Of a DNA stretch of 64,000 nucleotides, positions 1 through 64,000 are shown piece after piece. The notes under the pieces are model-generated. The model saw nothing but the letters and a program-made list of their open reading frames with translations. It was not told the origin of the DNA and ran no database searches. This stretch comes from Candidatus Omnitrophota bacterium (GTDB taxonomy: Bacteria > Omnitrophota > Gorgyraeia > Gygaellales > Profunditerraquicolaceae), in NCBI GenBank assembly GCA_022710715.1, contig JAKLGJ010000001.1:298041-362040 (forward strand), read 5' to 3'. The position numbers and the translations under genes are program-made. The number at the start of each line of letters is the position of its first letter. Positions within the stretch are counted from its first letter, which is position 1.

Positions 1-71
1 CCGGCAACGACGGCGGAGAGCAGAAGACAACCGCGCTTTCCACGCAGCAGATCAAACAGGCTACCGCGCAG

Positions 72-2981
72 ATGGTCAGGGCGTATTATTACCGGCTCTT
101 CGGCAGGTTCAACGGTATCGGCCTGATCATCGACGATGATACTGCGGTGGAGCTGGCCAGGTCCATTGTCATTTCCCAGCGCCAGCAGGAGGCGAAAGAT
201 GGTTACGTGGAACCTCCGGCGCAGCAGACCGGATGGTCGCGGGCGTCGAAGGTTGCGCTGGCGCTCGGCGTGCTGGCCGGCGCTGTGGCCGTGGGCAATC
301 TTTTCGAGCACAGCCAGGACGACGGGGTGACCGCGCAGGACCTGGAAGAAGCGCTGTACCTGTTTGGCGAATCGCCCTTTGCCGTATCGGCGCAGCCGAT
401 GGATGACGGCGCCCTGGCATTTGCGCCAGCGGATACCGCGATCCAGGAAGAAGGCAAGCTGCCCATCATCGGCGATATCATCGCATTTTTCGGTTCGTTG
501 ATTGACCCGACCACTTCCATCGAGGCGGTGGGTTCCAACGGCCTGCCCATAACCGTGAGCATGAACAGCACGGTTATTACGGTCGGCGATGTGGGTATGC
601 TGTTTCTTGACCGGGAAACCGGGGTGATCCGTTATACCCGTTATGGTACTATTGCAGGGACCGGCAGCGTTAGGCCCGGAGAGCCGTATTATCAGCAGTA
701 TTACAACGAGATGAGCAAGATGCTGATCTCTTTGAAGACGGGCAATCTGAAGTCCGGAGAATTATCGGTCGGTCAGGAAGAAGACCTGGCCGAGATTATC
801 GGGGAATTCCAGAAATACCACCCGGATTATGCAGGGACCGAATCGTTCACCATCCACTTGTATCATCATGATGACTACATAATGGATGCGCGCAGCATTT
901 CTGTTCACAACGGTGCATATGTTTTGGACAGGCAGACCGGCGAGCTGCACTATATGGATTTTATAACGCGTAAGTCGCTGCAGCCGGAGGATAAAGATTA
1001 CCGCAATAAGATTCAAGAGATGCGCGAGAAACTGTCTGATCTTCGTCTGGGAACACCGGTAAATAAGCATCTCCTGGCGAAAATGGAAGCCGAATTGCAA
1101 GAATATCTGGATTTGGGAGCGGTCAGGGTTACTTCTCCGGGAGGTTTGACTGTCGGAGTGAGCATGAACGTGACCACGATCACCATCGAAGAGGTCAGCC
1201 CGATCTCTCTGGACCGCCGGAACGGAACGATCAGCTACGGGGTGTACTGGACCGGCGAAACGCGCCGGGTAGAGCCGACGGACCAGGATTATCCGCGCTG
1301 GCTGGGCGAAATGACCGGCAGTATCGACAGTATGCTCAAGGCGAACCTGGAGACCATGATCTTGAGTTTCGACGACCAGGCCTTCATGTACAATGTGCTC
1401 GACGAGCTGCGCGGGTACGAGAATAACACTGCACTGTCCGGGGACGGCGGGAGCGAGAAGACGCCGGAGATGCGGGATGTTTACGCCGTGGATATTCCGG
1501 GAAGAGTCAAGGAAGACGCGGATAAGAAGCAGCACAGCGGCAGTTCCGGCGGATCGAGTTCGAGCTCCGGCGAATCGAGCTCCAGCCTGGGCGGCAAGGT
1601 GAATACCGGGGTCGAAGATTTCGACGGCGGGCAGACCAGAGAAGAAGTTCAGGCGCAGAAGCTGGCCGGCGCCGTAAAAGAATACCTGGAAAGCCGGTTC
1701 GCGGCGCTTGCTGCTGATTTTGCCCATCTCGACTGGACGAGCACTCAAGAAGAATTTTTCAGCCGGGTGAAAGATGAATTGAAAGAAAACCTGGGAATTA
1801 TTTCCATCGAGAAAGAAGGCTTTGCGAAATGGCTGCTCTATTCGCGTTACGGCGACAGGATCATCGTGATCATGACTATCGGGGGGATCAGCGTGGAAGT
1901 CGATAAGCTGTATTTGTTCTCCCGGCTGCTGCAAAGAGGTAACGATAAAGATCGTATGACTGCAGTAGAACAGGTGAGAAGTTTCCGGGATGCCCGGGCA
2001 GTGGAACCGTTGATCCAGGCGCTGGGTGATTCGTACGGAATCCGTATGGAAGCGAAGAATGCTTTGTCGGAAATAGGCGCACCGGCTATCACGGGATTGA
2101 TGCGCGCTGTAAACGACGAGAATGAGTATGTGCGCGAATATGCCGCGGTTTTGCTGGGAGCGCTGGATGCCCGGCAGGCGGTGTATCTTCTGTATGAGTT
2201 GCTGAAGGATCAGGATTATAAGGTCAGAGATGCGGCGCTTTCAACCCTGGTTCTTTTCAACGCGTCCTTGTCCGGAGAACAGCTGTCGGATCTGCTTATT
2301 CGTGAAAAACATCCCAATGATAGGATCAAGTATCTTCTCTACCAGTTGCTGGAAGAAAGTCAGCTCGATGTCTGGATCGCCGGTCTGCAAGGGCCGTCTT
2401 ACGAACTGATGGAGTTGTCGGCGAAAGCTCTGGGTGCTTTGAAGAATGCCCGGGCCATACCGGCTTTGCTCAAGGCGTATGATAAGAACGTCGGCTGGCC
2501 ACAGAAATGGATCGAAGACGCCATAAGCGTCATTGCGAAAGCCAATCCGGATTTCGACCTGGCTAAAGCCAAAGAAGAATACCAAGCCGGCCGCGGGCAG
2601 GACGGAGGAAAGTCGCCGCAAGGGAGCATTCAAACCGCAGCTCCGGAAGATCTCGGAGGTATCGATCTGCGCGCTCTGCCCTTGAACGCTCAACCTGTGC
2701 CTGCAGCGGCAGCGATTGCCGGTTCCCTGATCGCGCCCGCGCAGGTTTCTTTGCAGGACCTGGATAAACAATGGCTTAACATTCAGCGGAAGCTGGCGCA
2801 GGGCCCGATGCCGTATCAGGAGATCAAAGCCTATGTCGCCGCCTGCTGTTCGCAGCAGGAATGCCGCGTGCAGAAGGAAGCGGTGTGCCAGTGGCTGGCG
2901 GATATCCTCAAGCTGGAAGAAGAGGCCGCTGTTTCTACGTCTGTTGAACTGAAAGAGATCCTGGCGCTGGCAGTTTCATAA
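72..2981 (+). CDS. Large (969 aa or more) protein of unknown function. It has two paralogous ~170-aa N-terminal modules, a Ser/Gly-rich linker, an acidic coiled region and C-terminal PBS-lyase-type HEAT repeats. The frame is open back to nt 3, so the gene may be 5'-truncated by the window edge.
   Basis: Long ORF. Repeated motif GLPITVSMNSTVITVGDV...RYTRYGT versus GGLTVGVSMNVTTITIEEV...SYGVYWTG. Low-complexity SGSSGGSSSSSGESSSS segment. HEAT-like repeats (VEPLIQALGDS..., VREYAAVLLGALD..., KVRDAALSTL...). No in-frame stop between nt 3 and the ATG at 72. Confidence 0.5.
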   Translation: MVRAYYYRLFGRFNGIGLIIDDDTAVELARSIVISQRQQEAKDGYVEPPAQQTGWSRASKVALALGVLAGAVAVGNLFEHSQDDGVTAQDLEEALYLFGESPFAVSAQPMDDGALAFAPADTAIQEEGKLPIIGDIIAFFGSLIDPTTSIEAVGSNGLPITVSMNSTVITVGDVGMLFLDRETGVIRYTRYGTIAGTGSVRPGEPYYQQYYNEMSKMLISLKTGNLKSGELSVGQEEDLAEIIGEFQKYHPDYAGTESFTIHLYHHDDYIMDARSISVHNGAYVLDRQTGELHYMDFITRKSLQPEDKDYRNKIQEMREKLSDLRLGTPVNKHLLAKMEAELQEYLDLGAVRVTSPGGLTVGVSMNVTTITIEEVSPISLDRRNGTISYGVYWTGETRRVEPTDQDYPRWLGEMTGSIDSMLKANLETMILSFDDQAFMYNVLDELRGYENNTALSGDGGSEKTPEMRDVYAVDIPGRVKEDADKKQHSGSSGGSSSSSGESSSSLGGKVNTGVEDFDGGQTREEVQAQKLAGAVKEYLESRFAALAADFAHLDWTSTQEEFFSRVKDELKENLGIISIEKEGFAKWLLYSRYGDRIIVIMTIGGISVEVDKLYLFSRLLQRGNDKDRMTAVEQVRSFRDARAVEPLIQALGDSYGIRMEAKNALSEIGAPAITGLMRAVNDENEYVREYAAVLLGALDARQAVYLLYELLKDQDYKVRDAALSTLVLFNASLSGEQLSDLLIREKHPNDRIKYLLYQLLEESQLDVWIAGLQGPSYELMELSAKALGALKNARAIPALLKAYDKNVGWPQKWIEDAISVIAKANPDFDLAKAKEEYQAGRGQDGGKSPQGSIQTAAPEDLGGIDLRALPLNAQPVPAAAAIAGSLIAPAQVSLQDLDKQWLNIQRKLAQGPMPYQEIKAYVAACCSQQECRVQKEAVCQWLADILKLEEEAAVSTSVELKEILALAVS

Positions 2982-2982
2982 A

Positions 2983-3062
2983 GGGGACACAGCATTTTGC
3001 AAAGGGGACAGATCTGCCCGATTTTCTCGACGGAGGGTTTTGGGTGGACCTGTCCCCTTTTA
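2983..3062 (-). repeat. GGGGACA-family ~80-nt intergenic repeat, copy A (reverse orientation), immediately after the stop of the 969-aa ORF
   Basis: The reverse complement matches the consensus AGGGGACAGGTCCACCCAAAAC..CTCCGTCGA.AAAATCG.CAGATGTGTCCCCTTTG.AAA.TGCTGTGTCCCCTT seen at five other sites in this window. Confidence 0.7.
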
Positions 3063-3075
3063 GCTCCCTTTTAGC

Positions 3076-3104
3076 TTGAAAAGCGTTGCCCGGCGGTTTA
3101 TAAT
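3076..3104 (+). promoter_or_regulatory. Sigma-70-type promoter (TTGAAA-N17-TATAAT) whose -10 ends 6 nt before the ATG at 3111, which suggests a leaderless mRNA
   Basis: TTGAAA at 3076-3081, a 17-nt spacer, TATAAT at 3099-3104. No Shine-Dalgarno sequence fits between the -10 and the start codon. Confidence 0.45.
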
Positions 3105-3110
3105 AGAAGG

Positions 3111-4202
3111 ATGAAGAAACTGCCGGGTTTGCTTTTTTTATGCGCTCTGTGCCTTGCTTCTGTGATCGTACCGGTTGCCGCAGCGGAGAATCCTGCCCGG
3201 GAAGCCTCCTTCTACGAGAAACTCTCCAATAACCAGGTGCAGTGCCATCTCTGTCCGTGGGAGTGCGTACTTTCTTCCGGAAAGCGCGGGATCTGCGGGG
3301 TGCGCGAGAACCGCACGGGTACCCTGTACAGCCTTTCTTACGGCCAGCCGGTGTCCCTGCATATCGATCCCATCGAGAAAAAACCCCTGTTCCATTTCCT
3401 GCCCGGCGCAAACGCTTTTTCCATCGCTACTGCCGGCTGTAACCTTAAATGCGGATTCTGTCAGAACTGGGAGATTTCCCAGGCCAGGCCCGAGGAGATC
3501 GTCAGCCAGACCATTCTGCCGTCGGAGCTGGTGGATAAAGTCCAGGCTTCCGGCGCGTATGTCCTGGCGTATACGTATACCGAGCCGACCGTATTCTATG
3601 AATATATGCTGGAGATCGCCGCTCTGGCCAAAGGCCGGGGGATCAGGAATGTGATGCATTCCAACGGCTTTATCCAGGTCTCACCCCTGGAGCAGTTAAC
3701 CCGGTATCTGGATGCCGCGAATATCGATCTTAAAGGTTTCTCCGAGGATTATTACAAGCGCACCTGCCAGGGGCGGCTGGCCCCGGTGCTGGAAAGTTTA
3801 AAAGTTCTAAGGCGTAAGGGAGTGCATCTGGAGATCACCAATCTGGTCTTGCCCGGGTATAACGACGATCCGGCGCAGATTACCCGGATGTGTTTATGGA
3901 TCAAAGAGAACCTGGGCGCGGAGACGCCGGTGCACTTCTCCCGTTTCCATCCCATGTATAAACTTATCGCATTGCAGCCCACGCCGGTGCAAACCCTGGA
4001 GAGAGCCCGGCAGATCGCCATGGATTGCGGTCTGAAGTATGTTTATATCGGCAATGTGCCGGGGCATCCCGCGGAAAATACCTATTGCCCGCGTTGCAGG
4101 AAAAAAGTGATCGAGCGCGCCGGTTATATTGTTTCGGCCGTGCATCTGAAGGCGGGAGCGTGCTCTTTCTGCAATGAACCGATCGAGGGGGTGTGGGAAT
4201 GA
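3111..4202 (+). CDS. AmmeMemoRadiSam-system radical SAM enzyme (PFL-activase-like). It carries an unusual N-terminal Sec-signal-like hydrophobic extension.
   Basis: N-terminal Cys motif CHLCPWEC...GKRGICGVREN. Radical SAM CxxxCxxC motif (AGCNLKCGFCQNWEIS). Family-typical FYEKL start region, preceded by MKKLPGLLFLCALCLASVIVPVAAA. Confidence 0.75.
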   Translation: MKKLPGLLFLCALCLASVIVPVAAAENPAREASFYEKLSNNQVQCHLCPWECVLSSGKRGICGVRENRTGTLYSLSYGQPVSLHIDPIEKKPLFHFLPGANAFSIATAGCNLKCGFCQNWEISQARPEEIVSQTILPSELVDKVQASGAYVLAYTYTEPTVFYEYMLEIAALAKGRGIRNVMHSNGFIQVSPLEQLTRYLDAANIDLKGFSEDYYKRTCQGRLAPVLESLKVLRRKGVHLEITNLVLPGYNDDPAQITRMCLWIKENLGAETPVHFSRFHPMYKLIALQPTPVQTLERARQIAMDCGLKYVYIGNVPGHPAENTYCPRCRKKVIERAGYIVSAVHLKAGACSFCNEPIEGVWE

Positions 4203-5668
4203 AGATCTGGAGAGCGGTGGCCGCGCTGATGCTGGTTGCGCAGGCGCCCGCGTTCGCCGCAGGCACGCAGGAGCATGTTAAATTTCCGGACGCCGCCGGG
4301 ACTTTTTATGCGTCCGATCCGGTGGAGTTGTCCGCAAGTATCGAGACGTATCTGACTAAAGCCGAAACAGTGTCTTTGCCGGGGCCGATCTTTGCCGTCA
4401 TCGTTCCGCACGCCGGGTATCCGTTCTCCGGGCAGGTAGCCGCGCAGGCCTACAAGCAGCTTCTTTCCCGGTCGTATAAAACCGTGGTGATCCTGGCCTC
4501 AACCCATACCGAGGGGTTCCAGGGGATAGCGGTGTATCCGCGGGGTCTTTTCCGCACTCCGCTGGGGGATATTCCCGTGGATCAGGAATTCGCGCTGCAG
4601 TTGATGTCCAGGCATAAAGAGATCTTCGCCGATGAGCGACTGTTCGACCGGCAGCATCCGATCGAGGTACAGCTGCCTTTCTTGCAGAAGACATTGAACG
4701 ATTTCCGGATCGTGCCACTGGTCATGGGGGATGTCAGCCGGGCTTCCTGCACGTACCTGGCGGAATCTCTGGCGGAGGTTATCGGCAAACGCAACGACGT
4801 GTTGCTTGTCGCCTCCTCCGATATGTATCACGGTTATTCCATTCCCGACGCGCAGCGTATCGACCGGGTAACGTTGTCTTATCTCGAGAAGATGGACGCG
4901 GCGGGCGTATTTCAGGCTTTGTCCGAAGGAAAAGCGCAGTTGTGCGGCGGGTTACCGGTGTATGTGACGCTGTTAACCGCGAAGAATGCGGGGCATAACC
5001 TGCTGCGGGTCCTGGATCATACGAATTCCGCGCAGGTAACCGGCCGTACTGCCGACGGAGAGTGGACTGTCGGGTACAGCAGCTCGGTTATCGATCAGCC
5101 AAAACAAGAGGGAGCCATGTTCAACCGAACACAGAGAAAGAGATTGCTGCAGATCGCCCGGACTTCCATCGAAGCGTATTTGAAAAACGGCAAGCCGATG
5201 GAGGTAAGCGAGAAAGATGCGTTATTGAATCAGACTATGGGTGCGTTCGTCACCTTGCATGAACACGGAGAGCTGCGCGGATGCATCGGCACGATGGTCG
5301 GCAGGCAGCCGTTGTATCTGACCGTCAGAGATATGGCTATCGAAGCGGCTGTAGGCGATCCGCGTTTTTCTCCTCTAAGGCCGGCGGAACTTAAAAATGT
5401 GGAGATCGAGATCTCCGCGTTATCGCCTCTGGAGAAAGTTAAATCCGCCGACGATATCGTCATGGGTAAACACGGGGTGATCCTGAAGAGAGGATTCAGC
5501 AGCGGGGTATTCCTTCCCCAGGTTGCCACGGAGACCGGCTGGACCAGGGAACAATTCCTCTCGCAATTGTGCGCCCAGAAGGCCGGATTGGCCGCGGACG
5601 CTTGGAAGGACCCGGCTACCGAACTGTATGTTTTTACCGCCGAAGTCTTCTCGGAGAAGGAAGAGTAA
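4199..5668 (+). CDS. Fusion of a MEMO1-family protein (AmmeMemoRadiSam protein B) and an AMMECR1 domain (protein A), with an N-terminal signal-peptide-like segment. The start overlaps the upstream stop as ATGA.
   Basis: N-half: GTFYASDP...VIVPHAGYPFSGQVAAQAYK (MEMO1 hallmark). C-half: LHEHGELRGCIGTMVG...PRFSPL (AMMECR1 hallmark). N-terminus MKIWRAVAALMLVAQAPAFAAG looks like a Sec signal. The ATG at 4199-4201 overlaps the TGA at 4200-4202. Confidence 0.75.
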   Translation: MKIWRAVAALMLVAQAPAFAAGTQEHVKFPDAAGTFYASDPVELSASIETYLTKAETVSLPGPIFAVIVPHAGYPFSGQVAAQAYKQLLSRSYKTVVILASTHTEGFQGIAVYPRGLFRTPLGDIPVDQEFALQLMSRHKEIFADERLFDRQHPIEVQLPFLQKTLNDFRIVPLVMGDVSRASCTYLAESLAEVIGKRNDVLLVASSDMYHGYSIPDAQRIDRVTLSYLEKMDAAGVFQALSEGKAQLCGGLPVYVTLLTAKNAGHNLLRVLDHTNSAQVTGRTADGEWTVGYSSSVIDQPKQEGAMFNRTQRKRLLQIARTSIEAYLKNGKPMEVSEKDALLNQTMGAFVTLHEHGELRGCIGTMVGRQPLYLTVRDMAIEAAVGDPRFSPLRPAELKNVEIEISALSPLEKVKSADDIVMGKHGVILKRGFSSGVFLPQVATETGWTREQFLSQLCAQKAGLAADAWKDPATELYVFTAEVFSEKEE

Positions 5669-5674
5669 GCCGGT

Positions 5675-6319
5675 ATGATCAGGACACTGGCGGGAATGTT
5701 CGTTACGGGGGTGCTTTTCTCCAGCGGGCCGTGTCTGTTGAGTTGCGGCCCGGCGGTAGTTTGTTATTGCGCGGGAGCGCGCACCACCACGCGTTCCGGG
5801 ATTATCGGGTATGTTCTGTTTTGCCTGGCCCGCAGCGGGGTGTATTGTCTTTTGAGCCTGGCAGTGTTCTTTTTAGGCGAACTGGCCGCGCGAAATTCGC
5901 TATCGGCCGTCAGCCGGTATGTTTATCCCGTTGCCGGGGCCGGATTGATCGTCCTGGGCGCGCTGATGGCAGTGCAGCGTTTTAAAGCGCGCGGCGCGGC
6001 GAAAGAGCCGATCCGCGCTCGAGACGCGACGAATCTGTTCCTGCTGGGCTGTGTCTACGCGGCGGTTCCCTGTGCTCCTTTCTGGGCGCTGCTTTCGTAT
6101 ATCGGGTTGTATTCCCGCACCTGGGTGGATACGCTGGGTTATACGCTGGCTTTTGCCGCGGGCACATTTATCTCGCCTTTGCTGCTGGCGGTGATACTTT
6201 CCGCGCGCGCTAACGCCCTGTGGCAGGATAAGCGCCGCAAACTGCAGATGGTAATGAGCGCGGCCAGCGGGCTGGTGATGATCATTCTGGGTATCGATTT
6301 CATACGGAGGGCATTCTGA
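5675..6319 (+). CDS. Polytopic membrane protein with Cys-rich TM1 (GPCLLSCGP), possibly a CcdA/DsbD-like thiol-disulfide transporter
   Basis: About 6 predicted hydrophobic helices. Paired Cys in the first helix and conserved Cys later (VPCAPFW). Placed 7 nt after the AmmeMemo fusion gene. Confidence 0.3.
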   Translation: MIRTLAGMFVTGVLFSSGPCLLSCGPAVVCYCAGARTTTRSGIIGYVLFCLARSGVYCLLSLAVFFLGELAARNSLSAVSRYVYPVAGAGLIVLGALMAVQRFKARGAAKEPIRARDATNLFLLGCVYAAVPCAPFWALLSYIGLYSRTWVDTLGYTLAFAAGTFISPLLLAVILSARANALWQDKRRKLQMVMSAASGLVMIILGIDFIRRAF

Positions 6320-7074
6320 TGCACAGATTTTTTTGCGCGGACAGCGATATCGGCGAGGGTTTGATCCATATCCGGGATCGTCAGCAATTGCACCATATTA
6401 AAGACGTGTTGCGGCTCAAAGAAGGCAAATCCGTGACGGTGTGCGATACCGCGGGGAATGAATATGCTGCGACGATCAAAAGCGTGTCCGCGCAGGAGAT
6501 CGTATGCGCGATTAAAAGTAAACGCGCGCGCAGCGCACAGGATCAGGCGTTGATCGCGGTAGCCTGCGCTATCCCCAAACAGTCGCGCATGGACGATATG
6601 ATCGATAAGCTTACCCAGCTGGGCGTTGACAGTATCATGCCCTTGATCACGCACCGGGTGATCGTTAAACTTGACGCTGCCAAGAAACTTGAGCGCCAGG
6701 CTCGCTGGCAGAAGATCGCCGCCAGCGCCAGCAAGCAGAGCCAGAGGACTATTGTCCCGGTGGTGGAAGAAATAATGTCGTTCGACGAAATGCTGGCTGC
6801 CAGCGCCGGGTTCGAGCTCAAGCTTATCCCGACGCTCGACGGAAGTCGGGTGCTTTTGCAGGAAGCGCTGCGCCAGGGGGGCGTCTGTTCGCGCAGCGTG
6901 ATCGTCGCTATCGGCCCGGAAGGGGATTTCACTCCTGAAGAGGTCGAACGCGCTTTACAGGCGGGGTTCCAGCCGGTAAGTTTCGGCACGCAGGTGCTGC
7001 GGGTGGAGACCGCCGCGGTCTATGCGGCCAGCGTGCTGGGGTATGTGTTTCGCGGCCAGGGCAGGGGCGTGTAA
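6319..7074 (+). CDS. rsmE: 16S rRNA (uracil1498-N3)-methyltransferase RsmE
   Basis: The overall sequence pattern is typical of the RsmE family (PUA-like N-terminus, SPOUT C-terminus with GPEGDFTPEE). Confidence 0.75.
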   Translation: MHRFFCADSDIGEGLIHIRDRQQLHHIKDVLRLKEGKSVTVCDTAGNEYAATIKSVSAQEIVCAIKSKRARSAQDQALIAVACAIPKQSRMDDMIDKLTQLGVDSIMPLITHRVIVKLDAAKKLERQARWQKIAASASKQSQRTIVPVVEEIMSFDEMLAASAGFELKLIPTLDGSRVLLQEALRQGGVCSRSVIVAIGPEGDFTPEEVERALQAGFQPVSFGTQVLRVETAAVYAASVLGYVFRGQGRGV

Positions 7075-7077
7075 ACG

Positions 7078-8346
7078 ATGAAAGTCAAATTCCACACCCT
7101 CGGCTGCAAGGTGAACCAGTACGAAACCCAGCGCATCCGGGAAGCGTTCCTCGCCCGGGGACTGACCGAAGCTTCCGCCGCGGATAAAGCGGATATCTAT
7201 ATCGTCAATACCTGCACGGTTACCCATAAAGCCGATCGCGAATCGTTATACTGGATCCATCGCAGTCACCGGGAGAATCCCGGAGCTCCGATCATCGTGA
7301 CCGGATGCATGGCCGCTTTCGATCTGAAGCTGCTCAAGGCGCAGGCCGGGGTGCGCTGCGTGGTGGGAAATGAGCGCAAGCTTGAGTTGCCGGATATCTG
7401 CCGCCGGTTTTTGCCGGCATCGCGCCGTAAGCGGGCTGCCGCGATTGGGCCGCCGCCTGCCGGGATCAGCTTTTTCGAAGGGCACACCCGGGCTTTTCTC
7501 AAGATCCAGGACGGTTGCAATAATCGCTGCAGCTACTGCAAGGTGGCTTTGGTCCGGGGAGCCTCGCGCAGCCGGTCGCAGGACGAGATCGTCGACGAAG
7601 CGCGGCAATTGGTCGCGCATGGTTTCCGGGAGATCGTGCTCACCGGGATATGTCTGGGCGCGTACGGCCGGGATGTACAGCCGAAGCAGGATCTCGCCAG
7701 TTTGATCGGCGCGCTGGAAACGCTTCCCGGCCTGGAACGCGTCAGGTTGAGCTCTATCGAAGCCGGGGATGTCACTCCGGGCTTGATCGCGGCGCTGGCG
7801 GGTTCGCGCGTTATGTGCCGGCACCTGCATATTCCTATCCAGAGCGGAGACGATCAGATCCTCAAAGCGATGCGGCGCAGATATACTGCCGCCGATTACG
7901 CCCGGTTGATCCGCAGGATCAGAAAGGCTGTTCCCGGTGTCGCCATCACCACCGATGTGCTGGTGGGATTTCCCGGGGAAGAAGAACGGCATTTTCAGAA
8001 TACCCTTAAACTGGTTCGCGCGATCAAACCTTCCGGCGTGCATATTTTTCCTTACAGCCCGCGTCCGGGCACCGCGGCGTTCGGCTTGAAAGAGCCTTGG
8101 GCCGGCGCGCAGACGGTAAAAGAAAGAATGCGCCGGCTGGAAGCAGCGGCTGAAAAGCTGCGCGTAGCTTACCGGAAGAAATTCCTCGGTCGCACAGTTG
8201 CGGTTTTGTTCGAATCCCGCCTTAAAGAAGACCCGCAATGCTGGGAGGGTCATACCGACACGTACCTGAAGGTGCGCCTGCGCAGCCGCAGGAACCTGGA
8301 GAACCGCACCCTGCAGGTCAGATTGACCCGGGATTGCATTGGTTAA
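7078..8346 (+). CDS. mtaB: tRNA methylthiotransferase of the MiaB/MtaB family (MtaB-like, no obvious TRAM extension)
   Basis: N-terminal MTTase domain (FHTLGCKVNQYET). Radical SAM motif CNNRCSYC. Confidence 0.7.
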   Translation: MKVKFHTLGCKVNQYETQRIREAFLARGLTEASAADKADIYIVNTCTVTHKADRESLYWIHRSHRENPGAPIIVTGCMAAFDLKLLKAQAGVRCVVGNERKLELPDICRRFLPASRRKRAAAIGPPPAGISFFEGHTRAFLKIQDGCNNRCSYCKVALVRGASRSRSQDEIVDEARQLVAHGFREIVLTGICLGAYGRDVQPKQDLASLIGALETLPGLERVRLSSIEAGDVTPGLIAALAGSRVMCRHLHIPIQSGDDQILKAMRRRYTAADYARLIRRIRKAVPGVAITTDVLVGFPGEEERHFQNTLKLVRAIKPSGVHIFPYSPRPGTAAFGLKEPWAGAQTVKERMRRLEAAAEKLRVAYRKKFLGRTVAVLFESRLKEDPQCWEGHTDTYLKVRLRSRRNLENRTLQVRLTRDCIG

Positions 8347-8347
8347 A

Positions 8348-8407
8348 GGGGACGTTCCCCAAGGTACCACCCCTGTGACCAGGGGTGGTACCTTGGGGAA
8401 CGTCCCC
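8348..8407 (+). repeat. REP palindrome pair (BIME-like): GGGGACGTTCCCCAAGGTACCACCCCTG, a 5-nt loop, and its reverse complement
   Basis: A perfect ~28-nt inverted repeat immediately after the mtaB stop. The same unit occurs at 29009, 29736 and 32589. Confidence 0.8.
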
Positions 8408-8564
8408 ATAAGAGACTTGACACCGGGTAGAAAGAGTGTTAGACTAAACTGTTGCAAAATCCGTTATTTCCATTTATGCGCGGCTGGGGAATGTTCATAG
8501 CCGCCGCTTTATCTTTATGCCCTGCCATAAACGGCAGGTTACAGGCCCGAAGGGAGTGATTAAT

Positions 8565-8726
8565 TTGCCTAAAGTTGAAATCAGAGAAGGAGACTCGTTT
8601 GAATCGGCTATGCGCAGGTTCAAAAAGCAGATCGAACAGGAAGGAATTCTGCGGGAAGTAAGAGACCGCAAGCATTATCAGAAGCCCAGCGAGAAGAAGC
8701 GAAAGAAGATGCGTGAAAGAAGATAA
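8565..8726 (+). CDS. rpsU: 30S ribosomal protein S21
   Basis: The TTG start is preceded by GGGAGTGA. The product is [48 protein letters not shown]. The ORF track begins at an upstream in-frame ATG (8517), which would add a non-conserved N-terminus. Confidence 0.8.
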
Positions 8727-8728
8727 CC

Positions 8729-9655
8729 ATGCCTTGTGCGATTTCCACCTCCTGGAATGCGTTCCGGCATACCGACGGCGAACAACTCATCCGCGAACTG
8801 CAAGAGCTGGGATTCACCGCTGTAGAGTTGAGCTTCAATCTGACATCCGAGATGGTTGCCGCGATAGAGCGGCTGGTCGCCCGACAGGTTATTTCCGTTT
8901 GCAGTCTGCATAATTTCTGCCCGATTCCGGAAGGGGTCCCGCGCCACGAAGCGCTGCCCGATTATTATTCTCTTGCGTCACTCGATACCGAAGAACGCTT
9001 ACGCGCCGTTAAACAAACCAAGCTGACTATCGATGCTGCCTGTCGCATAGGCGCTCGCGCGGTGGTCATTCACAGCGGACGCGTGGAGATACAGGATCGG
9101 ACCAGGGCGTTATGCGAGCTCTATACCCGGGGAGGAACGCAGACCCGGCAATTCCAGGATTTAAGGGATGAAATGCGCCGCGAGCGCGCGCAACTCAAGC
9201 AGTCGTTCCTGGACAGCGCTTTGCGCAGCCTGGATGAGCTCAATGCCTATGCCTGTCAGCGTAGAATGAACCTGGGTATCGAAACCCGGTTCTATTACCG
9301 GGAGATCCCTTTTCTGGATGAAGTGGGGATGATCCTGGATGCGTTCAAGGATTCGCGGGTGTTTTACTGGCATGATACCGGCCATGCGCAATTGATGGAG
9401 CATCTCGGGTTGATTGACCGCCAGGAAACGTATCTTGACCGCTACGCTCAAAGGCTCCTGGGCATGCATCTGCACGATATTCGCGGTTGTGCCGATCATC
9501 AGCCGCCGCCCGGCGGAGATATTGATTTTAAACGCTTTCGCCCGTATCTGAACCACCAAACGTTGAAGGTCATCGAAGTGCATCATCCTGCTACAGCCGT
9601 TCAGGTCCAGCAAAGCAAACGGTATGTGGAGGAGGTATTCGATGGAACGGTTTAA
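8729..9655 (+). CDS. Sugar phosphate isomerase/epimerase (xylose-isomerase-like TIM barrel, AP endonuclease family 2 fold)
   Basis: General TIM-barrel family pattern (ELSFNLT, VVIHSG, WHDTGHAQL, LHLHD). The 3' end overlaps the downstream MEMO1 gene. Confidence 0.55.
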   Translation: MPCAISTSWNAFRHTDGEQLIRELQELGFTAVELSFNLTSEMVAAIERLVARQVISVCSLHNFCPIPEGVPRHEALPDYYSLASLDTEERLRAVKQTKLTIDAACRIGARAVVIHSGRVEIQDRTRALCELYTRGGTQTRQFQDLRDEMRRERAQLKQSFLDSALRSLDELNAYACQRRMNLGIETRFYYREIPFLDEVGMILDAFKDSRVFYWHDTGHAQLMEHLGLIDRQETYLDRYAQRLLGMHLHDIRGCADHQPPPGGDIDFKRFRPYLNHQTLKVIEVHHPATAVQVQQSKRYVEEVFDGTV

Positions 9656-10469
9656 TATCAGAAAAGCCGCCGTCGCCGGACAGTTTTATCCCGCAAGCGC
9701 CGAGAGCATTCGCAAGCAGATCGAAGAGTGGAGAATCCTTCCCGGCAAAAAAAGCCCGGTTATCGGTTGCATGTTGCCGCATGCCGGTTACATGTATTCC
9801 GGCAAGGTGGCGGCGCAGACCCTGGCCCATATCGATCTCGATCAGGTCAAGACCGTGGTGTTGATGGGGCCTAACCATACCGGTTACGGAGTGCCGTTCA
9901 GCATCATGGCGGAAGGCATCTGGACGACACCTCTGGGGCAGGTTGAGATCGATAACGCTCTGGCGCTGGAGATACTCAAGGGAAGCGAATATTTCGAAAC
10001 AGACAGTATGGCCCACGCCTATGAGCATTCCCTGGAAGTCGAGCTGCCGCTGCTGCAGTTCTTCAAAAACGCATTCCAGATCGTGCCGATCGTGTTCGGA
10101 TCGGATGATCTCAAAGCCTTGCAATCGACCGGCCAGGCGATCGCCGCGGCGATCGAGCGGCTGAAATTGCGGGGAACGGTTCTGTTGGCAGCGAGTTCGG
10201 ATATGACGCATTATGAACCGGCCCAGCAGGCAAAGCGGAAAGACCAGCTGGCTTTACAGCAGATCATGCAGCTTGACGAGCAGGGATTATTGGAAAAAGT
10301 CCGCAGTTTCGATATTTCCATGTGCGGGTACGCTCCGGTGATCTCCATGCTTGCGGCGGCTAAGGCCTTAGGCGCGCATAAGGCACAAGTGATAACCTAT
10401 TCAACCAGCGGTGACGTCACCGGCGATGACTCCAGTGTGGTGGGGTATGCCGGCGTGCTCATCTATTAG
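9642..10469 (+). CDS. MEMO1-family protein (second AmmeMemoRadiSam protein-B-like paralog, with no signal peptide)
   Basis: AGQFYPASAESIRKQI...GCMLPHAGYMYSGKVAAQTL, colinear with the N-half of the fusion at 4199..5668. An in-frame ATG 18 nt upstream (9624) is an alternative start. Confidence 0.7.
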   Translation: MERFNIRKAAVAGQFYPASAESIRKQIEEWRILPGKKSPVIGCMLPHAGYMYSGKVAAQTLAHIDLDQVKTVVLMGPNHTGYGVPFSIMAEGIWTTPLGQVEIDNALALEILKGSEYFETDSMAHAYEHSLEVELPLLQFFKNAFQIVPIVFGSDDLKALQSTGQAIAAAIERLKLRGTVLLAASSDMTHYEPAQQAKRKDQLALQQIMQLDEQGLLEKVRSFDISMCGYAPVISMLAAAKALGAHKAQVITYSTSGDVTGDDSSVVGYAGVLIY

Positions 10470-10474
10470 ACGAC

Positions 10475-10840
10475 ATGGACGAAAAAGACAAGAAGGTCGA
10501 TAACGACTGGAAAGAAAAAGTAGCGAAAGAAAAAACAGCCGAACCGCAGTCCGACGTTACGCCGGATCAGGAAGGCGGCCTGCCGGAACAGCCTGATTTC
10601 AGTTTTTTTGTCAGTTCTCTGGCTTTGCAGGCGTCCATAGCCATGGGAGTGATGCCCAATCCTATGACCAACAAGAAAGAGGAGAATATCCCGCAGGCCC
10701 GGTTACTGGTCGATACCCTGGCGATGCTCAAGGAAAAGACCCACGGCAATTTGAGCAGCGAAGAAGACAGCCTGCTGGAGAATCTGCTCTATGAATTGCG
10801 CATGCAGTATGTAGCCAAGACCAAAGGAGGCAGTTCATGA
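10475..10840 (+). CDS. DUF1844-family small acidic protein
   Basis: Composition and motifs (FFVSSLALQASIAMG...NKKEENI...LRMQYV) resemble DUF1844. Confidence 0.45.
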   Translation: MDEKDKKVDNDWKEKVAKEKTAEPQSDVTPDQEGGLPEQPDFSFFVSSLALQASIAMGVMPNPMTNKKEENIPQARLLVDTLAMLKEKTHGNLSSEEDSLLENLLYELRMQYVAKTKGGSS

Positions 10841-10988
10841 TCGATAAGGAACTCCTTGATATTCTGGCCTGTCCCGCCTGCAAGGGGGGGGTTGAGCTCA
10901 AAGACGAAAAGATCGTCTGCAAGAAGTGCGGCAAGAAATATCCGGTGCGTGACGGTATCCCGGTCATGCTTATCGATGAAGCCGAATA
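10837..10988 (+). CDS. Trm112-family small zinc-ribbon protein (DUF343). This ORF is absent from the supplied ORF track because it is only 50 aa.
   Basis: [50 protein letters not shown]. Its ATG overlaps the upstream stop as ATGA. Confidence 0.65.
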
Positions 10989-11002
10989 ATCCCGCAAAGC
11001 GT

Positions 11003-11437
11003 ATGAAGAAAATACTGGTTATTCATGGGCCGAACCTGCAGCTTCTGGGTCAGCGCGAACCCGGGGTGTACGGCACGGTAACGCTGGCGCAGATCAACGC
11101 GCAGCTCAAGAAGCTGGCCGCGAAGAAGAAAGTCCGGTTAACCATCCTGCAATCGAATATCGAGGGCGCGCTGGTGGACGCTCTTGGCAAGAGCAAAGGC
11201 AGGTTCGACGGTATTTTGATCAATCCCGCAGCGTATACCCATACCAGCGTAGCCATCAGGGACGCCATAGCCGCATGCGGCGTTCCTGCAATAGAAGTCC
11301 ATCTTTCCAATACCCACGCCAGGGAGCAGTTCCGTCATATCTCTTTGATCAGTCCGGTAGCGAGAGGCACGATTATGGGATTCGGCCCGCAGAGCTACTA
11401 TCTTGGCCTGGAAGCGCTCATAGGCATTCTTTCTTAA
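11003..11437 (+). CDS. aroQ: Type II 3-dehydroquinate dehydratase
   Basis: [24 protein letters not shown]...[13 protein letters not shown]. The ORF track's 5' extension (10856) crosses the Trm112 gene in another frame and is unlikely to be real. Confidence 0.8.
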
Positions 11438-11449
11438 TCTTTTTTCTTC

Positions 11450-12505
11450 ATGAATAAACGCATTCAACAGGTTCTGGCGAGCTTAAAGAAACAAAAGATC
11501 GACGCCGCATTTTTTTCGTCCGCACCCGCTGTTTCTTATCTGACCGGTTACAAGAGCCGGGATTCGTATTTGCTGGTTTCCCGGCAGCAGCAGCTGTATA
11601 TGACCGACAGCCGGTATACTGCGGAAGCCCGGCAGCATCTCAAAGGTTTTACCGTGGAGCAGGTCCGGGAATCCGGACTGTCCAGTCTGGCGCTGACCTG
11701 CGCCAGGTTGAAATTCAAGACCCTGGGGTTTGAAAACCGCTCTTTGAGTTACGCGGATTACCAGAGAATGAAGGAAAAGCTTCCCCCGGATCTGGTAGTA
11801 ACCGGCATATCCGGGGTGGTAGAGCAGTTGCGTCAGATCAAAAGCCCGGCAGAATTGAGAATAATACGTCAGGCCACCCGGATCACCCTGGAAGCCTATT
11901 CCTATATAAAGCAATTCATCCGGCCGGGAATACGGGAGATTGAGCTGGCCGGGGAGCTGGAGCGTTTTATCCGTTATCATGGGGCAGCCTGCGCTTCTTT
12001 CGATATTATTGTGGCTTCCGGCCCCAATTCCAGCTTTCCGCACCACCTGACTTCCGCGCGCAGGGTGGAGGCGGATGAACCGGTAATGATCGATATGGGC
12101 GTTGAGGTGGATGGCTATAAATCTGACTTGACAAGGGTTTTCTTCTCCGGTAAAATAAAAACTCTTGCTAACCGGTTGTATTCTGTGGTGCTTACAGCCC
12201 AGCAAAAAGCCATTGCCCGGGTTAAACCGGGTGTCGCGCTTCAGGATATCGACCAGGCTGCCCGTCACTATCTGGATAGCCGGGGAGTGGGAAAATATTT
12301 TCTACATAGCCTGGGGCACGGGGTGGGGTTGGAAGTACATGAGCAGCCTTATGTGAACTGCCGGGCCCGGGGAGTGTTGAAGCCGGGAATGGTGTTCACC
12401 GTGGAGCCGGCAGTGTACCTGCCGGGCAAGTTCGGGATTCGTATCGAAGATATGGTTGTGGTAACCAGGAAAGGATGTGAGGTGATCAGTGGCTCTGTCA
12501 ATTAA
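11450..12505 (+). CDS. Xaa-Pro aminopeptidase (M24 family)
   Basis: Creatinase-like N-terminal domain plus the M24 pita-bread metal-binding motifs ([13 protein letters not shown]). Confidence 0.75.
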
Positions 12506-13052
12506 CGATTTAAAGAACGGATTAACTATTCTTGTTGAAGGTGAAGCGTGGATGGTCATCGATTCACAGTTCGTCAAACCCGGCAAGGGGGCGGCGTTTA
12601 CCCGTTGCCGTTTGCGCAATATGAAGACCGGCAATGTGCTCGACCGCACTTTCCGCGGCGATGAGCGTATTGACGAAGCATACATAGAGGAATCCAAGCT
12701 GCAGTATCTGTATAAATCCGGGGAAATGTATTATTTCATGGATCAGGAGAACTACGAAGAAAAACCTATCCCCGCAAGCGTTTTGGGAGATAAAGTGAAA
12801 TTCCTCAAGGATAACATGGACGCGGTAGCATTGTCTTACAAGGATGAGGTTTTGACCGTCAATCTTCCCAATTTCGTGGTGTATACCATTACCCACACCG
12901 AACCCGGGATCAAAGGCGATACCGCTAAGAGCGGGACCAAGCCGGCGACCATTGAATCGGGCGCGACCATTCAGGTTCCCCTGTTTGTCGATGAGGGCGA
13001 GAAGATCAAGGTTGATACCCGCACCGGCAGTTACGTAGAACGCGCCAATTAA
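12489..13052 (+). CDS. efp: Elongation factor P
   Basis: [23 protein letters not shown]...[21 protein letters not shown]. Confidence 0.85.
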
Positions 13053-13093
13053 GCATTAAGCGCCGACGCTTTGTCAACAGGAGGTTATGAAGA

Positions 13094-13552
13094 GTGAATA
13101 TCAAAGAAATCAAAGAAATGCTCGCGTTGATGAACGAGAACAGCCTGGTGGAGCTGGAGATCGAGAAAGACGGCATGCGTATCCGGCTCAAGAAAGGCAC
13201 TTCCGCCGGCGAGCAGCAATATAATACTCCGATCGTGATCGAGCGGTCGAATGTTTCCGCTCCGGCGCAGAGAGAGAGCGCTTCGGTCGCTGCGGAGAAG
13301 CCCGTTTCCAGGACCGTCGAGATCAAAGCGCCTATGGTCGGTACTTTCTACCGCGCGCCCGCGCCCGAAGCTCCTCCGTACGTGGAAGTCGGCCAGACCA
13401 TTGAACCCGGACAGGTCGTCTGTATCATCGAAGCCATGAAGTTAATGAACGAGATCAAATCTGAAATCCGCGGCAAGGTGGTGGAAATCCTCGTTGACAA
13501 CGCGGAGCCGGTAGAATTCGGCCAGTCCATGTTTATCATAGAGCCTCTCTAA
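13094..13552 (+). CDS. accB: Acetyl-CoA carboxylase biotin carboxyl carrier protein
   Basis: Biotinyl-lysine motif [12 protein letters not shown] start. Confidence 0.8.
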
Positions 13553-13554
13553 CT

Positions 13555-14922
<1,368 letters not shown>

Positions 14923-14947
14923 CAAAGCGTGAAAGGAGCCAGAGATC

Positions 14948-15310
14948 GTGATGACGAGAGACGAATCACGCACTGAATTAGGCGCAGTCAAGATTTACAA
15001 GAGCGCCATTGCTTCGGTGGTCGATATTGCGGCCAACGAGATCGCCGGAGTCAAAGGAGTCGGAACCACGTTTTTTTCCCGCCTGATGCTCTTCTTCGGC
15101 AAAGAACACACCGAAATCAAGGTCACCATCGATCCCCGTTTTGAAATTTCGATCGATGTGCCGCTGGTTATTAAATACGGCTATAACGTGCCGGAAGTCT
15201 GCATCCGGGTCCAGGAAAATATCCGGGTCGCTTTAGAGAAAACCACCAATCTTTCGGTCAAAACCATTGATGTCCATGTTCAGGGAATCGCAAAGGAGGC
15301 GGACAAATGA
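14948..15310 (+). CDS. Asp23/Gls24-family alkaline shock protein
   Basis: Family-typical N-terminus (KIYKSAIASVVDIAANEIAGVKGV). Confidence 0.65.
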   Translation: MMTRDESRTELGAVKIYKSAIASVVDIAANEIAGVKGVGTTFFSRLMLFFGKEHTEIKVTIDPRFEISIDVPLVIKYGYNVPEVCIRVQENIRVALEKTTNLSVKTIDVHVQGIAKEADK

Positions 15311-15912
15311 GGATTTTCAATGTTCTGGGGATATTATTTTATGCGGGCATTCTGATCCTGATCGGGATCGGTATGATCGTTTTCGCTTTTAATCTCCTGC
15401 ATCCTCAAGACATTTTCTCGTTCCTGGAATATCTCCAGTCCACGATGAGCACGCGGGCCATACTCGGTCTGTCGGGGTTACTGCTGATCCTGATCAGCTA
15501 TTCGTTTGCCCAGCTTATCCTGGGAAGGATGGAGCGCGAGAAGACCATCGCTTTCAAGAATCCGTCCGGGGTGGTCACCATTTCCCTGTCCGCCATCGAA
15601 GGCTTGATCCAGCAATTCGTCAACTTCATGCCGGAGCTCAAGGAATTGCGTCCCGACGTGATCGCCAGCAAGAAAGGCATCATCGTCAATGTCAAGGTTT
15701 CTCTGCGCATGGAAGCCAATCTGCCGGAATTGACCGCACGCCTGCAGGAATTGATCAAGACCAAAGTGCAGGAAGTCCTGGGTACCGAAGAGCAGATTAT
15801 CATCCGCATTCATATTTCCAAGATCATTTCGCAGGAAGAGCGCGATAGACGCAAGAAAGAATCGATCAAAGAAGAACACACCATTCCGTATGGGGGATTC
15901 GGGAGGGTATAA
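15307..15912 (+). CDS. Membrane anchor protein for alkaline shock protein (AmaP-like)
   Basis: Two N-terminal TM helices followed by a soluble tail, translationally coupled to the Asp23 gene, as in asp23-amaP operons. Confidence 0.4.
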   Translation: MRIFNVLGILFYAGILILIGIGMIVFAFNLLHPQDIFSFLEYLQSTMSTRAILGLSGLLLILISYSFAQLILGRMEREKTIAFKNPSGVVTISLSAIEGLIQQFVNFMPELKELRPDVIASKKGIIVNVKVSLRMEANLPELTARLQELIKTKVQEVLGTEEQIIIRIHISKIISQEERDRRKKESIKEEHTIPYGGFGRV

Positions 15913-16020
15913 CCACACGAAAGCATCCCCGACAGATTTGACCGGTTACATCATCCGGATCAAATCAAACGTCGGAGTTTCGTCCTCGGCCTCCGGCCGA
16001 GAACTCAAGGAGAGACAGCT

Positions 16021-17064
16021 ATGGCAGCGCAAAAAGGAATGACGATAGGGATTCTGACCGGCGGCGGGGATTGTCCGGGATTGAACCCGGTGATCCGGGC
16101 AGTAGTCCGCAAAGCCGAAAAAGAAGGGATCAAAGTCCTGGGCATTCGTAACGGCTGGAAAGGCATGATCGAGAACGATACGTTCGAGTTGAATCTCGAT
16201 TCGGTTTCCGGCATCCTGCCCAAGGGCGGCACGATCCTGGGCACCAGCCGCACCAATCCGTACAAGAAAGAAGGCGCAGTGGATAAGGTCAGGGAGAATT
16301 ATAAGAAGATGGGTCTCTACGCCTTGGTGGCCACCGGCGGGGAAGATACGCTTGGCGTGGCCTCGAAGCTGGTCAAGGACGGAGTGGGGAATTTTGTGGG
16401 GGTACCCAAGACCATCGACAACGATCTCGCCTGCACGGATTATACGTTCGGTTTCGATACCGCGGTGAATATCGCGATGGAATGCATCGACAGACTGCAT
16501 ACCACCGCGGAGAGTCATCATCGTATTCTGGTCGCGGAGGTTATGGGCCGGCATGCCGGATGGATCGCCGTGGAAGCGGGGATCGCCGGCGGAGCGGATT
16601 ACATCCTCATGCCCGAAGAGGCGACAGACCTGGATGAAGTGTGCGAGAGCATCAAGCATCGCCACGCGCGCGGCAAGACCTTCAGCATCATCGTGGTCGC
16701 CGAAGGCGCCCAGTTAAAGAACCAGGATATCACCAAGGACAAGTCGCTGGATGAATTCGGCCACGTCAAACTCGGCGGCATCGGCGATTACGTCGCCAAG
16801 GAGATCGAGAAGCGCACCGGATTCGAAACCCGGGTGAGCGTGTTCGGTCATATTCAACGGGGCGGTTCTCCCACGGCCTTCGACCGCATTCTGGGCACCC
16901 GTTTCGGCGTCAAGGCGGTGGAATTGATCATGCAGAAGAAGTTCGGCCGTATGGTCGCGCTTTCCGGAAATGCCATCATCGACGTGCCGCTGGAAGACGC
17001 GGTCAAGGCTTTGAAAACCGTGGATAAAGAATGGTTCGATCTGGCCAGAGTTTTCTTCGGATAA
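16021..17064 (+). CDS. pfkA: 6-phosphofructokinase
   Basis: IGILTGGGDCPGLNPVIRAVV...TGGEDT...PKTIDNDL. Confidence 0.8.
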   Translation: MAAQKGMTIGILTGGGDCPGLNPVIRAVVRKAEKEGIKVLGIRNGWKGMIENDTFELNLDSVSGILPKGGTILGTSRTNPYKKEGAVDKVRENYKKMGLYALVATGGEDTLGVASKLVKDGVGNFVGVPKTIDNDLACTDYTFGFDTAVNIAMECIDRLHTTAESHHRILVAEVMGRHAGWIAVEAGIAGGADYILMPEEATDLDEVCESIKHRHARGKTFSIIVVAEGAQLKNQDITKDKSLDEFGHVKLGGIGDYVAKEIEKRTGFETRVSVFGHIQRGGSPTAFDRILGTRFGVKAVELIMQKKFGRMVALSGNAIIDVPLEDAVKALKTVDKEWFDLARVFFG

Positions 17065-17076
17065 GAGGATATCCCC

Positions 17077-17643
17077 ATGAGAGACAGGATAAAAGATATT
17101 TTGCTTGAGAACATCCGCATCAAAGAAGACATTATGCGCGACGGGATCGAGCGGATCATCGACATCACCGAGCTGATCCTGGCCGCGGAGCGCAAAGGCG
17201 GTAAAGTCATCCTCTTCGGCAACGGCGGGTCGGCCAGCGACAGCCAGCACATCGCCGCGGAATTGGTGGGTCGTTTCAAGAAAGACCGCAACGCCCTGGC
17301 CGCGATCGCTTTGACGGTGAATACTTCGATCATCACTTCTCTGGCCAATGATTACGGCTATGAAGTGATATTCGCCCGACAGATCGAGGCGCTGGGCCAG
17401 AAGAACGATATCGCCATCGGGATCTCCACCAGCGGCAAAGCCAGGAACGTTGCCGCCGGTATCAAACAGGCCAAAAAAATGGGCATCAGAACCGTGGCGC
17501 TGACCGGAGGCGACGGCGGCGAAGCGGCTAAACTCGCCGATATCGCGCTGATCGTTCCTTCGCTGGTGACCGCGCGGATACAGGAAGCGCATATTGCCAT
17601 CGGCCATATCATCTGCGAACTGGTGGAGCAGGAACTTTGTTAG
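17077..17643 (+). CDS. gmhA: Phosphoheptose isomerase (SIS domain)
   Basis: KVILFGNGGSASDSQHIAAEL. SIS fold. Confidence 0.7.
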   Translation: MRDRIKDILLENIRIKEDIMRDGIERIIDITELILAAERKGGKVILFGNGGSASDSQHIAAELVGRFKKDRNALAAIALTVNTSIITSLANDYGYEVIFARQIEALGQKNDIAIGISTSGKARNVAAGIKQAKKMGIRTVALTGGDGGEAAKLADIALIVPSLVTARIQEAHIAIGHIICELVEQELC

Positions 17644-18116
17644 CGTCCAAGATCAAGACTTTAGCGCAGCTGCGCGCGATCCGCGCCCGGTTGCAGCGAC
17701 AGGGCAAACGGGTCGTCTTTACCAACGGTTGTTTCGACCTGTTGCATTACGGTCACGTGCAGTACCTGGAAAAGGCACGGGCCAGGGGCGACGCCCTGAT
17801 CGTGGCGATCAACAGCGACGCTTCGGTGAGACGGTTAAAAGGGCCCGCACGTCCGGTAGTAACGCAGCGGTTTCGCGCTCGGGTTCTGGCGGCGCTGGAG
17901 GCGGTCGATTTCGTGGTGATCTTCAGTGAAGCGACCCCGTTCAAGGTCATACAGGCGTTGACACCGGACGTCCTGGTCAAAGGCGGGGACTGGAAGAAGA
18001 AAGATATCGTGGGATCCGATGTGGTGGAGGCTGCGGGCGGTAAAGTGTTTTCGATTCCTTTTGCCGCCGGGTTCTCGACCTCTGGTCTGATAAAAAAGAT
18101 TGCGCACGCACGTTAA
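17637..18116 (+). CDS. D-glycero-beta-D-manno-heptose 1-phosphate adenylyltransferase (RfaE domain II / HldE C-terminal-like cytidylyltransferase)
   Basis: VFTNGCFDLLHYGHVQYLEKAR...VAINSDASVRRLKG. Confidence 0.7.
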   Translation: MLASKIKTLAQLRAIRARLQRQGKRVVFTNGCFDLLHYGHVQYLEKARARGDALIVAINSDASVRRLKGPARPVVTQRFRARVLAALEAVDFVVIFSEATPFKVIQALTPDVLVKGGDWKKKDIVGSDVVEAAGGKVFSIPFAAGFSTSGLIKKIAHAR

Positions 18117-18528
18117 TACCAAAGCAGTTTACCGGATAATCGACGCCAACGTCAATCGCGCCAAAGAAGGTTTGCGCGTGTGCGAAGAGATCGCCAGGTT
18201 CATTCTGGCGGACCGCAGCCTGACCGCCGGTTTTAAGAACGTCAGGCACGGTATCGACGGGATCGTCGCCGGAATGCATCCCTACGCGGGGCTGGTGCTG
18301 TCCCGCAACAGCGCCGGGGATGTCGGTCGGCGTGTGCATACGGCGCGGGAGTTTTCCCGGAAGGATTTTAAGGATATTTTGTTCGCCAACATGCAGCGGG
18401 TCAAGGAATCCGTTCGGGTTCTGGAAGAATTTTCCAAACTGCAGGATGTTTCGGCAGCCGGCGCGTTTAAACAGTTGCGCTACCGGATGTACGAGGTGGA
18501 AAAGAAGGCCGCTGCCCGGCTGCTCTAA
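18100..18528 (+). CDS. Hypothetical 142-aa protein. It may be a thiamine-pathway accessory domain of the kind sometimes fused N-terminal to ThiE, but the assignment is tentative.
   Basis: ORF with the motif YRIIDANVNRAKEGLRVCEE. It lies directly upstream of thiC and overlaps the preceding gene by 17 nt. Confidence 0.3.
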   Translation: MRTHVNTKAVYRIIDANVNRAKEGLRVCEEIARFILADRSLTAGFKNVRHGIDGIVAGMHPYAGLVLSRNSAGDVGRRVHTAREFSRKDFKDILFANMQRVKESVRVLEEFSKLQDVSAAGAFKQLRYRMYEVEKKAAARLL

Positions 18529-18547
18529 AAGAAAGTCACTCATTGCG

Positions 18548-19837
18548 ATGACGCAATTTGAATACGCTCAAAAAGGGACTGTGACGTCATTGATGCGCGC
18601 AGTCGCCAAAAGGGAAGGTATCAGCGCCCGCACGCTTTGCCGTCTGCTCAAAGCGGGTACGGCAGTTATCCCGCACAACAATCGCCGCTCCATCAGTCAT
18701 CCCTGCGCCATCGGCGCCGGGCTTTCCGTAAAGATCAATGCCAATATCGGCACTTCCACCGATGAAACCGACCTTAAAGACGAATTGAAGAAGCTGGCAG
18801 TCGCCGTCAAATATGGCGCCGACGCGGTGATGGATTTAAGCGTGGGGGGAGACCTGCGCGCGATCAGGAGCAGGATACTGGCTGCTTCGCCTGTTCCGCT
18901 GGGGACGGTGCCGGTTTACGAAGTTGCGGTCAACGCCGATAAACGCGGCGGCGATTCTCTCGCGTTCGACTACCGGGACGTTCTGGCGGTGCTGGAAGCG
19001 CAGGCGCAGGCGGGTGTCGATTTTTTCACTATCCATGCCGGAGTGACCCGGGCCAGCGTGGCGACGTTGCGCAAACAGAAGCGCCTGCTGGGTATCGTGT
19101 CGCGCGGCGGGGCGATACTGGCCAGCTGGATGGCGCGCAACAAAAAAGAGAATCCTTTCTACGAATATTTCGACCGGGTGCTGGATATCGCTCAAGCCTA
19201 CGATGTCACTTTAAGCCTGGGCGACGGGCTGCGGCCGGGATCGATCTTTGACGCGACGGACAAGGGGCAACTGGCGGAGTTGAAGCTTCTGGGAGCGCTT
19301 ACCCTGCGCTGCCGTAAACGCGGGGTACAGGTAATGATCGAAGGTCCCGGGCACGTGCCGCTGGATCAGGTGGTCCGCAACATGGAACTGGAAAAGAAAT
19401 TCTGTCACGGCGCGCCGTTTTACGTGCTGGGCCCCCTGGTGACCGACGTTGCCGCCGGCTACGATCATATCGCCGGAGCGATCGGCGGCGCGCTGGCAGC
19501 CTGTCACGGCGCGGATTTCCTGTGTTACCTGACGCCGTCGGAGCATCTGCGCCATCCTTCGGTCGAAGATGTGCGCGAAGGAGTGATCGCTTCCCGCATT
19601 GCCGCGCACGCCGGGGATATCGTCAACAGGATTCCTGCTGCGCTGGCTTGGGACAGGAAGATGTCGATCGCCCGCAGTAAACGCGACTGGAAAACGCAGC
19701 TGCGTTTGTCCATCGACCCGGATAAGGCGCGGGCATACCGGGCGTCGTCACAGCCGCAGCAGTCCGATGTCTGCACGATGTGCGGTAAATATTGTTCGAT
19801 TAAATTAATGGAATGTGCGGGCGTAGTTCATCGGTAG
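18548..19837 (+). CDS. thiC: Phosphomethylpyrimidine synthase ThiC
   Basis: MTQFEYAQKGTVT... with C-terminal CTMCGKYCSIKLMEC. The 5' extension to 18320 in the ORF track overlaps the previous gene and is unlikely. Confidence 0.85.
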   Translation: MTQFEYAQKGTVTSLMRAVAKREGISARTLCRLLKAGTAVIPHNNRRSISHPCAIGAGLSVKINANIGTSTDETDLKDELKKLAVAVKYGADAVMDLSVGGDLRAIRSRILAASPVPLGTVPVYEVAVNADKRGGDSLAFDYRDVLAVLEAQAQAGVDFFTIHAGVTRASVATLRKQKRLLGIVSRGGAILASWMARNKKENPFYEYFDRVLDIAQAYDVTLSLGDGLRPGSIFDATDKGQLAELKLLGALTLRCRKRGVQVMIEGPGHVPLDQVVRNMELEKKFCHGAPFYVLGPLVTDVAAGYDHIAGAIGGALAACHGADFLCYLTPSEHLRHPSVEDVREGVIASRIAAHAGDIVNRIPAALAWDRKMSIARSKRDWKTQLRLSIDPDKARAYRASSQPQQSDVCTMCGKYCSIKLMECAGVVHR

Positions 19838-19887
19838 AACACCAGCTTCCCAAGCTGGATAGGCGGGTTCAATTCCCGCCGCCCGCT
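19817..19887 (+). tRNA. tRNA-Gly (anticodon CCC)
   Basis: Hand-folded cloverleaf. Acceptor GCGGGCG/CGCCCGC, D stem GTTC/GAAC, anticodon stem CCAGC/GCTGG with loop TTCCCAA, T stem GCGGG/CCCGC, T loop TTCAATT, discriminator T. Confidence 0.85.
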
Positions 19888-19930
19888 TTTTGATTGGAAC
19901 GGAGAGAATACGAAACCTTCAGTTCAGGCA

Positions 19931-20596
19931 GTGGTGACGGCGGTAGTCGGAGTTGCGGCGCTGTTCTCCAGCGGCTGCGTTACCGTGCCTCAACCGGTCG
20001 GTTCTTCGGCGTCGGTCGTTCCCGCAGCGGCAGCGGTGCCGGGCGTCTACCATGTGATCGCCAGAGGACAGACCCTGTGGCGGGTTTCCCGGATTTACGG
20101 GGTGGATATCGACGAGCTGGCCCGGGTCAACAGGATCTCCGACGCCAGGTCGCTCGAGGTGGGCCAGAAACTGCTTATTCCCGGCAAGTCCGCCGACTCG
20201 ATCTGCCGGATCGTTACCGACGAGGAATTTGCCTGGCCGGTGCAGGGAACGGTGATCGGCCGTTTCGGTCAGCCCTATGAAGCGATCCGTCTGAAAGGGA
20301 TACATATTGCACCCGGACGATCCGATCAGGTTGTAGCCAGCCGCAGCGGGAAAGTCGTTTTCGCGCATCCGGACTTCCTGGACCTGGGCACAACCTTGAT
20401 CCTTGATCACGGAGACGGTTTCCTGACCGTGTACGGACGCACCACCGATGTCCTGGTCAAGCCGGGAGACGTCATTGCCCGCGGGACGCCCATCGCGTCA
20501 GTCGGGCATGCGGGCAGAAACGCGCGCAGCTTTTTATATTTTGAGATACGCAAAGGCCACATCCCGCGGGATCCGTTCTTTTACCTGTCCCGTTAG
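19931..20596 (+). CDS. LysM plus M23 peptidase lipoprotein (NlpD-like)
   Basis: Lipobox FSSGC. LysM (YHVIARGQTLWRVSRIYGV). M23 (HGDGFLTVYG...GHAG). Confidence 0.7.
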   Translation: MVTAVVGVAALFSSGCVTVPQPVGSSASVVPAAAAVPGVYHVIARGQTLWRVSRIYGVDIDELARVNRISDARSLEVGQKLLIPGKSADSICRIVTDEEFAWPVQGTVIGRFGQPYEAIRLKGIHIAPGRSDQVVASRSGKVVFAHPDFLDLGTTLILDHGDGFLTVYGRTTDVLVKPGDVIARGTPIASVGHAGRNARSFLYFEIRKGHIPRDPFFYLSR

Positions 20597-20618
20597 CCTA
20601 AAGAAAAGCGTGAAGGAT

Positions 20619-22214
20619 ATGAAAGAGATAGTTGTGTGCCGCAGTGAATATCTGGATATCCTGGAAAAAAGAGTGCGGGGTCTGAAAGAGGGCTACCGGC
20701 AGAATATCGCTTTTATCGGCGATGAGATGGTCGGCAAGACCTCGCTGGTGCATCAATTCTTAAGCCGCTTCTGCGACAATCATTTTCTGATGCTGTACGT
20801 GGAATGTCATCCGGAATCGCTGCCCGCATTCTGCCGGCGTTTTATCGGCGTGCTGCTCTACGCGTTCCTGCTGCCCAGCGGCATCCCGCTTAAAGAAGAT
20901 ATCGCTTTCCTGATCGAGAAATCCGCCCCGCACATCCCCAGGACCGCAGAAAAGATACGCGCTTTGCTTGCGGACCTGGAGAAGAAGAAAAAGGAATCCG
21001 TTTTTACCCAGTTGTCGTCTTTGTGCGACAGCGCATACCAGGAGACCGGGAAATTCTGCGTGGTTCTCCTGGATGAATTCCAGAACCTGGAAAGCCTCGG
21101 CGTAAAGAATCTCTATAAGGAATGGGCGCAGCAGCTCATCCTGCAGAAAACCACCATGTACGTGGTCATCAGTTCGCAGCGTTTCAAGGCCCAGAATATC
21201 CTGGCCAAGAATTTGAGCCTTCTCTTCGGCAACTTCGAGATCATCGACGTCGAACCGTTCGACAGCAGGACCAGCGAGGCGTATCTCGAACAGCGGCTTG
21301 CCGGGGTCAGCCTGCCCGCGGGGCATCTGAATTTCCTGGTGCATTTTACCGGCGGCAATCCGTTCTACCTTAAAGTCATCTGCGACGCTCTGGGCGGCTG
21401 CGCGTCTCCGGATCTGGTCGACGTGCTGGAATCGCTGCTGTTCTCTTCTTCGGGCGTGATGAATCTGCGTTTTCAAACCACCCTCAAGCGTTTTCAGGAC
21501 ACTCCCTGCGCGAAGGATTATGTCCAGCTGCTGCATCTGGTCTCCGGCGGTCACAACAAGCTTAAGGATATCGCGCATATGCTGCATAAGAGCCAGAAAG
21601 AAATTACCGGCCGCATCGGTTTCCTGCTGGAAACCGACGTGATCAGCCGCAGCGGCGATTTTCTGACCATCAATGACCGGGTATTCAGTTACTGGCTGCG
21701 TTTCGTCTATCAGGGAAAAACCACCGCTTTCACTTTCGACGCGCAGAGCCAGCACGCTTCTTTCCGCAAGAGCATAGAGGCGATGATCCAGGATTTCTTT
21801 GTCTGTCTGCAGAAGCCGGTATCCGAGCGTATTTCGGAAGTGCTCAAACTTTTCGGCGACGACCGGATACAGGTGGAAAAGAAGAAACTGCGCCTGACGC
21901 ATTTCCGCGAGATCAAACCGGTCGAGTTCAACGCCCGCGGCCTTAAAGACGGGTTGATCTGCCGCTCGCAGGATAGCCTCTGGGTGATCGCGTTCAAGAA
22001 CGAGCAGATGACCGAAGAGGATATCACCGAATTTTCCCGCGAGTGCAAGAAATACCGGCACAAACTTGAGCGCAAGATCATTGTTTCCCTGGAAGACCTG
22101 GACGTGAACAGCCGGCTGCGCGCGCTGGAAGAGAAGATCTGGACCTGGGACGTGGACGATCTCAACCGTTTATTCGATTTGTTCTCAAAACCGAGGATAG
22201 TACAGCCGGTATGA
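20619..22214 (+). CDS. P-loop ATPase (archaeal-type ATPase/DUF234-like architecture)
   Basis: Walker A FIGDEMVGKTSL, Walker B VVLLDEFQNL, long C-terminal helical/wHTH-like region. Confidence 0.5.
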   Translation: MKEIVVCRSEYLDILEKRVRGLKEGYRQNIAFIGDEMVGKTSLVHQFLSRFCDNHFLMLYVECHPESLPAFCRRFIGVLLYAFLLPSGIPLKEDIAFLIEKSAPHIPRTAEKIRALLADLEKKKKESVFTQLSSLCDSAYQETGKFCVVLLDEFQNLESLGVKNLYKEWAQQLILQKTTMYVVISSQRFKAQNILAKNLSLLFGNFEIIDVEPFDSRTSEAYLEQRLAGVSLPAGHLNFLVHFTGGNPFYLKVICDALGGCASPDLVDVLESLLFSSSGVMNLRFQTTLKRFQDTPCAKDYVQLLHLVSGGHNKLKDIAHMLHKSQKEITGRIGFLLETDVISRSGDFLTINDRVFSYWLRFVYQGKTTAFTFDAQSQHASFRKSIEAMIQDFFVCLQKPVSERISEVLKLFGDDRIQVEKKKLRLTHFREIKPVEFNARGLKDGLICRSQDSLWVIAFKNEQMTEEDITEFSRECKKYRHKLERKIIVSLEDLDVNSRLRALEEKIWTWDVDDLNRLFDLFSKPRIVQPV

Positions 22215-22699
22215 AAATTGGCGTCCTTTCCGACACGCATATTCCCGATCGCGGCAAAGACCTTCCCCGGAAGGTGATCGAGGCATTTAAAGGCGTGGAC
22301 ATGATTATTCACGCCGGAGATCTGGTGGATCTGTCGGTGGTCGACGCGTTGAGTAAACTCTGCGCGAATGTCAAAGCGGTATCCGGGAATATGGACCCGG
22401 GGGAGATCCGGCAGCGTTTCCCGGCGAAGCTGGTGATCCCGGTGGGTAAATTCAAGATCGGCGTGATGCACGGTTGGGGGCCGCCGAACAAGCTCGAAGA
22501 TGTGATCGAAGAGGCGTTCAGGCATGATCCTGTGGACGTGATCATATTCGGTCATTCGCACCAGGCCATCCAGAAACAAAAAGGGAAGGTGCTTTTTTTC
22601 AATCCCGGCAGTCCCACGGATACGGTATTCGCGCCGTTCAATTCGTGCGGCATACTGGAAATCAACGAAACAATCGAAGCCCGGCTGATCAAGCTGTAG
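22211..22699 (+). CDS. YfcE/MJ0936-family metallophosphoesterase
   Basis: GVLSDTHIP...IHAGDL...GHSH. Confidence 0.7.
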   Translation: MKIGVLSDTHIPDRGKDLPRKVIEAFKGVDMIIHAGDLVDLSVVDALSKLCANVKAVSGNMDPGEIRQRFPAKLVIPVGKFKIGVMHGWGPPNKLEDVIEEAFRHDPVDVIIFGHSHQAIQKQKGKVLFFNPGSPTDTVFAPFNSCGILEINETIEARLIKL

Positions 22700-22725
22700 C
22701 CGCGGCTGTGCGAGGGAGAGACGAT

Positions 22726-23223
22726 ATGGACAGGCTCTGGGCGCCCTGGAGGGTACAATATGTGCAGGGCAAGCGCGCCAAAAAGTGCATTTTCTGCGCG
22801 GCCGCCAAAGCGAAGCAGATTCGCAATCAGGTGCTTTTTAAAACCGATCACTCTATCGCGTTGTTGAACATTTATCCCTACAATAACGGTCATCTCATGG
22901 TGGCTCCGAAACGCCATGTGCGCGTTTTTTCGCGCTTGAGCGACGTTGAATTGCTCGATCTGATGCGTTGCGTCGAGACGGTTAAATCGCTCCTGGAGCG
23001 GGTGCTGCGGCCCGACGGGTTCAATATCGGGATCAATCTATCGGAAGTCGCCGGCGCGGGGATTCCCGGGCATCTGCATATTCACATCGTTCCGCGCTGG
23101 AACGGCGACACGAATTTCATGCCCGTGCTCAACGGGACCAAGATCATTTCGCAGTCTTTGGAAGAATTATACAAACGGTTACGCCATGCTTACGCAAAAA
23201 CAAATTCAGGAATACGAAGATAG
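22726..23223 (+). CDS. HIT-family protein (Ap4A phosphorylase / nucleotidyltransferase-like)
   Basis: MDRLWAPWR...CIFC...NNGHLMVAPKRH...HLHIHIVPRW. Confidence 0.6.
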   Translation: MDRLWAPWRVQYVQGKRAKKCIFCAAAKAKQIRNQVLFKTDHSIALLNIYPYNNGHLMVAPKRHVRVFSRLSDVELLDLMRCVETVKSLLERVLRPDGFNIGINLSEVAGAGIPGHLHIHIVPRWNGDTNFMPVLNGTKIISQSLEELYKRLRHAYAKTNSGIRR

Positions 23224-24340
23224 GACCCTGGCGCCGTACGCCAGCAGGAGTTCGGAAAGCCGGGGCCGGGTGCATAAGGAAGCCGAGCACCCGTACCGGT
23301 CGGTTTACCAGCGCGATCGCGACCGCATCATTCATTCCGCGGCTTTCCGCCGGCTGGAGTACAAGACCCAGGTATTCGTCAACCATGAGGGCGATTATTA
23401 TCGCACCCGGCTGACGCATACGCTGGAAGTGGCCCAGATCGCCCGCACTATCGCTCTGGCATTGCGGCTGAATGTCGACCTGACCGAAGCCATTGCTCTC
23501 GCTCACGATCTGGGGCATACTCCGTTCGGCCATTCCGGAGAGGACGCATTGAACGAACTCATGGCCAGGCAGGGCGGGTTCAATCATAATCTGCACGGCT
23601 TGCGCGTGGTGGATGTGCTGGAAGAGCGGTATCCGGAGTTCCCCGGCTTGAACTTGAGCTGGGAGGTCCGGGAGGGGATCGTCAAGCATTCGTCCGCGTA
23701 TGATAAATGCAGCAGGATAAAAGGGCTGGCGCCGTCAGAGATGCCTACCCTGGAGACGCAGATCGCGGATATCGCCGATGAGATCGCGTACGATAACCAC
23801 GATCTGGATGACGGCCTGACGTCCGGGTTGCTCAAGGATTCCGACCTGGAACAGCTCGAATTGTGGAATAAAATCTTGAAAGACATTTCCCGAAAGTATG
23901 CTACAATATCTGCTGAACATAAAAAATACCTGATCATCCGGTCATTGATCGACGTTCAGGTGACCGATCTGATCCGCACCACCGAGGAAAAGATAGCCCG
24001 GTTGAAGCTGCGTTCGGTGCGTCAGGTCAAAAAACTCGACGCGAAAGTCGTATCGTTCAGCCCCTTGATACAGCGACTCCGCCGGCCCTTGCGCGAACTG
24101 CTGATGCGCAAATTGTACCATCATTACCGCGTCATCCGCATGTCCGATAAAGCCAAACGGTTTATCAAAGAACTGTTCGAGGTGTACATCGACCGTCCGG
24201 AGGCGCTGCCGCCGCATATTCAGAAACGGATTCCTGAAGACGGGGTGCGCCGGGTGGTGTGCGATTATATCGCCGGTATGACAGACAGGTACGCATTGGA
24301 TGAATACAAAAAGTTATTTGACCCCTACGAAAAAGTATAA
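23186..24340 (+). CDS. dGTP triphosphohydrolase-like HD-domain protein
   Basis: Dgt-family signature: RSSESRGRVH...YQRDRDRIIHS..FRRL..KTQV plus an HD motif. Confidence 0.75.
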   Translation: MLTQKQIQEYEDRTLAPYASRSSESRGRVHKEAEHPYRSVYQRDRDRIIHSAAFRRLEYKTQVFVNHEGDYYRTRLTHTLEVAQIARTIALALRLNVDLTEAIALAHDLGHTPFGHSGEDALNELMARQGGFNHNLHGLRVVDVLEERYPEFPGLNLSWEVREGIVKHSSAYDKCSRIKGLAPSEMPTLETQIADIADEIAYDNHDLDDGLTSGLLKDSDLEQLELWNKILKDISRKYATISAEHKKYLIIRSLIDVQVTDLIRTTEEKIARLKLRSVRQVKKLDAKVVSFSPLIQRLRRPLRELLMRKLYHHYRVIRMSDKAKRFIKELFEVYIDRPEALPPHIQKRIPEDGVRRVVCDYIAGMTDRYALDEYKKLFDPYEKV

Positions 24341-24341
24341 G

Positions 24342-25391
24342 ATGCTCATCTCGGCGGTGCATGGGATTTACCGCCTGGTGAACTCGACCTTTGAATTCAG
24401 AGATATGGTTTGCCGGCTTTCCCGGTTGATCTGTCAGATCTTCAACGGCCGGTATTGCCTGATCCTGATCCTCGACTCCACCAAAAAATACTCGATCATG
24501 AAATGCATGGTCAGCGGCAAAAAGCGTTACGTGATCGTGGACAAGAAGAAAAAGATCACCAGCCGCATCGAGAAAAAGATCATCCGCACGTTCTCCGCGC
24601 TGCGCAGCAGCCATCTGCTGGGGATACCGCTGGTTTCCGAAGATATCATGGGCGTGATCATCCTCAAGCGTCAGCAGCGGGAGCATCCGTTTGACAGCAC
24701 CGATCAGGAAATCCTGATGACCATGGCCGAGCAGGCGATGATCGGGATCAAGAATCTTCAGCTTTACGAAGAACAGCAGAAGATCGTCATGGGCAGCATG
24801 CGTTCGCTGGTGACGCTCCTGGATTCGCGCATCCCGCAGGAATATACGCATTCGCCGTATTTTTCCCGGCTGGTGACCGCGCTGGCGGAAGAAATGCATT
24901 GCGACGCGCGCCAGATAGAATCGCTTAAGTACGCCAGTCTTCTGCACGATGCCGGCAAGATCGACGTGCCGCTGCAGATCCTGACCAAGAATACCGAGCT
25001 CACTCCCGAAGAATACCAGATCATCAAGAATCACCCGGTGCGCGGGGCGCAGCTGTTGAAGCATTTTGAGGTGCTTAAACCGGCGATCCCGATCATCATG
25101 CATCATCATGAAAAATATAACGGCACCGGTTATCCTTCCCGGTTGAAGAAAGGACAGATCCCGATGGGCGCGCGGATCATGGCGGTAGCGGACGCTTTCG
25201 AAGCGATGGTCTACGGCCGGCCGTACCGTGAGCGGGTGAATATCGACAACGCGGTAAAGGAAATCAAGCTCAAAAGCGGCTCCCAGTTCGATCCCAAAGT
25301 GGTCGAGGCCTTCCTGCGCATAGCCAAAAAACATTATAAAAAATACTTGCAACTGGCGAAGCAGAAGGTATATAATACCGTATCATCATAA
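24342..25391 (+). CDS. GAF-domain plus HD-GYP-domain protein (putative c-di-GMP phosphodiesterase or signalling protein)
   Basis: HD-GYP signature LHDAGKI...HHHEKYNGTGYP preceded by a GAF-like region. Confidence 0.7.
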   Translation: MLISAVHGIYRLVNSTFEFRDMVCRLSRLICQIFNGRYCLILILDSTKKYSIMKCMVSGKKRYVIVDKKKKITSRIEKKIIRTFSALRSSHLLGIPLVSEDIMGVIILKRQQREHPFDSTDQEILMTMAEQAMIGIKNLQLYEEQQKIVMGSMRSLVTLLDSRIPQEYTHSPYFSRLVTALAEEMHCDARQIESLKYASLLHDAGKIDVPLQILTKNTELTPEEYQIIKNHPVRGAQLLKHFEVLKPAIPIIMHHHEKYNGTGYPSRLKKGQIPMGARIMAVADAFEAMVYGRPYRERVNIDNAVKEIKLKSGSQFDPKVVEAFLRIAKKHYKKYLQLAKQKVYNTVSS

Positions 25392-25412
25392 TAGCCCCAG
25401 GCGGCGAGAGTA

Positions 25413-26039
25413 ATGACGGGCAAAGAAGACTACTCACAATTAGAGCTTTTTTCGCAGACACAGGAGTCCGGTCAGCAGGCAGGCGCTCGTGTGTCGCGTT
25501 CTTTTTTACAGTATCTCGGTTCGTATGAGAAGGTTATCATGCTTGCGGTCGGTTTTATCGTGACCGGGATCATCGCTTACTGCGTGGGCGTGGAAAAAGG
25601 CAAAGTTCTGTCTTTGCCCCGGACCAATGCCCAGCTGGACATCGCCATCAACAAGCCGGCGGTTGCGGTAAATCCGGTGATCAAAGAGACCCGCGTCAAA
25701 CCGGTAGCGCCGCGGACGCCGATCAACTTGAGCCGGAGAACTCCGGTTCCTCAAGCTGCGGTCCGGCGGGTGGCGCTGGCGGATCAGGTCGCTCCGATTC
25801 CCGCGCAACGTCCCGCGCAGGCAGGCGGCTGGACCATACAGATCGCGTCTTACGAAACCAGGTCGCTGGCCGATCAGGAACGCAGCGCTTTGCAGAAACG
25901 GGGCTTATCGGTACTGGCGTTTTCAAAGGGTAAATATACGGTTCTCTGCGTGGGAACGTTTTCCGACAAACAAACGGCACAATCCGTACTGACTGATTTA
26001 AAAAGAAAGTATAGAGACTGCTACATCAGGAGGTTGTAA
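25413..26039 (+). CDS. SPOR-domain membrane protein
   Basis: A TM helix plus a C-terminal SPOR-like segment (GWTIQIASYE...AQSVLTDLKRKY). Confidence 0.55.
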   Translation: MTGKEDYSQLELFSQTQESGQQAGARVSRSFLQYLGSYEKVIMLAVGFIVTGIIAYCVGVEKGKVLSLPRTNAQLDIAINKPAVAVNPVIKETRVKPVAPRTPINLSRRTPVPQAAVRRVALADQVAPIPAQRPAQAGGWTIQIASYETRSLADQERSALQKRGLSVLAFSKGKYTVLCVGTFSDKQTAQSVLTDLKRKYRDCYIRRL

Positions 26040-26043
26040 ACAC

Positions 26044-26304
26044 ATGTCTATGCATCCGTCTTTAAGCGCATCTGAAAAAGGGAAAAAACAGCGCGCTGTC
26101 CTCAAACGCATCGAGCGCATTAAATACCTTCAGGAAAAAGGAACGTGGAAGGAAGGCGATAAGGTATACGGGTTGCCGAAGATCAAGACCGTGCGTATCA
26201 AGATCAAGAAGGAAAAGGTCGAGAAGGCCGCGGAAACCACCGCAGCGGCAGCAACGGGTGCATCCGGTAAAGAAGCGGCGCCGGCAGCGGGAGCCAAGAA
26301 ATAA
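26044..26304 (+). CDS. Small lysine-rich hypothetical protein with an Ala-rich tail
   Basis: ORF only. No recognised family. Confidence 0.3.
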   Translation: MSMHPSLSASEKGKKQRAVLKRIERIKYLQEKGTWKEGDKVYGLPKIKTVRIKIKKEKVEKAAETTAAAATGASGKEAAPAAGAKK

Positions 26305-26391
26305 TTTTTTCACACGTATCGCGAGACCCGATCTCAAGGCCCGCTCTCAAGAACGGGTTTTGAAATCGGGTCTTGAAATTTTCAGGCGCGT

Positions 26392-27018
26392 ATGGCGATC
26401 AATTTTATCGGGTTAGTCGTTTCTTTTGCGCTGTTGATGCTGGCGATCACCGTGCACGAGTTTGCCCACGGCTATGTCGCTTTCAAACTGGGAGATCAGA
26501 CCGCCAGATTATCCGGCCGGCTGACGTTGAATCCCCTGGCGCATATCGATCCGTTCTGGACGGTCATCCTGCCGGTGATGCTCTTTATCACTACCGGGGG
26601 AAGGTTCGTGTTCGGTTCGGCGAAGCCGGTGCCGGTGAACTACGCTGCGTTGCGTAATCCCAAACGCGACATGATCTGGATCGGGATAGCCGGGCCGCTG
26701 GCGAATTTCCTATTAGCTTTCGTGATCAGCCTGGCCTGGAAATTCATCCCCGGCGCCGACGCGGTTTCTTTTCTGCTGGCGAACCTGATACATTTGAACG
26801 TTGTCCTGGGTGTGTTCAACCTGATACCGGTTCCGCCGCTCGACGGTTCCCGGGTGCTCATGGGGCTGTTGCCGTATGAAGCCATGAAAAGTTACGCCGC
26901 GGCCGAGCCGTACGGTTTTATCATCGTTTCGGTGCTGATGTTTACCGGCGTTCTGTATACGATCATCGATCCGTTGATCATCTTTATCCAGAACCTGATC
27001 ATGTGGGTCCATTTCTGA
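26392..27018 (+). CDS. Site-2 protease family (M50) zinc metalloprotease
   Basis: HEFAHG in TM1. Polytopic. Confidence 0.7.
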   Translation: MAINFIGLVVSFALLMLAITVHEFAHGYVAFKLGDQTARLSGRLTLNPLAHIDPFWTVILPVMLFITTGGRFVFGSAKPVPVNYAALRNPKRDMIWIGIAGPLANFLLAFVISLAWKFIPGADAVSFLLANLIHLNVVLGVFNLIPVPPLDGSRVLMGLLPYEAMKSYAAAEPYGFIIVSVLMFTGVLYTIIDPLIIFIQNLIMWVHF

Positions 27019-27020
27019 TT

Positions 27021-28118
27021 ATGAAAAAAATACCCGTACAACTCGCGCATCGTTCCTACCAGATACTGGTGGGAGAAGGTCTGATCGACCGTCTGGGAGC
27101 GGTGCTTCCGCCGGCTGCGGTTTCAGGCCGGCGTGCCGCGTATTGTTTGAGCTTTCCCGTCATATGGAAGCGTTTCGGGCCGAAGGTAAAGCGCGCGCTG
27201 GCGCAGCAGGGCTATACCGTGCGCAGCCGGCTTGTTCCGGATACCGAACGCAGCAAGTCGTTATCCGTGGCGACGGCAGTGTTCAAGGATCTGGCGGCGT
27301 ATGACAGCAAACAGGCGGCGTTCATCATCGCTCTGGGCGGGGGAGTGATCGGCGATCTGGCCGGATTCGTGGCTTCTACGTATCGCCGGGGCATTCCGTA
27401 CGTGCAGGTGCCCACAACGCTGCTGGCCCAGGTGGATTCGAGCATCGGCGGTAAGACCGGCGTCGACCTGCCGGAAGGGAAGAATCTGGTCGGGACTTTT
27501 TACCAGCCGCGGCTGGTGGTCAGCGATGTCGCTGCGCTTTCCAGTTTGCCGGCGCGGCAGATGCGCAGCGGGCTGGCGGAAGTGATCAAATACGCGGTTC
27601 TGGCGGGCGGCGGATTATTCGCGTTCCTGGAAAAACATTTGCAGGATGTGCTCCGGTATGACCGGGCCAGTCTGGAAGCGGTGGTCGGCGCCTGCGCCCG
27701 GATAAAAGCCGGTATTGTCAGCCGTGACGAACAGGAGGAAAAGTCTTTACGCACGCATCTGAACTTCGGTCATACTATCGGTCACGCCATAGAATCGGCG
27801 GCGGGTTACCGCCGCTATACCCACGGTGAGGCAGTGGCTCTGGGAATGCTCTGTGCCTGCGATATCAGCCGGGCGCTGGGGCTGACCGGAGCGGATGCCG
27901 GATTGAAGATCGAGGGGTTGATCCGGCAGTCCGGTTTGCCGGTTGTCATCAAAGGTTTGAACGCCGCGCAGATCATCGCCGCGCATTACCACGATAAGAA
28001 GTTCAGCGGCGCGGAGAATCGCTTTGTGCTGGTCAGGGATATCGGGCGGACCGCGATCGTCAAGAACGTGCCGCTGCCGGTCATCGCCGCCGCAGTCAAG
28101 AACCGCCTCTCCACGTAA
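27021..28118 (+). CDS. aroB: 3-dehydroquinate synthase
   Basis: Dehydroquinate-synthase fold motifs (GGGVIGDLAGFVA, NFGHTIGHAIE). Confidence 0.8.
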   Translation: MKKIPVQLAHRSYQILVGEGLIDRLGAVLPPAAVSGRRAAYCLSFPVIWKRFGPKVKRALAQQGYTVRSRLVPDTERSKSLSVATAVFKDLAAYDSKQAAFIIALGGGVIGDLAGFVASTYRRGIPYVQVPTTLLAQVDSSIGGKTGVDLPEGKNLVGTFYQPRLVVSDVAALSSLPARQMRSGLAEVIKYAVLAGGGLFAFLEKHLQDVLRYDRASLEAVVGACARIKAGIVSRDEQEEKSLRTHLNFGHTIGHAIESAAGYRRYTHGEAVALGMLCACDISRALGLTGADAGLKIEGLIRQSGLPVVIKGLNAAQIIAAHYHDKKFSGAENRFVLVRDIGRTAIVKNVPLPVIAAAVKNRLST

Positions 28119-28173
28119 TTCCCTTCCCGCAACTCCTCCCAGCTTTTTTTCAATCGGCATAATTGCTTCGCAG

Positions 28174-28327
28174 GTCCCGGCAAGGAGTATTCCGCAGCAC
28201 CGTTCGGTTTTCCCCGCCGAGGAAAACCTCTCTTGGAGAATCTGCTCGCTCGTCCCTGAATGAAGCGCGGGGACACCCTGGCCGCTCGCATATCCTTACA
28301 TGCTGCTCCATACTCCTTGCCGGGACC
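28174..28327 (+). ncRNA. Candidate structured RNA or element, copy 1. A 17-bp outer stem and an 8-bp inner hairpin, then a conserved ~75-nt core shared with 43807..43955.
   Basis: Outer inverted repeat GTCCCGGCAAGGAGTAT/ATACTCCTTGCCGGGAC. Inner hairpin GGTTTTCC/GGAAAACC. Core CTTGGAGAA.CTGCTCGCTCGTCCCTGAA...GGGACACCCTGGCCGCTCGCAT..T.CATGCTGCT. Confidence 0.35.
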
Positions 28328-28407
28328 GACAAAGCAGCTGTGCAGATTAAAAAATTTCAGGAATGATTTGAAATTGATTGTGTATCGAGAAGAGTGGAGT
28401 GAGGGGG

Positions 28408-28971
28408 TTACCGGTTAACGAGGCGGATGGTTTTGCCGTTGTAGTCCAGCTCTACGCCTTCCATGGTGATCGCGATCACTACGGCGCCTTCGATGTTGTC
28501 GCCTACCTGTACGATGCGGTCATTGATCAAAGCAGTGCCATGGTCGGTGTTATCCGCGAAGAAAATGCCGTTGAGCATGAAATCGGGAACGCCTTGCTTG
28601 GTTTTGGCGATGGGAGTCTTTACCTCATGTTCACCGGAAGGAGTCAAGGTAACGGCATTTTTCAGATCGATAGGTTCGGCCTTGACCGCGGCTTTCCCGG
28701 ATTTAGAGGATTTCCTGGCGGCCGGTTTGCCGGATTTCTTCTCGGTACTTTTAGCGCCGGTCTTGGTCGTTTTGGTATTTTTTGAGGCCGCGAACTGTTT
28801 GCTTACCATGGGAAGCAGATAATCGAAGGCCAATTTCCCTACCACAAAACCGACCAGCACGAATAAAGCGATGACAACGTACGATTTTGAATCTTTCTGG
28901 GGTGATGTCGATTTCTGCTGCGGCGCTGCTGGTTGTTGCGTAGTTTGTGGAGAGACCGGTTTTTGTTCCAT
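28408..28971 (-). CDS. Membrane-anchored protein with a Lys/Pro/Gln-rich linker and a C-terminal GspB/PilP-like beta domain. This is the only clear minus-strand gene in the window.
   Basis: A TM helix (YVVIALFVLVGFVVG). C-terminal GIFFADNTDHGTALINDRIVQVGDNIEGAVVIAITMEGVELDYNGKTIRL. Start set at MEQKP because the longer ORF would read through the REP. Confidence 0.35.
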   Translation of the reverse strand: MEQKPVSPQTTQQPAAPQQKSTSPQKDSKSYVVIALFVLVGFVVGKLAFDYLLPMVSKQFAASKNTKTTKTGAKSTEKKSGKPAARKSSKSGKAAVKAEPIDLKNAVTLTPSGEHEVKTPIAKTKQGVPDFMLNGIFFADNTDHGTALINDRIVQVGDNIEGAVVIAITMEGVELDYNGKTIRLVNR

Positions 28972-29008
28972 AGGAAGTATTGTAACAAAAAACCGCATTT
29001 TGTCAAGT

Positions 29009-29761
29009 GGGGACGTTCCCCAAGGTACCACCCTTGAGCAAAGCGACAAAAATGTATGTTAGATTCCCGCTCTTCAAGCGTCTATTAAGTTAAAAAGGAG
29101 GGCGGTATGCCTAGAGGTCCCAGATTTCTGATGGATGACGGGTATTATCACATTGTAACGCGAGGAAATAACAAAAAGTTGCTGTTTATCGATGAATTCG
29201 ATTATGAAATGATGAAAAAAACTATCGCCAGATATTTAGAAAAGTTTAACATTGGCCTCGTGCATTACTGTTTGATGCCTAATCATCTTCATTGGGTGGT
29301 GCAAACATGGACAGCCCGAGATCTGCCGAAATTCATGCAGGGCGTATTGCAGGTGTATGCCGCATATTTCAAAGATAAATACAGCGCAGTCGGTTATTTG
29401 TTCCAGAATCGCTATAAAAGTTTGTTTATTGATAAAGAAAGTTACCTTTTGGAATGTGCGCGGTACATCGAAAGGAATCCTCTAAGGGCGAAATTGGTAA
29501 ATGACCTTCGCGAATATAAATACAGCAGTTTTCATTATTATGCCCTGGCGCAACCGGACGAATTGCTTAATAAAATCAATCCTTTATACAAGGATTTCGG
29601 GAGTAATCCGGTTGCACGTCAAGCTGCGTATTTGAAGTATGTGCTTCAAGAACGGCCGTACGATCAGATTGTTGATGATGTGTTCAGGATCAGGTGAATG
29701 TATAGTGCAGTTGCGATGAATATTGAAAAATTTCAGGGGTGGTACCTCGGGGAACGTCCCC
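29009..29761 (+). mobile_element. REP/RAYT unit: two inverted REP copies flanking a REP-associated tyrosine transposase gene (low GC)
   Basis: REP at 29009..29033 (+) and 29736..29761 (inverted) bracket the Y1-transposase-like gene at 29107..29697. The internal DNA is markedly AT-rich relative to its surroundings. Confidence 0.75.
29107..29697 (+). CDS. REP-associated tyrosine transposase (RAYT; IS200/IS605 TnpA-like Y1 HUH enzyme)
   Basis: HUH motif HLHWVV. Catalytic Tyr region YIERNPLRAKLV. Size about 196 aa. Flanked by inverted REPs. Confidence 0.75.
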   Translation: MPRGPRFLMDDGYYHIVTRGNNKKLLFIDEFDYEMMKKTIARYLEKFNIGLVHYCLMPNHLHWVVQTWTARDLPKFMQGVLQVYAAYFKDKYSAVGYLFQNRYKSLFIDKESYLLECARYIERNPLRAKLVNDLREYKYSSFHYYALAQPDELLNKINPLYKDFGSNPVARQAAYLKYVLQERPYDQIVDDVFRIR

Positions 29762-29884
29762 GATTTTTTTCTTGACAAAAAAATCTATTTAGGTTAAAAT
29801 GTGCCTCTATATTAGTAGTTAACCACAAGCATAACCTTCTGTAAATTATTCCGTTACAACAACTTGTAGAAAAGGAGCTTTTTT

Positions 29885-31045
29885 ATGGCAGAGTGGATAG
29901 GAATTGCACGACGCGCACGTAGATGTTATGGATTCGATGAAATTGCCCTTGTGCCCGGCTCGCAGACGGTCAATCCCCAGGAAGTGGATATGTCTTTTGA
30001 GTTCAACGGCAAGTCATTCAAGATCCCTATCATGGCAGCGGCTATGGACGGCGTGGTAGACGTGAAATTCGCGGTGGAGATGTCCAAACTTGGCGGTATC
30101 GCGGTTTTGAACCTGGACGGCATCCAGACCCGTTATGAGAATCCTGATGTGGTTCTGGAGAAGATCTCTAAGGCGTCCCCGCAGGAGTCCACCGAGCTGC
30201 TGCAGAAAATTTATGCTCAACCGATCAAAGAAAAGCTGGTGGGGAAGCGGATAAAGGAGATCAAACAGCAAAAGGGTACTGCGGTGGTCAGCTGTATCCC
30301 GGCGTCTGCCGAGCGTTTTGCCAAACTGGCAGTGCAGGCCGGTGTGGATATTTTTGTCGTGCAGTCTACGGTCACCAGCCTTAAGCATGTAACTACGCAG
30401 TATAAAGCCCTGGATCTGACCAAATTCGTGAAATCCGTGAAGGTCCCGGTGATTATAGGTAATTGCGTTACGTATGAAACTACCCTGGAATTGATGGATA
30501 CCGGGGCTGCCGGGCTGCTTGTCGGCGTAGGGCCGGGAGCTGCCTGTACTACCCGCGGCGTACTCGGGATCGGCGTGCCGCAGGTAACGACGACCGTGGA
30601 TGCGGCTGCAGCCCGCGATTTCTATCTCAAACGTACCGGCAGGTATGTTTCTATTATAACTGACGGTGGCATGAACCGCGGAGGCGATATCTGCAAGGCT
30701 TTTGCCTGCGGCGCGGACGCGGTGATGATCGGCTCCAGTTTTGCCCGGGCCATCGAAGCTCCCGGCAGAGGCTATCATTGGGGTATGGCTACTTCCAACG
30801 TTAATTTGCCGCGCGGAACGCGCATCTATGTCGGCACAACCGGTACGGTTAAAGAGATACTGTACGGGCCGGCCAAGGTGGATGACGGTTCGCAGAATCT
30901 CATGGGCGCGTTAATGACCTCGATGGGTTCATTAGGTGTGTCCAATTTAAGAGAAATGCATGACGTGGAGATCATTATCGCTCCGTCTATCCAGACCGAA
31001 GGCAAGGTTTTCCAGGTCGGGCAGCGGGTAGGAATGGGTAAATAA
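29885..31045 (+). CDS. IMP dehydrogenase/GMP reductase-family protein lacking a CBS pair (GuaB-related)
   Basis: IMPDH TIM-barrel motifs (IMAAAMDGV, GVGPGAACTTR, catalytic Cys region). Adjacent to guaA. Confidence 0.6.
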   Translation: MAEWIGIARRARRCYGFDEIALVPGSQTVNPQEVDMSFEFNGKSFKIPIMAAAMDGVVDVKFAVEMSKLGGIAVLNLDGIQTRYENPDVVLEKISKASPQESTELLQKIYAQPIKEKLVGKRIKEIKQQKGTAVVSCIPASAERFAKLAVQAGVDIFVVQSTVTSLKHVTTQYKALDLTKFVKSVKVPVIIGNCVTYETTLELMDTGAAGLLVGVGPGAACTTRGVLGIGVPQVTTTVDAAAARDFYLKRTGRYVSIITDGGMNRGGDICKAFACGADAVMIGSSFARAIEAPGRGYHWGMATSNVNLPRGTRIYVGTTGTVKEILYGPAKVDDGSQNLMGALMTSMGSLGVSNLREMHDVEIIIAPSIQTEGKVFQVGQRVGMGK

Positions 31046-32587
31046 ATGGGTAAAGAGATAGTTCTGATTCTTGATTTCGGTTCACAATATACGCAGTTGA
31101 TCGCCCGAAGAGTCAGGGAGAACAAGGTTTTCTCCCGGATCCTTCCCTATACTACTTCGGCTAAAGAGATCGCTGCCTACGCTCCCAAAGGGCTGATTCT
31201 TTCCGGTGGCCCGGCTTCTGTTGCCGAAAAGAAAGCTCCGCATCCGGATCCGGCGATCTTCAAGCTGGGTATCCCGGTGCTGGGCATCTGTTACGGCATG
31301 CAGTTAATGGCCCAGATGCTTGGCGGAAAGACCAAGCCCAGCAAAGGCCGCGAATACGGCAAGACCGAACTTTTTATAGACGATAACCGGGATCTTTTCA
31401 GCAATATCCCGGGTAATTTTACCTGCTGGTCCAGCCACGGCGATTATGTGACCAAGCTGCCGCAGGGATTCATCGTCAGCGCGCATACTTTGAGCAGTCC
31501 GATCTGCGCCATTTCGAACAAGAAAAGAAGAATGTACGGCGTGCAGTTCCATCCGGAAGTCACCCACACCGAAAAGGGCAATCAGATCATCAGCAACTTC
31601 CTGTTCCGCATCTGCGGGTGCACCGGCAGATGGAACATGCAGTCGTTCATCAAGGAAAGCATCGAGACCATCCGCAAGACCGTCGGCCCAAGCAAAGTGG
31701 TTCTGGGTTTGAGCGGCGGCGTCGATTCTTCGGTAGCCGCGCTTTTGATCCACAAGGCCATCGGCAGGAACCTGCGCTCCATTTTCGTGGATAACGGCGT
31801 CATGCGCAAGGATGAGCCGGAGCAGATCAAGAAGGTTTTTCGCGCGATGTACCATCTCAACCTGGATTACGTCGACGCTTCGAAAAAGTTTTTGACCAAG
31901 CTGAAAGGGATCACCGATCCCGAAGAGAAACGCAAGATTATCGGCAAAGTGTTCGTTGAGGTTTTCGAAGAGGAAGCCAAAGCGTTCAAAGGAGTCAAAT
32001 TCCTGGCGCAGGGAACGCTCTATCCGGATGTGATCGAATCGATTTCGCCCACCGGCGCGCCGTCAGCCAAGATCAAGAGCCATCACAATGTCGGCGGGTT
32101 GCCCGCGCAGATGAACCTGAAGCTGGTTGAGCCGTTGCGCGACCTGTTCAAGGATGAAGTGCGCGCCATCGGCAAGGAACTGAATCTGCCGGAAAGCATT
32201 ATTTACCGCCAGCCGTTCCCGGGGCCGGGTCTGGCCATCCGCATCATCGGCGAAGTCACCGAAGCGCGGCTGAAGATCCTGCGCGAAGTGGACAGCCGGG
32301 TGATCGAAGAGATCGTCAGGGCCGGTTTCTATAATCAGGTCTGGCAGTCCTTCGCGGTGCTGTTGCCGATCAAGACAGTCGGCGTCATGGGCGACGAGCG
32401 CACCTACGAGAACGTGGTGGCGTTGCGCTGCGTGACCAGCCTGGACGGAATGACTGCGGACTGGGTCAAGCTGCCTTACGAAGTCCTGGAAAAGATTTCC
32501 AATCGTATCATCAACGAGGTTAAAGGCGTTAACCGCGTGGTATACGATATTTCTTCCAAGCCTCCTGCAACCATCGAATGGGAATAA
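31046..32587 (+). CDS. guaA: GMP synthase (glutamine-hydrolysing)
   Basis: GATase1 (GICYGMQ) plus ATP-PPase (SGGVDSSV) plus the C-terminal dimerisation domain. Confidence 0.9.
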
Positions 32588-32588
32588 A

Positions 32589-32648
32589 GGGGACGTTCCC
32601 CAAGGTACCACCCCTGGGTTCAGGGGTGGTACCTTGGGGAACGTCCCC
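32589..32648 (+). repeat. REP palindrome pair (BIME-like), same family as 8348..8407
   Basis: GGGGACGTTCCCCAAGGTACCACCCCTG, the loop GGTTC, and the reverse complement, immediately after the guaA stop. Confidence 0.8.
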
Positions 32649-32704
32649 ATCTATCAGGGAAAAAGCGCTATCATAGCGATACCGCCGGTATCCCCACTGT
32701 TTCT

Positions 32705-35700
32705 ATGCCTCACGCCGATTTCGTACATCTGCATCTGCACACCCAGTACAGCCTTCTTGACGGCGCCTGCCGCATTTCCGATCTCTTAGAAACCGCCAAA
32801 AAATACAATATGGATGCGCTGGCCATTACCGACCATGGCAACATGTTCGGGGCGTTGGAATTTTACCTCGCGGCCCAGAAAGCCGGGATCAAGCCGATCA
32901 TCGGCTGCGAAGTCTATGTCGCCCCGCGCAGTCGCACTGATCGCGAAGGCGGCATGGATGACGTCGCGCATTTGATCCTTCTGGCCAGGAATGAGACGGG
33001 TTACCAGAATCTGATGAAGCTGGTGTCCGTCGGTTACCTGGAAGGCTTCTATTACAAGCCGCGCATCGACAAAGAGATCCTGGCCCAGTATAAAGACGGA
33101 TTGATCGGCCTGTCCGCCTGTCTTAAGGGCGAGATCCCCCAGATGCTGCAGCAATTGCGCTACAACGATGCGCTCAAGGCCGCGGATACCTATCTGTCCA
33201 TATTCGGCAAAGATAACTTTTATCTGGAAGTTCAGGAGAATAATCTTCCCGAACAGAAAACGGTCAATGAGGGATTGATCAATCTCTCCAGGCAACTGGG
33301 TATTCCTCTGGTGGCTACCAACGACGTGCATTATCTGGCAAAACAGCATGCCCGGGCGCACGAAGCGTTGTTATGTATCCAGACCCAGAATACGCTGCTC
33401 GATGAGAACCGGTTCCGTTTCAAGACCCAGGAATTCTATTTCAAATCTCCGGACGAGATGAAGGCGCTCTTCAAGGAGCTTCCGGACGCTTTGCGCGCTT
33501 CGGTGGATATCGCCGCCCGTTGTAATCTGGAGCTGGAATTTTCCCGCGTTCACCTTCCCAAATACGAAGTCCCCGCCGGCAAAACCAAAGAGGAATTCAT
33601 CCGCCAGCTGTGCGAAGAAGGGTTGAAACGGCGTTACCCGGAAGCCGGATCGCTGATCAAAAAACGCCTCGATCACGAGCTCAAGACCATCCAGGACATG
33701 GGATTCGTCAATTATTTTCTCATCGTCTGGGATTTCATCCATTACGCCAAGGGGCAGCACATTCCGGTCGGCCCGGGCCGCGGATCTGCCGCGGGCAGTC
33801 TGGTTAGCTATCTTCTGGGGATCACCGACATTGATCCGCTCAAATACAATCTGCTCTTTGAACGGTTCCTTAATCCCGAGCGCATCAGCATGCCCGATAT
33901 CGATATCGATTTCTGTTACGAGCGCCGGCCGGAGGTCATCGAATACGTGACCAGGAAATACGGCAAGGAGAATGTCGCGCAGATCATCACGTTCGGGACC
34001 ATGCAGGCCCGCGCGGTAGTCCGCGATGTCGGCCGCGTCATGGGGCTGCCGTACGCGGACGTGGACCGCATCGCGAAGCTTATTCCGCCGATGGATCCGA
34101 CCAATCCCGATTACGGGCTCAAGGACGCTTTGCAGTCCGAGCCGGAATTGAGCGGCCTGTATAAGAACGATCCCCAGATTACCCAGCTGGTCGATATCGC
34201 TCTGTCTCTGGAGGGCTTGAACCGTCACGCTTCGACTCACGCCGCGGGCGTGGTCATCGCCGACAAGCCGCTGACCAATTATATGCCTTTGTTCATGACG
34301 CCGGAAGACCAGATCACGTCCGGCTACGGGATGAAGGATCTGGAGAAGATCGGCCTGCTTAAAGTTGATTTCCTGGGATTGCGCACTTTGACGGTCATCG
34401 ACCAGGCGGTAAAGCTGATCAAAGTGAACCGGGGCAAAGATATAGTGATCAACAGCCTTCCTCTGGACGATCCGGCGACCTACGACCTGCTGCGCTGCGC
34501 GCATTCCTTCGGAGTATTCCAGCTGGAATCTTCGGGTATGCGCGATCTCCTGCGTAAACTCGACGCCGAGCGTTTTGAGGATCTTATCGCGCTTCTGGCG
34601 TTGTACCGGCCGGGTCCCATGGGTTCGGGTATGCTTGACGATTTCATCAAGCGCAAGAAAGGGCTGGTGCCGATCAAATACGACCATCAACTGCTCGAGC
34701 CGATCCTCAAGGATACGTACGGAATTATGCTTTACCAGGAGCAGATCATGTTCATCGCGTCGCTCCTGGCGGGTTTCAGCCTGGCACAGGCGGATCTGTT
34801 GCGTCGGGCGATGAGCAAGAAAATCCCGGAAGTCATGGAACAGCAGCGCAAGACGTTTGTCTCCGGCTGCCAGAAGAACGGGGTTAAGGAGAGTATCGCC
34901 AATAAAATATTCGATCAGATCGTTTACTTCTCCGGTTACGGTTTTAACCGCAGCCATAGCGCGGCGTACGCGCTGGTTTCTTACCAGACCGCTTATCTGA
35001 AGGCCAATTTCCCGGTTGAATTCATGACCGCGCTGTTGACTTCCGAACGCGACAATACCGATAAGATCGTCGAATATGTTAACGAAGCGGAACGGATGAA
35101 AATCCGGGTTTTGCCTCCCGATATCAACGAGTCCGACGCGTATTTCAAGATCGAGAACACCGGAGATATCCGTTTCGGGTTGCTGGCTATCAAGAATGTG
35201 GGAAGGGGAGCGGTGGAATCGATAGTCAGGTCCCGCACCGAGGTCGGCAGGTTCGCGTCCCTGGAAGATTTATGCTCCCGGATCGACTTGCGGCTGGTGA
35301 ACCGTAAAGTGCTTGAGTCTCTGGTTAAATGCGGGGCGATGGATTCGTTCAAACAGCACCGTTCGCAGATGTTCTCTTCGCTGGAAGCGGTTCTGGAAAG
35401 CGCTTCACGCACGCAGAAAGAGAAAGCTACGGGCCAATTGTCTTTTTTCGACCAGGTCAGCGAGTTGAATGGTTTTCAGACCAGAACGACGCCGTTAGAG
35501 GAGATCAAGGAATGGCCGGAACCGCAGTTACTGGCGTTTGAGAAAGATCTCCTGGGTTTTTATATCTCCGGTCATCCGCTGGCCAGGTACGCCCGGCAAT
35601 TGAAACGTTTTTCCTCTTCCGAAATCAATCTGTTGCCTACGCATAAAGACGAGGATATGGTTAAGATCGTGGCCATGATCACCACGGTTAAGAATACCGT

Positions 35701-36148
35701 GACCCGGAAGAAACAGGAAAAAATGGCGATTTTGAAAGTGGAAGATCTGGAGGGCGTGGTGGAAGTGCTGGTTTTTCCCTCGGCATATCAGAAAATCTCC
35801 CGGTACATCCAGGTTAATAACGTGGTTTTGATCCGGGGCAAGCTGGATCTCAAGGAAAATACCCCGAAAATCATCGCCAACGATCTTTTTCCCATCGATG
35901 AAGTATCGAAATTAATCACTTCCGTGGGGGTAGAACTAGCCGGGATCCGCGAGCACGTCTTTGGCAGCCTTAAAGAACTGCTCGCTAAATCTCCGGGTTC
36001 GGTCCCGGTATATCTCCATCTGGATACTCCCGCTCGTTCAAAAGTCCAAGTGCTTGTCGGGCAGGAACTTTTCGTAACTCCCACCGATGAATTGATCACT
36101 GACATCGAAAATCTGCTCGGTTCCGAGCGCGTCTCCCTCAAACTCTAG
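32705..36148 (+). CDS. dnaE: DNA polymerase III alpha subunit
   Basis: PHP N-terminus (FVHLHLHTQYSLLDG) and colinear DnaE motifs across 1147 aa. Confidence 0.9.
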   Translation: MPHADFVHLHLHTQYSLLDGACRISDLLETAKKYNMDALAITDHGNMFGALEFYLAAQKAGIKPIIGCEVYVAPRSRTDREGGMDDVAHLILLARNETGYQNLMKLVSVGYLEGFYYKPRIDKEILAQYKDGLIGLSACLKGEIPQMLQQLRYNDALKAADTYLSIFGKDNFYLEVQENNLPEQKTVNEGLINLSRQLGIPLVATNDVHYLAKQHARAHEALLCIQTQNTLLDENRFRFKTQEFYFKSPDEMKALFKELPDALRASVDIAARCNLELEFSRVHLPKYEVPAGKTKEEFIRQLCEEGLKRRYPEAGSLIKKRLDHELKTIQDMGFVNYFLIVWDFIHYAKGQHIPVGPGRGSAAGSLVSYLLGITDIDPLKYNLLFERFLNPERISMPDIDIDFCYERRPEVIEYVTRKYGKENVAQIITFGTMQARAVVRDVGRVMGLPYADVDRIAKLIPPMDPTNPDYGLKDALQSEPELSGLYKNDPQITQLVDIALSLEGLNRHASTHAAGVVIADKPLTNYMPLFMTPEDQITSGYGMKDLEKIGLLKVDFLGLRTLTVIDQAVKLIKVNRGKDIVINSLPLDDPATYDLLRCAHSFGVFQLESSGMRDLLRKLDAERFEDLIALLALYRPGPMGSGMLDDFIKRKKGLVPIKYDHQLLEPILKDTYGIMLYQEQIMFIASLLAGFSLAQADLLRRAMSKKIPEVMEQQRKTFVSGCQKNGVKESIANKIFDQIVYFSGYGFNRSHSAAYALVSYQTAYLKANFPVEFMTALLTSERDNTDKIVEYVNEAERMKIRVLPPDINESDAYFKIENTGDIRFGLLAIKNVGRGAVESIVRSRTEVGRFASLEDLCSRIDLRLVNRKVLESLVKCGAMDSFKQHRSQMFSSLEAVLESASRTQKEKATGQLSFFDQVSELNGFQTRTTPLEEIKEWPEPQLLAFEKDLLGFYISGHPLARYARQLKRFSSSEINLLPTHKDEDMVKIVAMITTVKNTVTRKKQEKMAILKVEDLEGVVEVLVFPSAYQKISRYIQVNNVVLIRGKLDLKENTPKIIANDLFPIDEVSKLITSVGVELAGIREHVFGSLKELLAKSPGSVPVYLHLDTPARSKVQVLVGQELFVTPTDELITDIENLLGSERVSLKL

Positions 36149-36473
36149 GGGACAACTTTAGGGGACAGGTCCACCCAAAACACCTCGACGGAGAAAATCG
36201 ACAGATGTGTCCCCTTTGCAAAATGCTGTGTCCCCTTTTTACCTTAATCCTGCATATGAGCGCACCCGGCAGCTTTGTTCGCTCAGTAGAATTTTTCCCT
36301 TCGGGTCGTCCTTGCGTTTGTATAAACGCCAGGACAAAATTCTAAATTCGCTCACCAAGCCGCCGGATACGCTCATATGCACAATAAATACTAAAGGGGA
36401 CACAGGAAATTCTGAAGGGGACACATCTGTCCGTTTTTATCGACGGAGGCTTTTGGGTGGACCTGTCCCCTTT
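36148..36473 (+). repeat. Composite palindromic element made of GGGGACA-family copy B, a 12-nt IR (TGCATATGAGCG), a ~110-nt core, the matching IR, and an inverted GGGGACA-family copy C
   Basis: Copies at 36148..36240 (+) and 36397..36473 (inverted). IR at 36251-36262 and 36370-36381. The core carries a CCCTTCGGG hairpin. Confidence 0.6.
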
Positions 36474-36638
36474 GACTTTAAGTGCTTAGAAAATCGCGGG
36501 ATACGAATTTTAGTTGACCGCGCGGCAGTTTTATGCTATTATTAGAATAATTACGTAACTTCCTATTTGTGTTATACTTGCAACGAAATTTCAACTCGGA
36601 AGAAATTTATTCACAACTTTTTAGCTGGAGGTGCCTCA

Positions 36639-36911
36639 ATGACAAAGAAGGATATCATCCTCAAAGTCGCTGACGAGACCGGCCTCAAGCAGACCGACGT
36701 CAAACAGGTGGTGCAGAAAACGTTTGATTATATGGTCGAAGCTTTGGTCCGCGGCGAAAAAATCGAATTACGCAACTTTGGCGTGTTCAAGATCAAAGAG
36801 CGTAAAAGCCGCACCGGACGCAACCCTCGTACCGGCCAGGTGGTTCCTGTCCCGCCGAGAAAAGTCGTCATCTTCAAGCCCGGACTTGAGATGAAGCATC
36901 AGGTAAAATAG
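36639..36911 (+). CDS. hup: HU/IHF-family DNA-binding protein
   Basis: MTKKDIILKVADETGL...RNFGVFKIKERKSRTGRNPRTGQVV. Confidence 0.8.
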   Translation: MTKKDIILKVADETGLKQTDVKQVVQKTFDYMVEALVRGEKIELRNFGVFKIKERKSRTGRNPRTGQVVPVPPRKVVIFKPGLEMKHQVK

Positions 36912-36917
36912 AACCCT

Positions 36918-38198
36918 ATGTTCAAAAGAGTTCCTGGGACTAAAGATATCCTGCCCGGAGAAGTCGAAGCCTGGCAGAAACTGGAAACTCTAAGCCGAAA
37001 CATCTTCTCAACGCATAATTACCGCGAGATACGCCCGCCGTTAATCGAAGACGCAAGCCTGTTTAACCGTTCCCTAGGCGAATCGACCGAGATTGTTCAA
37101 AAACAGATGTTTTTGATCAAAAAAGAAGAAGATGTATATGCTCTGCGGCCGGAGGGCACGGCTTCTATTGTGCGCGCCTATATCGAAAACAACCTGGATA
37201 AGACCCATGGTTTCGTCAAATTATTTTATATGGGGCCGATGTTCAGGATGGAACGGCCGCAAAAGGGGCGTCTGCGCCAGTTTCATCATATCGGCTGTGA
37301 AGCGCTGGGTTCGGTAGAGCCGGATCTGGATATAGAAATGATCTCTCTGGCGGATAGCCTGCTTAAAGCTTATGCCATCGGCGGTTATACCATAGTGATC
37401 AACAGTCTGGGCTGCGCTGAAGACAAACTCGCGCTTAATCGGATGCTGCAGGAAAAATTAAGCAGCCGGACCGGAGAGCTCTGCGAAGATTGCAAGGTCC
37501 GTTTCCAGCGCAATATCTTACGTATTCTTGATTGCAAGCACGAACAGTGCCGCGCCATCGTCAATTCCCTGGATATCCGGGATAAATACCTCTGTGAAGC
37601 ATGTAAAGCGCATTTCACCTATGTGCGGGAAGGCCTTGATCTGTTGGGAGTGGCCTGCGAAGTATCTCCGCATCTGGTGCGCGGGCTGGATTATTACACG
37701 CGCACGGTCTTTGAGATCAAACACGGCCAATTAGGTCCGCAGCAGGACGCTTTAGGCGCCGGCGGCAGATATGATACTTTGGTAAAACAGCTGGGAGGAC
37801 CGGATACCGGCGCCATCGGTTTCGCTTTCGGAGTGGAACGGCTGCTCCTGGCGGCGCAGGCCGCAGATGGGGCTGAAAGCCGGCAACCTGCGGGCGGGAA
37901 CCTGGTCTATCTGATTGCGCTTGGGGCAGTAGCCCGCAAGCAAGGGATGAATATCCTGGCCAATCTGCGTTCTTCAGGCATCGCCGCGGATACCGACTAC
38001 GAAGCCAAATCGCTTAAAGCCGCGATGCGCAAGGCCAATGATTTAAACGCCCGCTGGGTAGTGCTCCTGGGCGACAACGAATTGCAGGAAAAGGTGGCTG
38101 CGGTCAAGGATATGCGCAACAGCACGCAGGAGAAAGTCAACCTATCCGGACTTTCCGGCTATTTCAAAGGGAAAATAAACGAAGCCGGGACCGTTTAA
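36918..38198 (+). CDS. hisS: Histidine--tRNA ligase
   Basis: Class II motifs plus an anticodon-binding C-terminus. Confidence 0.85.
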   Translation: MFKRVPGTKDILPGEVEAWQKLETLSRNIFSTHNYREIRPPLIEDASLFNRSLGESTEIVQKQMFLIKKEEDVYALRPEGTASIVRAYIENNLDKTHGFVKLFYMGPMFRMERPQKGRLRQFHHIGCEALGSVEPDLDIEMISLADSLLKAYAIGGYTIVINSLGCAEDKLALNRMLQEKLSSRTGELCEDCKVRFQRNILRILDCKHEQCRAIVNSLDIRDKYLCEACKAHFTYVREGLDLLGVACEVSPHLVRGLDYYTRTVFEIKHGQLGPQQDALGAGGRYDTLVKQLGGPDTGAIGFAFGVERLLLAAQAADGAESRQPAGGNLVYLIALGAVARKQGMNILANLRSSGIAADTDYEAKSLKAAMRKANDLNARWVVLLGDNELQEKVAAVKDMRNSTQEKVNLSGLSGYFKGKINEAGTV

Positions 38199-38238
38199 CA
38201 AACTCATCGAACTTTTCCAGAAACCAAGAAGGAGAATT

Positions 38239-39627
38239 ATGTTACGGACGCATACATGCGGGCAGCTTACCGCTGCCGACGTGGGTAAGGAGGTTGTGCT
38301 CTGCGGTTGGGTGCACAGCCGCAGGGATCACGGCAAACTCATTTTCATCGATCTGCGCGACCGCTACGGTCTGACGCAGGTAACGTTCATTCCCCGCGAC
38401 CTGGGGGAGGATTACCAGAAAGCCAAGGAGATCCGCAGCGAATTCGTGCTCAAAGTGACGGGTAAAGTCAATCCCCGGCCGCAAGGCACGGTTAATCCCA
38501 AACTGCCCACGGGCGCGGTTGAATTGATCGCAACCTCGCTGGAGATCCTCAATACCAGCTTGACCCCGCCGTTCGAAGTTTCCGCGGATAACCTGGATGT
38601 CACCGAAGAGATGCGTTTGAAATACCGCTACCTTGACCTGCGCCGCAGGAGCGTGTTCGAGAATTTCGTCCTGCGCCATAAACTGTATTCGGTGATCCGG
38701 AATTTTCTTAACGGGCGCGATTTTATCGAATGCGAAACGCCGATCCTGACCAAGTCCACGCCCGAGGGCGCGCGGGATTATCTGGTTCCGTCGCGGCTTA
38801 ACCCCGGCGAGTTCTATGCGCTGCCGCAATCACCGCAGCTGTTTAAGCAGATATTGATGGTGTCGGGGATCGAAAAATACTACCAGATCGCCAAATGCTT
38901 CCGCGACGAGGACCTGCGCGCCGACCGTCAGCCGGAGTTCACCCAGCTCGACCTGGAGATGTCTTTCATCAACGAAGAAGATATCTACGCGGTTTTCGAA
39001 CAGATGATGCAGCTCATTTTCAAGGAACTCAAAGGCATTGAGCTGAAGATCCCCTTTCCGCGCGTGACCTATGCCGAAGCGATGGCTAAACATAACAGCG
39101 ATAAGCCGGATATGCGCAAGGAATGGAATACCGAATTCGCATTTTTGTGGGTTGTGGATTTCCCGTTATTCAAGTATAATAATGAGGAGAAGCGCTGGGA
39201 GAGCGAACATCATCCGTTCACCAACGTGCATCCTGACGATATCGCGCTTATGGATACCGACCTGGGCAAAGTCAGGTCGCGTTCCTACGACCTGGTGCTC
39301 AACGGCACCGAGATCGGCTCCGGTTCGATCAGAATTCACGATCAGAAACTGCAGCGGCGCATCTTCGAGATCATCGGAATTCAGCCTGAAGAGGCGCAGA
39401 AGCGTTTCGGATTTTTGCTGGAAGCGTTTCAGTTCGGCGCTCCGCCGCACGGCGGTTTTGCTTTCGGCATCGACCGGCTGCTGGCGATCATCGCCGGGCA
39501 GGCCAGTATCCGCGAGGTGATCGGTTTTCCCAAGACGCAGAAAGCATTTTGTCCGATGACCAGCGCTCCGTCGGAAGTCGACGCGAAACAGCTGGCTGAA
39601 CTGCATATTGCCGTCAAAAAGAAATAA
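38239..39627 (+). CDS. aspS: Aspartate--tRNA ligase, short form (462 aa, lacking the bacterial GAD insertion), possibly non-discriminating
   Basis: OB-fold N-terminus (LRTHTCGQL...GWVHSRRDHGKLIFIDLRD) plus the class II core. Confidence 0.8.
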   Translation: MLRTHTCGQLTAADVGKEVVLCGWVHSRRDHGKLIFIDLRDRYGLTQVTFIPRDLGEDYQKAKEIRSEFVLKVTGKVNPRPQGTVNPKLPTGAVELIATSLEILNTSLTPPFEVSADNLDVTEEMRLKYRYLDLRRRSVFENFVLRHKLYSVIRNFLNGRDFIECETPILTKSTPEGARDYLVPSRLNPGEFYALPQSPQLFKQILMVSGIEKYYQIAKCFRDEDLRADRQPEFTQLDLEMSFINEEDIYAVFEQMMQLIFKELKGIELKIPFPRVTYAEAMAKHNSDKPDMRKEWNTEFAFLWVVDFPLFKYNNEEKRWESEHHPFTNVHPDDIALMDTDLGKVRSRSYDLVLNGTEIGSGSIRIHDQKLQRRIFEIIGIQPEEAQKRFGFLLEAFQFGAPPHGGFAFGIDRLLAIIAGQASIREVIGFPKTQKAFCPMTSAPSEVDAKQLAELHIAVKKK

Positions 39628-39658
39628 CGCCTAGAATACCTTTAACAGGAGGATCGCG

Positions 39659-40225
39659 ATGCAAAACACACGCAGTTTGTCGTTGGTGGTAAGTTTGTCG
39701 GTGGTAAGCTTGATCCTGGGAGGCTGCGCTTTCCATACGTATAGCGTGACCAAAGAGCGCGCGGATCAGGATTTAAGTTCGGGAAACCGCGGTTTTAACC
39801 AGGGTACGGCGGCCCAGGACGCCACGCGCAAGACTACCCGCACCTACCGTGTCCTGGAAGTTGAGATGTTGCCGTTGAAAAAATCCGTGCAGCGGGAAAA
39901 GCGAGCAAAGTCCTCCGCCGCGGTGGAAGCGCCGGCGGCAGTCGAGCAGGCGTCGATGGAATCGGTAGAGGAGACGGCTGCCGCGTCCGCGGTGACCATG
40001 GAGCAGTATACCGTGCTATCCAACGATACGCTGCAGAAGATCGCCAAGAAATTTTACGGCTCCTCTTCCCGATGGAAGAAGATATTTGACGCTAACAAAG
40101 CCGTGCTTAAAGCCCCGGACCGGATCTATCCCGGACAGGTTCTGCAGATTCCCGTGGAATCCGCAGCGTCTCCAGCACCGGCCCAACCGGTATCAGAGGA
40201 GAAGCAGGCACCGTATTTGAAATAA
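39659..40225 (+). CDS. LysM-domain lipoprotein
   Basis: Lipobox LGGC. C-terminal LysM ([18 protein letters not shown]...GQVLQIP). Confidence 0.6.
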
Positions 40226-40236
40226 ACCCAAAAAGT

Positions 40237-41205
40237 ATGGAAGAAAAGATCCGCATCAAGAGCCACGCGCAGGCCCAGGCGCTTTTCGGGCCGCGAGACG
40301 AAAACATCAAGGATATTGGGAAAAAGTTCAAGGTCAGGCTTTCTCTGCGCGGCGGTGACCTCAAGATATCCGGAACGGCTGCGCATATCGCCAAAGCCAG
40401 GGTATTCATCACGCAGCTGCTGGAAACGATCAGCCGGCAGGACGACGCGATCAGTTCGTCCGATCTGCACTTTGCCATGCGTGACCAGCCGCATGACCAG
40501 CCGCAGGGCGAAGGGCCGTTCATCCGTCAGCCGATCGATTCCCAGGTACGTCTTTCCCGCCATACCGCCAAGACTCCCGTCGGCCCAAAAACCAAAGGGC
40601 AGCGCGATTATTTCGAAGCCATCAAAAAGTACGATATCGTTTTCGGCATCGGGCCCGCGGGCACGGGTAAGACATATCTGGCTATGGCCTGCGCCGTGGA
40701 CGCGCTTAAGAACGCGGAGGTGCGCCGTATCATCCTGACGCGTCCGGCGATCGAAGCCGGGGAATCCCTGGGGTATCTGCCCGGGGACATGTTCGAGAAG
40801 ATTTCGCCCTATCTGCGGCCGCTCTATGACGCGCTCTACGATATGATGGACGCCGAACGCATCGAAAAGTACCTGGAAACCGGTATCATCGAAGTCGCGC
40901 CGCTGGCGTATATGCGCGGCAGGACGTTGAACGACGCTTTTATCATTCTTGACGAAGCCCAGAATTCCACCCCGGAACAGATGAAGATGTTCCTTACCCG
41001 CCTGGGATTCGATTCCAAGGCGGTAATCACCGGCGATATTACCCAGAGCGACCTTCCCGACGGAAAACCCGTGGGGCTGCTGCAGGCGATGGATATTCTC
41101 AAGGATATCAAGGGGATCAAATTTACTTTTTTCAGCGGCTCGGACGTCGTGCGTCATGAGCTGGTGCAGGAGATCATCAAGGCCTATGAAGAAACTACTC
41201 GCTAA
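40237..41205 (+). CDS. PhoH-like ATPase (YbeZ)
   Basis: P-loop GPAGTGKTYLA plus a PhoH core. Confidence 0.8.
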   Translation: MEEKIRIKSHAQAQALFGPRDENIKDIGKKFKVRLSLRGGDLKISGTAAHIAKARVFITQLLETISRQDDAISSSDLHFAMRDQPHDQPQGEGPFIRQPIDSQVRLSRHTAKTPVGPKTKGQRDYFEAIKKYDIVFGIGPAGTGKTYLAMACAVDALKNAEVRRIILTRPAIEAGESLGYLPGDMFEKISPYLRPLYDALYDMMDAERIEKYLETGIIEVAPLAYMRGRTLNDAFIILDEAQNSTPEQMKMFLTRLGFDSKAVITGDITQSDLPDGKPVGLLQAMDILKDIKGIKFTFFSGSDVVRHELVQEIIKAYEETTR

Positions 41206-42568
41206 GAAACCGACACCGGATACAAAATTCAAAAGGTTTTTGCTCACGATCCAGCCGTTTATAGGCGTTAGCATCGGCGCGGTGGCTACCTGTCTGGTCT
41301 GCGTTATCATGGGAATAAACCTGCTGGTGGGGCTGTGCCTGGTCTGTATCGCGCTATACGCGCGATTCCTGTATCCGAAACCCGACGCGTATGGCGTACG
41401 CATGCTGCACCTGCTTTTTTTGTTCGTCCTGGTCATCGCTACAAGTTATTTTATCTGCCAGGAACGTCTGCCGGCAACCGCGTTACCGTTAAGCGCGGCG
41501 TCGCTGCTGGCGGCGATACTTTTTAACGACCTGGTGGCGACTTTCCTGGTGACGCTGGCGGTAGCGGTCGCAATGACGGCTGTCTGCGGGAATAATTGTA
41601 ATCTGGGCCTGATGACTTTGATCAGCGGTATGGTCGGCGGGCTGCTGGTCAAGGGCGTGCGCAGGAGGCATACGGTTATCCGCGCCGGTTTTATCGCGGG
41701 CTGCGTGCAGGCGGGGTTGTTGTGGATACTCAACGGCTTTACCGTACTGAACCCCCGGGAGTACGCGCTGATGGTGGTCAACGGTCTGTTCTACAGCGTT
41801 ATCGTGCTGGGGACGTTGCCGATGTTCGAATACCTTTTCAAGACGGCCACCAACATCAGCCTGCTGGAGCTGGCGGATTTCAATCACCCGTTATTGCACC
41901 GCTTGATGCTCGAAGCCCCGGGTACCTATCATCACAGCCTTATCGTGGGTAACCTTTCCGAAGCCGCCTGCAGCGTGGTCGGCGCCAATTCGCTTCTGGC
42001 GCGTATCGGCGCGTACTACCATGACGTGGGCAAACTGGAGAAAGCGGAGTATTTCAGCGAGAATCAGGTGATCGATTCCAACAAGCACGACGATCTCTCT
42101 CCGACCATGAGCAAGATGGTGATCATGAACCATATCAAAGACGGAGTCGATCTGGCCAGAAAGAACAAGCTGAATCCGCGCATCGTCGATTTCATCCAGC
42201 AGCATCACGGTACGTCCCTGGTGTATTATTTCTATCGCCGGGCGCTCGAGAAGCTCGAGGATGACAAACAGGTGCAGGAAGAAGGCTTCCGTTACCCCGG
42301 GCCAAAACCGGCCACCAAGGAGATCGCGGTGGTGATGCTGGCGGATTCGGTGGAAGCGGCTACCCGCACGTTGAAGTCTCCCAATTCCGACAGCATTAAA
42401 GAGCTGGTGCACAAACTGATCAATAATAAATTCATCGACGGCCAGCTGGATAATTGCGATCTGACACTCAAGGATCTCGAGAGGATCGCCACTGTTTTCG
42501 TGCATATCTTATCCGGTATCTATCACAGCCGCATTTCCTATCCCGAACAAAAAAGCGGCTCATCGTGA
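41186..42568 (+). CDS. 7TM-receptor-linked HD/HDIG phosphohydrolase (YqfF/PgpH-like)
   Basis: About 7 N-terminal TM helices plus an HD domain (HSLIVGNLSE...YHDVGK). Confidence 0.7.
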   Translation: MKKLLAKKPTPDTKFKRFLLTIQPFIGVSIGAVATCLVCVIMGINLLVGLCLVCIALYARFLYPKPDAYGVRMLHLLFLFVLVIATSYFICQERLPATALPLSAASLLAAILFNDLVATFLVTLAVAVAMTAVCGNNCNLGLMTLISGMVGGLLVKGVRRRHTVIRAGFIAGCVQAGLLWILNGFTVLNPREYALMVVNGLFYSVIVLGTLPMFEYLFKTATNISLLELADFNHPLLHRLMLEAPGTYHHSLIVGNLSEAACSVVGANSLLARIGAYYHDVGKLEKAEYFSENQVIDSNKHDDLSPTMSKMVIMNHIKDGVDLARKNKLNPRIVDFIQQHHGTSLVYYFYRRALEKLEDDKQVQEEGFRYPGPKPATKEIAVVMLADSVEAATRTLKSPNSDSIKELVHKLINNKFIDGQLDNCDLTLKDLERIATVFVHILSGIYHSRISYPEQKSGSS

Positions 42569-42588
42569 AACGCTGCCGGCAGTCACGC

Positions 42589-43008
42589 ATGCCCGGACAA
42601 CCGACTGTACATATAACCAACAAGCAAAAGAAGATTCCCATTGATCGTGCGGCATTCAGAGCGCTGGTGCGGCGCGTCCTGGAAGCGGAGAAAGGTCCGC
42701 AACCCGGCCAGATCGGCGTCTGTTTCGTCGACGACCGGGCCATACGGCGACTCAACGCTCAATTCCATCACCGTGACGAGCCGACGGACGTTTTGTCTTT
42801 CCCGTTGAGCGGAACGGACAGAACGCTGGTCGCGGATATCGTCGTTTCCACCGAGACCGCCTGCCGGCAGGCCCGGGCGTATCGCAGTTCTCCCCGCCGG
42901 GAAACCGCTCTGTATGTGGTGCACGGACTGCTGCATCTGCTGGGGTACGACGATCATTCCCGTAAAGACCGGCTGCGCATGCAGCGCAGACAACGAAAGT
43001 ATCTCTAG
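42589..43008 (+). CDS. ybeY: rRNA maturation endoribonuclease YbeY
   Basis: HGLLHLLGYDDH zinc-binding motif. Confidence 0.8.
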   Translation: MPGQPTVHITNKQKKIPIDRAAFRALVRRVLEAEKGPQPGQIGVCFVDDRAIRRLNAQFHHRDEPTDVLSFPLSGTDRTLVADIVVSTETACRQARAYRSSPRRETALYVVHGLLHLLGYDDHSRKDRLRMQRRQRKYL

Positions 43009-43010
43009 CC

Positions 43011-43775
43011 ATGGCTATCCTTAAAACCCAGGCATTTGTGCTCAAACGCTATGATCTGCGGGAAACCTCGCTGCTGGTCAATTTTTATACCCGCGATTTC
43101 GGCAAGCTCACCGGCGAAATGAAAGGGATCCGCAAAGACCCCCGGAAATTCGCCAGTACCGTGGACAGCTTCTCCCTGAACGAGATCGTTTTCTACCAGC
43201 GCCGTAATTCTTCGGTGCATCTGATCAGCCAGTGCGACAGCTGCGAGCATTTCGGGCCGCTGCGGGAAAGTATACCCAAGATCGCCGCCGCGACGGTGAT
43301 GATGGACCTGCTCGATGCGGTCATGCCGCCTGAAGACAAGAATCCCGAGATCTTCGATCTGACCAGGGATGTGCTGACCGCTTTATGCACGGCCAGGGAT
43401 TTCGATAAATTACTGACTATTTTCAAAATCCGGGTGCTTTCCCTGTCGGGTTTTAAACCGCATCTTGATTCCTGCGTCATCTGCGGCAGGAAAGTATTCA
43501 TGCAGTGTAAGTTCAGCCTGAAGCTGGGAGGTTTGCTCTGCCCGCACTGCCTGGCCAGGGACGTGCAGGGTCGTACCATTTTCAGGGGCACGGTGGCGAC
43601 GATCATGCATATCGAAAAGAATACCGTCGGGGCAAATCTTACTCTGGGGATGAATCCGCAGATCAAACGCGAGCTGGAGGCGGTACTCAACGCTTTCCTG
43701 CATTTTCACGTGGGCAAAGAGCTTAAGTCGCAGCGGGTGATGCAGAGCCTGGAGCAGGCCGGCGCATTCACCTGA
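43011..43775 (+). CDS. recO: DNA repair protein RecO
   Basis: N-terminal OB fold (QAFVLKRYDLRETS) and a C-terminal Cys4 zinc motif (CVICG...CPHC). Confidence 0.8.
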   Translation: MAILKTQAFVLKRYDLRETSLLVNFYTRDFGKLTGEMKGIRKDPRKFASTVDSFSLNEIVFYQRRNSSVHLISQCDSCEHFGPLRESIPKIAAATVMMDLLDAVMPPEDKNPEIFDLTRDVLTALCTARDFDKLLTIFKIRVLSLSGFKPHLDSCVICGRKVFMQCKFSLKLGGLLCPHCLARDVQGRTIFRGTVATIMHIEKNTVGANLTLGMNPQIKRELEAVLNAFLHFHVGKELKSQRVMQSLEQAGAFT

Positions 43776-43806
43776 AGCTGTCAGAGCGCCTGGTTAGCGG
43801 CGAGTA

Positions 43807-43955
43807 TGTTCTAAAGCATCACCGCTCGTCCTGCCCACCGTGCAGGACTCGCTTGGAGAAGCTGCTCGCTCGTCCCTGAAGCAATAGCGGGACACCCTGG
43901 CCGCTCGCATCTTCTACATGCTGCTTTAGAACACACTCGCCGCCAATCGAGTATT
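43807..43955 (+). ncRNA. Candidate structured RNA or element, copy 2. A ~20-bp outer stem and a 7-bp inner hairpin (GTCCTGC/GCAGGAC), then the same conserved core as 28174..28327.
   Basis: Outer IR GGCGAGTATGTTCTAAAGCA / TGCTTTAGAACACACTCGCC. The core is about 85% identical to copy 1. Confidence 0.35.
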
Positions 43956-44000
43956 CTGGCAGCTTACTATGCGGTCGAGGAGAATGGAGGGATCGAATAT

Positions 44001-44936
44001 ATGAAAATCGCGATCATCGGGCCGGGAGCGCTGGGCAGTCTTTTCGCCGCGCTGTTGACCAAGCACAAATCCAAAGATAACGAGATCTGGCTGCTGGATA
44101 AGGATGAGAAACGCGCGGTCCGTCTGAACCGTCAGGGGATCGCAGTGGAGGGAGTAGCCGGCAACTGGCAGGCGGCGGTCAAGGTGACCGCGGATCCGGC
44201 AGGTATCGGCACGTCCGATCTGGTCATCCTCTGCGTCAAGTCCTATGATACCAAGGCGGCGATGACGCGGGCGCAGGCATTGATCGGCGACGCGACTGCG
44301 GTGTTGACCGTGCAGAACGGCATCGGCAATGTCGAGCTGATCGGGGAGGTCGCCGGTCCCGAGAAAGTCATCGGCGGGGTGACCAATCTGGGAGTGACGC
44401 TGCTGGAAGCCGGTAAGATCCGGTATTGCGGCAAAGGGGATACGGTCATCGGAAAGATAGACGGTAAAACTTCGGTTCAGATGCGGGCAATCCGCGAATT
44501 GTTTAACGGCGCGGGGCTCGATACCAGGATATCCCAGGATATCAAAGGTTTCCTCTGGTCGAAGCTGGTGATCAACGCGGGGATCAATCCGCTGACCGCA
44601 CTGACCCGTTTGTCCAACGGCAAACTGCTGGATTATCCCGGAGCCAGGAAACTCCTGCGCGAGGCGGTAACCGAAGCGGTAAAGATCGCCAAGCGCAAAC
44701 GCATCAAACTGCTCTACGATGATCCGCTCGCCAAGGTTGAAGCGGTATGCGAGGCGACCGCGGATAATATGTCTTCCATGCTGCAGGATGTTTTGCACGC
44801 CAAGCGTACCGAGATCGACGCCATCAACGGAGTGGTGGTGCGTTTCGGCCAGGAATTGGGGGTTACCGTGCCGGTTAATTCGACGCTGGTGGATCTGATC
44901 AAAACCATCGAATCCAGCTACTCCGCGCAGGAGTAG
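44001..44936 (+). CDS. panE: 2-dehydropantoate 2-reductase
   Basis: MKIAIIGPGALGSLFAALL Rossmann N-terminus. ApbA family. Confidence 0.75.
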   Translation: MKIAIIGPGALGSLFAALLTKHKSKDNEIWLLDKDEKRAVRLNRQGIAVEGVAGNWQAAVKVTADPAGIGTSDLVILCVKSYDTKAAMTRAQALIGDATAVLTVQNGIGNVELIGEVAGPEKVIGGVTNLGVTLLEAGKIRYCGKGDTVIGKIDGKTSVQMRAIRELFNGAGLDTRISQDIKGFLWSKLVINAGINPLTALTRLSNGKLLDYPGARKLLREAVTEAVKIAKRKRIKLLYDDPLAKVEAVCEATADNMSSMLQDVLHAKRTEIDAINGVVVRFGQELGVTVPVNSTLVDLIKTIESSYSAQE

Positions 44937-44961
44937 CGGGCGGGTTCGTTCTCATATAGTC

Positions 44962-46668
44962 ATGAAAAACGCTCTTGTCGCTGAAATTTTTCGCAGTATC
45001 GCGCAGATTCTGCAGATTCGCGGGGATAATCGCTTTCGCATCCGGGCCTATGAGCGCGCCGCGGCAAATGTCGAAGGGTATGCCGAAGACATCGAATCCG
45101 TGGCCCGGCAGGGGCGGCTGCAGGAGATCCCGGGTATAGGCGAGGATTTGTCCGAAAAGATCGAAGAGATCGTGCGCTCCGGGAAATTGAAGTTCCTGGA
45201 TGAGCTTAAACGGGAAATTCCTTCCGGCGTTCTCGACTTGTTGTCCGTTCCCACCGTTGGTCCCAAAACCGCCCAGATACTTTACCGGCAACTGCATATC
45301 GACAGCATCGCCGCGCTGCGCCACGCCATCGAAGCGCATCAACTGCAGGCGCTCGCCGGGTTCAAAGAAAAAACCATAGAGAATATCCGCAAAGGCGTCG
45401 CTCTGGTGGAAAAAAGCCGGGAACGCATGACCTTGCATCAGGCGATCCAGGTATCCGAAAAATTCGTCAGCGCCCTCAAAAAGCTTCCCCGGGTGGAGGA
45501 GATCGTCTGCGGCGGGAGCCTGCGCCGCTGTAAGGAGAGCGTGCGCGATATCGATATCCTGATCGTTTCGGGCAATCCGCAGGCAGTGATGGACGCTTTT
45601 TGCGCTCTGCCGATGGCCAAAGAGATCCTGGCGCACGGGCAGACCAAAGCTTCGGTACGCACGCCGGCCGGAGTGCAGGTGGATTGCCGGGTAGTGGAGA
45701 AAAAAGCTTTCGGCGCGGCGCTGGTGTATTTTACCGGTTCCAAAAATTTCAATATCAAATTGCGGATGCTCGCCCAGAAGAAGAAGGCCAAGATCAACGA
45801 GTACGGCCTTTTCAAAGGCGAGCGTTTCATCGCCGGAAGGACAGAAGAAGAGCTGTTTAAAGCCCTGGGCATGCAGTTCGTCGATCCCGAGATCCGCGAA
45901 GATACCGGCGAGATCGAGCTGGCCCTGCAGGGGCGTCTGCCTCGGTTGGTCGAGCACAAAGACCTCAAAGGCGATCTGCATATGCATTCGGCCTGGTCCG
46001 ACGGGATCAGCAGCATCGAAGAGATGGCCCGGTCCGCCCGCAGCCTCGGCTACAGCTATATCGCGGTCACCGATCACTCCCAGGGGTTGAAAGTAGCCAA
46101 CGGGTTAAGCCCGGCGTCCCTGCTTAAAAAACGCAAAGAGATCGACGCGCTCAACCGGCGCCTGCGCGGTGTGCGCGTTTTATTCGGCGCGGAAGTGGAT
46201 ATCGATGCCGAAGGCCGGCTGGATTATCCGGACGCGATTCTCAAGGAATTCGAGATCGTGGTCGGGGCCATACACTCCGGGTTTAAACAACCGGCCGGGC
46301 AGATCACCCGCCGTCTTATCCGGGCCTGCGAAAATAAGTATGTGCATATCATCGCGCATCCGACGGGAAGGTTGATCGGGTCGAGGGAAGCCTATGCGTT
46401 CGACATGGAAGCGGTGCTGCGCAGCGCCGCCAGAACCCGCACCGCGCTGGAGATCAATTCTTTTCCCGACCGCATGGATCTCAACGATACGCATTGCCGC
46501 ATGGCCAAAGAAGCGGGGGTGCGCATCAGCATCAATACCGATTCGCACGCCGCGGATCAATTGACCAACATCCGTTACGGCCTGGCCATGGCCCGGCGGG
46601 GCTGGCTGGAAGCCGCAGATGTTCTCAACACGCTGCCCCTGGACCAGCTTCTCCAGGAGCTGAAATGA
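44962..46668 (+). CDS. polX: Family X DNA polymerase with a C-terminal PHP domain
   Basis: Pol-beta-like N-terminus (GIGEDLSEKIEEIV, RRCKESVRDIDIL) plus a PHP C-terminus (DLHMHSAWSDG). Confidence 0.8.
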   Translation: MKNALVAEIFRSIAQILQIRGDNRFRIRAYERAAANVEGYAEDIESVARQGRLQEIPGIGEDLSEKIEEIVRSGKLKFLDELKREIPSGVLDLLSVPTVGPKTAQILYRQLHIDSIAALRHAIEAHQLQALAGFKEKTIENIRKGVALVEKSRERMTLHQAIQVSEKFVSALKKLPRVEEIVCGGSLRRCKESVRDIDILIVSGNPQAVMDAFCALPMAKEILAHGQTKASVRTPAGVQVDCRVVEKKAFGAALVYFTGSKNFNIKLRMLAQKKKAKINEYGLFKGERFIAGRTEEELFKALGMQFVDPEIREDTGEIELALQGRLPRLVEHKDLKGDLHMHSAWSDGISSIEEMARSARSLGYSYIAVTDHSQGLKVANGLSPASLLKKRKEIDALNRRLRGVRVLFGAEVDIDAEGRLDYPDAILKEFEIVVGAIHSGFKQPAGQITRRLIRACENKYVHIIAHPTGRLIGSREAYAFDMEAVLRSAARTRTALEINSFPDRMDLNDTHCRMAKEAGVRISINTDSHAADQLTNIRYGLAMARRGWLEAADVLNTLPLDQLLQELK

Positions 46669-46766
46669 GGGGACAGGAGCTGAAATGAGGGGACAGGTCC
46701 ACCCAAAACAGCTCGTCGAGAAAATCGGACAGATGTGTCCCCTTCGTAAATTGCTGTGTCCCCTTC
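46669..46766 (+). repeat. GGGGACA-family repeat copy D, with a 20-nt tandem duplication spanning the polX stop (46655-46674 equals 46675-46694)
   Basis: AGGAGCTGAAATGAGGGGAC occurs twice in tandem, then GGTCCACCCAAAACAGCTCGTCGAGAAAATCGGACAGATGTGTCCCCTTCGTAAATTGCTGTGTCCCCTT. Confidence 0.7.
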
Positions 46767-46783
46767 GCAAAACGCAAGCCGCA

Positions 46784-47731
46784 ATGCCAGGTTATCCACA
46801 GGCCTTCCGGGACTGCCTGTGGATAACTTTTGCGCTGCTGGTTTTCATCGGTTGCCGGCCGCAGGAGCCGGTGATGCACCGTCAGACCCGGGTGATGATG
46901 GGCACGTTCGTAGAAGTGGTTTCCCCTGACCCGCGCGCCGGAGATATCGCTTTTAAAGAAATCGGACGCGTTGAAAATCTGTTGAGCAAATACAAACCCG
47001 ACAGCGAGATCGCGCAGCTCAACAAACTCGGACGGCTCAAGGTTTCCCCGGCCACCTGGTTCATTCTGACCAAGGCCAAAGAATTCTGGTACGCTACCGA
47101 CGGAGCTTTTGATATTACCGTCGGGCCACTCATGGATATCTGGGGTTTCACCGGGAAGCAATTCCGCATCCCTTCCGACGGAGAAATTACCGCGGCGCGG
47201 CAGTCGATCGGCGCGAATAAAATTATTTTTCACGAAGCTAATAGTGTGGTAGAATTGGGTATTCCAGGGATGAAAATCGATCTGGGCGCCGTGGCTAAAG
47301 GATACGCGGTTGATTGCGCAGTGCAGGCTTTGCGCGCCGCCGGTATCTCCAGCGCGTTAATTAACGCCGGAGGCCAGATCTATTGCCTGGGCGTCCGAAG
47401 CAGCACGCCCTGGCGCGTGGCTATCCGCGATCCCCGTGGTAAGGGAACGTCGAAGTCCGTCGATATGACGGACAAAGCCATCGCTACATCCGGCGATTAC
47501 GAGCAGTATTTCATCGTCGGCGGCAGGCGCTATGCGCATATCATGGACCCGAAAACCGGCTATCCGTCCGAGTCCGGGGTGGTTGCGGTGACCGTGATCG
47601 CCGATGACGGATTAACCGCGGATTTTCTGTCCACCGCTATATTTGTACTGGGTAAAACAAAGGGCCTGGCGTTAGTGAAACGTTTCCCCGGCGCCAGGGT
47701 TACCATAGAAGGTCCGCATGAACCAGATTAA
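46784..47731 (+). CDS. apbE: FAD:protein FMN transferase (ApbE family) lipoprotein
   Basis: Lipobox (LLVFIGC) plus ApbE motifs (MGTFVEVV, DLGAVAKGYAVD). Confidence 0.75.
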   Translation: MPGYPQAFRDCLWITFALLVFIGCRPQEPVMHRQTRVMMGTFVEVVSPDPRAGDIAFKEIGRVENLLSKYKPDSEIAQLNKLGRLKVSPATWFILTKAKEFWYATDGAFDITVGPLMDIWGFTGKQFRIPSDGEITAARQSIGANKIIFHEANSVVELGIPGMKIDLGAVAKGYAVDCAVQALRAAGISSALINAGGQIYCLGVRSSTPWRVAIRDPRGKGTSKSVDMTDKAIATSGDYEQYFIVGGRRYAHIMDPKTGYPSESGVVAVTVIADDGLTADFLSTAIFVLGKTKGLALVKRFPGARVTIEGPHEPD

Positions 47732-49061
47732 ACCTGATTACTCCAAACCGACTCCTAATCCCGTCTTCACTTATTTCTCCGCGTTCATGGACCAGGAAGT
47801 GCTGGATACGCGGGGAGAGCGGATCGGCCGGCTCTACGATATCATCGTCAAGGTCGCGCAGATCTATCCCCAGTCCACCAGCCTGATCGTGCGCAAAGGA
47901 TTCCCCAACCATAAATACGCGCTGGTCCCCTGGCAGAACGTTTCGCAGCTCAATCCCAGAGAGATCATTCTCAATATAGAAAAATCGAGCCTGGTTTTCG
48001 CCGAGAAGCACGACAATAAAGACGAATTGAGCCTGCGTCGGGATATCCTCGACCAGCAGGTGGTCGATACCTACAACCACAAAGTCATCCGGGTCAACGA
48101 TATCCATTTCCTGCGCGTGGAGAACAGCCTTACCGTGGCGCATGTGGATATAGGCGGCCGCGGACTGGTGCGCCGGCTGGGGTTCGAGAAATGGGTCGAC
48201 CTGATATGCAAGCTTATCCATCCCGGCGCGCGGTACCTGAAACTCGAGCGATTGATCCCCTGGAAATACATCCAGCCGCTTTCCATCAATCCCGCGAGCA
48301 TGACCATCAAGATCAACGTGCCCCAGAAACAGCTGACCAATATCCCCGCGGCCGATCTGGGCGAGATACTCCAGGACCTGCCTTTGACCGACCAGGTGGC
48401 TTTGTTCAAATCCCTCGATCTGAACACCCGGGCCAAGGTGTTCATGAACGTCGATTTCAAGACCCAGCATTTCCTCATCGAGGAGCTTGGTTTCGCCGAG
48501 ATCGCCACGATCATCAACGTCATTCCTTCGGACGAAGCCACGGATTTCCTGGAGAAACTTCCCAAAGAAGAGACCAAAGAATTCCTGAAGATCATGGAGA
48601 GCAAGCAGGCCAAGAAACTCTCGGAGCTGCTGGGGTATTCCAGCGATTCCGCCGGCGGTTTGATGACCACGGAATACCTTTCCTGCGGCAAAGGCCAGAC
48701 CGTCGGCCAGGTGATCCAGTATATCAAGGAAAAAAGTTTCAAGGTCGAGCCGGCGCAGTATGTCTATCTGGTGGATAACGAAAACAAACTTCTGGCTTCG
48801 GTGAATTTCAAACGTTTGATGCTCGCCGCCAACGAAGAACCGGTGGAGAAAGTGGCTTTTCCGAAAACATACTTCGTCAAGCTCGATTCCAGCGTCAAGG
48901 AAGTGGCGTATCTGATGGAAAAGTATAAATATTACGCCATTCCGGTCGTCGACGAGCACAATGTGCTTAAGGGCATCGTCACGGTGGACGATATTTTGAG
49001 CCAGGTCATCGCTATCGCCTGGCGCCGGCTCAAGAAGATCAACATAACGCCAAAACAGTAA
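47718..49061 (+). CDS. Soluble MgtE-N-domain plus tandem-CBS-domain protein with no transmembrane domain, preceded by a PRC-barrel-like N-terminus
   Basis: MgtE_N-like helical region (ILQDLPLTDQVALFKSLD...) and two CBS motifs. It ends directly after the CBS pair. The stop lies 2 nt before the Nramp start. Confidence 0.55.
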   Translation: MNQIKPDYSKPTPNPVFTYFSAFMDQEVLDTRGERIGRLYDIIVKVAQIYPQSTSLIVRKGFPNHKYALVPWQNVSQLNPREIILNIEKSSLVFAEKHDNKDELSLRRDILDQQVVDTYNHKVIRVNDIHFLRVENSLTVAHVDIGGRGLVRRLGFEKWVDLICKLIHPGARYLKLERLIPWKYIQPLSINPASMTIKINVPQKQLTNIPAADLGEILQDLPLTDQVALFKSLDLNTRAKVFMNVDFKTQHFLIEELGFAEIATIINVIPSDEATDFLEKLPKEETKEFLKIMESKQAKKLSELLGYSSDSAGGLMTTEYLSCGKGQTVGQVIQYIKEKSFKVEPAQYVYLVDNENKLLASVNFKRLMLAANEEPVEKVAFPKTYFVKLDSSVKEVAYLMEKYKYYAIPVVDEHNVLKGIVTVDDILSQVIAIAWRRLKKINITPKQ

Positions 49062-49063
49062 CA

Positions 49064-50308
49064 ATGGGCAAACTTAAGAATTTCTGGCGGGAAATCGTTA
49101 TTTTTTTATCCATACTCGGACCGGGGCTGATCACCGCCAACGTGGACAACGACGCCGGCGGCATCACCACGTATTCCGTAGCCGGAGCGCATTTCGGTTT
49201 TTCCATGCTCTGGGCGTTCGTCCCGATCATTATCGCTTTGATCGTGATCCAGGAGATGTCCAGCCGCATGGCCGTGGTTACCGGCAAAGGGCTGGCTGAC
49301 CTGATCCGGGAAGAGTTCGGGGTCAAGATCACTTTTTACGCCATGCTCGGGCTGGTGTATTCGAACGTATTCAACACCATCGCCGAATTCGCCGGCATCG
49401 CCGCCAGCGCGGACCTGCTGGGGATCAACAAGTACGCGATGGTTCTCGGCAGCGCGGTGTTTGTCTGGTTTCTGATCGTCAAGGGCACGTACAAGTCGAT
49501 CGAGAAAATATTCCTGATCTTCTGTTTCTTTTACGTGGCTTATGTGATCTCGGCTTTTTATACCAAGCCGGACTGGCATCAGGTGGCCCGGGATATCGTC
49601 CGGCCCCAGATCACCTGGAGCAGGGAGTATCTGCTTTTGCTCATCGCGGTGATCGGTACCACGATCACGCCCTGGATGCAGTTTTACCAGCAGTCATCCG
49701 TAGTGGAAAAAGGGATCAAGCTGGCTGATTATAAGTATAGCAAGCTCGACGTGATCTGCGGTGCGTTCGTGGTTAACATCGTGGCTTTTTTCATTGTGCT
49801 GGTCTGCGCGAACACGTTGTTCAAGAGCGGCATCAGGATCGAAACCGCGCGCGACGCGGCCCTGGCGCTGCGGCCGCTGGCGGACAACTGGAGTTATTAT
49901 CTTTTCGCTGTGGGGTTGTTCAACGCTTCTTTATTCGCCGCCTGCATCCTGCCGTTATCCACCGCTTACTGTGTCTGCGAAGGAATGGGCTGGGAGCAGG
50001 GTGTGAACAAAAAATTCCGGGAAGCCCCGCAATTTTACACGCTCTATACCATCACTATCGCTATCGCCGCGCTGGTAGTGCTTATGCCGAATATCAAGCT
50101 GGTGCCTTTGATGATCAGCGCGCAGACCAAGAACGGCATCCTTTTACCGTTCGTGCTCATCTTCATGCTCTTGCTGGTGAATAACAAACGGCTGATGGGC
50201 CAGTACACCAATTCCCGCATTTATAATATCATCGCGATCACGACTGTGGTGCTATTGATCGGCATGACCATAGTTCTGCTGGTTACCAGCCTGATGGGAA
50301 TAAGTTGA
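49064..50308 (+). CDS. mntH: NRAMP-family divalent metal transporter
   Basis: Nramp consensus motifs (GPGLITANVDNDAGGITTYS, MPH-region) and about 11 TM helices. Confidence 0.8.
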   Translation: MGKLKNFWREIVIFLSILGPGLITANVDNDAGGITTYSVAGAHFGFSMLWAFVPIIIALIVIQEMSSRMAVVTGKGLADLIREEFGVKITFYAMLGLVYSNVFNTIAEFAGIAASADLLGINKYAMVLGSAVFVWFLIVKGTYKSIEKIFLIFCFFYVAYVISAFYTKPDWHQVARDIVRPQITWSREYLLLLIAVIGTTITPWMQFYQQSSVVEKGIKLADYKYSKLDVICGAFVVNIVAFFIVLVCANTLFKSGIRIETARDAALALRPLADNWSYYLFAVGLFNASLFAACILPLSTAYCVCEGMGWEQGVNKKFREAPQFYTLYTITIAIAALVVLMPNIKLVPLMISAQTKNGILLPFVLIFMLLLVNNKRLMGQYTNSRIYNIIAITTVVLLIGMTIVLLVTSLMGIS

Positions 50309-50309
50309 T

Positions 50310-51149
50310 ATGGACGTTCAGAAAATAACCGTGCAAGATATCCGCTCGCTGAAAGGCAGGCGCAAGATCACCTGCCTGACCGCTTATGACTATCCTTTTG
50401 CCGTTTTAGTGGATAAAGCGGGCATAGATATCGTGCTGGTGGGTGATTCCCTGGCCAATGTGGTCCTGGGCCTGGAATCGACCACCCAGGTCGGGATGAC
50501 CGAAATGCTTTATCATTCCAAAGCGGTCAGCCGGGCAGTGAAGCGCGCTTTGATCGTAGGCGATATGCCTTTCGAGGCTTATCAGGTCAATCCGAAAGAC
50601 GGTTTGGCCAATGCCCGCCGTTTTATCGATGAGGCGGGATGCGATTGCGTGAAAGTGGAGTGGTTCGACCATTGTATCGATGTTGTGCGCGCTCTGGTGG
50701 GGGAGAATATCGGAGTCATGGGCCATATCGGGTTGACGCCCCAGACTGCCGATAAGCTCGGCGGGTTCAAAGTGCAGGGTAAGGATGCGCAAGCTGCGCA
50801 GCGCTTGATCGAGCAGGCGCTGGAACTGGAGAAAGCCGGTTGTTTTTCCCTGGTGCTGGAGTGCGTGCCGGACCGCATCTCCGGGTTGATCACTGCCCGG
50901 CTGAAAATTCCTACCATCGGTATCGGCGCCGGACCGGAGTGCGACGGCCAGGTGCTGGTGCTGCACGACGCGCTCGGGTTGTTTGACCGCTATATTCCCA
51001 AATTCGTGAAAAAGTTTATCGACCTGTCGCCGCTCATTCTCGGGGGGCTGGAGGATTTCAAAAACCAGGTCCAGACCGGCGTTTTCCCGGATAAGCCGCA
51101 TTCTTTCAGTATCAGCGAAGATGAGTGGAGCAAGCTTAAAAATATATAG
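50310..51149 (+). CDS. panB: 3-methyl-2-oxobutanoate hydroxymethyltransferase
   Basis: KITCLTAYDYPFA...VLVGDSLANVVLG. Confidence 0.85.
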   Translation: MDVQKITVQDIRSLKGRRKITCLTAYDYPFAVLVDKAGIDIVLVGDSLANVVLGLESTTQVGMTEMLYHSKAVSRAVKRALIVGDMPFEAYQVNPKDGLANARRFIDEAGCDCVKVEWFDHCIDVVRALVGENIGVMGHIGLTPQTADKLGGFKVQGKDAQAAQRLIEQALELEKAGCFSLVLECVPDRISGLITARLKIPTIGIGAGPECDGQVLVLHDALGLFDRYIPKFVKKFIDLSPLILGGLEDFKNQVQTGVFPDKPHSFSISEDEWSKLKNI

Positions 51150-51220
51150 CCAATTCCCCGATTTTATGCTACAATTACTTTTCCTGTAAAACCCGAATAC
51201 ACACTTCCTAATTAATATCT

Positions 51221-52534
51221 ATGGCAGACCTGATGGAAAAAATAGTTTCGCTGTGCAAGCGCCGGGGGTTCATTTTCCCGGGCAGCGATATTTACGGCGG
51301 GCTGGCGAATTCCTGGGATTACGGGCCGTACGGCGTGGAGTTGAAGAACAACATCAAGCGCGCCTGGTGGAAGGCCAACGTTTACCTGCGCAACGACATG
51401 CTGGGCATGGACGCGGCCATCCTGATGCATCCGAAGACCTGGGAAGCCTCCGGCCATGTGGAAAATTTTTTCGATCTCAAGGCGGACTGCAAAGGCTGTC
51501 ATAAACGTTTCAAGGTCGCGGATCTCAAGGATCGGAAAAAATGTCCGGAATGCGGCGGAGAGCTTACCGAGGCCCGGCAGTTCAACCTGATGTTCAAGAC
51601 GCATTCCGGCCCGGTTGAAGATGCGTCGACTGTGGTGTATTTGCGGCCGGAAACCGCCCAGGGCATGTTCGTGAACTTTCCGAATATCCTCGATTCCCGG
51701 CATCCCAAGCTGCCTTTCGGCCTGGCGCAGATCGGTAAATCATTCCGTAACGAGATCACGCCCGGCAATTTCACCTTCCGTACCCGCGAATTCGAACAGA
51801 TGGAGATAGAGTATTTCTGCCGGCCGGAAGAGTCGGAAAAGGTGTACGAAGAATGGGTGGCGGCGCGCAAGCAGTGGTATCTGGACCTGGGGATGCACCC
51901 GGAGCATATCCGTTTCCGCGCTCATGAGAAGGACGAGCTGGCGCATTACGCCAGAGCCTGCACCGACGTGGAATACGCGTTCCCCTGGGGCTGGTCGGAA
52001 CTTGAAGGCATCGCCAACCGCACGGATTTCGATTTAAAGCAGCACGCGCAGCACAGCGGCAAGGACCTGCGTTATTTCGACGAAGTCAAGAAAGAGCGTT
52101 TTTATCCTTACATCATCGAGCCTTCGGGCGGAGTGGACCGGTGTTTGCTGGCGTTTTTAGTCGACGCTTATACCGAGGAACCGGTCAAAGAAGAAGTTCG
52201 CGCGTTGTTGAAACTGCACAAAGACCTGGCCCCGATCAAAGCGGCGGTGCTGCCGCTGTTGAAGAACCGGCCGGAACTGGTCGAGACAGCAAAGAAGCTG
52301 GCCTGGGACCTGAAGAAATCTTTTGTCACCGTGTACGACGACACCGCGGCTATCGGAAAGCTCTACCGCCGGCAGGATGAAGTGGGCACGCTCTATTGCA
52401 TCACCGTGGACGTGCAGAGTCTTGAAGACAAGCAGGTGACTGTGCGCGACCGGGACAGCATGCAGCAGGAACGTATCAGTATCGATAAAGTCAAAGATTA
52501 TCTAACCGATAAGTTGAACGAGACCGCAGGTTAA
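51221..52534 (+). CDS. glyQS: Glycine--tRNA ligase (class II, dimeric alpha2 type)
   Basis: RRGFIFPGSDIYGGLANSWDYGPYG with an insertion Cys cluster. Confidence 0.85.
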   Translation: MADLMEKIVSLCKRRGFIFPGSDIYGGLANSWDYGPYGVELKNNIKRAWWKANVYLRNDMLGMDAAILMHPKTWEASGHVENFFDLKADCKGCHKRFKVADLKDRKKCPECGGELTEARQFNLMFKTHSGPVEDASTVVYLRPETAQGMFVNFPNILDSRHPKLPFGLAQIGKSFRNEITPGNFTFRTREFEQMEIEYFCRPEESEKVYEEWVAARKQWYLDLGMHPEHIRFRAHEKDELAHYARACTDVEYAFPWGWSELEGIANRTDFDLKQHAQHSGKDLRYFDEVKKERFYPYIIEPSGGVDRCLLAFLVDAYTEEPVKEEVRALLKLHKDLAPIKAAVLPLLKNRPELVETAKKLAWDLKKSFVTVYDDTAAIGKLYRRQDEVGTLYCITVDVQSLEDKQVTVRDRDSMQQERISIDKVKDYLTDKLNETAG

Positions 52535-52578
52535 GGGTTAGCCAGCGGCCTTCTTCACACTAAGGAGGTAACAAGGAA

Positions 52579-55341
52579 ATGGCAAAGAAGTATGTTTACT
52601 CGTTTGGAGGCGGGAAAGCTGACGGCAATGAATCGATGAAAAACCTGTTGGGCGGCAAAGGCGCGAACCTCGCGGAAATGGCCGGCCATCCGGAGCTCAA
52701 GCTGCCGGTTCCTCCCGGATTCACCCTTACTACCGAAGTATGCACCTACTATTATCAGCATAAGAAAACCTATCCCAAAGAGCTCAAAGGGCAGGTCGAG
52801 ATCGCCCTGGCCAAGGTCGAAAAGATCATGGGCCGTAAATTCGGCGATCCGTCGGATCCGCTTCTGGTTTCGGTCCGTTCCGGCGCGCGTAAATCCATGC
52901 CCGGAATGATGGAGACCGTCCTGAACGTCGGACTGACCGAGAAGACCATTCCCGGTTTGATCAAACAGTCCGGCGGCAACGAGCGGTTCGTTTATGACGC
53001 CTACCGTCGTCTGATCATGATGTATTCCGACGTAGTCATGGAAAAGGCCGCGGGCATCGAGCCGGCCGACGACATGGGCATCCGCAAGCAGCTGGAGCGG
53101 ATCATGGATAAGGTCAAAAAGGAGAAAGGCTACAAGTCCGACACCGATCTGACTACCGCGGACCTGAAGCTGCTCTGCACCCAGTTCAAGCTCAAGATCA
53201 AGGAAGTGCTCAAGAAAGAATTTCCCGACGAGCCCCTGGAGCAGATGTGGGGCGGCGTTGGCGCGGTGTTTTCCTCCTGGAACGGCAAACGCGCGATTTC
53301 CTACCGTCGTATCGAAGGTATCCCCGACGAGTGGGGAACCGCGGTCAACGTCCAGACCATGGTGTTCGGCAACATGGGCAATGATTCCGCTACCGGCGTG
53401 GCTTTTTCGCGCAACCCCGGCAACGGCGAGAATTATTTTTACGGCGAATACCTGATCAACGCTCAAGGGGAAGATGTGGTGGCCGGTATCCGTACGCCCG
53501 CTCCCATCAACAGCGTTTCCCAGTCCGAGCATAATAAAGACCTGACCACCCTGGAAGCGGCCATGCCCGCGTTATATAAGGAGCTGGCCTCGTACAAAAC
53601 CCGCCTGGAAAAGCATTACCGCGACATGCAGGACATCGAGTTCACCATCCAGAAGGGCAGATTGTTCATGCTGCAGTGCCGCGTGGGCAAACGTAACGGT
53701 CCGGCCGCGGTGCGTATGGCGGTGGACATGGTCAAAGAGAAATTCATCACCAAAGAAATGGCGGTGACCCGGGTGACTCCGGCGCAGCTGGATGAACTTT
53801 TGCATCCGATCATCAATCCCAAAGTGGAACTGACCCAGAAAGCCATCGCCAAAGGTTTGCCTGCCGGTCCCGGCGGCGCCTGCGGCCAGATCGTGTTTTC
53901 TTCGAACGACGCGGTGGAATGGTTTAAACAGGGCAAGAAAGTGATCCTGGTGCGCGAAGAGACCAATCCGGAAGACGTGGAAGGTATGCGCGCGGCCGAA
54001 GCGATCCTGACTGCCCGCGGCGGCATGACTTCGCACGCGGCTTTGGTCGCCCGCGGCTGGGGAAAATGCTGTATCGTGGGTTGCAGCGCCATGCACGTGG
54101 ATCTGGGAAAGAAAGAAGTGCATGTGGAAGGCGGCAAAGTGCTCAAAGAGGGGGATTGGATCACTCTTAACGGCACCAAAGGCAACGTCTACGAAGGCAA
54201 GCTGGAAATGATGGACGCTTCCGAAGAGAACAAGCTGCTCATGGAATTTCTGGCTATGTGCGGACAGATCAAGAAACTGGGTATCCGCACCAACGCCGAA
54301 TCTCCGGCAGACGCGGCTAAAGCGCGTTCGTTCGGAGCGGAAGGTATCGGTTTGTTCCGTACCGAGCATATGTTCTACGGCAAGGGTTCGGATGAGCCGT
54401 TATTCTTATTAAGGAAAATGATCGTTTCCAAGACCGAAGCGGAACGCCGCAAGGCTTTGGATGAACTCTACCCGTTTGTGAAGAAAGACGTCAAGGGCAC
54501 CCTGGAAGCCATGGACGGGTTCCCGGTGGTGATCCGCCTGCTCGATCCGCCGCTGCACGAATTCGTGCCCCGCGATCGCGCTAAACTGGAACAGCTGGCC
54601 AGGGAACTGAATATTTCCATGGAAGAGCTCTCCAAGCGGGCCGAAGGTCTGCATGAATCCAACCCGATGATGGGCCATCGCGGCGTGCGTTTAGGCGTGA
54701 CCTATCCGGAAGTGAGCGAAATGCAGATCCGGGCGATCCTGGAATCCGCGGCGGAATTGCTGCAAGCCGGCAAGAAACCGTATCCGGAGATAATGGTCCC
54801 GGTTGTATGTGACGTCAAGGAACTTCAGGATCAACAGGTCCTCGCCAAAAAAGTCTACGCTGAAGTCCTGGCGAAATACAATCTCAAGAAGATCAAGCAT
54901 ATGTTCGGCACCATGATCGAGATCCCGCGCGCGGCGTTTGTCGCGGATCAACTGGCTACCGTGGCGGAATTCTTCTCCTTCGGTACCAACGACATGACCC
55001 AGATGGGTTTTGGTTTCTCCAGAGACGATATCGGCGGATTCCTGCCGGAATATCTCAAAAAAGGCATCCTGCCCGAGGATCCGTTCCAGTCCATCGATCA
55101 GGTCGGGATCGGGGAGATCATCAAGCTGGGTATCCAGCGGGGGCGTTCCACCAATAAGGCCCTGGAAGTGGGTATCTGCGGCGAGCATGGCGGCGAACCC
55201 AAATCCGTGGAGTTCTGCCATAACGTGGGCATGGATTACGTGTCCTGCTCACCGTTCAGAGTGCCGATTGCGAAATTAGCTGCTGCGCAGGCTGCGCTGA
55301 AGGATCAGCCGGCTAAAAAGAAAGCGGCAAAGAAAAAATAA
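52579..55341 (+). CDS. ppdK: Pyruvate, phosphate dikinase
   Basis: GGKGANLAEM and the phospho-His region GGMTSHAALVARGWGKCC over 920 aa. Confidence 0.9.
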   Translation: MAKKYVYSFGGGKADGNESMKNLLGGKGANLAEMAGHPELKLPVPPGFTLTTEVCTYYYQHKKTYPKELKGQVEIALAKVEKIMGRKFGDPSDPLLVSVRSGARKSMPGMMETVLNVGLTEKTIPGLIKQSGGNERFVYDAYRRLIMMYSDVVMEKAAGIEPADDMGIRKQLERIMDKVKKEKGYKSDTDLTTADLKLLCTQFKLKIKEVLKKEFPDEPLEQMWGGVGAVFSSWNGKRAISYRRIEGIPDEWGTAVNVQTMVFGNMGNDSATGVAFSRNPGNGENYFYGEYLINAQGEDVVAGIRTPAPINSVSQSEHNKDLTTLEAAMPALYKELASYKTRLEKHYRDMQDIEFTIQKGRLFMLQCRVGKRNGPAAVRMAVDMVKEKFITKEMAVTRVTPAQLDELLHPIINPKVELTQKAIAKGLPAGPGGACGQIVFSSNDAVEWFKQGKKVILVREETNPEDVEGMRAAEAILTARGGMTSHAALVARGWGKCCIVGCSAMHVDLGKKEVHVEGGKVLKEGDWITLNGTKGNVYEGKLEMMDASEENKLLMEFLAMCGQIKKLGIRTNAESPADAAKARSFGAEGIGLFRTEHMFYGKGSDEPLFLLRKMIVSKTEAERRKALDELYPFVKKDVKGTLEAMDGFPVVIRLLDPPLHEFVPRDRAKLEQLARELNISMEELSKRAEGLHESNPMMGHRGVRLGVTYPEVSEMQIRAILESAAELLQAGKKPYPEIMVPVVCDVKELQDQQVLAKKVYAEVLAKYNLKKIKHMFGTMIEIPRAAFVADQLATVAEFFSFGTNDMTQMGFGFSRDDIGGFLPEYLKKGILPEDPFQSIDQVGIGEIIKLGIQRGRSTNKALEVGICGEHGGEPKSVEFCHNVGMDYVSCSPFRVPIAKLAAAQAALKDQPAKKKAAKKK

Positions 55342-55452
55342 GCTGCACCAGGCAATGCCTGGGCGCGTCCCGAAACCCGGGTGTGCAGGTTGTTGACCAG
55401 ACAGCCGGCGCCCCCGGATTTCGGAACAGTGCCCGCGGCGTTGAAAAATCCT

Positions 55453-56265
55453 ATGGAAGCGCTACGCGTATATCTTAAGGAAATCCGGACTATTCCGCTG
55501 TTGACCGCCGAACAGGAAGTCGATCTGTCCAAGAAATCCAAAAAGGGCGACGAGTATGCCCGCAAGGCGATGATCCGGGCGAACCTGCGTCTGGTGATCA
55601 ATATCGCCAAACGGTACATTCATCTGGGCATTCCTATACTCGATCTGATCGAGGAAGGGAATCTCGGTTTGATGAAAGCGGTGGACAAGTTCAATCCCCG
55701 CCGGGGATTCCGGTTCTCGACCTATGCCGCATGGTGGATACGCCAGGGGATCATCCGCGCCATCGCCCAGCAGGGGAAGATGGTCCGTCTGCCGGTCTAC
55801 GTCAACGAGATGCTTTCTAAATGGAAAAAAACCAAAGAGCAGTTGACCCAGAAATTGCACCGCACGCCTTCGGATGAGGAAGTCGCTAAAAAACTGAAAT
55901 TACCCCGGGAGAAGATCGAAGAGATCAACATGTGGCTGTCCACCAAGACATCGTCTCTGGAAGCGCCGGTTGGCGACGAGGACGAAAGCAGCGTGGGCGA
56001 TCTGGTCGAAGACAAGAACGCCGTTTCTCCCGACGCGGAAGTCGAGCAGTTTTTCGATAAAGAGCGGGTGGAGAACCTGCTGGAAAAAATGTCCGACCGC
56101 GAGCAGATGATCCTGGATCTGCGCTTCGGCCTGACCAGCGGCACTCCGGCGACGCTGGCCGTGGTTTCCAAGAAGGTCGGGGTATCCCGCGAGCGCATCC
56201 GCCAGATCGAAGAAGACGCGCTCAAGAAACTCAAGAAATTCGTCCAGGAGCAGGAAAAAGAATAA
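55453..56265 (+). CDS. RNA polymerase sigma-70 family factor (RpoD/RpoS-like group, compact, no region 1.1)
   Basis: Regions 1.2 to 4 are recognisable ([33 protein letters not shown], region 4 HTH). An alternative upstream start at 55381 is possible. Confidence 0.7.
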
Positions 56266-56353
56266 GGGGACAGGTGCCCGCAGGGCAACCCAAAACTCTC
56301 CGTCGACAAAAATCGACAGATGTGTCCCCTTCGGAATTTGCTGTGTCCCCTTT
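56266..56353 (+). repeat. GGGGACA-family repeat copy E (variant with GGTGCCCGCAGGGCAACCC in place of GGTCCACCC)
   Basis: Immediately after the stop of the sigma factor gene. Confidence 0.7.
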
Positions 56354-56371
56354 ATCCGAAAGAGCGAGCCG

Positions 56372-56908
56372 ATGAGAAACGTAACCGCATTCCTCGAGCA
56401 ATCCGTCCGGAGTATCCCGGACTTTCCCAAGCCAGGCATTCTCTTCCGCGACATTACCACGCTGATCAAAAGTAAGATGGCGTTCCGGTACGCCGTCGAC
56501 GCTCTGGCCCGGGAATTCAAACATAAAAAGATCGATAAGATCGTGGGGATCGAATCCCGGGGTTTTGTTTTCGGCGCGGCTTTGGCATATAAGCTGGGCG
56601 TAGGGGTGGTGCTGGTGCGCAAGAAAGGCAAGCTTCCGGCAGCCACGGTCAGCGCTTCGTACGAGCTGGAATATGGCAGCGATACCCTGGAAATGCATAA
56701 GGACGCTTTGCGCCCCAAAGAGCGGGTGCTGATCATAGACGATTTACTGGCTACCGGCGGCACGGTCAGCGCGGTGATCGATCTGGTGAAACAGCTCCGG
56801 GGCAATATCGTCGGCATCGGTTTTGTGATCGAGCTTTTCGACCTGCATGGCCGCGATAAACTCAAAGGCTATCCGGTTTCTTCGCTCATTAAATTCCCCG
56901 GTCATTGA
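56372..56908 (+). CDS. apt: Adenine phosphoribosyltransferase
   Basis: PRTase motif LIIDDLLATGGT. Confidence 0.85.
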   Translation: MRNVTAFLEQSVRSIPDFPKPGILFRDITTLIKSKMAFRYAVDALAREFKHKKIDKIVGIESRGFVFGAALAYKLGVGVVLVRKKGKLPAATVSASYELEYGSDTLEMHKDALRPKERVLIIDDLLATGGTVSAVIDLVKQLRGNIVGIGFVIELFDLHGRDKLKGYPVSSLIKFPGH

Positions 56909-56987
56909 GCTCATAAATCAACGCGCCTGTCCCTGCAGATGCCGGCGGCATCCAACGCAGGGATACGGCCGCGACGCATAAATCAAC

Positions 56988-57061
56988 GCGCCTGTAGCTC
57001 ATATGGATAGAGCAGCAGTTTCCTAAACTGCTTGTGGCTGGTTCGATCCCAGCCAGGCGCA
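56988..57061 (+). tRNA. tRNA-Arg (anticodon CCT)
   Basis: Hand-folded cloverleaf. Acceptor GCGCCTG/CAGGCGC, D stem GCTC/GAGC, anticodon stem GCAGT/ACTGC with loop TTCCTAA, T stem GCTGG/CCAGC, T loop TTCGATC. Confidence 0.85.
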
Positions 57062-57076
57062 TGAAATTCCACAGAA

Positions 57077-57739
57077 ATGTACAACTTCCATACGCATACC
57101 ATTCACAGTGACGGATGTCTTCTGCCTTCGGAGATCGCGGTGCGTTATGCTGCCGCCGGATACAGAGCTATCGCGATCACCGACCACGCCGATTACAGCA
57201 ATATAGAGCAGGTCATCCGCGCGGTGCGTGACTTTACCCAGCACTGGCCCCGGCGTTTCCCGCTGCAGGTGCTGCCCGGGGTGGAATTGACGCATCTGCC
57301 TCTGGAGCAATTCAAACCGCTCGCCGCGTATTCCCGCAAGAACAAACTCAAGATCATCGTCGCTCACGGCCAGACGCCGGTTGAGCCGGTCATTCCCGGG
57401 ACCAACCTCGCGGCTCTGGAAGCGGATATCGACATCCTGGCCCATCCCGGCCGGATCAGCGATGCGGAAGCCAGGCTGGCCGCGCGCAAGCGCATTTTTC
57501 TGGAGATAACCACGCGCCGCGGTCATTGCCTGACCAATGCCTGGGTAGCCAGGCAGGCTTTACGCTGGAAGGCGCCGATGCTGGTCAATCATGACAGCCA
57601 TCGTCCCGAGGACATCATCTCATTGCCGCAAACCCTGCGCGTAGCGCTCAAGGCCGGCCTGAACGAGTCTCAAGTGGAAGCCATTTACCGGGAGGGGGGA
57701 AAGCGGTTTCTTTCCCGTCTCCGGAAGCAGACTTTTTGA
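57077..57739 (+). CDS. PHP-domain phosphoesterase
   Basis: MYNFHTHTIHSDG...AITDHADY. Confidence 0.6.
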   Translation: MYNFHTHTIHSDGCLLPSEIAVRYAAAGYRAIAITDHADYSNIEQVIRAVRDFTQHWPRRFPLQVLPGVELTHLPLEQFKPLAAYSRKNKLKIIVAHGQTPVEPVIPGTNLAALEADIDILAHPGRISDAEARLAARKRIFLEITTRRGHCLTNAWVARQALRWKAPMLVNHDSHRPEDIISLPQTLRVALKAGLNESQVEAIYREGGKRFLSRLRKQTF

Positions 57740-57858
57740 AGTTTACCATTGCCGCTCCCGGAAGGTGAGTGTTTACAATTTTCATCACGATTTTAGCTTA
57801 AAATATCGCGTAACATCCTGCCGGGCAGCACATTATGCCAATAATTCCAAAAAAATAC

Positions 57859-57887
57859 TTGACAACTTCCTATATATATGTAAGAAT
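57859..57887 (+). promoter_or_regulatory. Putative sigma-70 promoter (TTGACA, a 16-17 nt spacer, TG-n-TAAGAAT) in a ~330-nt AT-rich region. It would give a ~180-nt 5' UTR for the downstream outer-membrane protein gene.
   Basis: TTGACA at 57859-57864. TGTAAGAAT at 57879-57887. Confidence 0.3.
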
Positions 57888-58066
57888 GACTAATCAGTTT
57901 ATACCACTGGAAATGACTTTAATCTCAAGCGTGAGAGGAGGTGAAGACAAATACAAGCCTAAAGTCAGCCAAAATCCAGTGATATAATATAAATGAGTAA
58001 ATATCTAGGAGCACAATCTTCAAACCTAGTTTAATATATTGTTATCCTAAAAGGAGGAAACACAAA

Positions 58067-59383
58067 ATGAGTAAACGCTTAATCTTAGTTTTGGCACTCG
58101 CGTTGGTCGTCGGCCTTACCGCTGGCGCTTACGCTGAAGTCCAGAATGTCAAAGTCGGCGGCGATATTACCATGGTCGGCGTGACCCGCAGCAACCTCGA
58201 TCTGAACAAAGAAATCATGGGCGACGATGTTCAGCAGGTTGTTAACGCCAAAGGCCTGGCCAGTATCACCAGAGTCAAGATTGATGCCGATCTGACCGAC
58301 AATGTTTCCACCACCGTCAGATTGATCAACGAAAGAGTCTGGGGAAGCGCTGATGAAACCGTCTCCAATTCCGATGTGGACCTGGATCTGGCTTTTGTCG
58401 CTTTCAAGGATTTCCTCAAGGACACCATTACCGTTCCTTTGACCTTGATCGCCGGCCGTCAGGAAATCAGAATCGGCAGCGGTTTGTTGGTTTCTCACCC
58501 GGGTGGAAACCAGGGTAATGTCGGCGCCACCGCGGTTGCTTTACCTCGCGGTATTGGTGATTTGAGCTCCCGTAGAGCGTTCGATGGTATCGCCGGCGTA
58601 TGGAAGTGGAGCGATCAGCTCACTACCACCACCGCTTATGTGAAAGCCGTCGAAGGCGTCATCACCGATGAACATGATACCGATGTGTATGTTGTGGACA
58701 GCACCTTTGATACCGGCAAAATGGGTATGGTTCCTGAACTGTATTATGTAGGTTCAGATGCCAAAAAAGGCCAGGTTAACAATTTCGGCGCCAGAATCAA
58801 CGTCGCTCCTGTTGAGAACCTGAACCTGTCAGCCGAATTCTGCTATCAGACGCAGAAGGGTGTGAACAGACTTACCGGCAAAACCAATCACGCTACCGAC
58901 AACGCAATTCTGCTCGGCGCTAATTTTGCCATGCCGGATGTGGTCTGGGCCCCGTCTTTCGGCCTCGACTATGCCCGTTTGTCCGAGAACTGGAATATTA
59001 TGCATGAAGGCTTGACTCCTGCCGACATCGCTAACTTCCTTTTCGCGAACACCAATTGCACCGTAGTCGGCATCACCGTCAGCGCCAAGCCCAAGGATGA
59101 CTTGAGCTTGAAACTGCGTTATGCCGATTTCACTCTCGTTGAGCCGTTGACCGCAGCCGGAACCATTGCGTATAATGGCGCCGCGTTGACCACCGGTCAG
59201 TCCTATACCATGACCACCAAGAAGCATCTTGGCGCTGAACTCGACCTGGCTCTGGCCTATGACTACACAGAAGATGTGCAGTTCGGCCTGAACTATGGTT
59301 ATTTCAGACCGGGAAAAGCGTTCGATAAGTCGAATCGCAATTCCGCTTCCCAGGTCATTGGTTCAATGAAGGTGTCCTTCTAA
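58067..59383 (+). CDS. Outer-membrane beta-barrel protein (porin-like) with a signal peptide and a C-terminal Phe
   Basis: Strong RBS AAAGGAGGA. Signal peptide LILVLALALVVGLTAGAYA. Alternating amphipathic beta-strand pattern. Ends ...MKVSF. Confidence 0.5.
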   Translation: MSKRLILVLALALVVGLTAGAYAEVQNVKVGGDITMVGVTRSNLDLNKEIMGDDVQQVVNAKGLASITRVKIDADLTDNVSTTVRLINERVWGSADETVSNSDVDLDLAFVAFKDFLKDTITVPLTLIAGRQEIRIGSGLLVSHPGGNQGNVGATAVALPRGIGDLSSRRAFDGIAGVWKWSDQLTTTTAYVKAVEGVITDEHDTDVYVVDSTFDTGKMGMVPELYYVGSDAKKGQVNNFGARINVAPVENLNLSAEFCYQTQKGVNRLTGKTNHATDNAILLGANFAMPDVVWAPSFGLDYARLSENWNIMHEGLTPADIANFLFANTNCTVVGITVSAKPKDDLSLKLRYADFTLVEPLTAAGTIAYNGAALTTGQSYTMTTKKHLGAELDLALAYDYTEDVQFGLNYGYFRPGKAFDKSNRNSASQVIGSMKVSF

Positions 59384-59404
59384 TCGGACCTATGCACTGA
59401 AAAA

Positions 59405-59438
59405 GCCCCTGGGAGAGAAATCTCCCGGGGGTTTTTTA
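59405..59438 (+). terminator. Rho-independent terminator
   Basis: CCCCTGGGAGA-GAAA-TCTCCCGGGGG followed by TTTTTT. Confidence 0.7.
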
Positions 59439-59549
59439 TTCCTGCGCGCGGATCTGCGCGCATTCCTCTCAAGCGCGAAAGCGTATGGTTGAGTTAATTA
59501 AGTTGAGGGGTCAAGTGCGCGCGCATTCAGCCGATAAATAATCTATCCT

Positions 59550-61106
59550 ATGGTCTACCTAGCCATCGTTTACCACATGCACCAGCCGTATTACAAGAAT
59601 CTGCTCAACAACCAGACAGACATGCCCTGGGTGCGTTTGCACGGGATCAAGGATTACCTGGACATGCTGCTGCTGGTGCAGCGGTTCCCCAAGGTGCACC
59701 TGACCATCAACATGGTGCCTTCGCTCATGGAGCAGATCGATGATTACGAGAAGGGGCTGGTCAAGGACCGTTTCCTGGATATTTCCGCCAAACCCGCAGC
59801 CGAACTGAACCAGCAGGAAAAAGATTTCGTGATCAATAATTTCTTCATGATCAACAAAGAGCGGGTGATCGCGCGCTATCCGCGTTACTATGAATTGTAT
59901 TTCATGAAAGAGACCCAGCAGCATTTCAGCGCCCAGGATGTGCTGGATCTGCAGGTTTGGTTCAACCTGGCCTGGTTCGACCCGATGTTCACCGAAGATA
60001 TGCCGGAGCTGCGCAAAGTCATGCGCAAGGCCCGCTTCTTCAATGAGCAGGATAAGAAGACCGTGCTTAAAGCGCAGCTGGATATATTGAAACAGATCCT
60101 GCCGGCTTACCGCAAAGCCATAGCCGAAAAGCAGGTGGAGATCACGGTTACGCCGTATTATCATCCCATCCTGCCGTTGTTGTATAACACGCGTTTGCAG
60201 CTGGAAGCCAATCTCAAGAGCACGCTGCCTCCGGTCACTTTTTCCTATCCCGAAGACGCCCGCCAGCAGATCAACATGGCGGTGGAGTATTTCAAGAATA
60301 AATTCGGGGTCCCTCCCGTAGGCATGTGGCCGTCCGAAGAATCGGTCTGCGAGCATATCGTGCCGTACCTGATGCAGGCCGGGATCAAATGGATCGTTAC
60401 CGATGAAGCCATTCTCTTCAAATCGTTGAAGCGCAAGCGCCGAGATACCAGGCTGCTCTATCAGCCGCATGTCCTGCACCGGGAAGAGGGGGATCTCAAT
60501 ATCATTTTCCGCGACCGCAACCTTTCGGATCTGATCGGATTTGTCTATCCCAACTGGCTGGCGCAGGACGCGGTGAACGATTTCATGGGGCACATCGAAA
60601 ATATCTCCAAGGCGTACAAGGGCAAGGATGTTTTCGTAGCTATCGCGTTGGACGGGGAGAACGCCTGGGAATATTACAAGAACGACGGCCACGATTTCCT
60701 GGAAACTCTGTATCAGCGTTTGTCCGACGCGCCGTTCGTGCAGGCGGTAACCCCGAGCGAATATTTCGAGAAGCATCCTCCGACTGCGCAGATCAAACGG
60801 CTTTCCGCCGGCTCCTGGATTTACGGGGAATTCTCGAAGTGGATCAATAACCCCTATAAGAACAAAGGATGGGAGTACCTGACGTATGCCCGCCAGGCTC
60901 TGCAGCGTCAGATCGATGAGAAGCAACCGGTTTCGGATCTGACCTGGAAACAGATGCACGTGGCAGAGGGCAGCGATTGGTACTGGTGGCTGGGGGAGGA
61001 CTACCCCGGTTACTTCGACAGCCTTTTCCGCATGCATCTGTCCAACTTCTACACCATGCTCGGCCGCGACGTCCCCGACTATCTGAAACGCCCCATCTCT
61101 CCCTAA
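59550..61106 (+). CDS. Glycoside hydrolase family 57 (alpha-glucan-active, branching-enzyme- or amylase-like)
   Basis: N-terminus HQPYY...HGIKDYLDM, typical of GH57. Confidence 0.8.
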   Translation: MVYLAIVYHMHQPYYKNLLNNQTDMPWVRLHGIKDYLDMLLLVQRFPKVHLTINMVPSLMEQIDDYEKGLVKDRFLDISAKPAAELNQQEKDFVINNFFMINKERVIARYPRYYELYFMKETQQHFSAQDVLDLQVWFNLAWFDPMFTEDMPELRKVMRKARFFNEQDKKTVLKAQLDILKQILPAYRKAIAEKQVEITVTPYYHPILPLLYNTRLQLEANLKSTLPPVTFSYPEDARQQINMAVEYFKNKFGVPPVGMWPSEESVCEHIVPYLMQAGIKWIVTDEAILFKSLKRKRRDTRLLYQPHVLHREEGDLNIIFRDRNLSDLIGFVYPNWLAQDAVNDFMGHIENISKAYKGKDVFVAIALDGENAWEYYKNDGHDFLETLYQRLSDAPFVQAVTPSEYFEKHPPTAQIKRLSAGSWIYGEFSKWINNPYKNKGWEYLTYARQALQRQIDEKQPVSDLTWKQMHVAEGSDWYWWLGEDYPGYFDSLFRMHLSNFYTMLGRDVPDYLKRPISP

Positions 61107-61185
61107 GGGGACAGGTCCACCCAAAACCCTCCGTCGATAAAATCGTACAGATGTGTCCCCTTTGAGAATTGCTGTGTCCCCTTTT
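61107..61185 (+). repeat. GGGGACA-family repeat copy F
   Basis: AGGGGACAGGTCCACCCAAAACCCTCCGTCGATAAAATCGTACAGATGTGTCCCCTTTGAGAATTGCTGTGTCCCCTTTT immediately after the GH57 stop. Confidence 0.7.
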
Positions 61186-61316
61186 GATCGGCTCGATCTT
61201 GCCCTGTCCGTCGCTTTCGTCTTGCGTTTTAACTGCTTGACAGCATTCGGCTTTTATGTTATAAAAGTATCAAGATATGCTAGTCTTCGTTCCAACCCCA
61301 CAATATTTAGTGTGTC

Positions 61317-61883
61317 ATGGATAAAAAAGATATTTACGAACACTTAGCAAAGATTTACCTCGACAACTCCTCAACCTCCACCGCCAAGAAGAAGCAGGAA
61401 ACCCTTGAAGACTACAGGCTTTTCATCTTTATCGGCATCGCCATCCTGGTGGTGCTGGGGCTGCTTTTCCTGATTCCGTTTTCCCGGCACAAACCCGTTC
61501 GCACAGAGAACCTTATCGTCCTGGCTCCGGACGCGATCCGGCTTTCCTACAATCTGCATCCAGCCAAAAAAGAGATCTATTCTTTCGACCTTCAGAAGGC
61601 CAATCTAAGCAAATTCAACGTGTTAGGGTTTGCCTTGAAAAAAGACCACTACGCTGATACAATATCCTTGCGTGTCGAATTGGTCAATGCTTTCAATGAG
61701 AAATCGGAGATCTATATCAGGGATATCCCTACGACCTGGAAAGAATACAAGATCCTTTTCACCGAGTTCAAGTCCATAAGCAACTGGTCTGAAATGTCTT
61801 CGCTTTCATTTGTGATCGAAGAGTGGAACACCAAGGAAAATTCCGGCGAGATACTGGTGGACAACGTCCGGTTCTTTAAGTAA
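61317..61883 (+). CDS. Hypothetical single-pass membrane protein with a ~120-aa beta-rich extracytoplasmic or cytoplasmic domain (low GC)
   Basis: ORF with one TM helix (LFIFIGIAILVVLGLLFLIPF). No family recognised. Confidence 0.4.
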   Translation: MDKKDIYEHLAKIYLDNSSTSTAKKKQETLEDYRLFIFIGIAILVVLGLLFLIPFSRHKPVRTENLIVLAPDAIRLSYNLHPAKKEIYSFDLQKANLSKFNVLGFALKKDHYADTISLRVELVNAFNEKSEIYIRDIPTTWKEYKILFTEFKSISNWSEMSSLSFVIEEWNTKENSGEILVDNVRFFK

Positions 61884-61916
61884 CACTTTTCCCACCCAAC
61901 ACAAGGAGGAGCCTGT

Positions 61917-63044
61917 ATGCGCATAATCGCCATCGCGAACCAAAAGGGAGGCTGCGGAAAAACCACTACCGCGGTGAATCTGGCTGCCGCACTGGCAGCT
62001 AATGACAAGAAGGTTTTAGTCATAGACCTCGACCCCCAGGCGCATGCTACAGCAGGTTTGAATATCAAGGCGGATCAGAGTATTTACAATGTGCTTTCCA
62101 AGCTCACCCATAAACATTCCACGCTGGCCGATATCATCAAGAACGTGGGACCTAATTTCGACATCGCTCCTTCAAGCATCGTTTTGAGCGCGCTGGAACA
62201 GGAACTTTCCGGTGAGATCGGAAGAGAGTCGCGCCTGTGGGATACGCTGCAGGAATTTAAGGGCACCTACGATTACGTGTTGATCGATTGCCCTCCGAAT
62301 TTAGGCTTGTTGACCATCAACGCCATCCGGGCCACGGATGAGATCCTTATTCCGGTGGAAGCCAGCCGGTTCGCCATTTCCGGTATCAGCCAGTTAACCG
62401 ATATCATCAATCTGGTGCGCGACCGTTTGAACCATCTGGTTACTTTCCGGGTGCTGGTGGTGAATTTCGATTCCCGGCTGCGTCATTCATTCACCATGCT
62501 GGATGTGATCAAGAACACCTTCAAGAACCGCATGTTCGGGACCATCGTGCACGTTAACGTCAAGCTCAAGGAAGCCCAGAACAACGGCACGCACATTTTC
62601 CTGTATGACAAATACTGCCGCGGCGCCAAAGATTATTACAGCCTTTCGCGCGAAATGATCACCATGGATAAGGGCGGCATGGTCGATGTCACTCCGGCAA
62701 CGCGCACGCGGGCCAAGCCGATCGTGACCATGGACACTCTGGAAAAGAAGATGGAAACGATCCTGAAGGAAGAGCTGCCCAAGATCAAGCTGAAAGAAGT
62801 GCTGCTTACGCTCAAGGCCCAGGACGCCAAAGACGTGTTTGTGGCCGGCGATTTCAACGGCTGGAAGACCGACGCCAGCTCGCGCATGGAATTAAAAGAC
62901 GGCACCTGGCGCAAGAAGATCAGCCTGGCCCAGGGCAAATACCATTATCGTTTTGTCAAGGACGGGGACTGGGTCGAAGATCCGGATAATCCGCAAAAAG
63001 AGATGAATCCTTACGGACAGATGGACTCGCTTATCGAGGTGTAA
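61917..63044 (+). CDS. ParA/MinD-family deviant Walker A ATPase fused to a C-terminal CBM48 / AMPK-beta-type glycogen-binding domain
   Basis: N-terminus IAIANQKGGCGKTTTAVNLAAALA (KGGxGKT deviant Walker A), a ParA-like core of about 250 aa, a linker, then VFVAGDFNGWKTDASSRMELKDGTWRKKISLAQGKYHYRFVKDGDWVEDPDNP (GBD/CBM48 hallmark). Confidence 0.75.
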   Translation: MRIIAIANQKGGCGKTTTAVNLAAALAANDKKVLVIDLDPQAHATAGLNIKADQSIYNVLSKLTHKHSTLADIIKNVGPNFDIAPSSIVLSALEQELSGEIGRESRLWDTLQEFKGTYDYVLIDCPPNLGLLTINAIRATDEILIPVEASRFAISGISQLTDIINLVRDRLNHLVTFRVLVVNFDSRLRHSFTMLDVIKNTFKNRMFGTIVHVNVKLKEAQNNGTHIFLYDKYCRGAKDYYSLSREMITMDKGGMVDVTPATRTRAKPIVTMDTLEKKMETILKEELPKIKLKEVLLTLKAQDAKDVFVAGDFNGWKTDASSRMELKDGTWRKKISLAQGKYHYRFVKDGDWVEDPDNPQKEMNPYGQMDSLIEV

Positions 63045-63045
63045 G

Positions 63046-63510
63046 ATGGTGAAGAAAAAAGCCAAGAAACCAGCGAAGAAATCGATCAAGAAAAAAGTGG
63101 TGAAGAAGAAACCTGCAGCGAAGAAAAAACCGGTAGCGAAGAAGAAACTTGCACGCAAGCCGGTAAAGAAACTTACGGTAAAGAAGAAACCGGCGGTGAA
63201 GAAGAAGCTGCTGGCGGCCAGGAAAAAGCCGACAGCCCAGAAGCGGCCCGCGCTCAAGAAATACGAGGGCATTCTGGTCGGCGAGATCACTCATTATTTC
63301 CCGCATGTCAACGCGGCAGTGGTGAAACTGAAAGTGCCTCTGTCGGTGGGGGAGATGATCAAAGTTAAAGGCCACACCACGGACTTCACCCAGAAAGTTA
63401 CTTCCATACAGATCGATCGCACCGCATTGCCGCAGGCCAAACCCGGCGATGAGATCGGCTTACAGGTCGGCTCGCGGGTGCGTCGCGGCGACGTGGTCAC
63501 CAAGCTATAA
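63046..63510 (+). CDS. Lysine-rich, histone-H1-like KKP/AKK-repeat protein with a C-terminal ~80-aa beta-barrel-like domain. Its start overlaps the ParA-CBM48 stop.
   Basis: N-terminal 80 aa are about 50% Lys with a K-K-K-P-A/V periodicity. C-terminus YEGILVGEITHYFPHVNAAVVKLKVPLSVGEMIKVKGHTTDF...GDEIGLQVGSRVRRGDVV. Confidence 0.55.
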   Translation: MVKKKAKKPAKKSIKKKVVKKKPAAKKKPVAKKKLARKPVKKLTVKKKPAVKKKLLAARKKPTAQKRPALKKYEGILVGEITHYFPHVNAAVVKLKVPLSVGEMIKVKGHTTDFTQKVTSIQIDRTALPQAKPGDEIGLQVGSRVRRGDVVTKL

Positions 63511-63557
63511 GTTATACACAGGCAGTCCCGGACGCCCTGTGCATAACTCGCATTGTG

Positions 63558-63594
63558 GAAACCCGGTTTATTACACAAACCGGGTTTCTTCTTT
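63558..63594 (+). terminator. Rho-independent terminator
   Basis: GAAACCCGGTTT-ATTACAC-AAACCGGGTTTC followed by TTCTTT. Confidence 0.6.
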
Positions 63595-63921
63595 AATCCG
63601 CGATTATCCGCGAAACATTGTTTACAATCAAAAACACCGTATTTTAAACTTATTATTCGCAATAAGTTGCAACAGCGTTCTCGTTTCTTCTTACGAGAAA
63701 GCGTTTTCAGCAAAGTTGCGCAATCGCAACAAGCCATCAAATTCCCATCCTAATTATCCTCTTCGTCCGTCAGGCCGCGCGTGCTCTAAATATCTGTAGT
63801 ATAGTAATTTACATTTATGTTTTAAAATACTTCTGCTCGTCCATATTGTTGGCATGCTTCCTGCTACATATACCACTGTCCCGGAACAAATATGACACAC
63901 TAGGACATAATAGGACAAATA

Positions 63922-63949
63922 TAGACAAAATCGGTCAAGCTGGTATAAT
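63922..63949 (+). promoter_or_regulatory. Putative promoter (TAGACA-N16-TATAAT) ahead of an RBS (AGGAGAGAGA) and a gene start that runs off the window end
   Basis: TATAAT at 63944-63949. Downstream GTG/ATG at 63981-63990. Confidence 0.3.
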
Positions 63950-64000
63950 AAAGAGACGTACTTTAACAGGAGAGAGAAAAGTGTCTAATGGCAGAATGAC

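Follow-up and report, generated by a model that had tools for sequence, protein, structure and literature searches.

GGGGACA repeats at stop codons of a Candidatus Omnitrophota genome appear to be small, gene-free relatives of a resident tyrosine-transposase element

What are the short GGGGACA repeats that recur against stop codons in a 64-kb stretch of DNA (the window, in what follows) from a Candidatus Omnitrophota bacterium, and how did they get there? A sequence-only reading described six copies, and we recovered all of them at the same positions and in the same orientations; the consensus quoted there is also correct. Each copy scores an E-value of 10-24 to 10-26 in nhmmer searches with the six-copy profile, which yielded no further match within the window. 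The heptamer GGGGACA occurs 22 times in the window, compared with 7.2 +/- 2.8 times in shuffled sequences (none of 100 shuffles reached 22), and 20 of the 22 occurrences fall inside the six copies, which are 73–91% identical in pairwise comparisons. This family, hereafter F1, is real and non-random.

Copy 1 (2983–3062, minus strand) faces the TAA stop (2979–2981) of a HEAT-repeat gene with its doublet end, i.e. the one with two heptamers, leaving 1 nt in between; the "969-aa ORF" to which this stop had been assigned is in fact the C-terminal part of a gene for 1861 aa, cut by the window edge. Copy 2 (36148–36240, plus strand, core 36161–36240) overlaps the dnaE stop, the first G of its GGGGACA being the G of TAG. 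It is followed by an imperfect palindrome of 155 nt (36241–36395, GCATATGAGCG...CGCTCATATGC) and by copy 3 (36396–36473, minus strand), its inverted partner in one 330-nt hairpin; the region 36144–36480, which comprises all three, folds as a single structure of -174 kcal/mol. Copy 4 (46669–46766, plus strand, core 46689–46766) lies between polX and apbE, the likely start of the latter being the ATG at 46784. Copies 5 (56266–56353) and 6 (61107–61185), both on the plus strand, lie directly 3' of the TAA stops of a sigma-70 gene and a GH57 gene, respectively; copy 5 carries an insertion of ~10 nt in its 5' arm, and 18 nt separate its end from the ATG of a phosphoribosyltransferase gene. The assertion that the repeats always follow a stop codon thus applies to five copies, which abut a real gene stop (0, 0, 0, +1 and -1 nt from stop to GGGG), but not to copy 3, which has no gene stop adjoining it: it does follow a TAA triplet, yet 247 nt past the dnaE stop.

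The described layout of one forward and two inverted heptamers is likewise found in four copies, but not in copies 2 and 4, which have two forward heptamers each (at 36148 and 36161, and at 46669 and 46689, respectively). The extra heptamers stem from tandem duplications of a segment composed of the gene 3' end, the stop and GGGGACA: 13 nt in copy 2 (ACTYTAGGGGACA, which gave rise to the heptamer 36148–36154) and exactly 20 nt in front of copy 4 (GGAGCTGAAATGAGGGGACA, with the polX TGA stop included). The proposed pairing of the 5' heptamer with either of the two TGTCCCC units was borne out, as both alternatives occur as minimum-free-energy folds: the proximal partner is used in copy 1 and the distal one in copies 3, 5 and 6, while copies 2 and 4 fold as nested double hairpins. 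A covariation test on seven F1 copies detected no compensatory pairs, the paired columns being invariant or changed on one side only; there is therefore no evidence from the stems of an RNA-level function of F1. At gathering thresholds, Rfam identified only two tRNAs in the whole window, and permissive scans of three sub-regions returned nothing credible. CRISPR, attC sites and small ORFs were considered and rejected, as the spacer array, the integron core sites and the conserved reading frame that would mark them, respectively, are all lacking.

The comparison with other genomes supports the suggestion that the repeats were inserted at gene ends. In three syntenic Omnitrophota genomes F1 is absent from the orthologous sites, and its copies are therefore insertions. 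The spacer between the sigma factor and phosphoribosyltransferase genes measures 8, -11 and 9 nt in these genomes versus 106 nt here, and the C-termini of the sigma factor, PolX and GH57 proteins are conserved in relatives without the element (for GH57, PI[SV]P* in those that lack copy 6). Judged from these comparisons, F1 is shown to have inserted exactly after unchanged native stop codons of genes reading towards it. Neither a target-site duplication nor a fixed flanking target could be defined, only a weak preference for TA: position -1 is A in 30 of 55 left arms and position -2 is T in 23 of 55. TA occurs on both sides of some F1 copies and is absent in copies 4 and 6, the flanks share nothing beyond A/T richness, and the duplications at copies 2 and 4 are tandem and one-sided.

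A search for an associated RAYT-type transposase, proposed along with the repeats, identified an intact gene inside the window (29107–29697, plus strand) that encodes a RAYT/TIRYT-type tyrosine transposase (HUH/Y1) of 196 aa, with the motifs NHLH (residues 59–62), FQNRY and YIERNP, which are invariant or nearly so across 25 homologs. Its only Pfam domain is Y1_Tnp (E-value 10-14, residues 12–124) and its sole NCBIfam match is REP_Tyr_transpos, while the score against the curated RAYT equivalog NF047646 (64.9 bits) lies below the cut-off of 80. The AF2 model (pLDDT 87) has TnpA_REP of E. coli (4ER8 in the PDB) as its best structural match (TM-score 0.78, E-value 4 × 10-8), above the IS608 and ISDra2 TnpA structures; the model predicts helices for the C-terminal 70 residues, which match no HTH family. 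No tnpB adjoins the gene. One copy of it is present within the 80 kb read of the source genome, and the identical protein is encoded on 12 contigs from several samples, with the same neighbors every time. The gene is enclosed by inverted arms of 28 nt, the left inverted repeat lying at 29009–29038 (GGGGACGTTCCCCAAGGTACCACCCTTG) and the right one, which is followed by T7, at 29732–29761 (CAGGGGTGGTACCTCGGGGAACGTCCCC), both given on the plus strand; the whole unit thus spans 29009–29761.

A second repeat family, F2, was overlooked together with the transposase in the earlier reading. Its copy a (8347–8407, 61 nt) is a perfect palindrome with a 28-bp stem, located 1 nt 3' of the TAA stop of a MiaB-like radical-SAM gene, and copy b (32588–32648) is located 1 nt 3' of the TAA stop of guaA. 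The two are identical at 58 of 61 nt, every difference being confined to the loop. F2 corresponds to the left and right arms of the transposase unit (27/28 positions match in each) joined by a 4-nt loop, with the gene absent. Together, F1 and F2 abut stops in seven of the eight elements of the window.

The association between F1 and a transposase is only partly confirmed: a Y1 gene is present, but its flanking arms are those of F2 and not of F1. What F1 has in common with these arms is limited to the core GGGGAC and a block GGT(A)CCACCC, and F1 is therefore linked to the enzyme by family resemblance rather than by identity; its alignment with the flanks of the resident transposase scores only marginally above shuffled sequences (z of ~2–3), and homology is unconvincing. 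Both ends of F1, GGGGACAG and GGGGACAC, conform to the motif GGGGWSAS, from which the outer motif of the resident repeat and F2, GGGGACGT, departs at position 7. At the right end of F1, the bottom strand carries GGGGACAC twice at a distance of 21 nt, and the inner motif lies within a small GGACA-GATG-TGTCC hairpin. The heptamer layout of F1 matches the two-part repeat found in the relatives of the transposase, and a right end with two motifs combined with a left end with one (two after duplication) would explain the pattern of one forward and two inverted heptamers. The REP-like or MITE-like character attributed to F1 is supported.

The relatives were collected from named MAGs, mostly of Candidatus Omnitrophota (80 in total, 73 loci usable). 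In 64 of the 73 loci the transposase gene is flanked by inverted repeats that are 16 nt or longer; among these 64, the GGGAC core is present in 54, and the right arm touches the transposase stop in 49. Each inverted repeat in the clade is two-part and carries two GGGGAC[GA] motifs, 15–16 nt apart, with a variable inner part that co-varies between the left and right arms. The exact GGGGWSAS occurs in 17 of the 64 left arms, mostly as the inner module, which at locus L164 (AAAGGGGACAGGTCT) is the same as the 5' end of F1. Dispersed extra copies of the arms were found at L118, L120, L133, L144 and L148, among other loci. Y1 genes at L065, L073 and L100, which are more distant, encode 225–240 aa, exhibit NHVH and YIELNP, and are a closer fit to subclass 2.1 (see below).

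A metagenome scan with a looser TGTCCCC doublet (TGTCCCCTT-N8-12-TGTGTCCCCTT) returned at least 109 loci. Among the matches listed, nine loci contain Y1 transposases, six or seven of them with GGGGACA/TGTCCCC arrays directly flanking the gene; other families that pair an upstream GGGGACA with a TGTCCCC doublet are also seen, some of them adjoining Y1 genes, and a true F1 copy occurs at one locus only, L102. The 3' doublet of F1 has no match in 185,579 species representatives, a set from which the source species is absent. As far as these searches reach, F1 is lineage-restricted. Seven matches to the 5' 16-mer of F1 in a scan of viral contigs all lie inside unrelated sequence and were dismissed as chance.

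Proximity to stops is a property of the repeats in other genomes as well. With each genome's own arm sequence as the query, which was the only way in which the signal emerged, 13 of 122 arm copies at 53 other loci were found at -1 to +1 nt of a stop (null expectation 0.7%, P-value 6 × 10-12) and 34 of 122 at -3 to +8 nt (null 2.8%, P-value 2 × 10-24), so that across dozens of genomes abutment exceeds random intergenic placement ~15-fold. When hairpins of the general form GGGGAC...GTCCCC were sought in 756 kb from other Omnitrophota loci, only 17 came up, none of them 0–1 nt from a stop. Transposase units in other genomes likewise abut stops.

F1 copies thus look like small versions, without the gene, of relatives of the tyrosine-transposase element in the same window, and we consider it probable (roughly 0.75) that F1 and F2 both derive, as hairpin-forming elements that are non-autonomous, from the terminal inverted repeats of a TIRYT/RAYT-type HUH-Y1 unit, a "TIRtron". 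The Y1 enzyme would recognize GGGGAC motifs and small terminal hairpins on single-stranded DNA, by analogy to the recognition of GTAG and a hairpin by TnpA_REP of E. coli, and the elements would have been spread by the resident enzyme or by a paralog encoded elsewhere in the genome. They may have survived only at stop junctions, both by virtue of a terminal or target TA in front of GGGG, with TA+G or TA+A recreating the stop, and through purifying selection in a very compact genome; effects on mRNA, such as 3' stabilization or partial termination, would be secondary. Several points speak against this explanation: the arms around the resident transposase are those of F2 and not of F1, neither a target-site duplication nor a constant target emerged in the flanks, the F1 copies give no sign of current activity, and the protein scores below the RAYT cut-off and, at 196 aa and lacking a C-terminal HTH, is shorter than typical TIRYTs of subclass 2.1. 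To our knowledge, the chemistry of transposition has yet to be demonstrated for a TIRYT. A bolder version, which we consider a long shot, would have GGGGAC-ended elements of the Omnitrophota Y1 clade inserted by a mechanism that reads the stop junction itself, TA|G(GGGAC) serving both as the cleavage or target site and as the regenerated stop, while F1, asymmetric in that it has a single 5' arm and two 3' arms, may have been preserved as an RNA switch gated by translation, in which the terminating ribosome would hide the 5' arm and so select the hairpin that controls the mRNA 3' end or the coupling to the next gene.

Could F1, whatever its origin, have been retained by the host as an RNA element? 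A ribosome at the stop would then cover the 5' arm, and upstream translation would pick the hairpin and tune 3'-end stability, partial termination or re-initiation at the following cistron. The exact position of the copies against stops, the two mutually exclusive hairpins, both of which are minimum-free-energy folds, and the way in which copies 4 and 5 fill whole operon junctions, ending 17–18 nt before the next ATG, would all suit such a role, and Liang, Rudd and Deutscher are said to have found in 2015 that REPs of E. coli within ~15 nt of a stop affect translation. We nevertheless find it unlikely, given that no stem exhibits compensatory changes, that the copies occur in both orientations, that the L102 copy, the sole one from another organism among the matches listed, is not beside a stop, and that F2 abuts stops equally well with no alternative fold; the transposase units elsewhere abut stops too, which argues for the geometry of insertion or selection and not for an RNA switch.

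Ordinary intrinsic terminators that converged in place and never moved could also lie directly 3' of stops, as terminator-like hairpins do in the relatives, and each orientation of F1 does end in GTCCCC followed by 2–5 T (at least 4 after the stem in copies 1, 2 and 6, and 2–3 in copies 3, 4 and 5). Convergence would hardly account for ~80 nt with 73–91% identity at unrelated loci, including the unpaired interior, or for the absence of the elements from orthologous sites, and F2 has no T-run at all. Copies 4 and 5 are located inside operons, at junctions where the genes of relatives overlap or are 8–9 nt apart, and this spacing leaves no room for a promoter downstream of them; an obligate terminator role is therefore unlikely, the general role as terminators suggested for F1 is not supported, and this explanation is the least probable of all. 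Somewhat less improbable, albeit still quite doubtful, is the view that F1 represents a MITE of the conventional sort, mobilized by a TA-targeting DDE transposase with no relation to the Y1 enzyme (IS630/Tc1-like, as for Correia or ERIC), the resemblance to Y1 repeats being coincidental. TA or TAA/TAG is often found directly 5' of GGGG at the ends of F1, F2 and the transposase units, and the terminal inverted heptamers are MITE-like; but a consistent two-sided TA duplication is missing (copies 4 and 6 have none), no DDE transposase with F1 ends was found in the window or at any examined locus, and Y1-flanking repeats in dozens of genomes likewise have a GGGGAC core, are built in two parts and abut stops.

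With F1 and F2 regarded as derivatives of a Y1 unit, the closest known systems are the TIRtrons and their TIR-associated tyrosine transposases, TIRYT (Di Nocera et al. 2013, PMC3733652), which largely correspond to subclass 2.1 of TnpA_Y1 in Quentin et al. 2018, equated there with Bertels group 1, with a median length of 238 aa and a C-terminal HTH-like domain (PMC6006769). TIRYT repeats share the motif GGGGWSAS (PMC3733652; PMC6006769), which the F1 ends fit. Here too the Y1/HUH gene is flanked by long terminal inverted repeats instead of GTAG REPs, has the class-2 Y motif (Y---NP) and a HuH motif and is apparently low in copy number, and in some genomes copies of the repeats are scattered singly, as dimers or in clusters, the two F2 copies being dimers. 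The differences are the 196-aa protein with no detectable C-terminal HTH, its HuH motif in the form NHLH, and the outer motif GGGGACGT, which breaks GGGGWSAS; as far as we found, the Di Nocera and Quentin surveys neither include the phylum Candidatus Omnitrophota among the hosts nor describe an asymmetric mini-element with one plus two heptamers or quantified stop abutment. With the REP/REPIN-RAYT systems of Proteobacteria (Nunvar 2010, PMC2817692; Bertels and Rainey 2011, PMC3116915; Messing 2012, PMC3479197) the locus shares a Y1 gene that is apparently single-copy and vertically stable and is flanked by an inverted short palindromic repeat, the extragenic dispersal of this repeat, mostly downstream of genes, the REPIN-like two-arm hairpin (F2) and a predicted fold closest to TnpA_REP. 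GTAG REP termini have been reported to supply a TAG stop to flanking ORFs, and TA|GGGGAC represents the same phenomenon. However, the ends here are (T)A(A)GGGGAC with no GT[AG]G at the hairpin foot, the arms are two-part and 28 nt long and not single hairpins of 20–40 nt, and the protein falls under the NCBIfam RAYT equivalog cut-off.

The IS200/IS605 elements (IS608, ISDra2) have the same HUH/Y1 catalytic fold and, presumably, the same recognition of single-stranded hairpins and insertion beside a short target, but differ in the Y motif (YIERNP, class 2, here and not Y---Q), in often having a tnpB partner, in their multiple near-identical copies, and in asymmetric subterminal hairpins in place of true inverted terminal repeats around an apparently single-copy gene at a fixed locus. 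The Correia elements of Neisseria and the enterobacterial ERIC and YPAL MITEs are hairpin repeats of 80–150 nt with inverted ends, located near or overlapping stops and co-transcribed with the upstream gene, and have a clear TA duplication and no Y1 partner. F1 resembles them as a hairpin-forming repeat with inverted ends at gene ends, whereas here the duplication is missing and ends of this type also occur on a Y1 gene. F1 looks like a bacterial repeat of an established sort (REP/TIR type), here in an uncultured Omnitrophota bacterium and with unusually exact placement at stops.

The eight elements are unevenly spread over the 80 kb read of a genome that measures 1.6 Mb or more. No further F1 copy was found in the 6.9 kb upstream and 9 kb downstream that adjoin the window on the same 1.62-Mb contig, and the "hundreds of copies" expected genome-wide are an extrapolation that finds no support in these 16 kb of flanking sequence. 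The F1 copies are diverged (73–91% identity) and fixed in all sampled populations, and therefore give no sign of current activity.

Our analysis extends the relationship between REP and RAYT, and between TIR and TIRYT, to an uncultured phylum with compact genomes, and offers an explanation for the odd repeat with one plus two heptamers, as F1 is laid out like the two-part inverted repeats of the transposases. The intact gene with its arms, the perfect arm-arm palindrome and the asymmetric mini-element provide a natural set of substrates for this Y1 class, and the quantified abutment together with the exact empty sites makes it testable whether the enzyme aims at gene ends or selection filters the insertions. 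The elements also explain over-long ORF calls, such as that of apbE from 46685, which reads through the repeat.

The six F1 copies of the GGGGACA family (c1, 2983-3062(-); c2, 36148-36240(+); c3, 36396-36473(-); c4, 46669-46766(+); c5, 56266-56353(+); c6, 61107-61185(+)) were confirmed at the positions proposed by the sequence-only reading, and its consensus aligns over ~80 nt. A profile of the six copies retrieved those six alone from the window (each with E = 1e-24 to 1e-26), and no extra copies were found in the 16 kb beyond it (80 kb of genome covered in all). The copies are 73-91% identical in pairwise comparisons and contain 20 of the 22 occurrences of GGGGACA in the window, for which 7.2 +/- 2.8 were expected. 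The 5' end of F1 (GGGGACAG) and both its 3' units read on the bottom strand (GGGGACAC; the right end is GGGGACACATCTGTCC) fit GGGGWSAS, a motif common to many repeats of TIRYTs or TIRtrons, the RAYT-like (REP-associated tyrosine transposase-like) genes with long inverted repeats instead of GTAG REPs (Di Nocera et al., PMC3733652). Some TIRYT repeats form moderately abundant families with single, dimeric or clustered copies (PMC3733652), and most TIRYTs fall in TnpA_Y1 subclass 2.1 (Quentin et al., PMC6006769). F1 and the second family, F2, are probably TIRYT/RAYT-associated repeats, a known kind of element in a phylum that is new for it; their anatomy is clean and their placement at stop codons unusually exact.

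The folding analysis bore out the suggestion that the 5' heptamer of F1 can pair with either of the 3' heptamers: the proximal pairing is favoured in c1 and the distal one in c3, c5 and c6, and c2 and c4, each with a second forward heptamer, give nested double hairpins. Both of these copies show a one-sided tandem duplication, at dnaE (36142-36167, c2; 13 nt, one mismatch) and at polX (46656-46695, c4; 20 nt, exact, bounded by CAGG). The duplicated unit consists of the last bases of the gene, the stop codon and GGGGACA, and each duplication adds a second such pair of stop and heptamer, which yields a symmetric hairpin of 2+2 heptamers. Copy c3 is c2's partner in inverted orientation, and c2, the spacer and c3 fold into a single 330-nt hairpin (-174 kcal/mol, z = -17.7 for the whole dnaE-HU spacer, nested). 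The 155 nt between them (36241-36395) form an imperfect palindrome of their own, GCATATGAGCG...CGCTCATATGC, with no second copy among the sequences compared.

The repeat search of the window also identified F2, overlooked by the sequence-only reading, a 61-nt perfect palindrome AGGGGACGTTCCCCAAGGTACCACCCCTG-loop-CAGGGGTGGTACCTTGGGGAACGTCCCC (arm hairpin GGGGACGTTCCCC; free energy on folding -65 kcal/mol, z ~ -11) with copies at 8347-8407 and 32588-32648, both of which start 1 nt past a TAA stop. The F2 halves also occur apart, at 29009-29038 and 29732-29761 (27 of 28 positions matching in each), where they bracket an intact 196-aa ORF (29107-29697(+)). This ORF is an HUH/Y1 gene, a transposase of the RAYT type for which a search had been advised. 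It matches Pfam Y1_Tnp (E = 1e-14), exhibits the motifs NHLH, FQNRY and YIERNP, and has a sole NCBIfam match, 'REP-associated tyrosine transposase', at 64.9 bits, under the 80-bit cut-off. The AlphaFold model (pLDDT 87) finds its best match in E. coli TnpA_REP with a REP hairpin bound (4ER8; TM 0.78, E = 4e-8) and is nearer to it than to any IS200/IS605 transposase. The identical protein is carried by 12 contigs from several samples, with the same neighbours every time. Just beyond the repeat arms, outward near-consensus sigma-70-like promoters (11/12 matches) at 28979-29006(-) and 29772-29800(+) face the neighbouring genes; for the transposase gene itself, the right arm with its trailing T7 is scored as a terminator.

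The window belongs to a metagenome contig of 1.62 Mb (JGI 3300010429, Ga0116241_10000002), on which it occupies about 713452-777451, and the species is carried by samples ERZ761563, ERZ27257456, SRR4244739, 3300025715 and 3300010429. Many Candidatus Omnitrophota proteins share 85% identity with the window's pyruvate phosphate dikinase, and most of the transposase's homologues, at 51-59% identity, are named Omnitrophota. The scan of species-representative genomes returned 355 transposase relatives, and 80 loci, mostly from Omnitrophota MAGs, were kept. In 64 of the 73 loci whose flanks were usable, inverted repeats 16 nt or longer bracket the transposase gene, with a GGGAC core in 54 of the 64. 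The left arm typically lies ~65-110 nt ahead of the start codon, the right arm meets the transposase's own stop codon in 49 loci, and the variable positions of the two arms co-vary. These arms are two-part, with an outer module GGGGACGT(T)CC... and, 15-16 nt further in, an inner module A[AG]GGGACACCC or AAGGTACCACCC; in an Omnitrophota single-cell genome (L164; inner repeat module AAGGGGACAGGTCC) the inner module AAAGGGGACAGGTCT equals the 5' end of F1. Independent support for the connection between GGGGAC repeats and Y1 transposases comes from a metagenome scan for the 3' doublet of F1, with at least 109 loci from unrelated families: among the doublet loci listed, about a quarter have an inverted GGGGACA at most 70 nt upstream, at least nine carry a gene for a Y1 transposase with NHVH/YIELNP motifs, and AAAAGGGGACA and TGTCCCCTTT arrays directly flank the gene in 6 or 7 of these nine. 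Given the two-part repeats of the relatives and the doublet loci, the layout of one forward and two inverted heptamers in F1 can be read as matching such a two-part repeat.

Tandem arrays of 3-6 GGGGACA(TTCC) units followed by equal inverted (GG)TGTGTCCCCTT(TCC) arrays, with a period of 11-22 nt, were seen in the metagenome and MAG loci L097, L011, L041, L063, L081, L193, L026 and L065, some of them directly adjoining Y1 transposase genes; heptamer arms seem to expand through duplication in many lineages. Another GGGGAC-ended family across genomes is a 53-nt palindrome, GGGGACGGTTCTAT...ATAGAACCGTCCCC, common to three Omnitrophota MAGs (L138:3108-3160, L147:9071-9123 and L157:8153-8205) and usually preceded by TAAA or AAAA.

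Three syntenic Omnitrophota loci (L125-L127) retain the gene order polX-apbE-...-PPDK-sigma-PRTase-...-GH57. Their sigma-to-PRTase spacers measure 8, -11 and 9 nt, compared with 106 nt in the window, of which c5 accounts for 88; polX and apbE overlap (ATGA) in L125, and neither sigma (..QEKE*/..QEKD*) nor GH57 (..PISP*/..PIVP*) has an altered C-terminus across the loci. The short spacers and unchanged C-termini in the relatives thus indicate that the elements were inserted exactly after native stops, with the genes left untruncated; the F1 copies are insertions, not conserved sites. The mechanically called apbE ORF runs from ATG 46685 in frame through all of c4 (MRGQVHPKQLVEKIGQMCPLRKLLCPLRKTQAA-MPGY...). 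Homology with the orthologues begins at residue 45, so ATG 46784 is the likely true start and c4 is probably intergenic; repeats of this kind can lengthen gene calls falsely.

The claim that every F1 copy directly follows a plus-strand stop holds for five copies, at -1, 0, 0, 0 and +1 nt of real gene stops, and fails for c3, 247 nt past the dnaE stop; altogether 7 of the 8 complete elements in the window begin -1 to +1 nt from a stop. The generality of this placement was analyzed by locating each genome's own arm throughout 53 other loci (122 arms) and measuring the distance from the outer (GGGG) arm end to the stop of the facing ORF (minimum length 100 aa). Of the 122 arms, 13 fell at -1 to +1 nt, a range that takes in 0.7% of intergenic-like positions chosen at random (p = 6e-12), and 34 at -3 to +8 nt, for which the random share is 2.8% (p = 2e-24). 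These p-values are rough, given mechanical ORF calls and a lack of independence among the counted arms; how large the effect is stands beyond doubt. For another 11 arms the ORF end falls within the arm, and several transposase units (L174, L180) exhibit TAG|GGGAC at both sides. Immediately before GGGG, about half of the arms have A, with T ahead of that base in about 40%, hence the terminus is often TA-GGGGAC, the first base of the element completing the stop.

Of the suggestions made for such elements, termination is not supported as a general role: c4 and c5 lie 17-18 nt from the start codon that follows, within gene pairs whose coupling is ancestral, with 2-3 T only, and no covariation supporting a conserved RNA structure was found in F1, which makes an obligate terminator role unlikely. 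The reading as REP-like or MITE elements with a RAYT proved largely right: the window encodes an intact Y1 enzyme with flanking F2 arms, the copies are inserted and placed at stops, and GGGGAC repeats are linked to the clade of this enzyme family-wide. F2 consists of the left and right arms with nothing in between, and F1 can be read as a two-motif right end and a one-motif left end, the latter becoming two-motif after duplication in c2 and c4. The enzyme may recognize the GGGGAC motif and small terminal hairpins (GGGGA-CGT-TCCCC in F2, GGACA-GATG-TGTCC in F1) on single-stranded DNA, in parallel to TnpA_REP, which recognizes GTAG and a hairpin, and could have spread the gene-less derivatives. 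The one-sided duplications in c2 and c4 and the heptamer arrays beside other Y1 genes resemble the outcome of slippage at hairpins. For F1 the mover may be the resident enzyme or a paralogue elsewhere in the genome; the arms of the resident gene are of the F2 type, and F1 resembles them solely in GGGGAC and GGT(A)CCACCC. The preference for stop junctions most likely reflects some combination of a weak TA-containing terminus or target and strong purifying selection on a compact genome; at operon junctions of at most 18 nt, only the first few post-stop positions would leave the ribosome-binding site intact.

A third repeat, D20 (28151-28348 and 43791-43960), shares between two intergenic sites a ~80-nt core, CTTGGAGAA.CTGCTCGCTCGTCCCTGAA..GCGGG(G)ACACCCTGGCCGCTCGCAT.., that is 87.5% identical. 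The arms flanking it are different and locus-specific in each copy yet self-complementary, which gives the closing stem an appearance of covariation. D20 has no match in Rfam even at E <= 10, and may represent a structured RNA not described so far or a further mobile hairpin. On the same contig, ~2.6-3.2 kb upstream of where the window starts (L211:3664-4285), a ~90-nt direct duplication, AGATTCTTCCCGGTCGCATCCGCGGCCCGGGATGAAAAG to CAGGGGCTGTAGCT, takes in the initial bases of a tRNA gene and is the kind of scar that an integrated or excised element would leave at a tRNA. Finally, a tandem repeat with an 18-nt period (63083-63261) within a 154-aa ORF (63046-63510) encodes a Lys/Ala-rich (KKxAAKK) stretch resembling those of histone-H1-like or nucleoid proteins.

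What the first reader, a model, noticed from the sequence alone, without database searches (positions are those of the whole stretch)
3076..6319. AmmeMemoRadiSam locus with a MEMO1-AMMECR1 fusion, Sec-signal-like N-termini on the radical SAM and fusion proteins, and a CcdA-like membrane partner
The genes at 3111..4202 (radical SAM), 4199..5668 (MEMO1 fused to AMMECR1, ATGA-coupled) and 5675..6319 (Cys-rich polytopic membrane protein) form one tight unit. Both soluble-type enzymes begin with a classic n-h-c signal peptide (MKKLPGLLFLCALCLASVIVPVAAA|EN and MKIWRAVAALMLVAQAPAFA|AG). The family-conserved N-terminus starts only after the predicted cleavage site. The AmmeMemoRadiSam system is itself functionally uncharacterised and is expected to be cytoplasmic, and a [4Fe-4S] radical SAM enzyme exported via Sec would be very unusual. 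Together with a DsbD/CcdA-like electron conduit this hints at a membrane-associated or extracytoplasmic variant of the system. A second standalone MEMO1 paralog sits 4 kb downstream (9642..10469), overlapping a TIM-barrel sugar-phosphate isomerase gene.
Basis: partly seen in the sequence, partly recalled or inferred. Interest (0 to 1): 0.62.

Follow-up and report, generated by a model that had tools for sequence, protein, structure and literature searches.

The report
Export-tagged radical SAM enzyme system
An Omnitrophota operon makes a radical SAM enzyme and its Memo-AMMECR1 partner with secretion signals, next to a CcdA-like membrane protein, which suggests that this normally cytoplasmic iron-sulfur chemistry works outside the cell membrane.

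Summary
Genes 3111..4202 (AmmeMemoRadiSam radical SAM enzyme, rSAM), 4199..5668 (Memo-AMMECR1 fusion) and 5675..6319 (six-helix DsbD_2 protein) form one tight unit in a Candidatus Omnitrophota genome.

The N-terminal signals are not start-codon artefacts. 109 of 120 rSAM homologues and all 115 anchorable fusion homologues (of 120) keep them. Both have a signal-peptidase-I-type profile, with a small residue at -1 in 97-98%.

New findings:
- The window belongs to a large export-tagged subfamily. In 49 of 83 related loci from many phyla the rSAM carries a twin-arginine (Tat) signal, and the fusion partner carries Sec or lipoprotein signals.
- Natural gene fusions join this rSAM to DsbD_2, to FMN_bind, or to NapH-like membrane electron-transfer modules.
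- DsbD_2 lies beside 21 of 26 non-Tat rSAM genes and beside 0 of 49 Tat-type genes.

Best reading: this is an extracytoplasmic AmmeMemoRadiSam variant, and DsbD_2 is its transmembrane reductant conduit. How a Sec-routed enzyme would obtain Fe-S clusters, SAM and a low-potential electron outside the cell is unexplained.

I found no description of this in the searchable literature. Verdict: a new variant of a known kind, supported by computation only.

The parts
3076..3104 (+). Sigma-70-like promoter, TTGAAA-17-TATAAT. It ends 6 nt before the rSAM ATG, which implies a leaderless or near-leaderless transcript.
   Evidence: 11 of 12 matches, the best site in 2700..8800. Sequence read.
3111..4202 (+). 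AmmeMemoRadiSam radical SAM enzyme, 363 aa.
   Evidence: TIGR04337 385.6 bits against cutoff 220, and PF04055. 100% identical to an NCBI Candidatus Omnitrophota protein. Twelve invariant Cys, including the CX3CX2C motif at C110/C114/C117.
3111..3185 (+). Predicted Sec-type signal peptide of the rSAM: MKKLPGLLFLCALCLASVIVPVAAA|EN. Inferred cleavage after Ala25.
   Evidence: The family profile has P at -5, I/L/A at -3 and a small residue at -1 in 98%. There is no RR and no lipobox in the window protein. The family model starts at residue 33.
3438..3461 (+). Radical SAM cluster motif CNLKCGFC (Cys110, Cys114, Cys117).
   Evidence: Invariant in 20 of 20 aligned orthologues.
4199..5668 (+). Memo-AMMECR1 fusion protein, 489 aa. 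Translationally coupled to the rSAM gene by an ATGA overlap.
   Evidence: PF01875 at residues 30-295 and PF01871 at residues 317-484. TIGR04336 236 bits and TIGR04335 192 bits.
4199..4258 (+). Predicted Sec-type signal peptide of the fusion: MKIWRAVAALMLVAQAPAFA|AG.
   Evidence: Family profile [C/S]-[F/Y]-A|[Q/E]-[D/E]-[I/V]-K, with a small residue at -1 in 97% of 115 homologues. No lipobox and no RR.
5675..6319 (+). Six-helix DsbD_2 / CcdA-like membrane protein, 214 aa. Cys20 and Cys24 (GPCLLSCGP) sit in TM1 and Cys133 (VPCAP) in TM4.
   Evidence: PF13386 54.8 bits. C20, C24, P132 and C133 are invariant in 20 orthologues. The only PDB profile hit is CcdA 5VKV, with both PC motifs in register. 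Six hydrophobic segments; K/R-rich loops 1, 3 and 5 imply N-out/C-out.
6319..7074 (+). RsmE 16S rRNA methyltransferase. Co-oriented and syntenic; probably not part of the system.
   Evidence: PF04452 and TIGR00046. Synteny is kept even where rSAM and DsbD_2 are absent (L003).
7078..8346 (+). MtaB tRNA methylthiotransferase. Syntenic; probably not part of the system.
   Evidence: TIGR01579 425 bits against cutoff 357.
9642..10469 (+). Standalone Memo paralogue without a signal peptide. Presumed cytoplasmic.
   Evidence: TIGR04336 314 bits and PF01875 261.6 bits. N-terminus MERFNIRKAAVAGQFYP. The similar Memo-only gene in L011 supports the 9642 start.

Best explanation
**Proposal.** The operon encodes an export-targeted variant of the AmmeMemoRadiSam system.

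**Shown.**
- Both enzymes are translated with N-terminal signals that match the Sec / signal-peptidase-I pattern.
- The signals are conserved in character across the clade.
- The rSAM keeps all of its cluster-binding and other conserved cysteines.
- A DsbD_2 gene with CcdA-like Pro-Cys motifs is co-transcribed, conserved in synteny, and elsewhere fused to the same rSAM.

**Inferred.**
- The rSAM and the Memo-AMMECR1 fusion are delivered to the outer face of the cytoplasmic membrane or the periplasm.
- DsbD_2 relays reducing equivalents from the cytoplasm through Cys20/Cys24 and Cys133. This would keep the twelve conserved cysteines of the unfolded, Sec-exported rSAM (and possibly its partner) reduced, so that the metal sites can be loaded and kept working.
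- The rSAM, which resembles a PflA-type activase, then acts with or on the equimolar Memo-AMMECR1 partner on an envelope-located substrate.
- Sister lineages export the same enzyme pre-folded through Tat. They pair it with NapH-like or FMN_bind one-electron conduits instead of DsbD_2.

The substrate and the chemistry remain unknown.
For: **Signals are real.**
- 109 of 120 rSAM homologues and all 115 anchorable fusion homologues (of 120) carry them.
- The c-region profile fits the (-3,-1) rule.
- The promoter is placed for a start at ATG 3111.

**Export is a subfamily trait.**
- 49 of 83 related loci have an RR or KR Tat motif (S/T-R-R-x-F-L-K) followed by an AxA site on the rSAM. So do 26 of 150 representatives.
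- Partner fusions in those phyla have Sec signals or lipoboxes.
- Tat h-regions are less hydrophobic than those of the window clade: 1.72 against 2.79.
- In a neighbour-joining tree the exported forms group apart from the cytoplasmic ones.

**Domain fusions place the rSAM beside extracytoplasmic modules** (Pfam, topology). All of these score above the TIGR04337 cutoff.
- Signal + beta-propeller + rSAM (P0251).
- Signal + CBM + rSAM (P0263).
- TM + FMN_bind + rSAM, with an SGAT flavinylation motif and no helix in between (P0252, P0258).

**DsbD_2 is a partner.**
- The order rSAM, fusion, DsbD_2 is conserved in about 20 Omnitrophota loci.
- DsbD_2-rSAM fusions exist: P0250, and P0264 from Kiritimatiellota.
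- P0274 combines DsbD_2, FMN_bind, NapH-like and rSAM domains.
- A DsbD_2-FMN_bind-Fer4_5 gene lies upstream of the rSAM in L056 and L082.
- DsbD_2 is present in 21 of 26 non-Tat loci and 0 of 49 Tat loci. Fisher p = 3e-14, not corrected for phylogeny.
- The Cys motifs align with the CcdA active-site cysteines.
Against: - No known pathway inserts Fe-S clusters into a Sec-exported protein. All characterised periplasmic Fe-S proteins use Tat (established knowledge).
- No periplasmic source of SAM is known.
- A thiol-disulfide relay (about -250 mV) cannot supply the roughly -450 mV electron needed for SAM cleavage. The catalytic reductant in the window is therefore unaccounted for.
- No thioredoxin-like partner gene is present in the locus.
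- The rSAM h-region is long, 18 uncharged residues. It also carries a semi-conserved A-C-F-Y-L-P motif (Cys in 61%), which is odd for a disposable signal and fits an uncleaved anchor or a lipobox.
- K/R counts on the two sides of the rSAM h-region are about equal, so charge bias does not fix the orientation.
- No predictor (SignalP, DeepTMHMM) and no experiment was available.
- The CcdA sequence match is weak (E = 0.41). The AF2 model was too poor to test the fold (pLDDT 48).
Confidence: 0.5

Rival explanations
1. The N-terminal segments are uncleaved membrane anchors, inserted N-out/C-in or lying in the plane of the membrane. They would tether both enzymes to the cytoplasmic face, where Fe-S assembly, SAM and flavodoxin are available. 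DsbD_2 would then be a docking or redox partner in the membrane.
For: - This solves the cofactor, SAM and reductant problems (established biochemistry).
- The rSAM h-region is 18 residues long, enough to span a bilayer, and has a semi-conserved ACFYLP motif.
- K/R counts on the two flanks are similar (sequences).
- One triple-fusion relative, P0256, has a TM with 1 K/R before and 4 after, which fits N-out/C-in.
Against: - A small residue at -1 in 97-98%, Pro at -5 and an acidic or Gln residue at +1 are signal-peptidase features. An anchor has no reason to keep them.
- The fusion's h-region is only about 10-14 residues in the window, too short for a stable helix across the membrane.
- Sister clades carry unambiguous Tat signals and lipoboxes.
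- Some relatives are fused to extracytoplasmic-type domains.
- N-tails carry two positive charges.
Confidence: 0.2
2. The enzyme is still exported folded and loaded with cofactors through Tat. The window clade would simply have an RR-less Tat signal, or would ride out with a Tat-targeted partner.
For: - The window clade is nested among Tat-type sequences in the tree.
- Some Omnitrophota (L034, L043, L047) keep RR signals on the orthologue.
- KR variants occur in one Thermodesulfobacteriota group.
- This route would avoid cluster assembly outside the cell.
Against: - There is no RR or KR pair in the window or in most of the clade. The n-region is M-K-x-x-x-R/K.
- h-region hydrophobicity is Sec- or SRP-like and well above the Tat set: 2.79 against 1.72, p = 8e-12.
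- The switch coincides with the gain of DsbD_2. That is expected if cysteines are exposed during unfolded export.
Confidence: 0.1
3. DsbD_2 is an unrelated small-molecule or metal transporter of the LysE/TauE superfamily. It would be merely syntenic, or would carry a substrate or cofactor such as a metal or SAM, rather than electrons.
For: - Sources annotate relatives as sulfite exporter TauE/SafE.
- There is a weak NCBIfam hit to the ArsG permease: 41 bits against a cutoff of 200.
- No thioredoxin-like partner is present.
- The CcdA match is only E = 0.41.
Against: - The invariant Pro-Cys motifs in TM1 and TM4 align with the CcdA redox cysteines.
- It is covalently fused to the rSAM and to FMN_bind / NapH-like electron-transfer modules in independent lineages. 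That argues for a redox role and against chance synteny.
Confidence: 0.15
4. The extensions are start-codon artefacts, and the real proteins begin at internal codons.
For: A GTG codon for Val18 exists inside the rSAM extension. A few database homologues are called short (P0090, P0102, P0105, P0113).
Against: - Met at -33 in 74% and Lys/Arg at -32 in 77% of homologues, at a fixed distance from the domain.
- The reading frame stays open and hydrophobic in 109 of 120 rSAM homologues and in all 115 anchorable fusion homologues, despite sequence turnover.
- The promoter ends 6 nt before ATG 3111.
- The ATGA coupling fixes the fusion's start.
Confidence: 0.02

Closest known systems
AmmeMemoRadiSam system (NCBIfam TIGR04335 / TIGR04336 / TIGR04337; function uncharacterised)
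   Same: All three family models are matched above their cutoffs and the genes are adjacent. The rSAM keeps CX3CX2C and the N- and C-terminal Cys motifs of the family.
   Different: - Both proteins carry export signals.
- The A and B components are fused.
- A DsbD_2 membrane protein is a conserved fourth component.

About half of the representative relatives (75 of 150) are short cytoplasmic forms that start MKEALFY.
CcdA / DsbD transmembrane thiol-disulfide electron transporters (for example Thermus CcdA, PDB 5VKV)
   Same: - Six hydrophobic helices.
- Pro-Cys motifs in TM1 and TM4 that align with CcdA's redox cysteines.
- N-out/C-out topology by the positive-inside rule.
   Different: - It belongs to PF13386 (DsbD_2), not PF02683.
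- It has a third invariant Cys (CxxxC in TM1).
- No thioredoxin-like acceptor gene is nearby.
- The presumed acceptor is a radical SAM enzyme.
- The sequence match to CcdA is not significant on its own (E = 0.41).
NapH/NosR/PceC-like and FMN_bind flavinylated extracytosolic electron-transfer systems (Meheust et al. 2021, PMC8238504)
   Same: Relatives of the window rSAM are fused to, or encoded next to, Fer4_5 NapH-like and FMN_bind modules. The logic is the same: a membrane conduit feeds an enzyme outside the cytosol.
   Different: The window has none of these modules, only DsbD_2. That paper does not mention Memo, AMMECR1 or radical SAM enzymes.
Pyruvate formate-lyase activating enzyme (PflA; PDB 3C8F/3CB8), the nearest solved structure
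   Same: Radical SAM core, residues 106-309.
   Different: The match is only 37.8 bits. PflA is cytoplasmic and lacks both the N-terminal CX2CX3CX9C motif and the C-terminal 2xCX2C motif.
Tat-exported Fe-S proteins (the general class)
   Same: Sister clades of this rSAM carry canonical Tat signals.
   Different: The window protein has no twin arginine and has a Sec-like, highly hydrophobic h-region.

Membership tests
AmmeMemoRadiSam system | Radical SAM component matches TIGR04337 above its cutoff and has CX3CX2C. | tested here: met
   385.6 bits against 220. C110, C114 and C117 are invariant.
AmmeMemoRadiSam system | Memo-like component (protein B, TIGR04336 / PF01875). | tested here: met
   236.3 bits against cutoff 26; PF01875 188.8 bits.
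AmmeMemoRadiSam system | AMMECR1-like component (protein A, TIGR04335 / PF01871). | tested here: met
   192.1 bits against cutoff 99; PF01871 196.6 bits.
AmmeMemoRadiSam system | The three components are encoded together. | tested here: met
   ATGA-coupled adjacent genes. The arrangement is conserved in about 20 Omnitrophota loci.
Sec / signal peptidase I signal peptide | Positive n-region, uncharged h-region, and a c-region with small residues at -3 and -1. | tested here: met
   Window sequences VAAA|E and AFA|A. Clade profile: a small residue at -1 in 97-98%, Pro at -5.
Sec / signal peptidase I signal peptide | A trained predictor calls it, and cleavage and export are shown by experiment. 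| not testable with these tools
   No SignalP, DeepTMHMM or experiment was available.
Tat signal peptide | Twin-arginine motif (S/T-R-R-x-F-L-K) in the n-region. | tested here: not met
   No RR in either window N-terminus. The motif is present in 49 of 83 related loci.
Bacterial lipoprotein signal | Lipobox [LVI][ASTVI][GAS]C at the end of the h-region. | tested here: not met
   Absent from both window proteins. Present in 33 of 111 rSAM and 9 of 115 fusion homologues, and clear in fusions from other phyla.
CcdA/DsbD-type thiol-disulfide transporter | Match to a Pfam DsbD-clan model. | tested here: met
   PF13386, 54.8 bits against 24.9. Some orthologues also list PF02683.
CcdA/DsbD-type thiol-disulfide transporter | One conserved Cys next to Pro in TM1 and one in TM4, in a six-helix inverted repeat. 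| tested here: met
   C20, C24 and C133 are invariant with flanking Pro. They align with the CcdA PC motifs. Six hydrophobic segments.
CcdA/DsbD-type thiol-disulfide transporter | Significant sequence or fold similarity to a solved CcdA or DsbD. | tested here: inconclusive
   5VKV is the only PDB hit, but at E = 0.41. The AF2 model has pLDDT 48 and could not be used.
CcdA/DsbD-type thiol-disulfide transporter | A thioredoxin-fold acceptor on the outside. | tested here: not met
   No thioredoxin-like gene in 1..13000. The acceptor is inferred to be the rSAM.

The most novel reading that the evidence does not exclude
Radical SAM chemistry takes place outside the cytoplasm. A whole subfamily of AmmeMemoRadiSam enzymes would be exported, mostly through Tat, and powered by dedicated transmembrane electron conduits (NapH-like, FMN_bind, DsbD_2). 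In the Omnitrophota clade of this window the apo-enzyme would go through Sec and acquire or maintain its Fe-S sites outside the cell, with DsbD_2 keeping its cysteines reduced. That would be a route for extracytoplasmic Fe-S enzyme maturation not known in any organism.
Probability: 0.3. Interest if true: 0.9.

Novelty: new variant of a known kind. Interest (0 to 1): 0.68.

Why it matters
**Assumptions it challenges.** Radical SAM enzymes are treated as strictly cytoplasmic, because they need Fe-S assembly, SAM and a low-potential reductant. The comparative evidence here points to a large, multi-phylum subfamily of one radical SAM family that is targeted outside the membrane and is genetically wired to transmembrane electron conduits.

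**What would follow if it is true.**
- It would widen the range of places where radical chemistry can occur.
- It would imply unknown supply routes for SAM and, in the Sec-type clade, for Fe-S clusters.

**A handle on an open question.** The conserved but uncharacterised Memo and AMMECR1 proteins have human homologues linked to disease. This finding predicts an envelope-located substrate and an obligatory redox partner for them, and both predictions can be tested.

**A natural comparison.** The contrast between Tat-type loci (no DsbD_2) and Sec-type loci (DsbD_2 present) is a ready-made experiment.

Tried and rejected
- **Start-codon artefact.** Rejected on conservation of Met and Lys at a fixed distance, the open hydrophobic frame in homologues, the promoter position and the ATGA coupling.
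- **Lipoprotein reading for the window.** Rejected, because neither protein has a lipobox. It remains possible for about 30% of rSAM orthologues.
- **Tat reading for the window.** No RR or KR pair, and Sec-like hydrophobicity.
- **Fold test of DsbD_2.**
  - The allowed 5-sequence alignment gave pLDDT 48, too poor for a fold search, so none was run.
- **Literature.**
  - Searches for AmmeMemoRadiSam; radical SAM with twin-arginine; Omnitrophota with twin-arginine; flavinylation with radical SAM; PF13386; and AMMECR1 with radical SAM found nothing on exported forms.
  - The most relevant paper, Burroughs et al. 2019, J Biol Chem 294:10211 (PMC6664185), is not held. From memory its abstract links Memo to nucleotide-base and isoprenoid modification. 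I could not check whether it mentions export signals.
- **RsmE and MtaB as system members.** Rejected. The pair stays next to the fusion in L003, where rSAM and DsbD_2 are missing. From my own knowledge, rsmE-mtaB adjacency is widespread in bacteria.
- **More paralogues in the window.** A search for a second rSAM or AMMECR1 found none.
- **Failed call.** One Pfam call failed because my minus-strand locus coordinates were in reverse-complement numbering. It was repeated with plus-strand ORFs only.

Full report
**What is there**

The window comes from a Candidatus Omnitrophota genome. The rSAM protein is 100% identical to an NCBI MAG protein that lies on a 1.62 Mb contig.

Five same-strand genes are packed without gaps.

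| Gene | Coordinates | Junction |
|---|---|---|
| rSAM | 3111..4202 | ATGA overlap with the next gene |
| Memo-AMMECR1 fusion | 4199..5668 | 6-nt gap to the next gene |
| DsbD_2 membrane protein | 5675..6319 | 1-nt overlap with the next gene |
| RsmE | 6319..7074 | 3-nt gap to the next gene |
| MtaB | 7078..8346 | end of the unit |

Family assignments are unambiguous.
- rSAM: TIGR04337, 385.6 bits against a cutoff of 220.
- Fusion: TIGR04336, 236 bits, and TIGR04335, 192 bits.
- Membrane protein: PF13386 DsbD_2, 54.8 bits against 24.9.

The curated models start at residue 33 of the rSAM and residue 30 of the fusion.

A near-consensus promoter, TTGAAA-17-TATAAT, lies at 3076..3104 and ends 6 nt before ATG 3111. 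This explains the absence of a well-spaced Shine-Dalgarno sequence and supports that start codon.

**The signals are real and clade-wide**

- Among the 120 closest rSAM homologues (61-68% identical apart from P0001; the named ones are Omnitrophota), 109 have a hydrophobic N-terminal extension without RR.
- All 115 anchorable homologues of the fusion (of the 120 closest) have one.
- The extensions have almost no sequence identity. The mature rSAM domain averages 69% column identity and has twelve invariant cysteines.

A position profile anchored on the conserved domain gives these patterns.
- **rSAM:** M, K/R, three residues, R/K, then 18 positions with essentially no charged residues. After that come Pro at -5, Ile/Leu at -3, a small residue at -1 (98%, Ala in 78%), then Gln/Glu/Asp at +1.
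- **Fusion:** [Cys/Ser]-[Phe/Tyr]-Ala (small in 97%), then Gln/Glu, Asp/Glu, Ile/Val, Lys.

These are signal-peptidase-I features, which a simple anchor has no reason to keep. Neither window protein has RR or a lipobox. About 30% of rSAM orthologues do have a lipobox and could be lipoproteins.

**The wider picture**

A scan of one genome per GTDB species returned 80 loci. I called ORFs in these and in three extra contigs and classified them.

- In 49 of the 83 loci the orthologous rSAM carries a classic twin-arginine signal, for example ...TRREFLK..., ...SRRTFIRAGAGALALF..., MDRRDFLKFS..., followed by an AxA site. One group has KR variants.
- These loci come from Thermodesulfobacteriota, Syntrophobacterales, Desulfovibrionaceae, Acidobacteria, Aminicenantes, Zixibacteria, KSB1, Lentisphaeria, Phycisphaerae and some Omnitrophota (L034, L043, L047).
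- Their Memo-AMMECR1 partners are mostly fusions too. They carry Sec signals or clear lipoboxes, for example LVPGC|AEGG, FSPGC|GAES and LTQGC|SGKD.

Among 150 representatives of 50%-identity clusters, the rSAM N-termini sort as follows.

| N-terminal class | Count |
|---|---|
| Short cytoplasmic form (MKEALFY...) | 75 |
| Tat-type | 26 |
| Sec- or TM-like | 13 |
| Other extension (domain fusions and short non-hydrophobic tails) | 33 |
| Partial match | 3 |

In a neighbour-joining tree the exported forms group apart from the cytoplasmic ones, and the Sec-like Omnitrophota block sits among Tat-type sequences (no support values). Tat h-regions are much less hydrophobic than those of the window clade: 1.72 ± 0.33 against 2.79 ± 0.32. 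That matches the known difference between Tat and Sec signals.

Export tagging is therefore a subfamily trait, not an oddity of this genome. What is peculiar to the window's clade is the Sec-type route.

**The membrane partner**

- The order rSAM, fusion, DsbD_2, RsmE, MtaB recurs in about 20 Omnitrophota loci. In L003 both rSAM and DsbD_2 are missing while fusion, RsmE and MtaB remain.
- Twenty DsbD_2 orthologues share only 26-42% identity with the window protein. They still keep Cys20 and Cys24 (GPCLASCGP, TM1) and Pro132-Cys133 (LPCAP, TM4) invariant.
- A profile of them finds only one PDB entry, Thermus CcdA 5VKV. The match is weak (E = 0.41) but full length, and both Pro-Cys motifs align with the CcdA redox cysteines.
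- Six hydrophobic segments with K/R-rich loops 1, 3 and 5 give an N-out/C-out topology.

The strongest evidence for a functional link is a set of natural gene fusions. All of them score above the TIGR04337 cutoff.

| Protein(s) | Architecture |
|---|---|
| P0250; P0264 (Kiritimatiellota, NOY82962.1) | DsbD_2 fused in front of the rSAM |
| P0274 | DsbD_2 + FMN_bind + NapH-like Fer4_5 + rSAM |
| P0247, P0248 | FMN_bind + NapH-like + rSAM |
| P0252, P0258 | One N-terminal helix, then FMN_bind (with the SGAT flavinylation motif), then rSAM, with no helix in between |
| P0251, P0263 | Signal peptide, then a beta-propeller or CBM domain, then rSAM |

In the genomic loci the same theme recurs.
- A NapH-like gene (two Fer4_5 motifs plus a ferredoxin domain) sits directly upstream of Tat-type rSAM genes in eight loci.
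- A DsbD_2-FMN_bind-Fer4_5 gene sits upstream of the rSAM in L056 and L082.
- DsbD_2 is present in 21 of 26 loci with a non-Tat hydrophobic rSAM N-terminus and in 0 of 49 Tat loci. Fisher p = 3e-14, not corrected for phylogeny. The independent origins number perhaps three to five.

**Mechanism proposed**

Shown:
- Export-type signals on both enzymes.
- Retained cluster ligands in the rSAM.
- A co-transcribed, CcdA-like membrane protein that independent lineages fuse to the same enzyme.

Inferred:
- Both enzymes work at the outer face of the membrane or in the periplasm.
- DsbD_2 passes thiol reducing power outward.
- The correlation with signal type suggests why. A Tat substrate leaves folded, with its clusters in place. 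A Sec substrate leaves unfolded with twelve free cysteines, which must stay reduced before any metal site can form.
- NapH-like and FMN_bind modules in the other lineages would deliver the one-electron reductant for SAM cleavage.

Unexplained for the window:
- Where Fe-S clusters, SAM and a roughly -450 mV electron come from outside the cell.
- Why the rSAM h-region keeps an A-C-F-Y-L-P motif (Cys in 61%).

These gaps keep the uncleaved-anchor rival alive, in which the enzyme stays on the cytoplasmic face.

**Comparison with what is known**

The system is a member of AmmeMemoRadiSam on all defining features. It differs by its export signals, the A/B fusion and the DsbD_2 partner.

The fusion itself is common and is already annotated as such. 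The nearest solved structure for the rSAM is PflA, at 37.8 bits.

Flavinylated extracytosolic electron-transfer systems (PMC8238504) provide the closest functional analogy. That paper does not mention Memo, AMMECR1 or radical SAM enzymes. I found no paper that describes exported radical SAM enzymes or Tat-tagged AmmeMemoRadiSam proteins. Burroughs et al. 2019 could not be read.

**Verdict**

It extends to a multi-phylum export-tagged subfamily with dedicated membrane redox partners. This is a new variant of a known kind. All the evidence is computational. Interest 0.68.

Noticed in passing
window 3076..3111: The near-consensus promoter TTGAAA-17-TATAAT ends 6 nt before the rSAM ATG. The operon transcript is therefore probably leaderless or nearly so. 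The GAAGG just upstream is too close to the ATG to act as a normal Shine-Dalgarno sequence.
   Followed up: partly
window 8729..10840: A second Memo gene without a signal (9642..10469) overlaps the end of a xylose-isomerase-like TIM-barrel gene (8729..9655) and is followed by a DUF1844 gene (10475..10840). A similar Memo-only gene lies downstream of MtaB in L011 (9392..10279). No second rSAM or AMMECR1 was found in the window.
   Followed up: partly
P0139-P0232 and others (homologues of window 4199..5668): Many database homologues of the fusion are called with an extra conserved N-terminus, MENVNFAE(K/R)KL..SG(I/N)K. This is the alternative-frame reading of the conserved 3' end of the upstream rSAM gene, so it is an over-called start and not a real domain.
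   Followed up: partly
L021, L023, L024, L026, L027, L031, L039 (about 60 residues upstream of the rSAM domain): One Thermodesulfobacteriota / delta-proteobacterial group has Lys-Arg instead of Arg-Arg in an otherwise canonical Tat motif (T-K-R-x-F-L-K/Q/R-F-C).
   Followed up: no
P0256 (838 aa): A triple fusion of rSAM, Memo and AMMECR1 sits behind a single N-terminal helix with 1 K/R before and 4 after. That suggests a cytoplasm-facing, membrane-anchored version in some lineages.
   Followed up: partly
P0251 (919 aa) and P0263 (681 aa): AmmeMemoRadiSam rSAM domains are fused behind a signal peptide and a beta-propeller (Reg_prop / PorZ-like) or a CBM11-like domain. This architecture hints at a cell-surface or polysaccharide-associated role.
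   Followed up: no
window 72..2981; L001 10344..13485: A 969-aa HEAT-repeat protein lies upstream of the operon. A 2425-aa HEAT-repeat protein lies downstream of the equivalent operon in L001. Large HEAT-repeat proteins recur near this locus in Omnitrophota.
   Followed up: no
L002 1..4519 and L003 1..3835: In two related Omnitrophota contigs the operon is preceded by a type II secretion / type IV pilus-like cluster (T2SSE, T2SSF, a prepilin-like N_methyl protein and small ORFs).
   Followed up: no
window 6319..8346: The RsmE-MtaB pair stays attached to the locus across Omnitrophota, even where rSAM and DsbD_2 are absent (L003). This looks like inherited synteny, not a functional link.
   Followed up: partly

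Follow-up and report, generated by a model that had tools for sequence, protein, structure and literature searches.

The window, that is, the whole stretch of 64,000 nucleotides that was analysed, comes from a member of the Omnitrophota, as the homologues of its RecO protein indicate, and contains two copies of a folded repeat. Copy 1 lies between the stop codon of aroB (28118) and a convergent ORF ending at 28408. Copy 2 begins 1 nt past the stop codon of recO (43773-43775); between its end and the panE start (44001) lie 36 nt of spacer, which include an RBS. The names aroB (DHQ synthase) and recO, proposed in an earlier sequence-only reading, are correct; no gene on record has a product identical to that of the aroB in the window. 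No structure other than copy 1 lies between aroB and the T2SS-C-like gene convergent with it, where a canonical terminator is absent. The features are the following.

27003..28118, plus strand: aroB (3-dehydroquinate synthase; Pfam PF01761, PF24621), upstream of copy 1
28144..28354, plus strand: copy 1, the whole element, a branched hairpin (MFE fold of 28103-28377)
28173..28190, plus strand: copy 1, 5' arm of the P1 core, GGTCCCGGCAAGGAGTAT, pairing with 28310-28327
28194..28199, plus strand: copy 1, 5' strand of P2, GCAGCA, pairing with TGCTGC at 28301-28306 and closing the three-way junction
28202..28232, plus strand: copy 1, hairpin P3, with the stem 28206-28213 against 28221-28228 (GGTTTTCC/GGAAAACC)
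28233..28245, plus strand: copy 1, 5' strand of P5, TTGGAGAATCTGC, pairing with 28288-28300, GCATATCCTTACA
28246..28287, plus strand: copy 1, invariant core, TC GC TC, then P4, a bulge and GC TC
28310..28327, plus strand: copy 1, 3' arm of the P1 core, ATACTCCTTGCCGGGACC
43011..43775, plus strand: recO (Pfam RecO_N, RecO_C; homologues named RecO of Candidatus Omnitrophota), upstream of copy 2
43777..43964, plus strand: copy 2, the whole element (MFE fold)
43799..43818, plus strand: copy 2, 5' arm of P1, GGCGAGTATGTTCTAAAGCA, pairing with 43922-43941
43824..43852, plus strand: copy 2, hairpin P3, with the stem GTCCTGC (43828-43834) against GCAGGAC (43842-43848) and the loop CCACCGT
43853..43865, plus strand: copy 2, 5' strand of P5, TTGGAGAAGCTGC, pairing with 43907-43918, GCATCTTCTACA
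43866..43906, plus strand: copy 2, invariant core, TC GC TC, then P4, a bulge and GC TC
43922..43941, plus strand: copy 2, 3' arm of P1, TGCTTTAGAACACACTCGCC
44001..44936, plus strand: panE/apbA (ketopantoate reductase), downstream of copy 2; it directly abuts recO in relatives

The fold combines an outer stem, long but imperfectly paired, with a three-way junction (P2/P3/P5) and with an inner hairpin, P4, which adjoins the invariant loops UCGCUC...ACCCUGGCCGCUC. The structure of copy 1 is far more stable than that of its shuffles (z = -6.1), and at its stem base the MFE fold sets a T-run (28144-28150) opposite an A-run (28349-28354). P3 of this copy carries the conserved loop CCGCCGA (28214-28220) and a 2-bp extension past an internal loop of the UC/UC type; P4 pairs GTCCC (28252-28256) with GGGAC (28270-28274) and is followed by the 9-nt bulge ACCCTGGCC (28275-28283). 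In copy 2 the same P4 pairing (43872-43876 with 43889-43893) and the same bulge (43894-43902) recur, the P1 arms contain one A x C mismatch, and the family terminal motif TTAGCGGC is found at 43794-43801. P4 is lineage-specific and common to the two copies. Their P3 types differ, that of copy 2 being a GC-rich type present in other genomes too.

The sequence-only reading had announced two look-alike structured elements, and these are genuine: both were located in the sequence, and a search of the window for the shared core strings CTTGGAGAAnCTGCTCGCTCGTCCCTGAA and GGGACACCCTGGCCGCTCGCAT gives exactly two occurrences for each, even with 3 mismatches allowed, against 0 expected from shuffles. 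Its placement of copy 2 (43807..43955) was off by about 8-14 nt, and both hairpins reach further out, to ~28144-28354 and 43777-43964. The shared core of ~75 nt is present, and the conserved part additionally takes in GCAnCACCGnTC on the 5' side. Outer inverted repeats do enclose both copies (GGTCCCGGCAAGGAGTAT/ATACTCCTTGCCGGGACC and GGCGAGTATGTTCTAAAGCA/TGCTTTAGAACACACTCGCC), inner hairpins do lie at equal relative positions (28206-28228 and 43828-43848), and the GTCCC...GGGAC hairpin is in both. The idea that the outer stems are unrelated between the copies did not hold, as other members of the family have covarying variants of this stem that are homologous to them.

The two copies belong to a previously undescribed family of folded repeats, roughly 190-210 nt long and specific to the Omnitrophota. 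About 100 homologues with covariation were found, all of them in metagenomes from sediment or groundwater and in MAGs that are either Omnitrophota or unclassified. The outcome that would have told against the earlier proposal, namely no covarying homologues, is therefore decisively contradicted. A full-model scan of the window returned copies 1 and 2 as the sole matches (cmsearch model R1: 28183-28318, 111 bits; 43805-43936, 113 bits). Exact-pattern matches number 1-4 per MAG, frequently at contig ends, and copy 2 is present on all six of the six contigs of the window species. Two copies in one MAG (L039 and L042) are near-identical but for an exchanged P3 hairpin.

Known entities were sought as an explanation. 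With Rfam 15 (4227 models), the window gave two tRNAs only, copy 1 at E <= 10 gave two chance-level matches, both outside the element, thirteen homologous loci gave tRNAs only, and the region of locus L085 that holds the present element (A) and a partner repeat (B, see below) gave at E <= 10 only a T-box match, whose 10 bits fall short of the threshold of 93. A known RNA family is ruled out on this basis. Similarly, plasmid records, phage records and viral contigs contained no match, which rules out a phage or plasmid origin, and no description of the family was found in the published literature. A small conserved peptide in the core was rejected because of a 1-nt indel in the P4 loop between copies 1 and 2 and the P4 length of 12 to 42 nt across the family.

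The compensatory covariation suspected from two copies proved to be heavy in every helix across the family. Among 92 distinct sequences, 94.8% of cells pair and both sides change in 31 of 37 pairs; the covariation score is 0.341 against 0.102 in shuffles, with none of 500 shuffles reaching the observed value, and slid controls are all <= 45% paired. The ungapped MAFFT alignment A3 gives 95% paired cells and two-sided changes in 22 of the 37 pairs, and RNAalifold recovers P3 and P5 de novo. Altogether five separate internal helices covary, including the small local hairpins P3 and P4, and this support exceeds that of many curated RNA families. The interior (UCGCUC-P4-ACCCUGSCCGCUC, CACCGCUCG) is the most conserved part, with invariance at the pattern positions partly arising by construction; the 7 copies detected solely by the covariance model retain the same invariant loops. 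The termini are less conserved. Most copies share TTWGCGGG...CCCGCWAA ends and a homologous outer stem, whose arms covary and carry conserved asymmetric internal loops. The terminal TTA...TAA switches in concert to TTT...AAA and therefore belongs to the stem. At fixed points some copies (L040, L061, L070 and L107) have hairpin insertions of variable length, and conserved mismatches persist without correction to perfect palindromes. REPINs likewise show compensatory changes (PMC3116915), so covariation alone is no proof of an RNA gene.

The two strands are not equivalent. The minus strand, antisense to aroB and recO here, has the better fold by 10-14 kcal/mol in 50 of 53 copies, independently of gene context; a possible tracking of the better-folding strand with the direction of the flanking genes was tested and is absent. 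On the minus strand the three conserved UC/UC mismatches of the plus strand are tandem G.A pairs (CGAG/CGAG), and on that strand only do the short P4 variants have GAAA, GUGA or GAA loops. G.U and A.C counts are about equal (69 to 65) and so give no sign of selection on one transcribed strand. Three species carry orthologous copies at one locus (L009, L050 and L110), with cores 92-98% identical against 70-80% for the flanking coding sequence, and with a P4 loop that has drifted. To judge from such sequence comparison, the core of each copy is under purifying selection in situ, which is not what a purely selfish element predicts. At L110 synteny breaks exactly at the edge of the element.

One possible explanation is that the copies are paralogous genes for structured ncRNAs that act in trans and are independently transcribed from the minus strand. 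On this view the outer stem would be a stalk for processing or stability, and the function, for instance the binding of a protein or ligand, would reside in the invariant junction and loops. The very strong covariation in all helices, the loops kept even in divergent model-only copies, the selection on orthologous cores while the P4 loop drifts, the tandem sheared G.A pairs and GNRA loops on one strand only and the hairpin insertions at fixed points are all consistent with this. The genomic placement argues against it. Similarity among copies ends at the stem base, so that the repeated unit is exactly the hairpin. No conserved upstream motif was found across about 80 copies, and the window copies have no sigma-70-like promoter, by a consensus that may not fit Omnitrophota. 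The string TTGTAW-N16-17-TAACRC upstream of some copies, considered as a promoter, is one arm of a further inverted repeat, 'U'. An intrinsic terminator (a GC-rich hairpin followed by a U-tract) was rejected, as there is no terminator-like site at copy 1 or copy 2; the stem base reads 5' U-run ... A-run 3' on both strands. The copies fill the intergenic spacers of co-directional genes, leaving no space for signals of their own. With respect to their neighbours, 29 are antisense to both, 23 are sense with both, 5 lie between divergent genes and 1 between convergent genes. Relative to GC skew, taken as a proxy of replication, the split is 21 to 24, without bias. Neutral orientation is also a property of sRNA genes. 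The even G.U and A.C counts lack a one-strand RNA signature, and the partner repeats and convergent pairs described below would be unexpected for sRNA genes.

Moreover, the recO-panE spacer measures 225 nt here and 0, 0, 35 and 17 nt in four relatives, which points to insertion of copy 2 at this junction; these relatives are distant (62-65% RecO identity), so the element may instead have been lost from them. Overall, independent ncRNA genes appear unlikely. The proposal of a novel ncRNA family therefore stands in that the family is new and matches nothing in Rfam, and lacks support in so far as it makes the copies simply ncRNA genes, given the lack of promoter and terminator, the random orientation and the empty recO-panE site.

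Orientation neutrality, equal G.U and A.C counts and the synteny break at the exact edge in L110 are also what a DNA-level element would show, as are the inverted repeats of over 60 bp in the U-flanked subfamily. In such a case the duplex would be a binding site for a nucleoid or topology protein, in the way that BIMEs and Correia elements are bound by IHF or gyrase, or it would extrude a cruciform, and the changes in both arms would arise by template switching in quasi-palindromes rather than by selection on RNA. However, covariation extends to five internal helices including P3 and P4, none of which a double-stranded binding site needs, and the conserved mismatches have not been corrected to perfect palindromes. 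This makes a purely DNA-level role very unlikely.

The position of the copies within operons raises the possibility of a host cis-acting RNA element, that is, an RNase III/RNase E site, a 3'-exonuclease barrier, a factor-independent terminator or an insulator, spread by recombination and not by transposition. Since both strands form the 45-70-bp stem, the orientation of a copy would not matter. The copies are always found in spacers straight after stop codons, 15-40 nt ahead of the next start codon, and copy 1 stands alone between two convergent genes without a canonical terminator. Correia, ERIC and REP elements work in this way (PMC2649163; PMC2229807). On the other hand, a function of the stem only would leave the invariant asymmetric loops and the three-way junction unexplained, as well as the one-strand optimisation of motifs despite random orientation, and most operon junctions in the relatives are without the element. 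As the whole explanation, cis-action is distinctly unlikely.

Element A is often accompanied by other repeats. The second structured repeat, B, is found 3' of A and oriented like it in 31 of 32 cases, and A/A pairs are convergent in all five instances. At 9 loci, small accessory ORFs (ORF6N, SIR2_2, orphan membrane proteins) are found between the partners, on either strand. A U-flanked subfamily has very long inverted repeats (over 60 bp), and the modules U, A and B occur in differing combinations. 'Solo stem' hairpins beside L107, L118 and L160 turned out to be divergent inverted copies of A; such hairpins also adjoin copies L069 and L089. Conceivably, A together with B, or A together with an inverted A, could form the folded ends of an undescribed small mobile cassette of Omnitrophota. 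Its cargo would be single genes of accessory or defence type, it would move in single-stranded form, and a putative enzyme would recognise the invariant core at the three-way junction. Copies that stand alone, like the window pair, would then be cargo-less derivatives co-opted by the host. In a variant, the invariant core itself would be catalytic or ligand-binding. We consider the cassette quite unlikely; if true, the fixed A-to-B or A-to-inverted-A arrangement around small accessory genes would suggest a new mobilisation mechanism.

The invariant internal loops at a three-way junction, and the fixed-order tandem with a different structured element and optional cargo ORFs in between, also recall a catalytic or retroelement-type RNA. 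This could be a new class of self-cleaving ribozyme, or the structured end of a retro- or single-strand-mobilised cassette whose other end is B. Known small ribozymes tend to cluster together, which is a habit in keeping with such tandems. Against this, the Rfam models of ribozymes and introns give no match, even at E <= 10, genes for a reverse transcriptase or HUH protein are absent within 5 kb, and the cargo ORFs occupy either strand; it is highly improbable.

The analysis shows the family itself, its fold, covariation, unit boundaries and orientation neutrality, the empty site and the in-situ conservation. The family behaves more like a small mobile hairpin element of the MITE/REPIN type than like an ordinary RNA gene, yet it has a strongly conserved core. 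The sequence-only reading had named remnants of a known MITE among the outcomes that would tell against it; the behaviour is of that kind, yet the family matches no known such element. With about even confidence, we regard the two stretches as copies of a structured repeat that is dispersed, non-autonomous and restricted to Candidatus Omnitrophota, mobile at first and then retained. The low exact-pattern copy number (1-4 per genome) and an interior more conserved than the termini count against this. No gene for a transposase, RAYT, reverse transcriptase or HUH protein was found within 5 kb of about 90 copies, and no autonomous parent element in the regions scanned, 8-20 kb around copies. An associated protein gene (transposase, reverse transcriptase or Cas-like) was also rejected, since an all-against-all BLAST of 420 neighbouring ORFs gave housekeeping synteny only. 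A 'VRASRNSKR...' ORF in that comparison is spurious and read through the element itself.

We infer the mechanism of mobility, the active strand and the host-level role of this mobile and retained repeat as follows. The unit is the whole branched hairpin of 190-210 nt, with its TTWGCGGG...CCCGCWAA termini and the invariant internal loop around P4. New copies may arise from a single-stranded intermediate, DNA or RNA, probably of the minus strand (antisense to aroB and recO here), whose fold and invariant loops would be recognised by a putative enzyme encoded elsewhere. Insertion would take place into intergenic spacers, in either orientation and without target-site duplication. Inserted copies would be co-transcribed with the neighbouring genes, and the resident copy would be retained with its core kept by selection. 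A possible reason is that the very stable rod acts as punctuation or as an insulator in transcripts (processing, 3'-end protection, termination), or that a host factor binds to it. Copies of the family also occur as the boundary of small accessory-gene cassettes. There are precedents for parts of this scheme: REPINs form hairpins, persist vertically and commonly show compensatory changes (PMC3116915), and transcripts of bacterial MITEs form long stem-loops that affect neighbouring mRNAs (PMC2229807; PMC2649163).

The non-coding content of the Omnitrophota, which are uncultivated, has hardly been explored; the present family is large and confined to this phylum. Since it combines the dispersal of a selfish repeat with in-situ purifying selection like that on a functional RNA, it is a good test case for the domestication of dispersed repeats. 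There is also a practical warning, namely that ncRNA genes and REPIN-like DNA are not separable by covariation alone. The covariance model allows annotators to mask or label the copies, which are a source of spurious ORFs and broken MAG assemblies.

Several known systems resemble element A in part. Integron attC sites (RYYYAAC...GTTRRRY, in one-orientation arrays with IntI) can be rejected from the TTWGCGG...CCGCWAA termini with the A/T end outward, the solitary copies after housekeeping genes and the random orientation. In a classical MITE the sequence of the TIR is conserved, there is a target-site duplication, and an autonomous IS has the same ends. The termini of A are shared by most copies but their arms covary and are less conserved than the interior, no consistent direct repeat is seen in the 14-nt flanks of 39 copies, and among the genes up to 5 kb from about 90 copies there is no recurrent family resembling a transposase. 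PATEs, which derive from IS200/IS605, have unlike subterminal hairpins, neither TIR nor duplication, and insert 3' of a fixed tetra- or pentanucleotide. For A, no duplication is seen and the A-to-B pairs have unlike structured ends in fixed order, but the solo copies have a long inverted-repeat stem and their flanks show no fixed tetranucleotide. Structured ncRNAs of Rfam (6S, Y RNA/YrlA, riboswitches, small ribozymes) share with A the long closing helix, the multi-helix junction, invariant unpaired nucleotides, heavy covariation and variable hairpin insertions at fixed points. Unlike them, A is multi-copy, orientation-neutral, without promoter or terminator, and inserted at operon junctions.

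Among intergenic repeats, BOX of Streptococcus pneumoniae and CIR of Caulobacter/Brucella occur in modular combinations, as U, A and B do here, and CIR RNAs have two arms, a linker and a phylogenetically conserved secondary structure (PMC2229807; PMC3049150). Sequence, host phylum and architecture differ, with no evidence of GANTC sites or boxA/B/C here. The Correia (CREE/NEMIS, Neisseria) and ERIC (enterobacteria) elements are intergenic, 100-200 bp long and have inverted ends, as element A does. They are co-transcribed with their neighbours, and their stem-loop transcripts are cut or protected by RNase III/RNase E and alter adjacent expression (PMC2649163; PMC2229807). However, they have conserved TIRs and TA target duplications (PMC2229807), the latter absent from A, and no counterpart to its branched fold with invariant loops. 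Finally, REPINs are mobilised by RAYT tyrosine transposases, encoded by a single-copy gene that REPINs usually flank, whereas no RAYT (Y1 HUH) gene was found in the 8-20 kb around copies of A. REPINs are simple hairpins of ~70-110 nt with conserved ends (REP 16-mers) and a free spacer; A is 190-210 nt long, branched (three-way junction and P4), most conserved in its interior loops, low in copy number and without a GTAG-type REP head. REPINs are mostly inherited vertically and long-lived, form higher-order clusters as well as tandems with other repeats, and share with A common compensatory changes and the lack of a classical target duplication (PMC3116915; RAREFAN preprint). Like element A, REPINs and REP-BIMEs are extragenic and multi-copy, and their replicative unit is the whole hairpin.

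Both structured stretches that the sequence-only reading claimed are present in the window as described. Its upstream genes, aroB for copy 1 and recO for copy 2, were named correctly; its coordinates for copy 2 were about 8-14 nt off. Folding with wider flanks lengthens both hairpins, through internal loops, to about 28144-28354 (copy 1) and 43777-43964 (copy 2), a branched hairpin of ~200 nt called element A here. The outer stems are as follows (window coordinates).

28173-28190 with 28310-28327, copy 1, 18 bp, perfect
43799-43818 with 43922-43941, copy 2, 20 bp, one A x C mismatch

Copy 1 folds far better than shuffled sequence (z = -6.1). Each of the two long conserved blocks of element A occurs exactly twice in the 64-kb window (up to 3 mismatches; shuffles 0), and the full covariance model finds only the two copies in the whole window, at 113 and 111 bits, the next match scoring 11 bits.

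On the plus strand (as read in the window), the long imperfect outer stem P1 starts with TTWGCGGG and ends with CCCGCWAA in most members. P2 pairs GCAGCA with UGCUGC and is followed by two unpaired C. The P3 hairpin has an 8-bp variable stem and the loop CCNCCGW, with a GC/GC extension past a UC/UC internal loop. P5, UUGGAGUUUcUGC paired with GCAuAAACUACA, encloses, in order, another UC/UC loop, GC/GC, UC, hairpin P4 and the 9-nt bulge ACCCUGGCC. The window copies share one lineage-specific type of P4 and have two different types of P3. RNAalifold recovered P3 and P5 unguided. In a 37-sequence MAFFT alignment without gaps, the 37-pair structure is 95% paired and both sides have changed in 22 pairs; none of 500 shuffles attains any measure. 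The covariance model made from this alignment gave 101 matches in the loci examined, including 7 divergent copies unreachable by the search pattern. Among 92 distinct sequences, 94.8% of cells are paired (35-45% in slid controls) and the covariation score is 0.341 versus 0.102 in shuffles; being fitted to the model, this alignment is biased towards it, a bias of which the MAFFT result is free. The compensatory covariation first proposed from two copies is borne out, with both sides changed in 31 of the 37 pairs. The unpaired blocks are fixed in part by the search patterns; the model-only copies still keep UCGCUC-P4-ACCCUGSCCGCUC and CACCGCUCG. The finding is genuine, with strong statistical support.

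Element A had no match in Rfam 15, at gathering thresholds or at E <= 10, and no account of it turned up in the literature searched. The family proposed as a novel ncRNA is new to Rfam and the searchable literature; its reading as an ncRNA is only partly supported. An exact-pattern scan of species-representative genomes yielded 14 true homologues, nine of them in Candidatus Omnitrophota MAGs and the remainder in one MAG labelled Planctomycetales and one unclassified MAG, with up to four copies per MAG and many at contig ends. A metagenome scan returned 92 stretches, of which ~78, sampled from sediment and groundwater, are true homologues. None was found in the viral collection or in the plasmid and phage records scanned. 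The best non-self homologues of the window RecO (60-65% identity) are named Candidatus Omnitrophota or Omnitrophica, which places the window organism, known here from a metagenome contig of 1.62 Mb, in this phylum. The Planctomycetales MAG (CAYWCX01) holds three typical copies (L031-L033; L-numbers denote other genome or metagenome loci, with locus-internal coordinates), which exactly match copies of the Omnitrophota type on metagenome contigs L115, L136 and L093/L141. Its label may be a misclassification, or element A may have crossed phyla.

Similarity between copies ends at the hairpin base, and outside one subfamily their flanks bear no relation to each other. The flanks carry no target-site duplication; the terminal TTA...TAA is counted as stem because both ends change in concert, switching jointly to TTT...AAA. 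No transposase, reverse transcriptase or other recurrent protein family was found near the copies. Element A usually fills its spacer. Relative to both neighbouring genes, 29 copies are antisense and 23 sense, with 5 between divergent and 1 between convergent genes; orientation is also independent of local GC skew (21:24). Neither window copy has a promoter-like or terminator-like site beside it. An independently transcribed ncRNA gene family, which the covariation would suit, is unlikely for an element in which no expression signals of its own were seen. The recO-panE spacer of the window is 225 nt long; element A directly follows the recO stop there and precedes a 36-nt RBS spacer. In four relatives this spacer measures 0, 0, 35 and 17 nt, and their recO-panE loci (~80 kb) hold no covariance-model match. 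Copy 2 appears to have been inserted at an operon junction; the relatives are distant (62-65% RecO identity) and may instead have lost it.

Element A occupies the same place in the tmk-cysS spacer of three species (L009, L050, L110). Its core is 92-98% identical among them, versus 70-80% for the flanking coding sequence, and drift is seen in the P4 loop and distal stem. Since the core exceeds its flanks in identity and the three copies have locus-specific features in common, absent from other copies of the same MAG, comparison of these loci argues for inheritance by descent, the core being under purifying selection, and not for homogenisation by gene conversion. A purely host cis-acting RNA element is a quite improbable reading. 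At L110 ~1760, synteny with L009 and L050 is kept upstream and lost precisely where the element ends on its 3' side, as though rearranged at the repeat.

Wobble cells (69 G.U versus 65 A.C) leave the strand undecided. The minus strand folds better by 10-14 kcal/mol in 50 of 53 copies, irrespective of gene context. The three conserved UC/UC tandem mismatches of the plus strand become CGAG/CGAG tandem G.A pairs on the minus strand, and on that strand only do short-P4 members carry apical loops GAAA, GUGA or GAA. These features point to the minus strand, in the window antisense to aroB, recO and panE, as the optimised one. Tandem sheared G.A pairs and GNRA or GCGAAGC-type loops stabilise hairpins of RNA and single-stranded DNA alike, so the modelled fold would be compatible with either molecule. 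We think a binding or cruciform site acting at the DNA level very unlikely.

In relatives, element A is accompanied by a second structured repeat (B), a further inverted repeat (U) or another A. B, absent from the window and without an Rfam entry, is a distinct, rod-like structure of ~170 nt whose helices covary in their own right (e.g. GUGCAC/GUGCAC, GUCUGC/GCAGAC, GUCGGC/GCCGAC). In 31 of 32 cases B follows A on its 3' side and is oriented alike; it never stands 5' of A. The gap is 20-100 nt in 24 cases; in 7 it measures 0.5-1.25 kb and contains a single small ORF, on one strand or the other, which encodes ORF6N, SIR2_2 or an orphan protein that has no Pfam match. Paired A copies occur at 5 loci, all convergent, with a small membrane-protein ORF between them in two.

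L085 6885-7075, plus strand, B
L071, L074, L079, L084, L090, L095, L102, L112, L119, L123, L127, L132, L142, L146, L149, L152, L154, L156, L158, L159, other B loci
L079 1131-1787, L086 8989-9516, L103 1555-2325, L132 10223-11212, L136 3217-3852, L152 7824-8261, L157 410-1162, L144 1139-1660, L105 1883-2200, either strand, ORFs between A and B or a second A
L071, L085, L096, L119, L127, L142, L146, U at the element's flanks

Some orphan ORFs between partners are membrane-like. The arrangement suggests that A and B bound small gene cassettes. It would suit a catalytic or cassette-end RNA too, a reading that is highly improbable. U (~28 nt, TTTTGTAWWGTTCATAGACnnnGGTAACRC and its complement) surrounds A or A+B in one subfamily, giving stems of >60 bp. 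It had at first the appearance of a promoter and proved to be an arm of this enclosing inverted repeat. Two copies in one MAG (L039, L042) are almost identical save for a swapped P3 hairpin. At L069 and L089, ~60-140 nt 3' of the element, ~75-nt hairpins with a GUGA-type loop cap resemble the outer stem of element A in reverse orientation and may be internally deleted derivatives.

The window holds other repeat families: perfect 28-bp palindromic hairpins (GGGGACGTTCCCCAAGGTACCACCCCTG..., fold z near -10) and an ~80-nt repeat with ends GGGGACA...TGTCCCC, two inverted copies of which flank 36238-36391.

8344-8409, 32585-32650, palindromic hairpins; 29005-29070, 29732-29761, partial
36160-36237, 46688-46765, 56275-56352, 61106-61183, ~80-nt repeat
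2979-3060, 36392-36473, ~80-nt repeat, reverse orientation

Similar GGGAC..GTCCC repeats lie immediately upstream of element A at L072, L079, L104, L147 and L157. Gene calls and protein clusters can be corrupted by element A, because ORF finders read through its minus strand and produce a common false N-terminus, 'VRASRNSKR..PRRG.SSGAA'.

L039 3255-3584, L073 11694-12023, L115 422-2464, L110 938-1690, read-through ORFs

Element A is classified as a bacterial structured interspersed repeat. A dispersed structured repeat, afterwards retained by the host, is the most likely reading, with about an even chance of being right. A non-autonomous element of the REPIN/MITE kind is indicated because the repeat unit is exactly one hairpin, without recognisable expression signals of its own and neutral in orientation, because of the apparent insertion at a tightly spaced operon junction and the multi-copy mosaic relatives, and because of fixed-order clustering with other repeats and broken assemblies. 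Its mobility mechanism, active molecule and host role are all what we infer. In an uncultivated phylum, element A is dispersed in the manner of a repeat and constrained in the manner of an RNA gene. REPINs likewise fold into hairpins as single-stranded DNA or mRNA, with frequent compensatory changes and vertical persistence (PMC3116915), and Correia, ERIC and related elements are co-transcribed, their stem-loops changing neighbouring mRNAs (PMC2649163, PMC2229807). Unlike these known kinds, element A shows neither a target duplication nor an enzyme near its copies; it has a branched core with invariant loops, more conserved than its ends, and its resident copies are under clear purifying selection.
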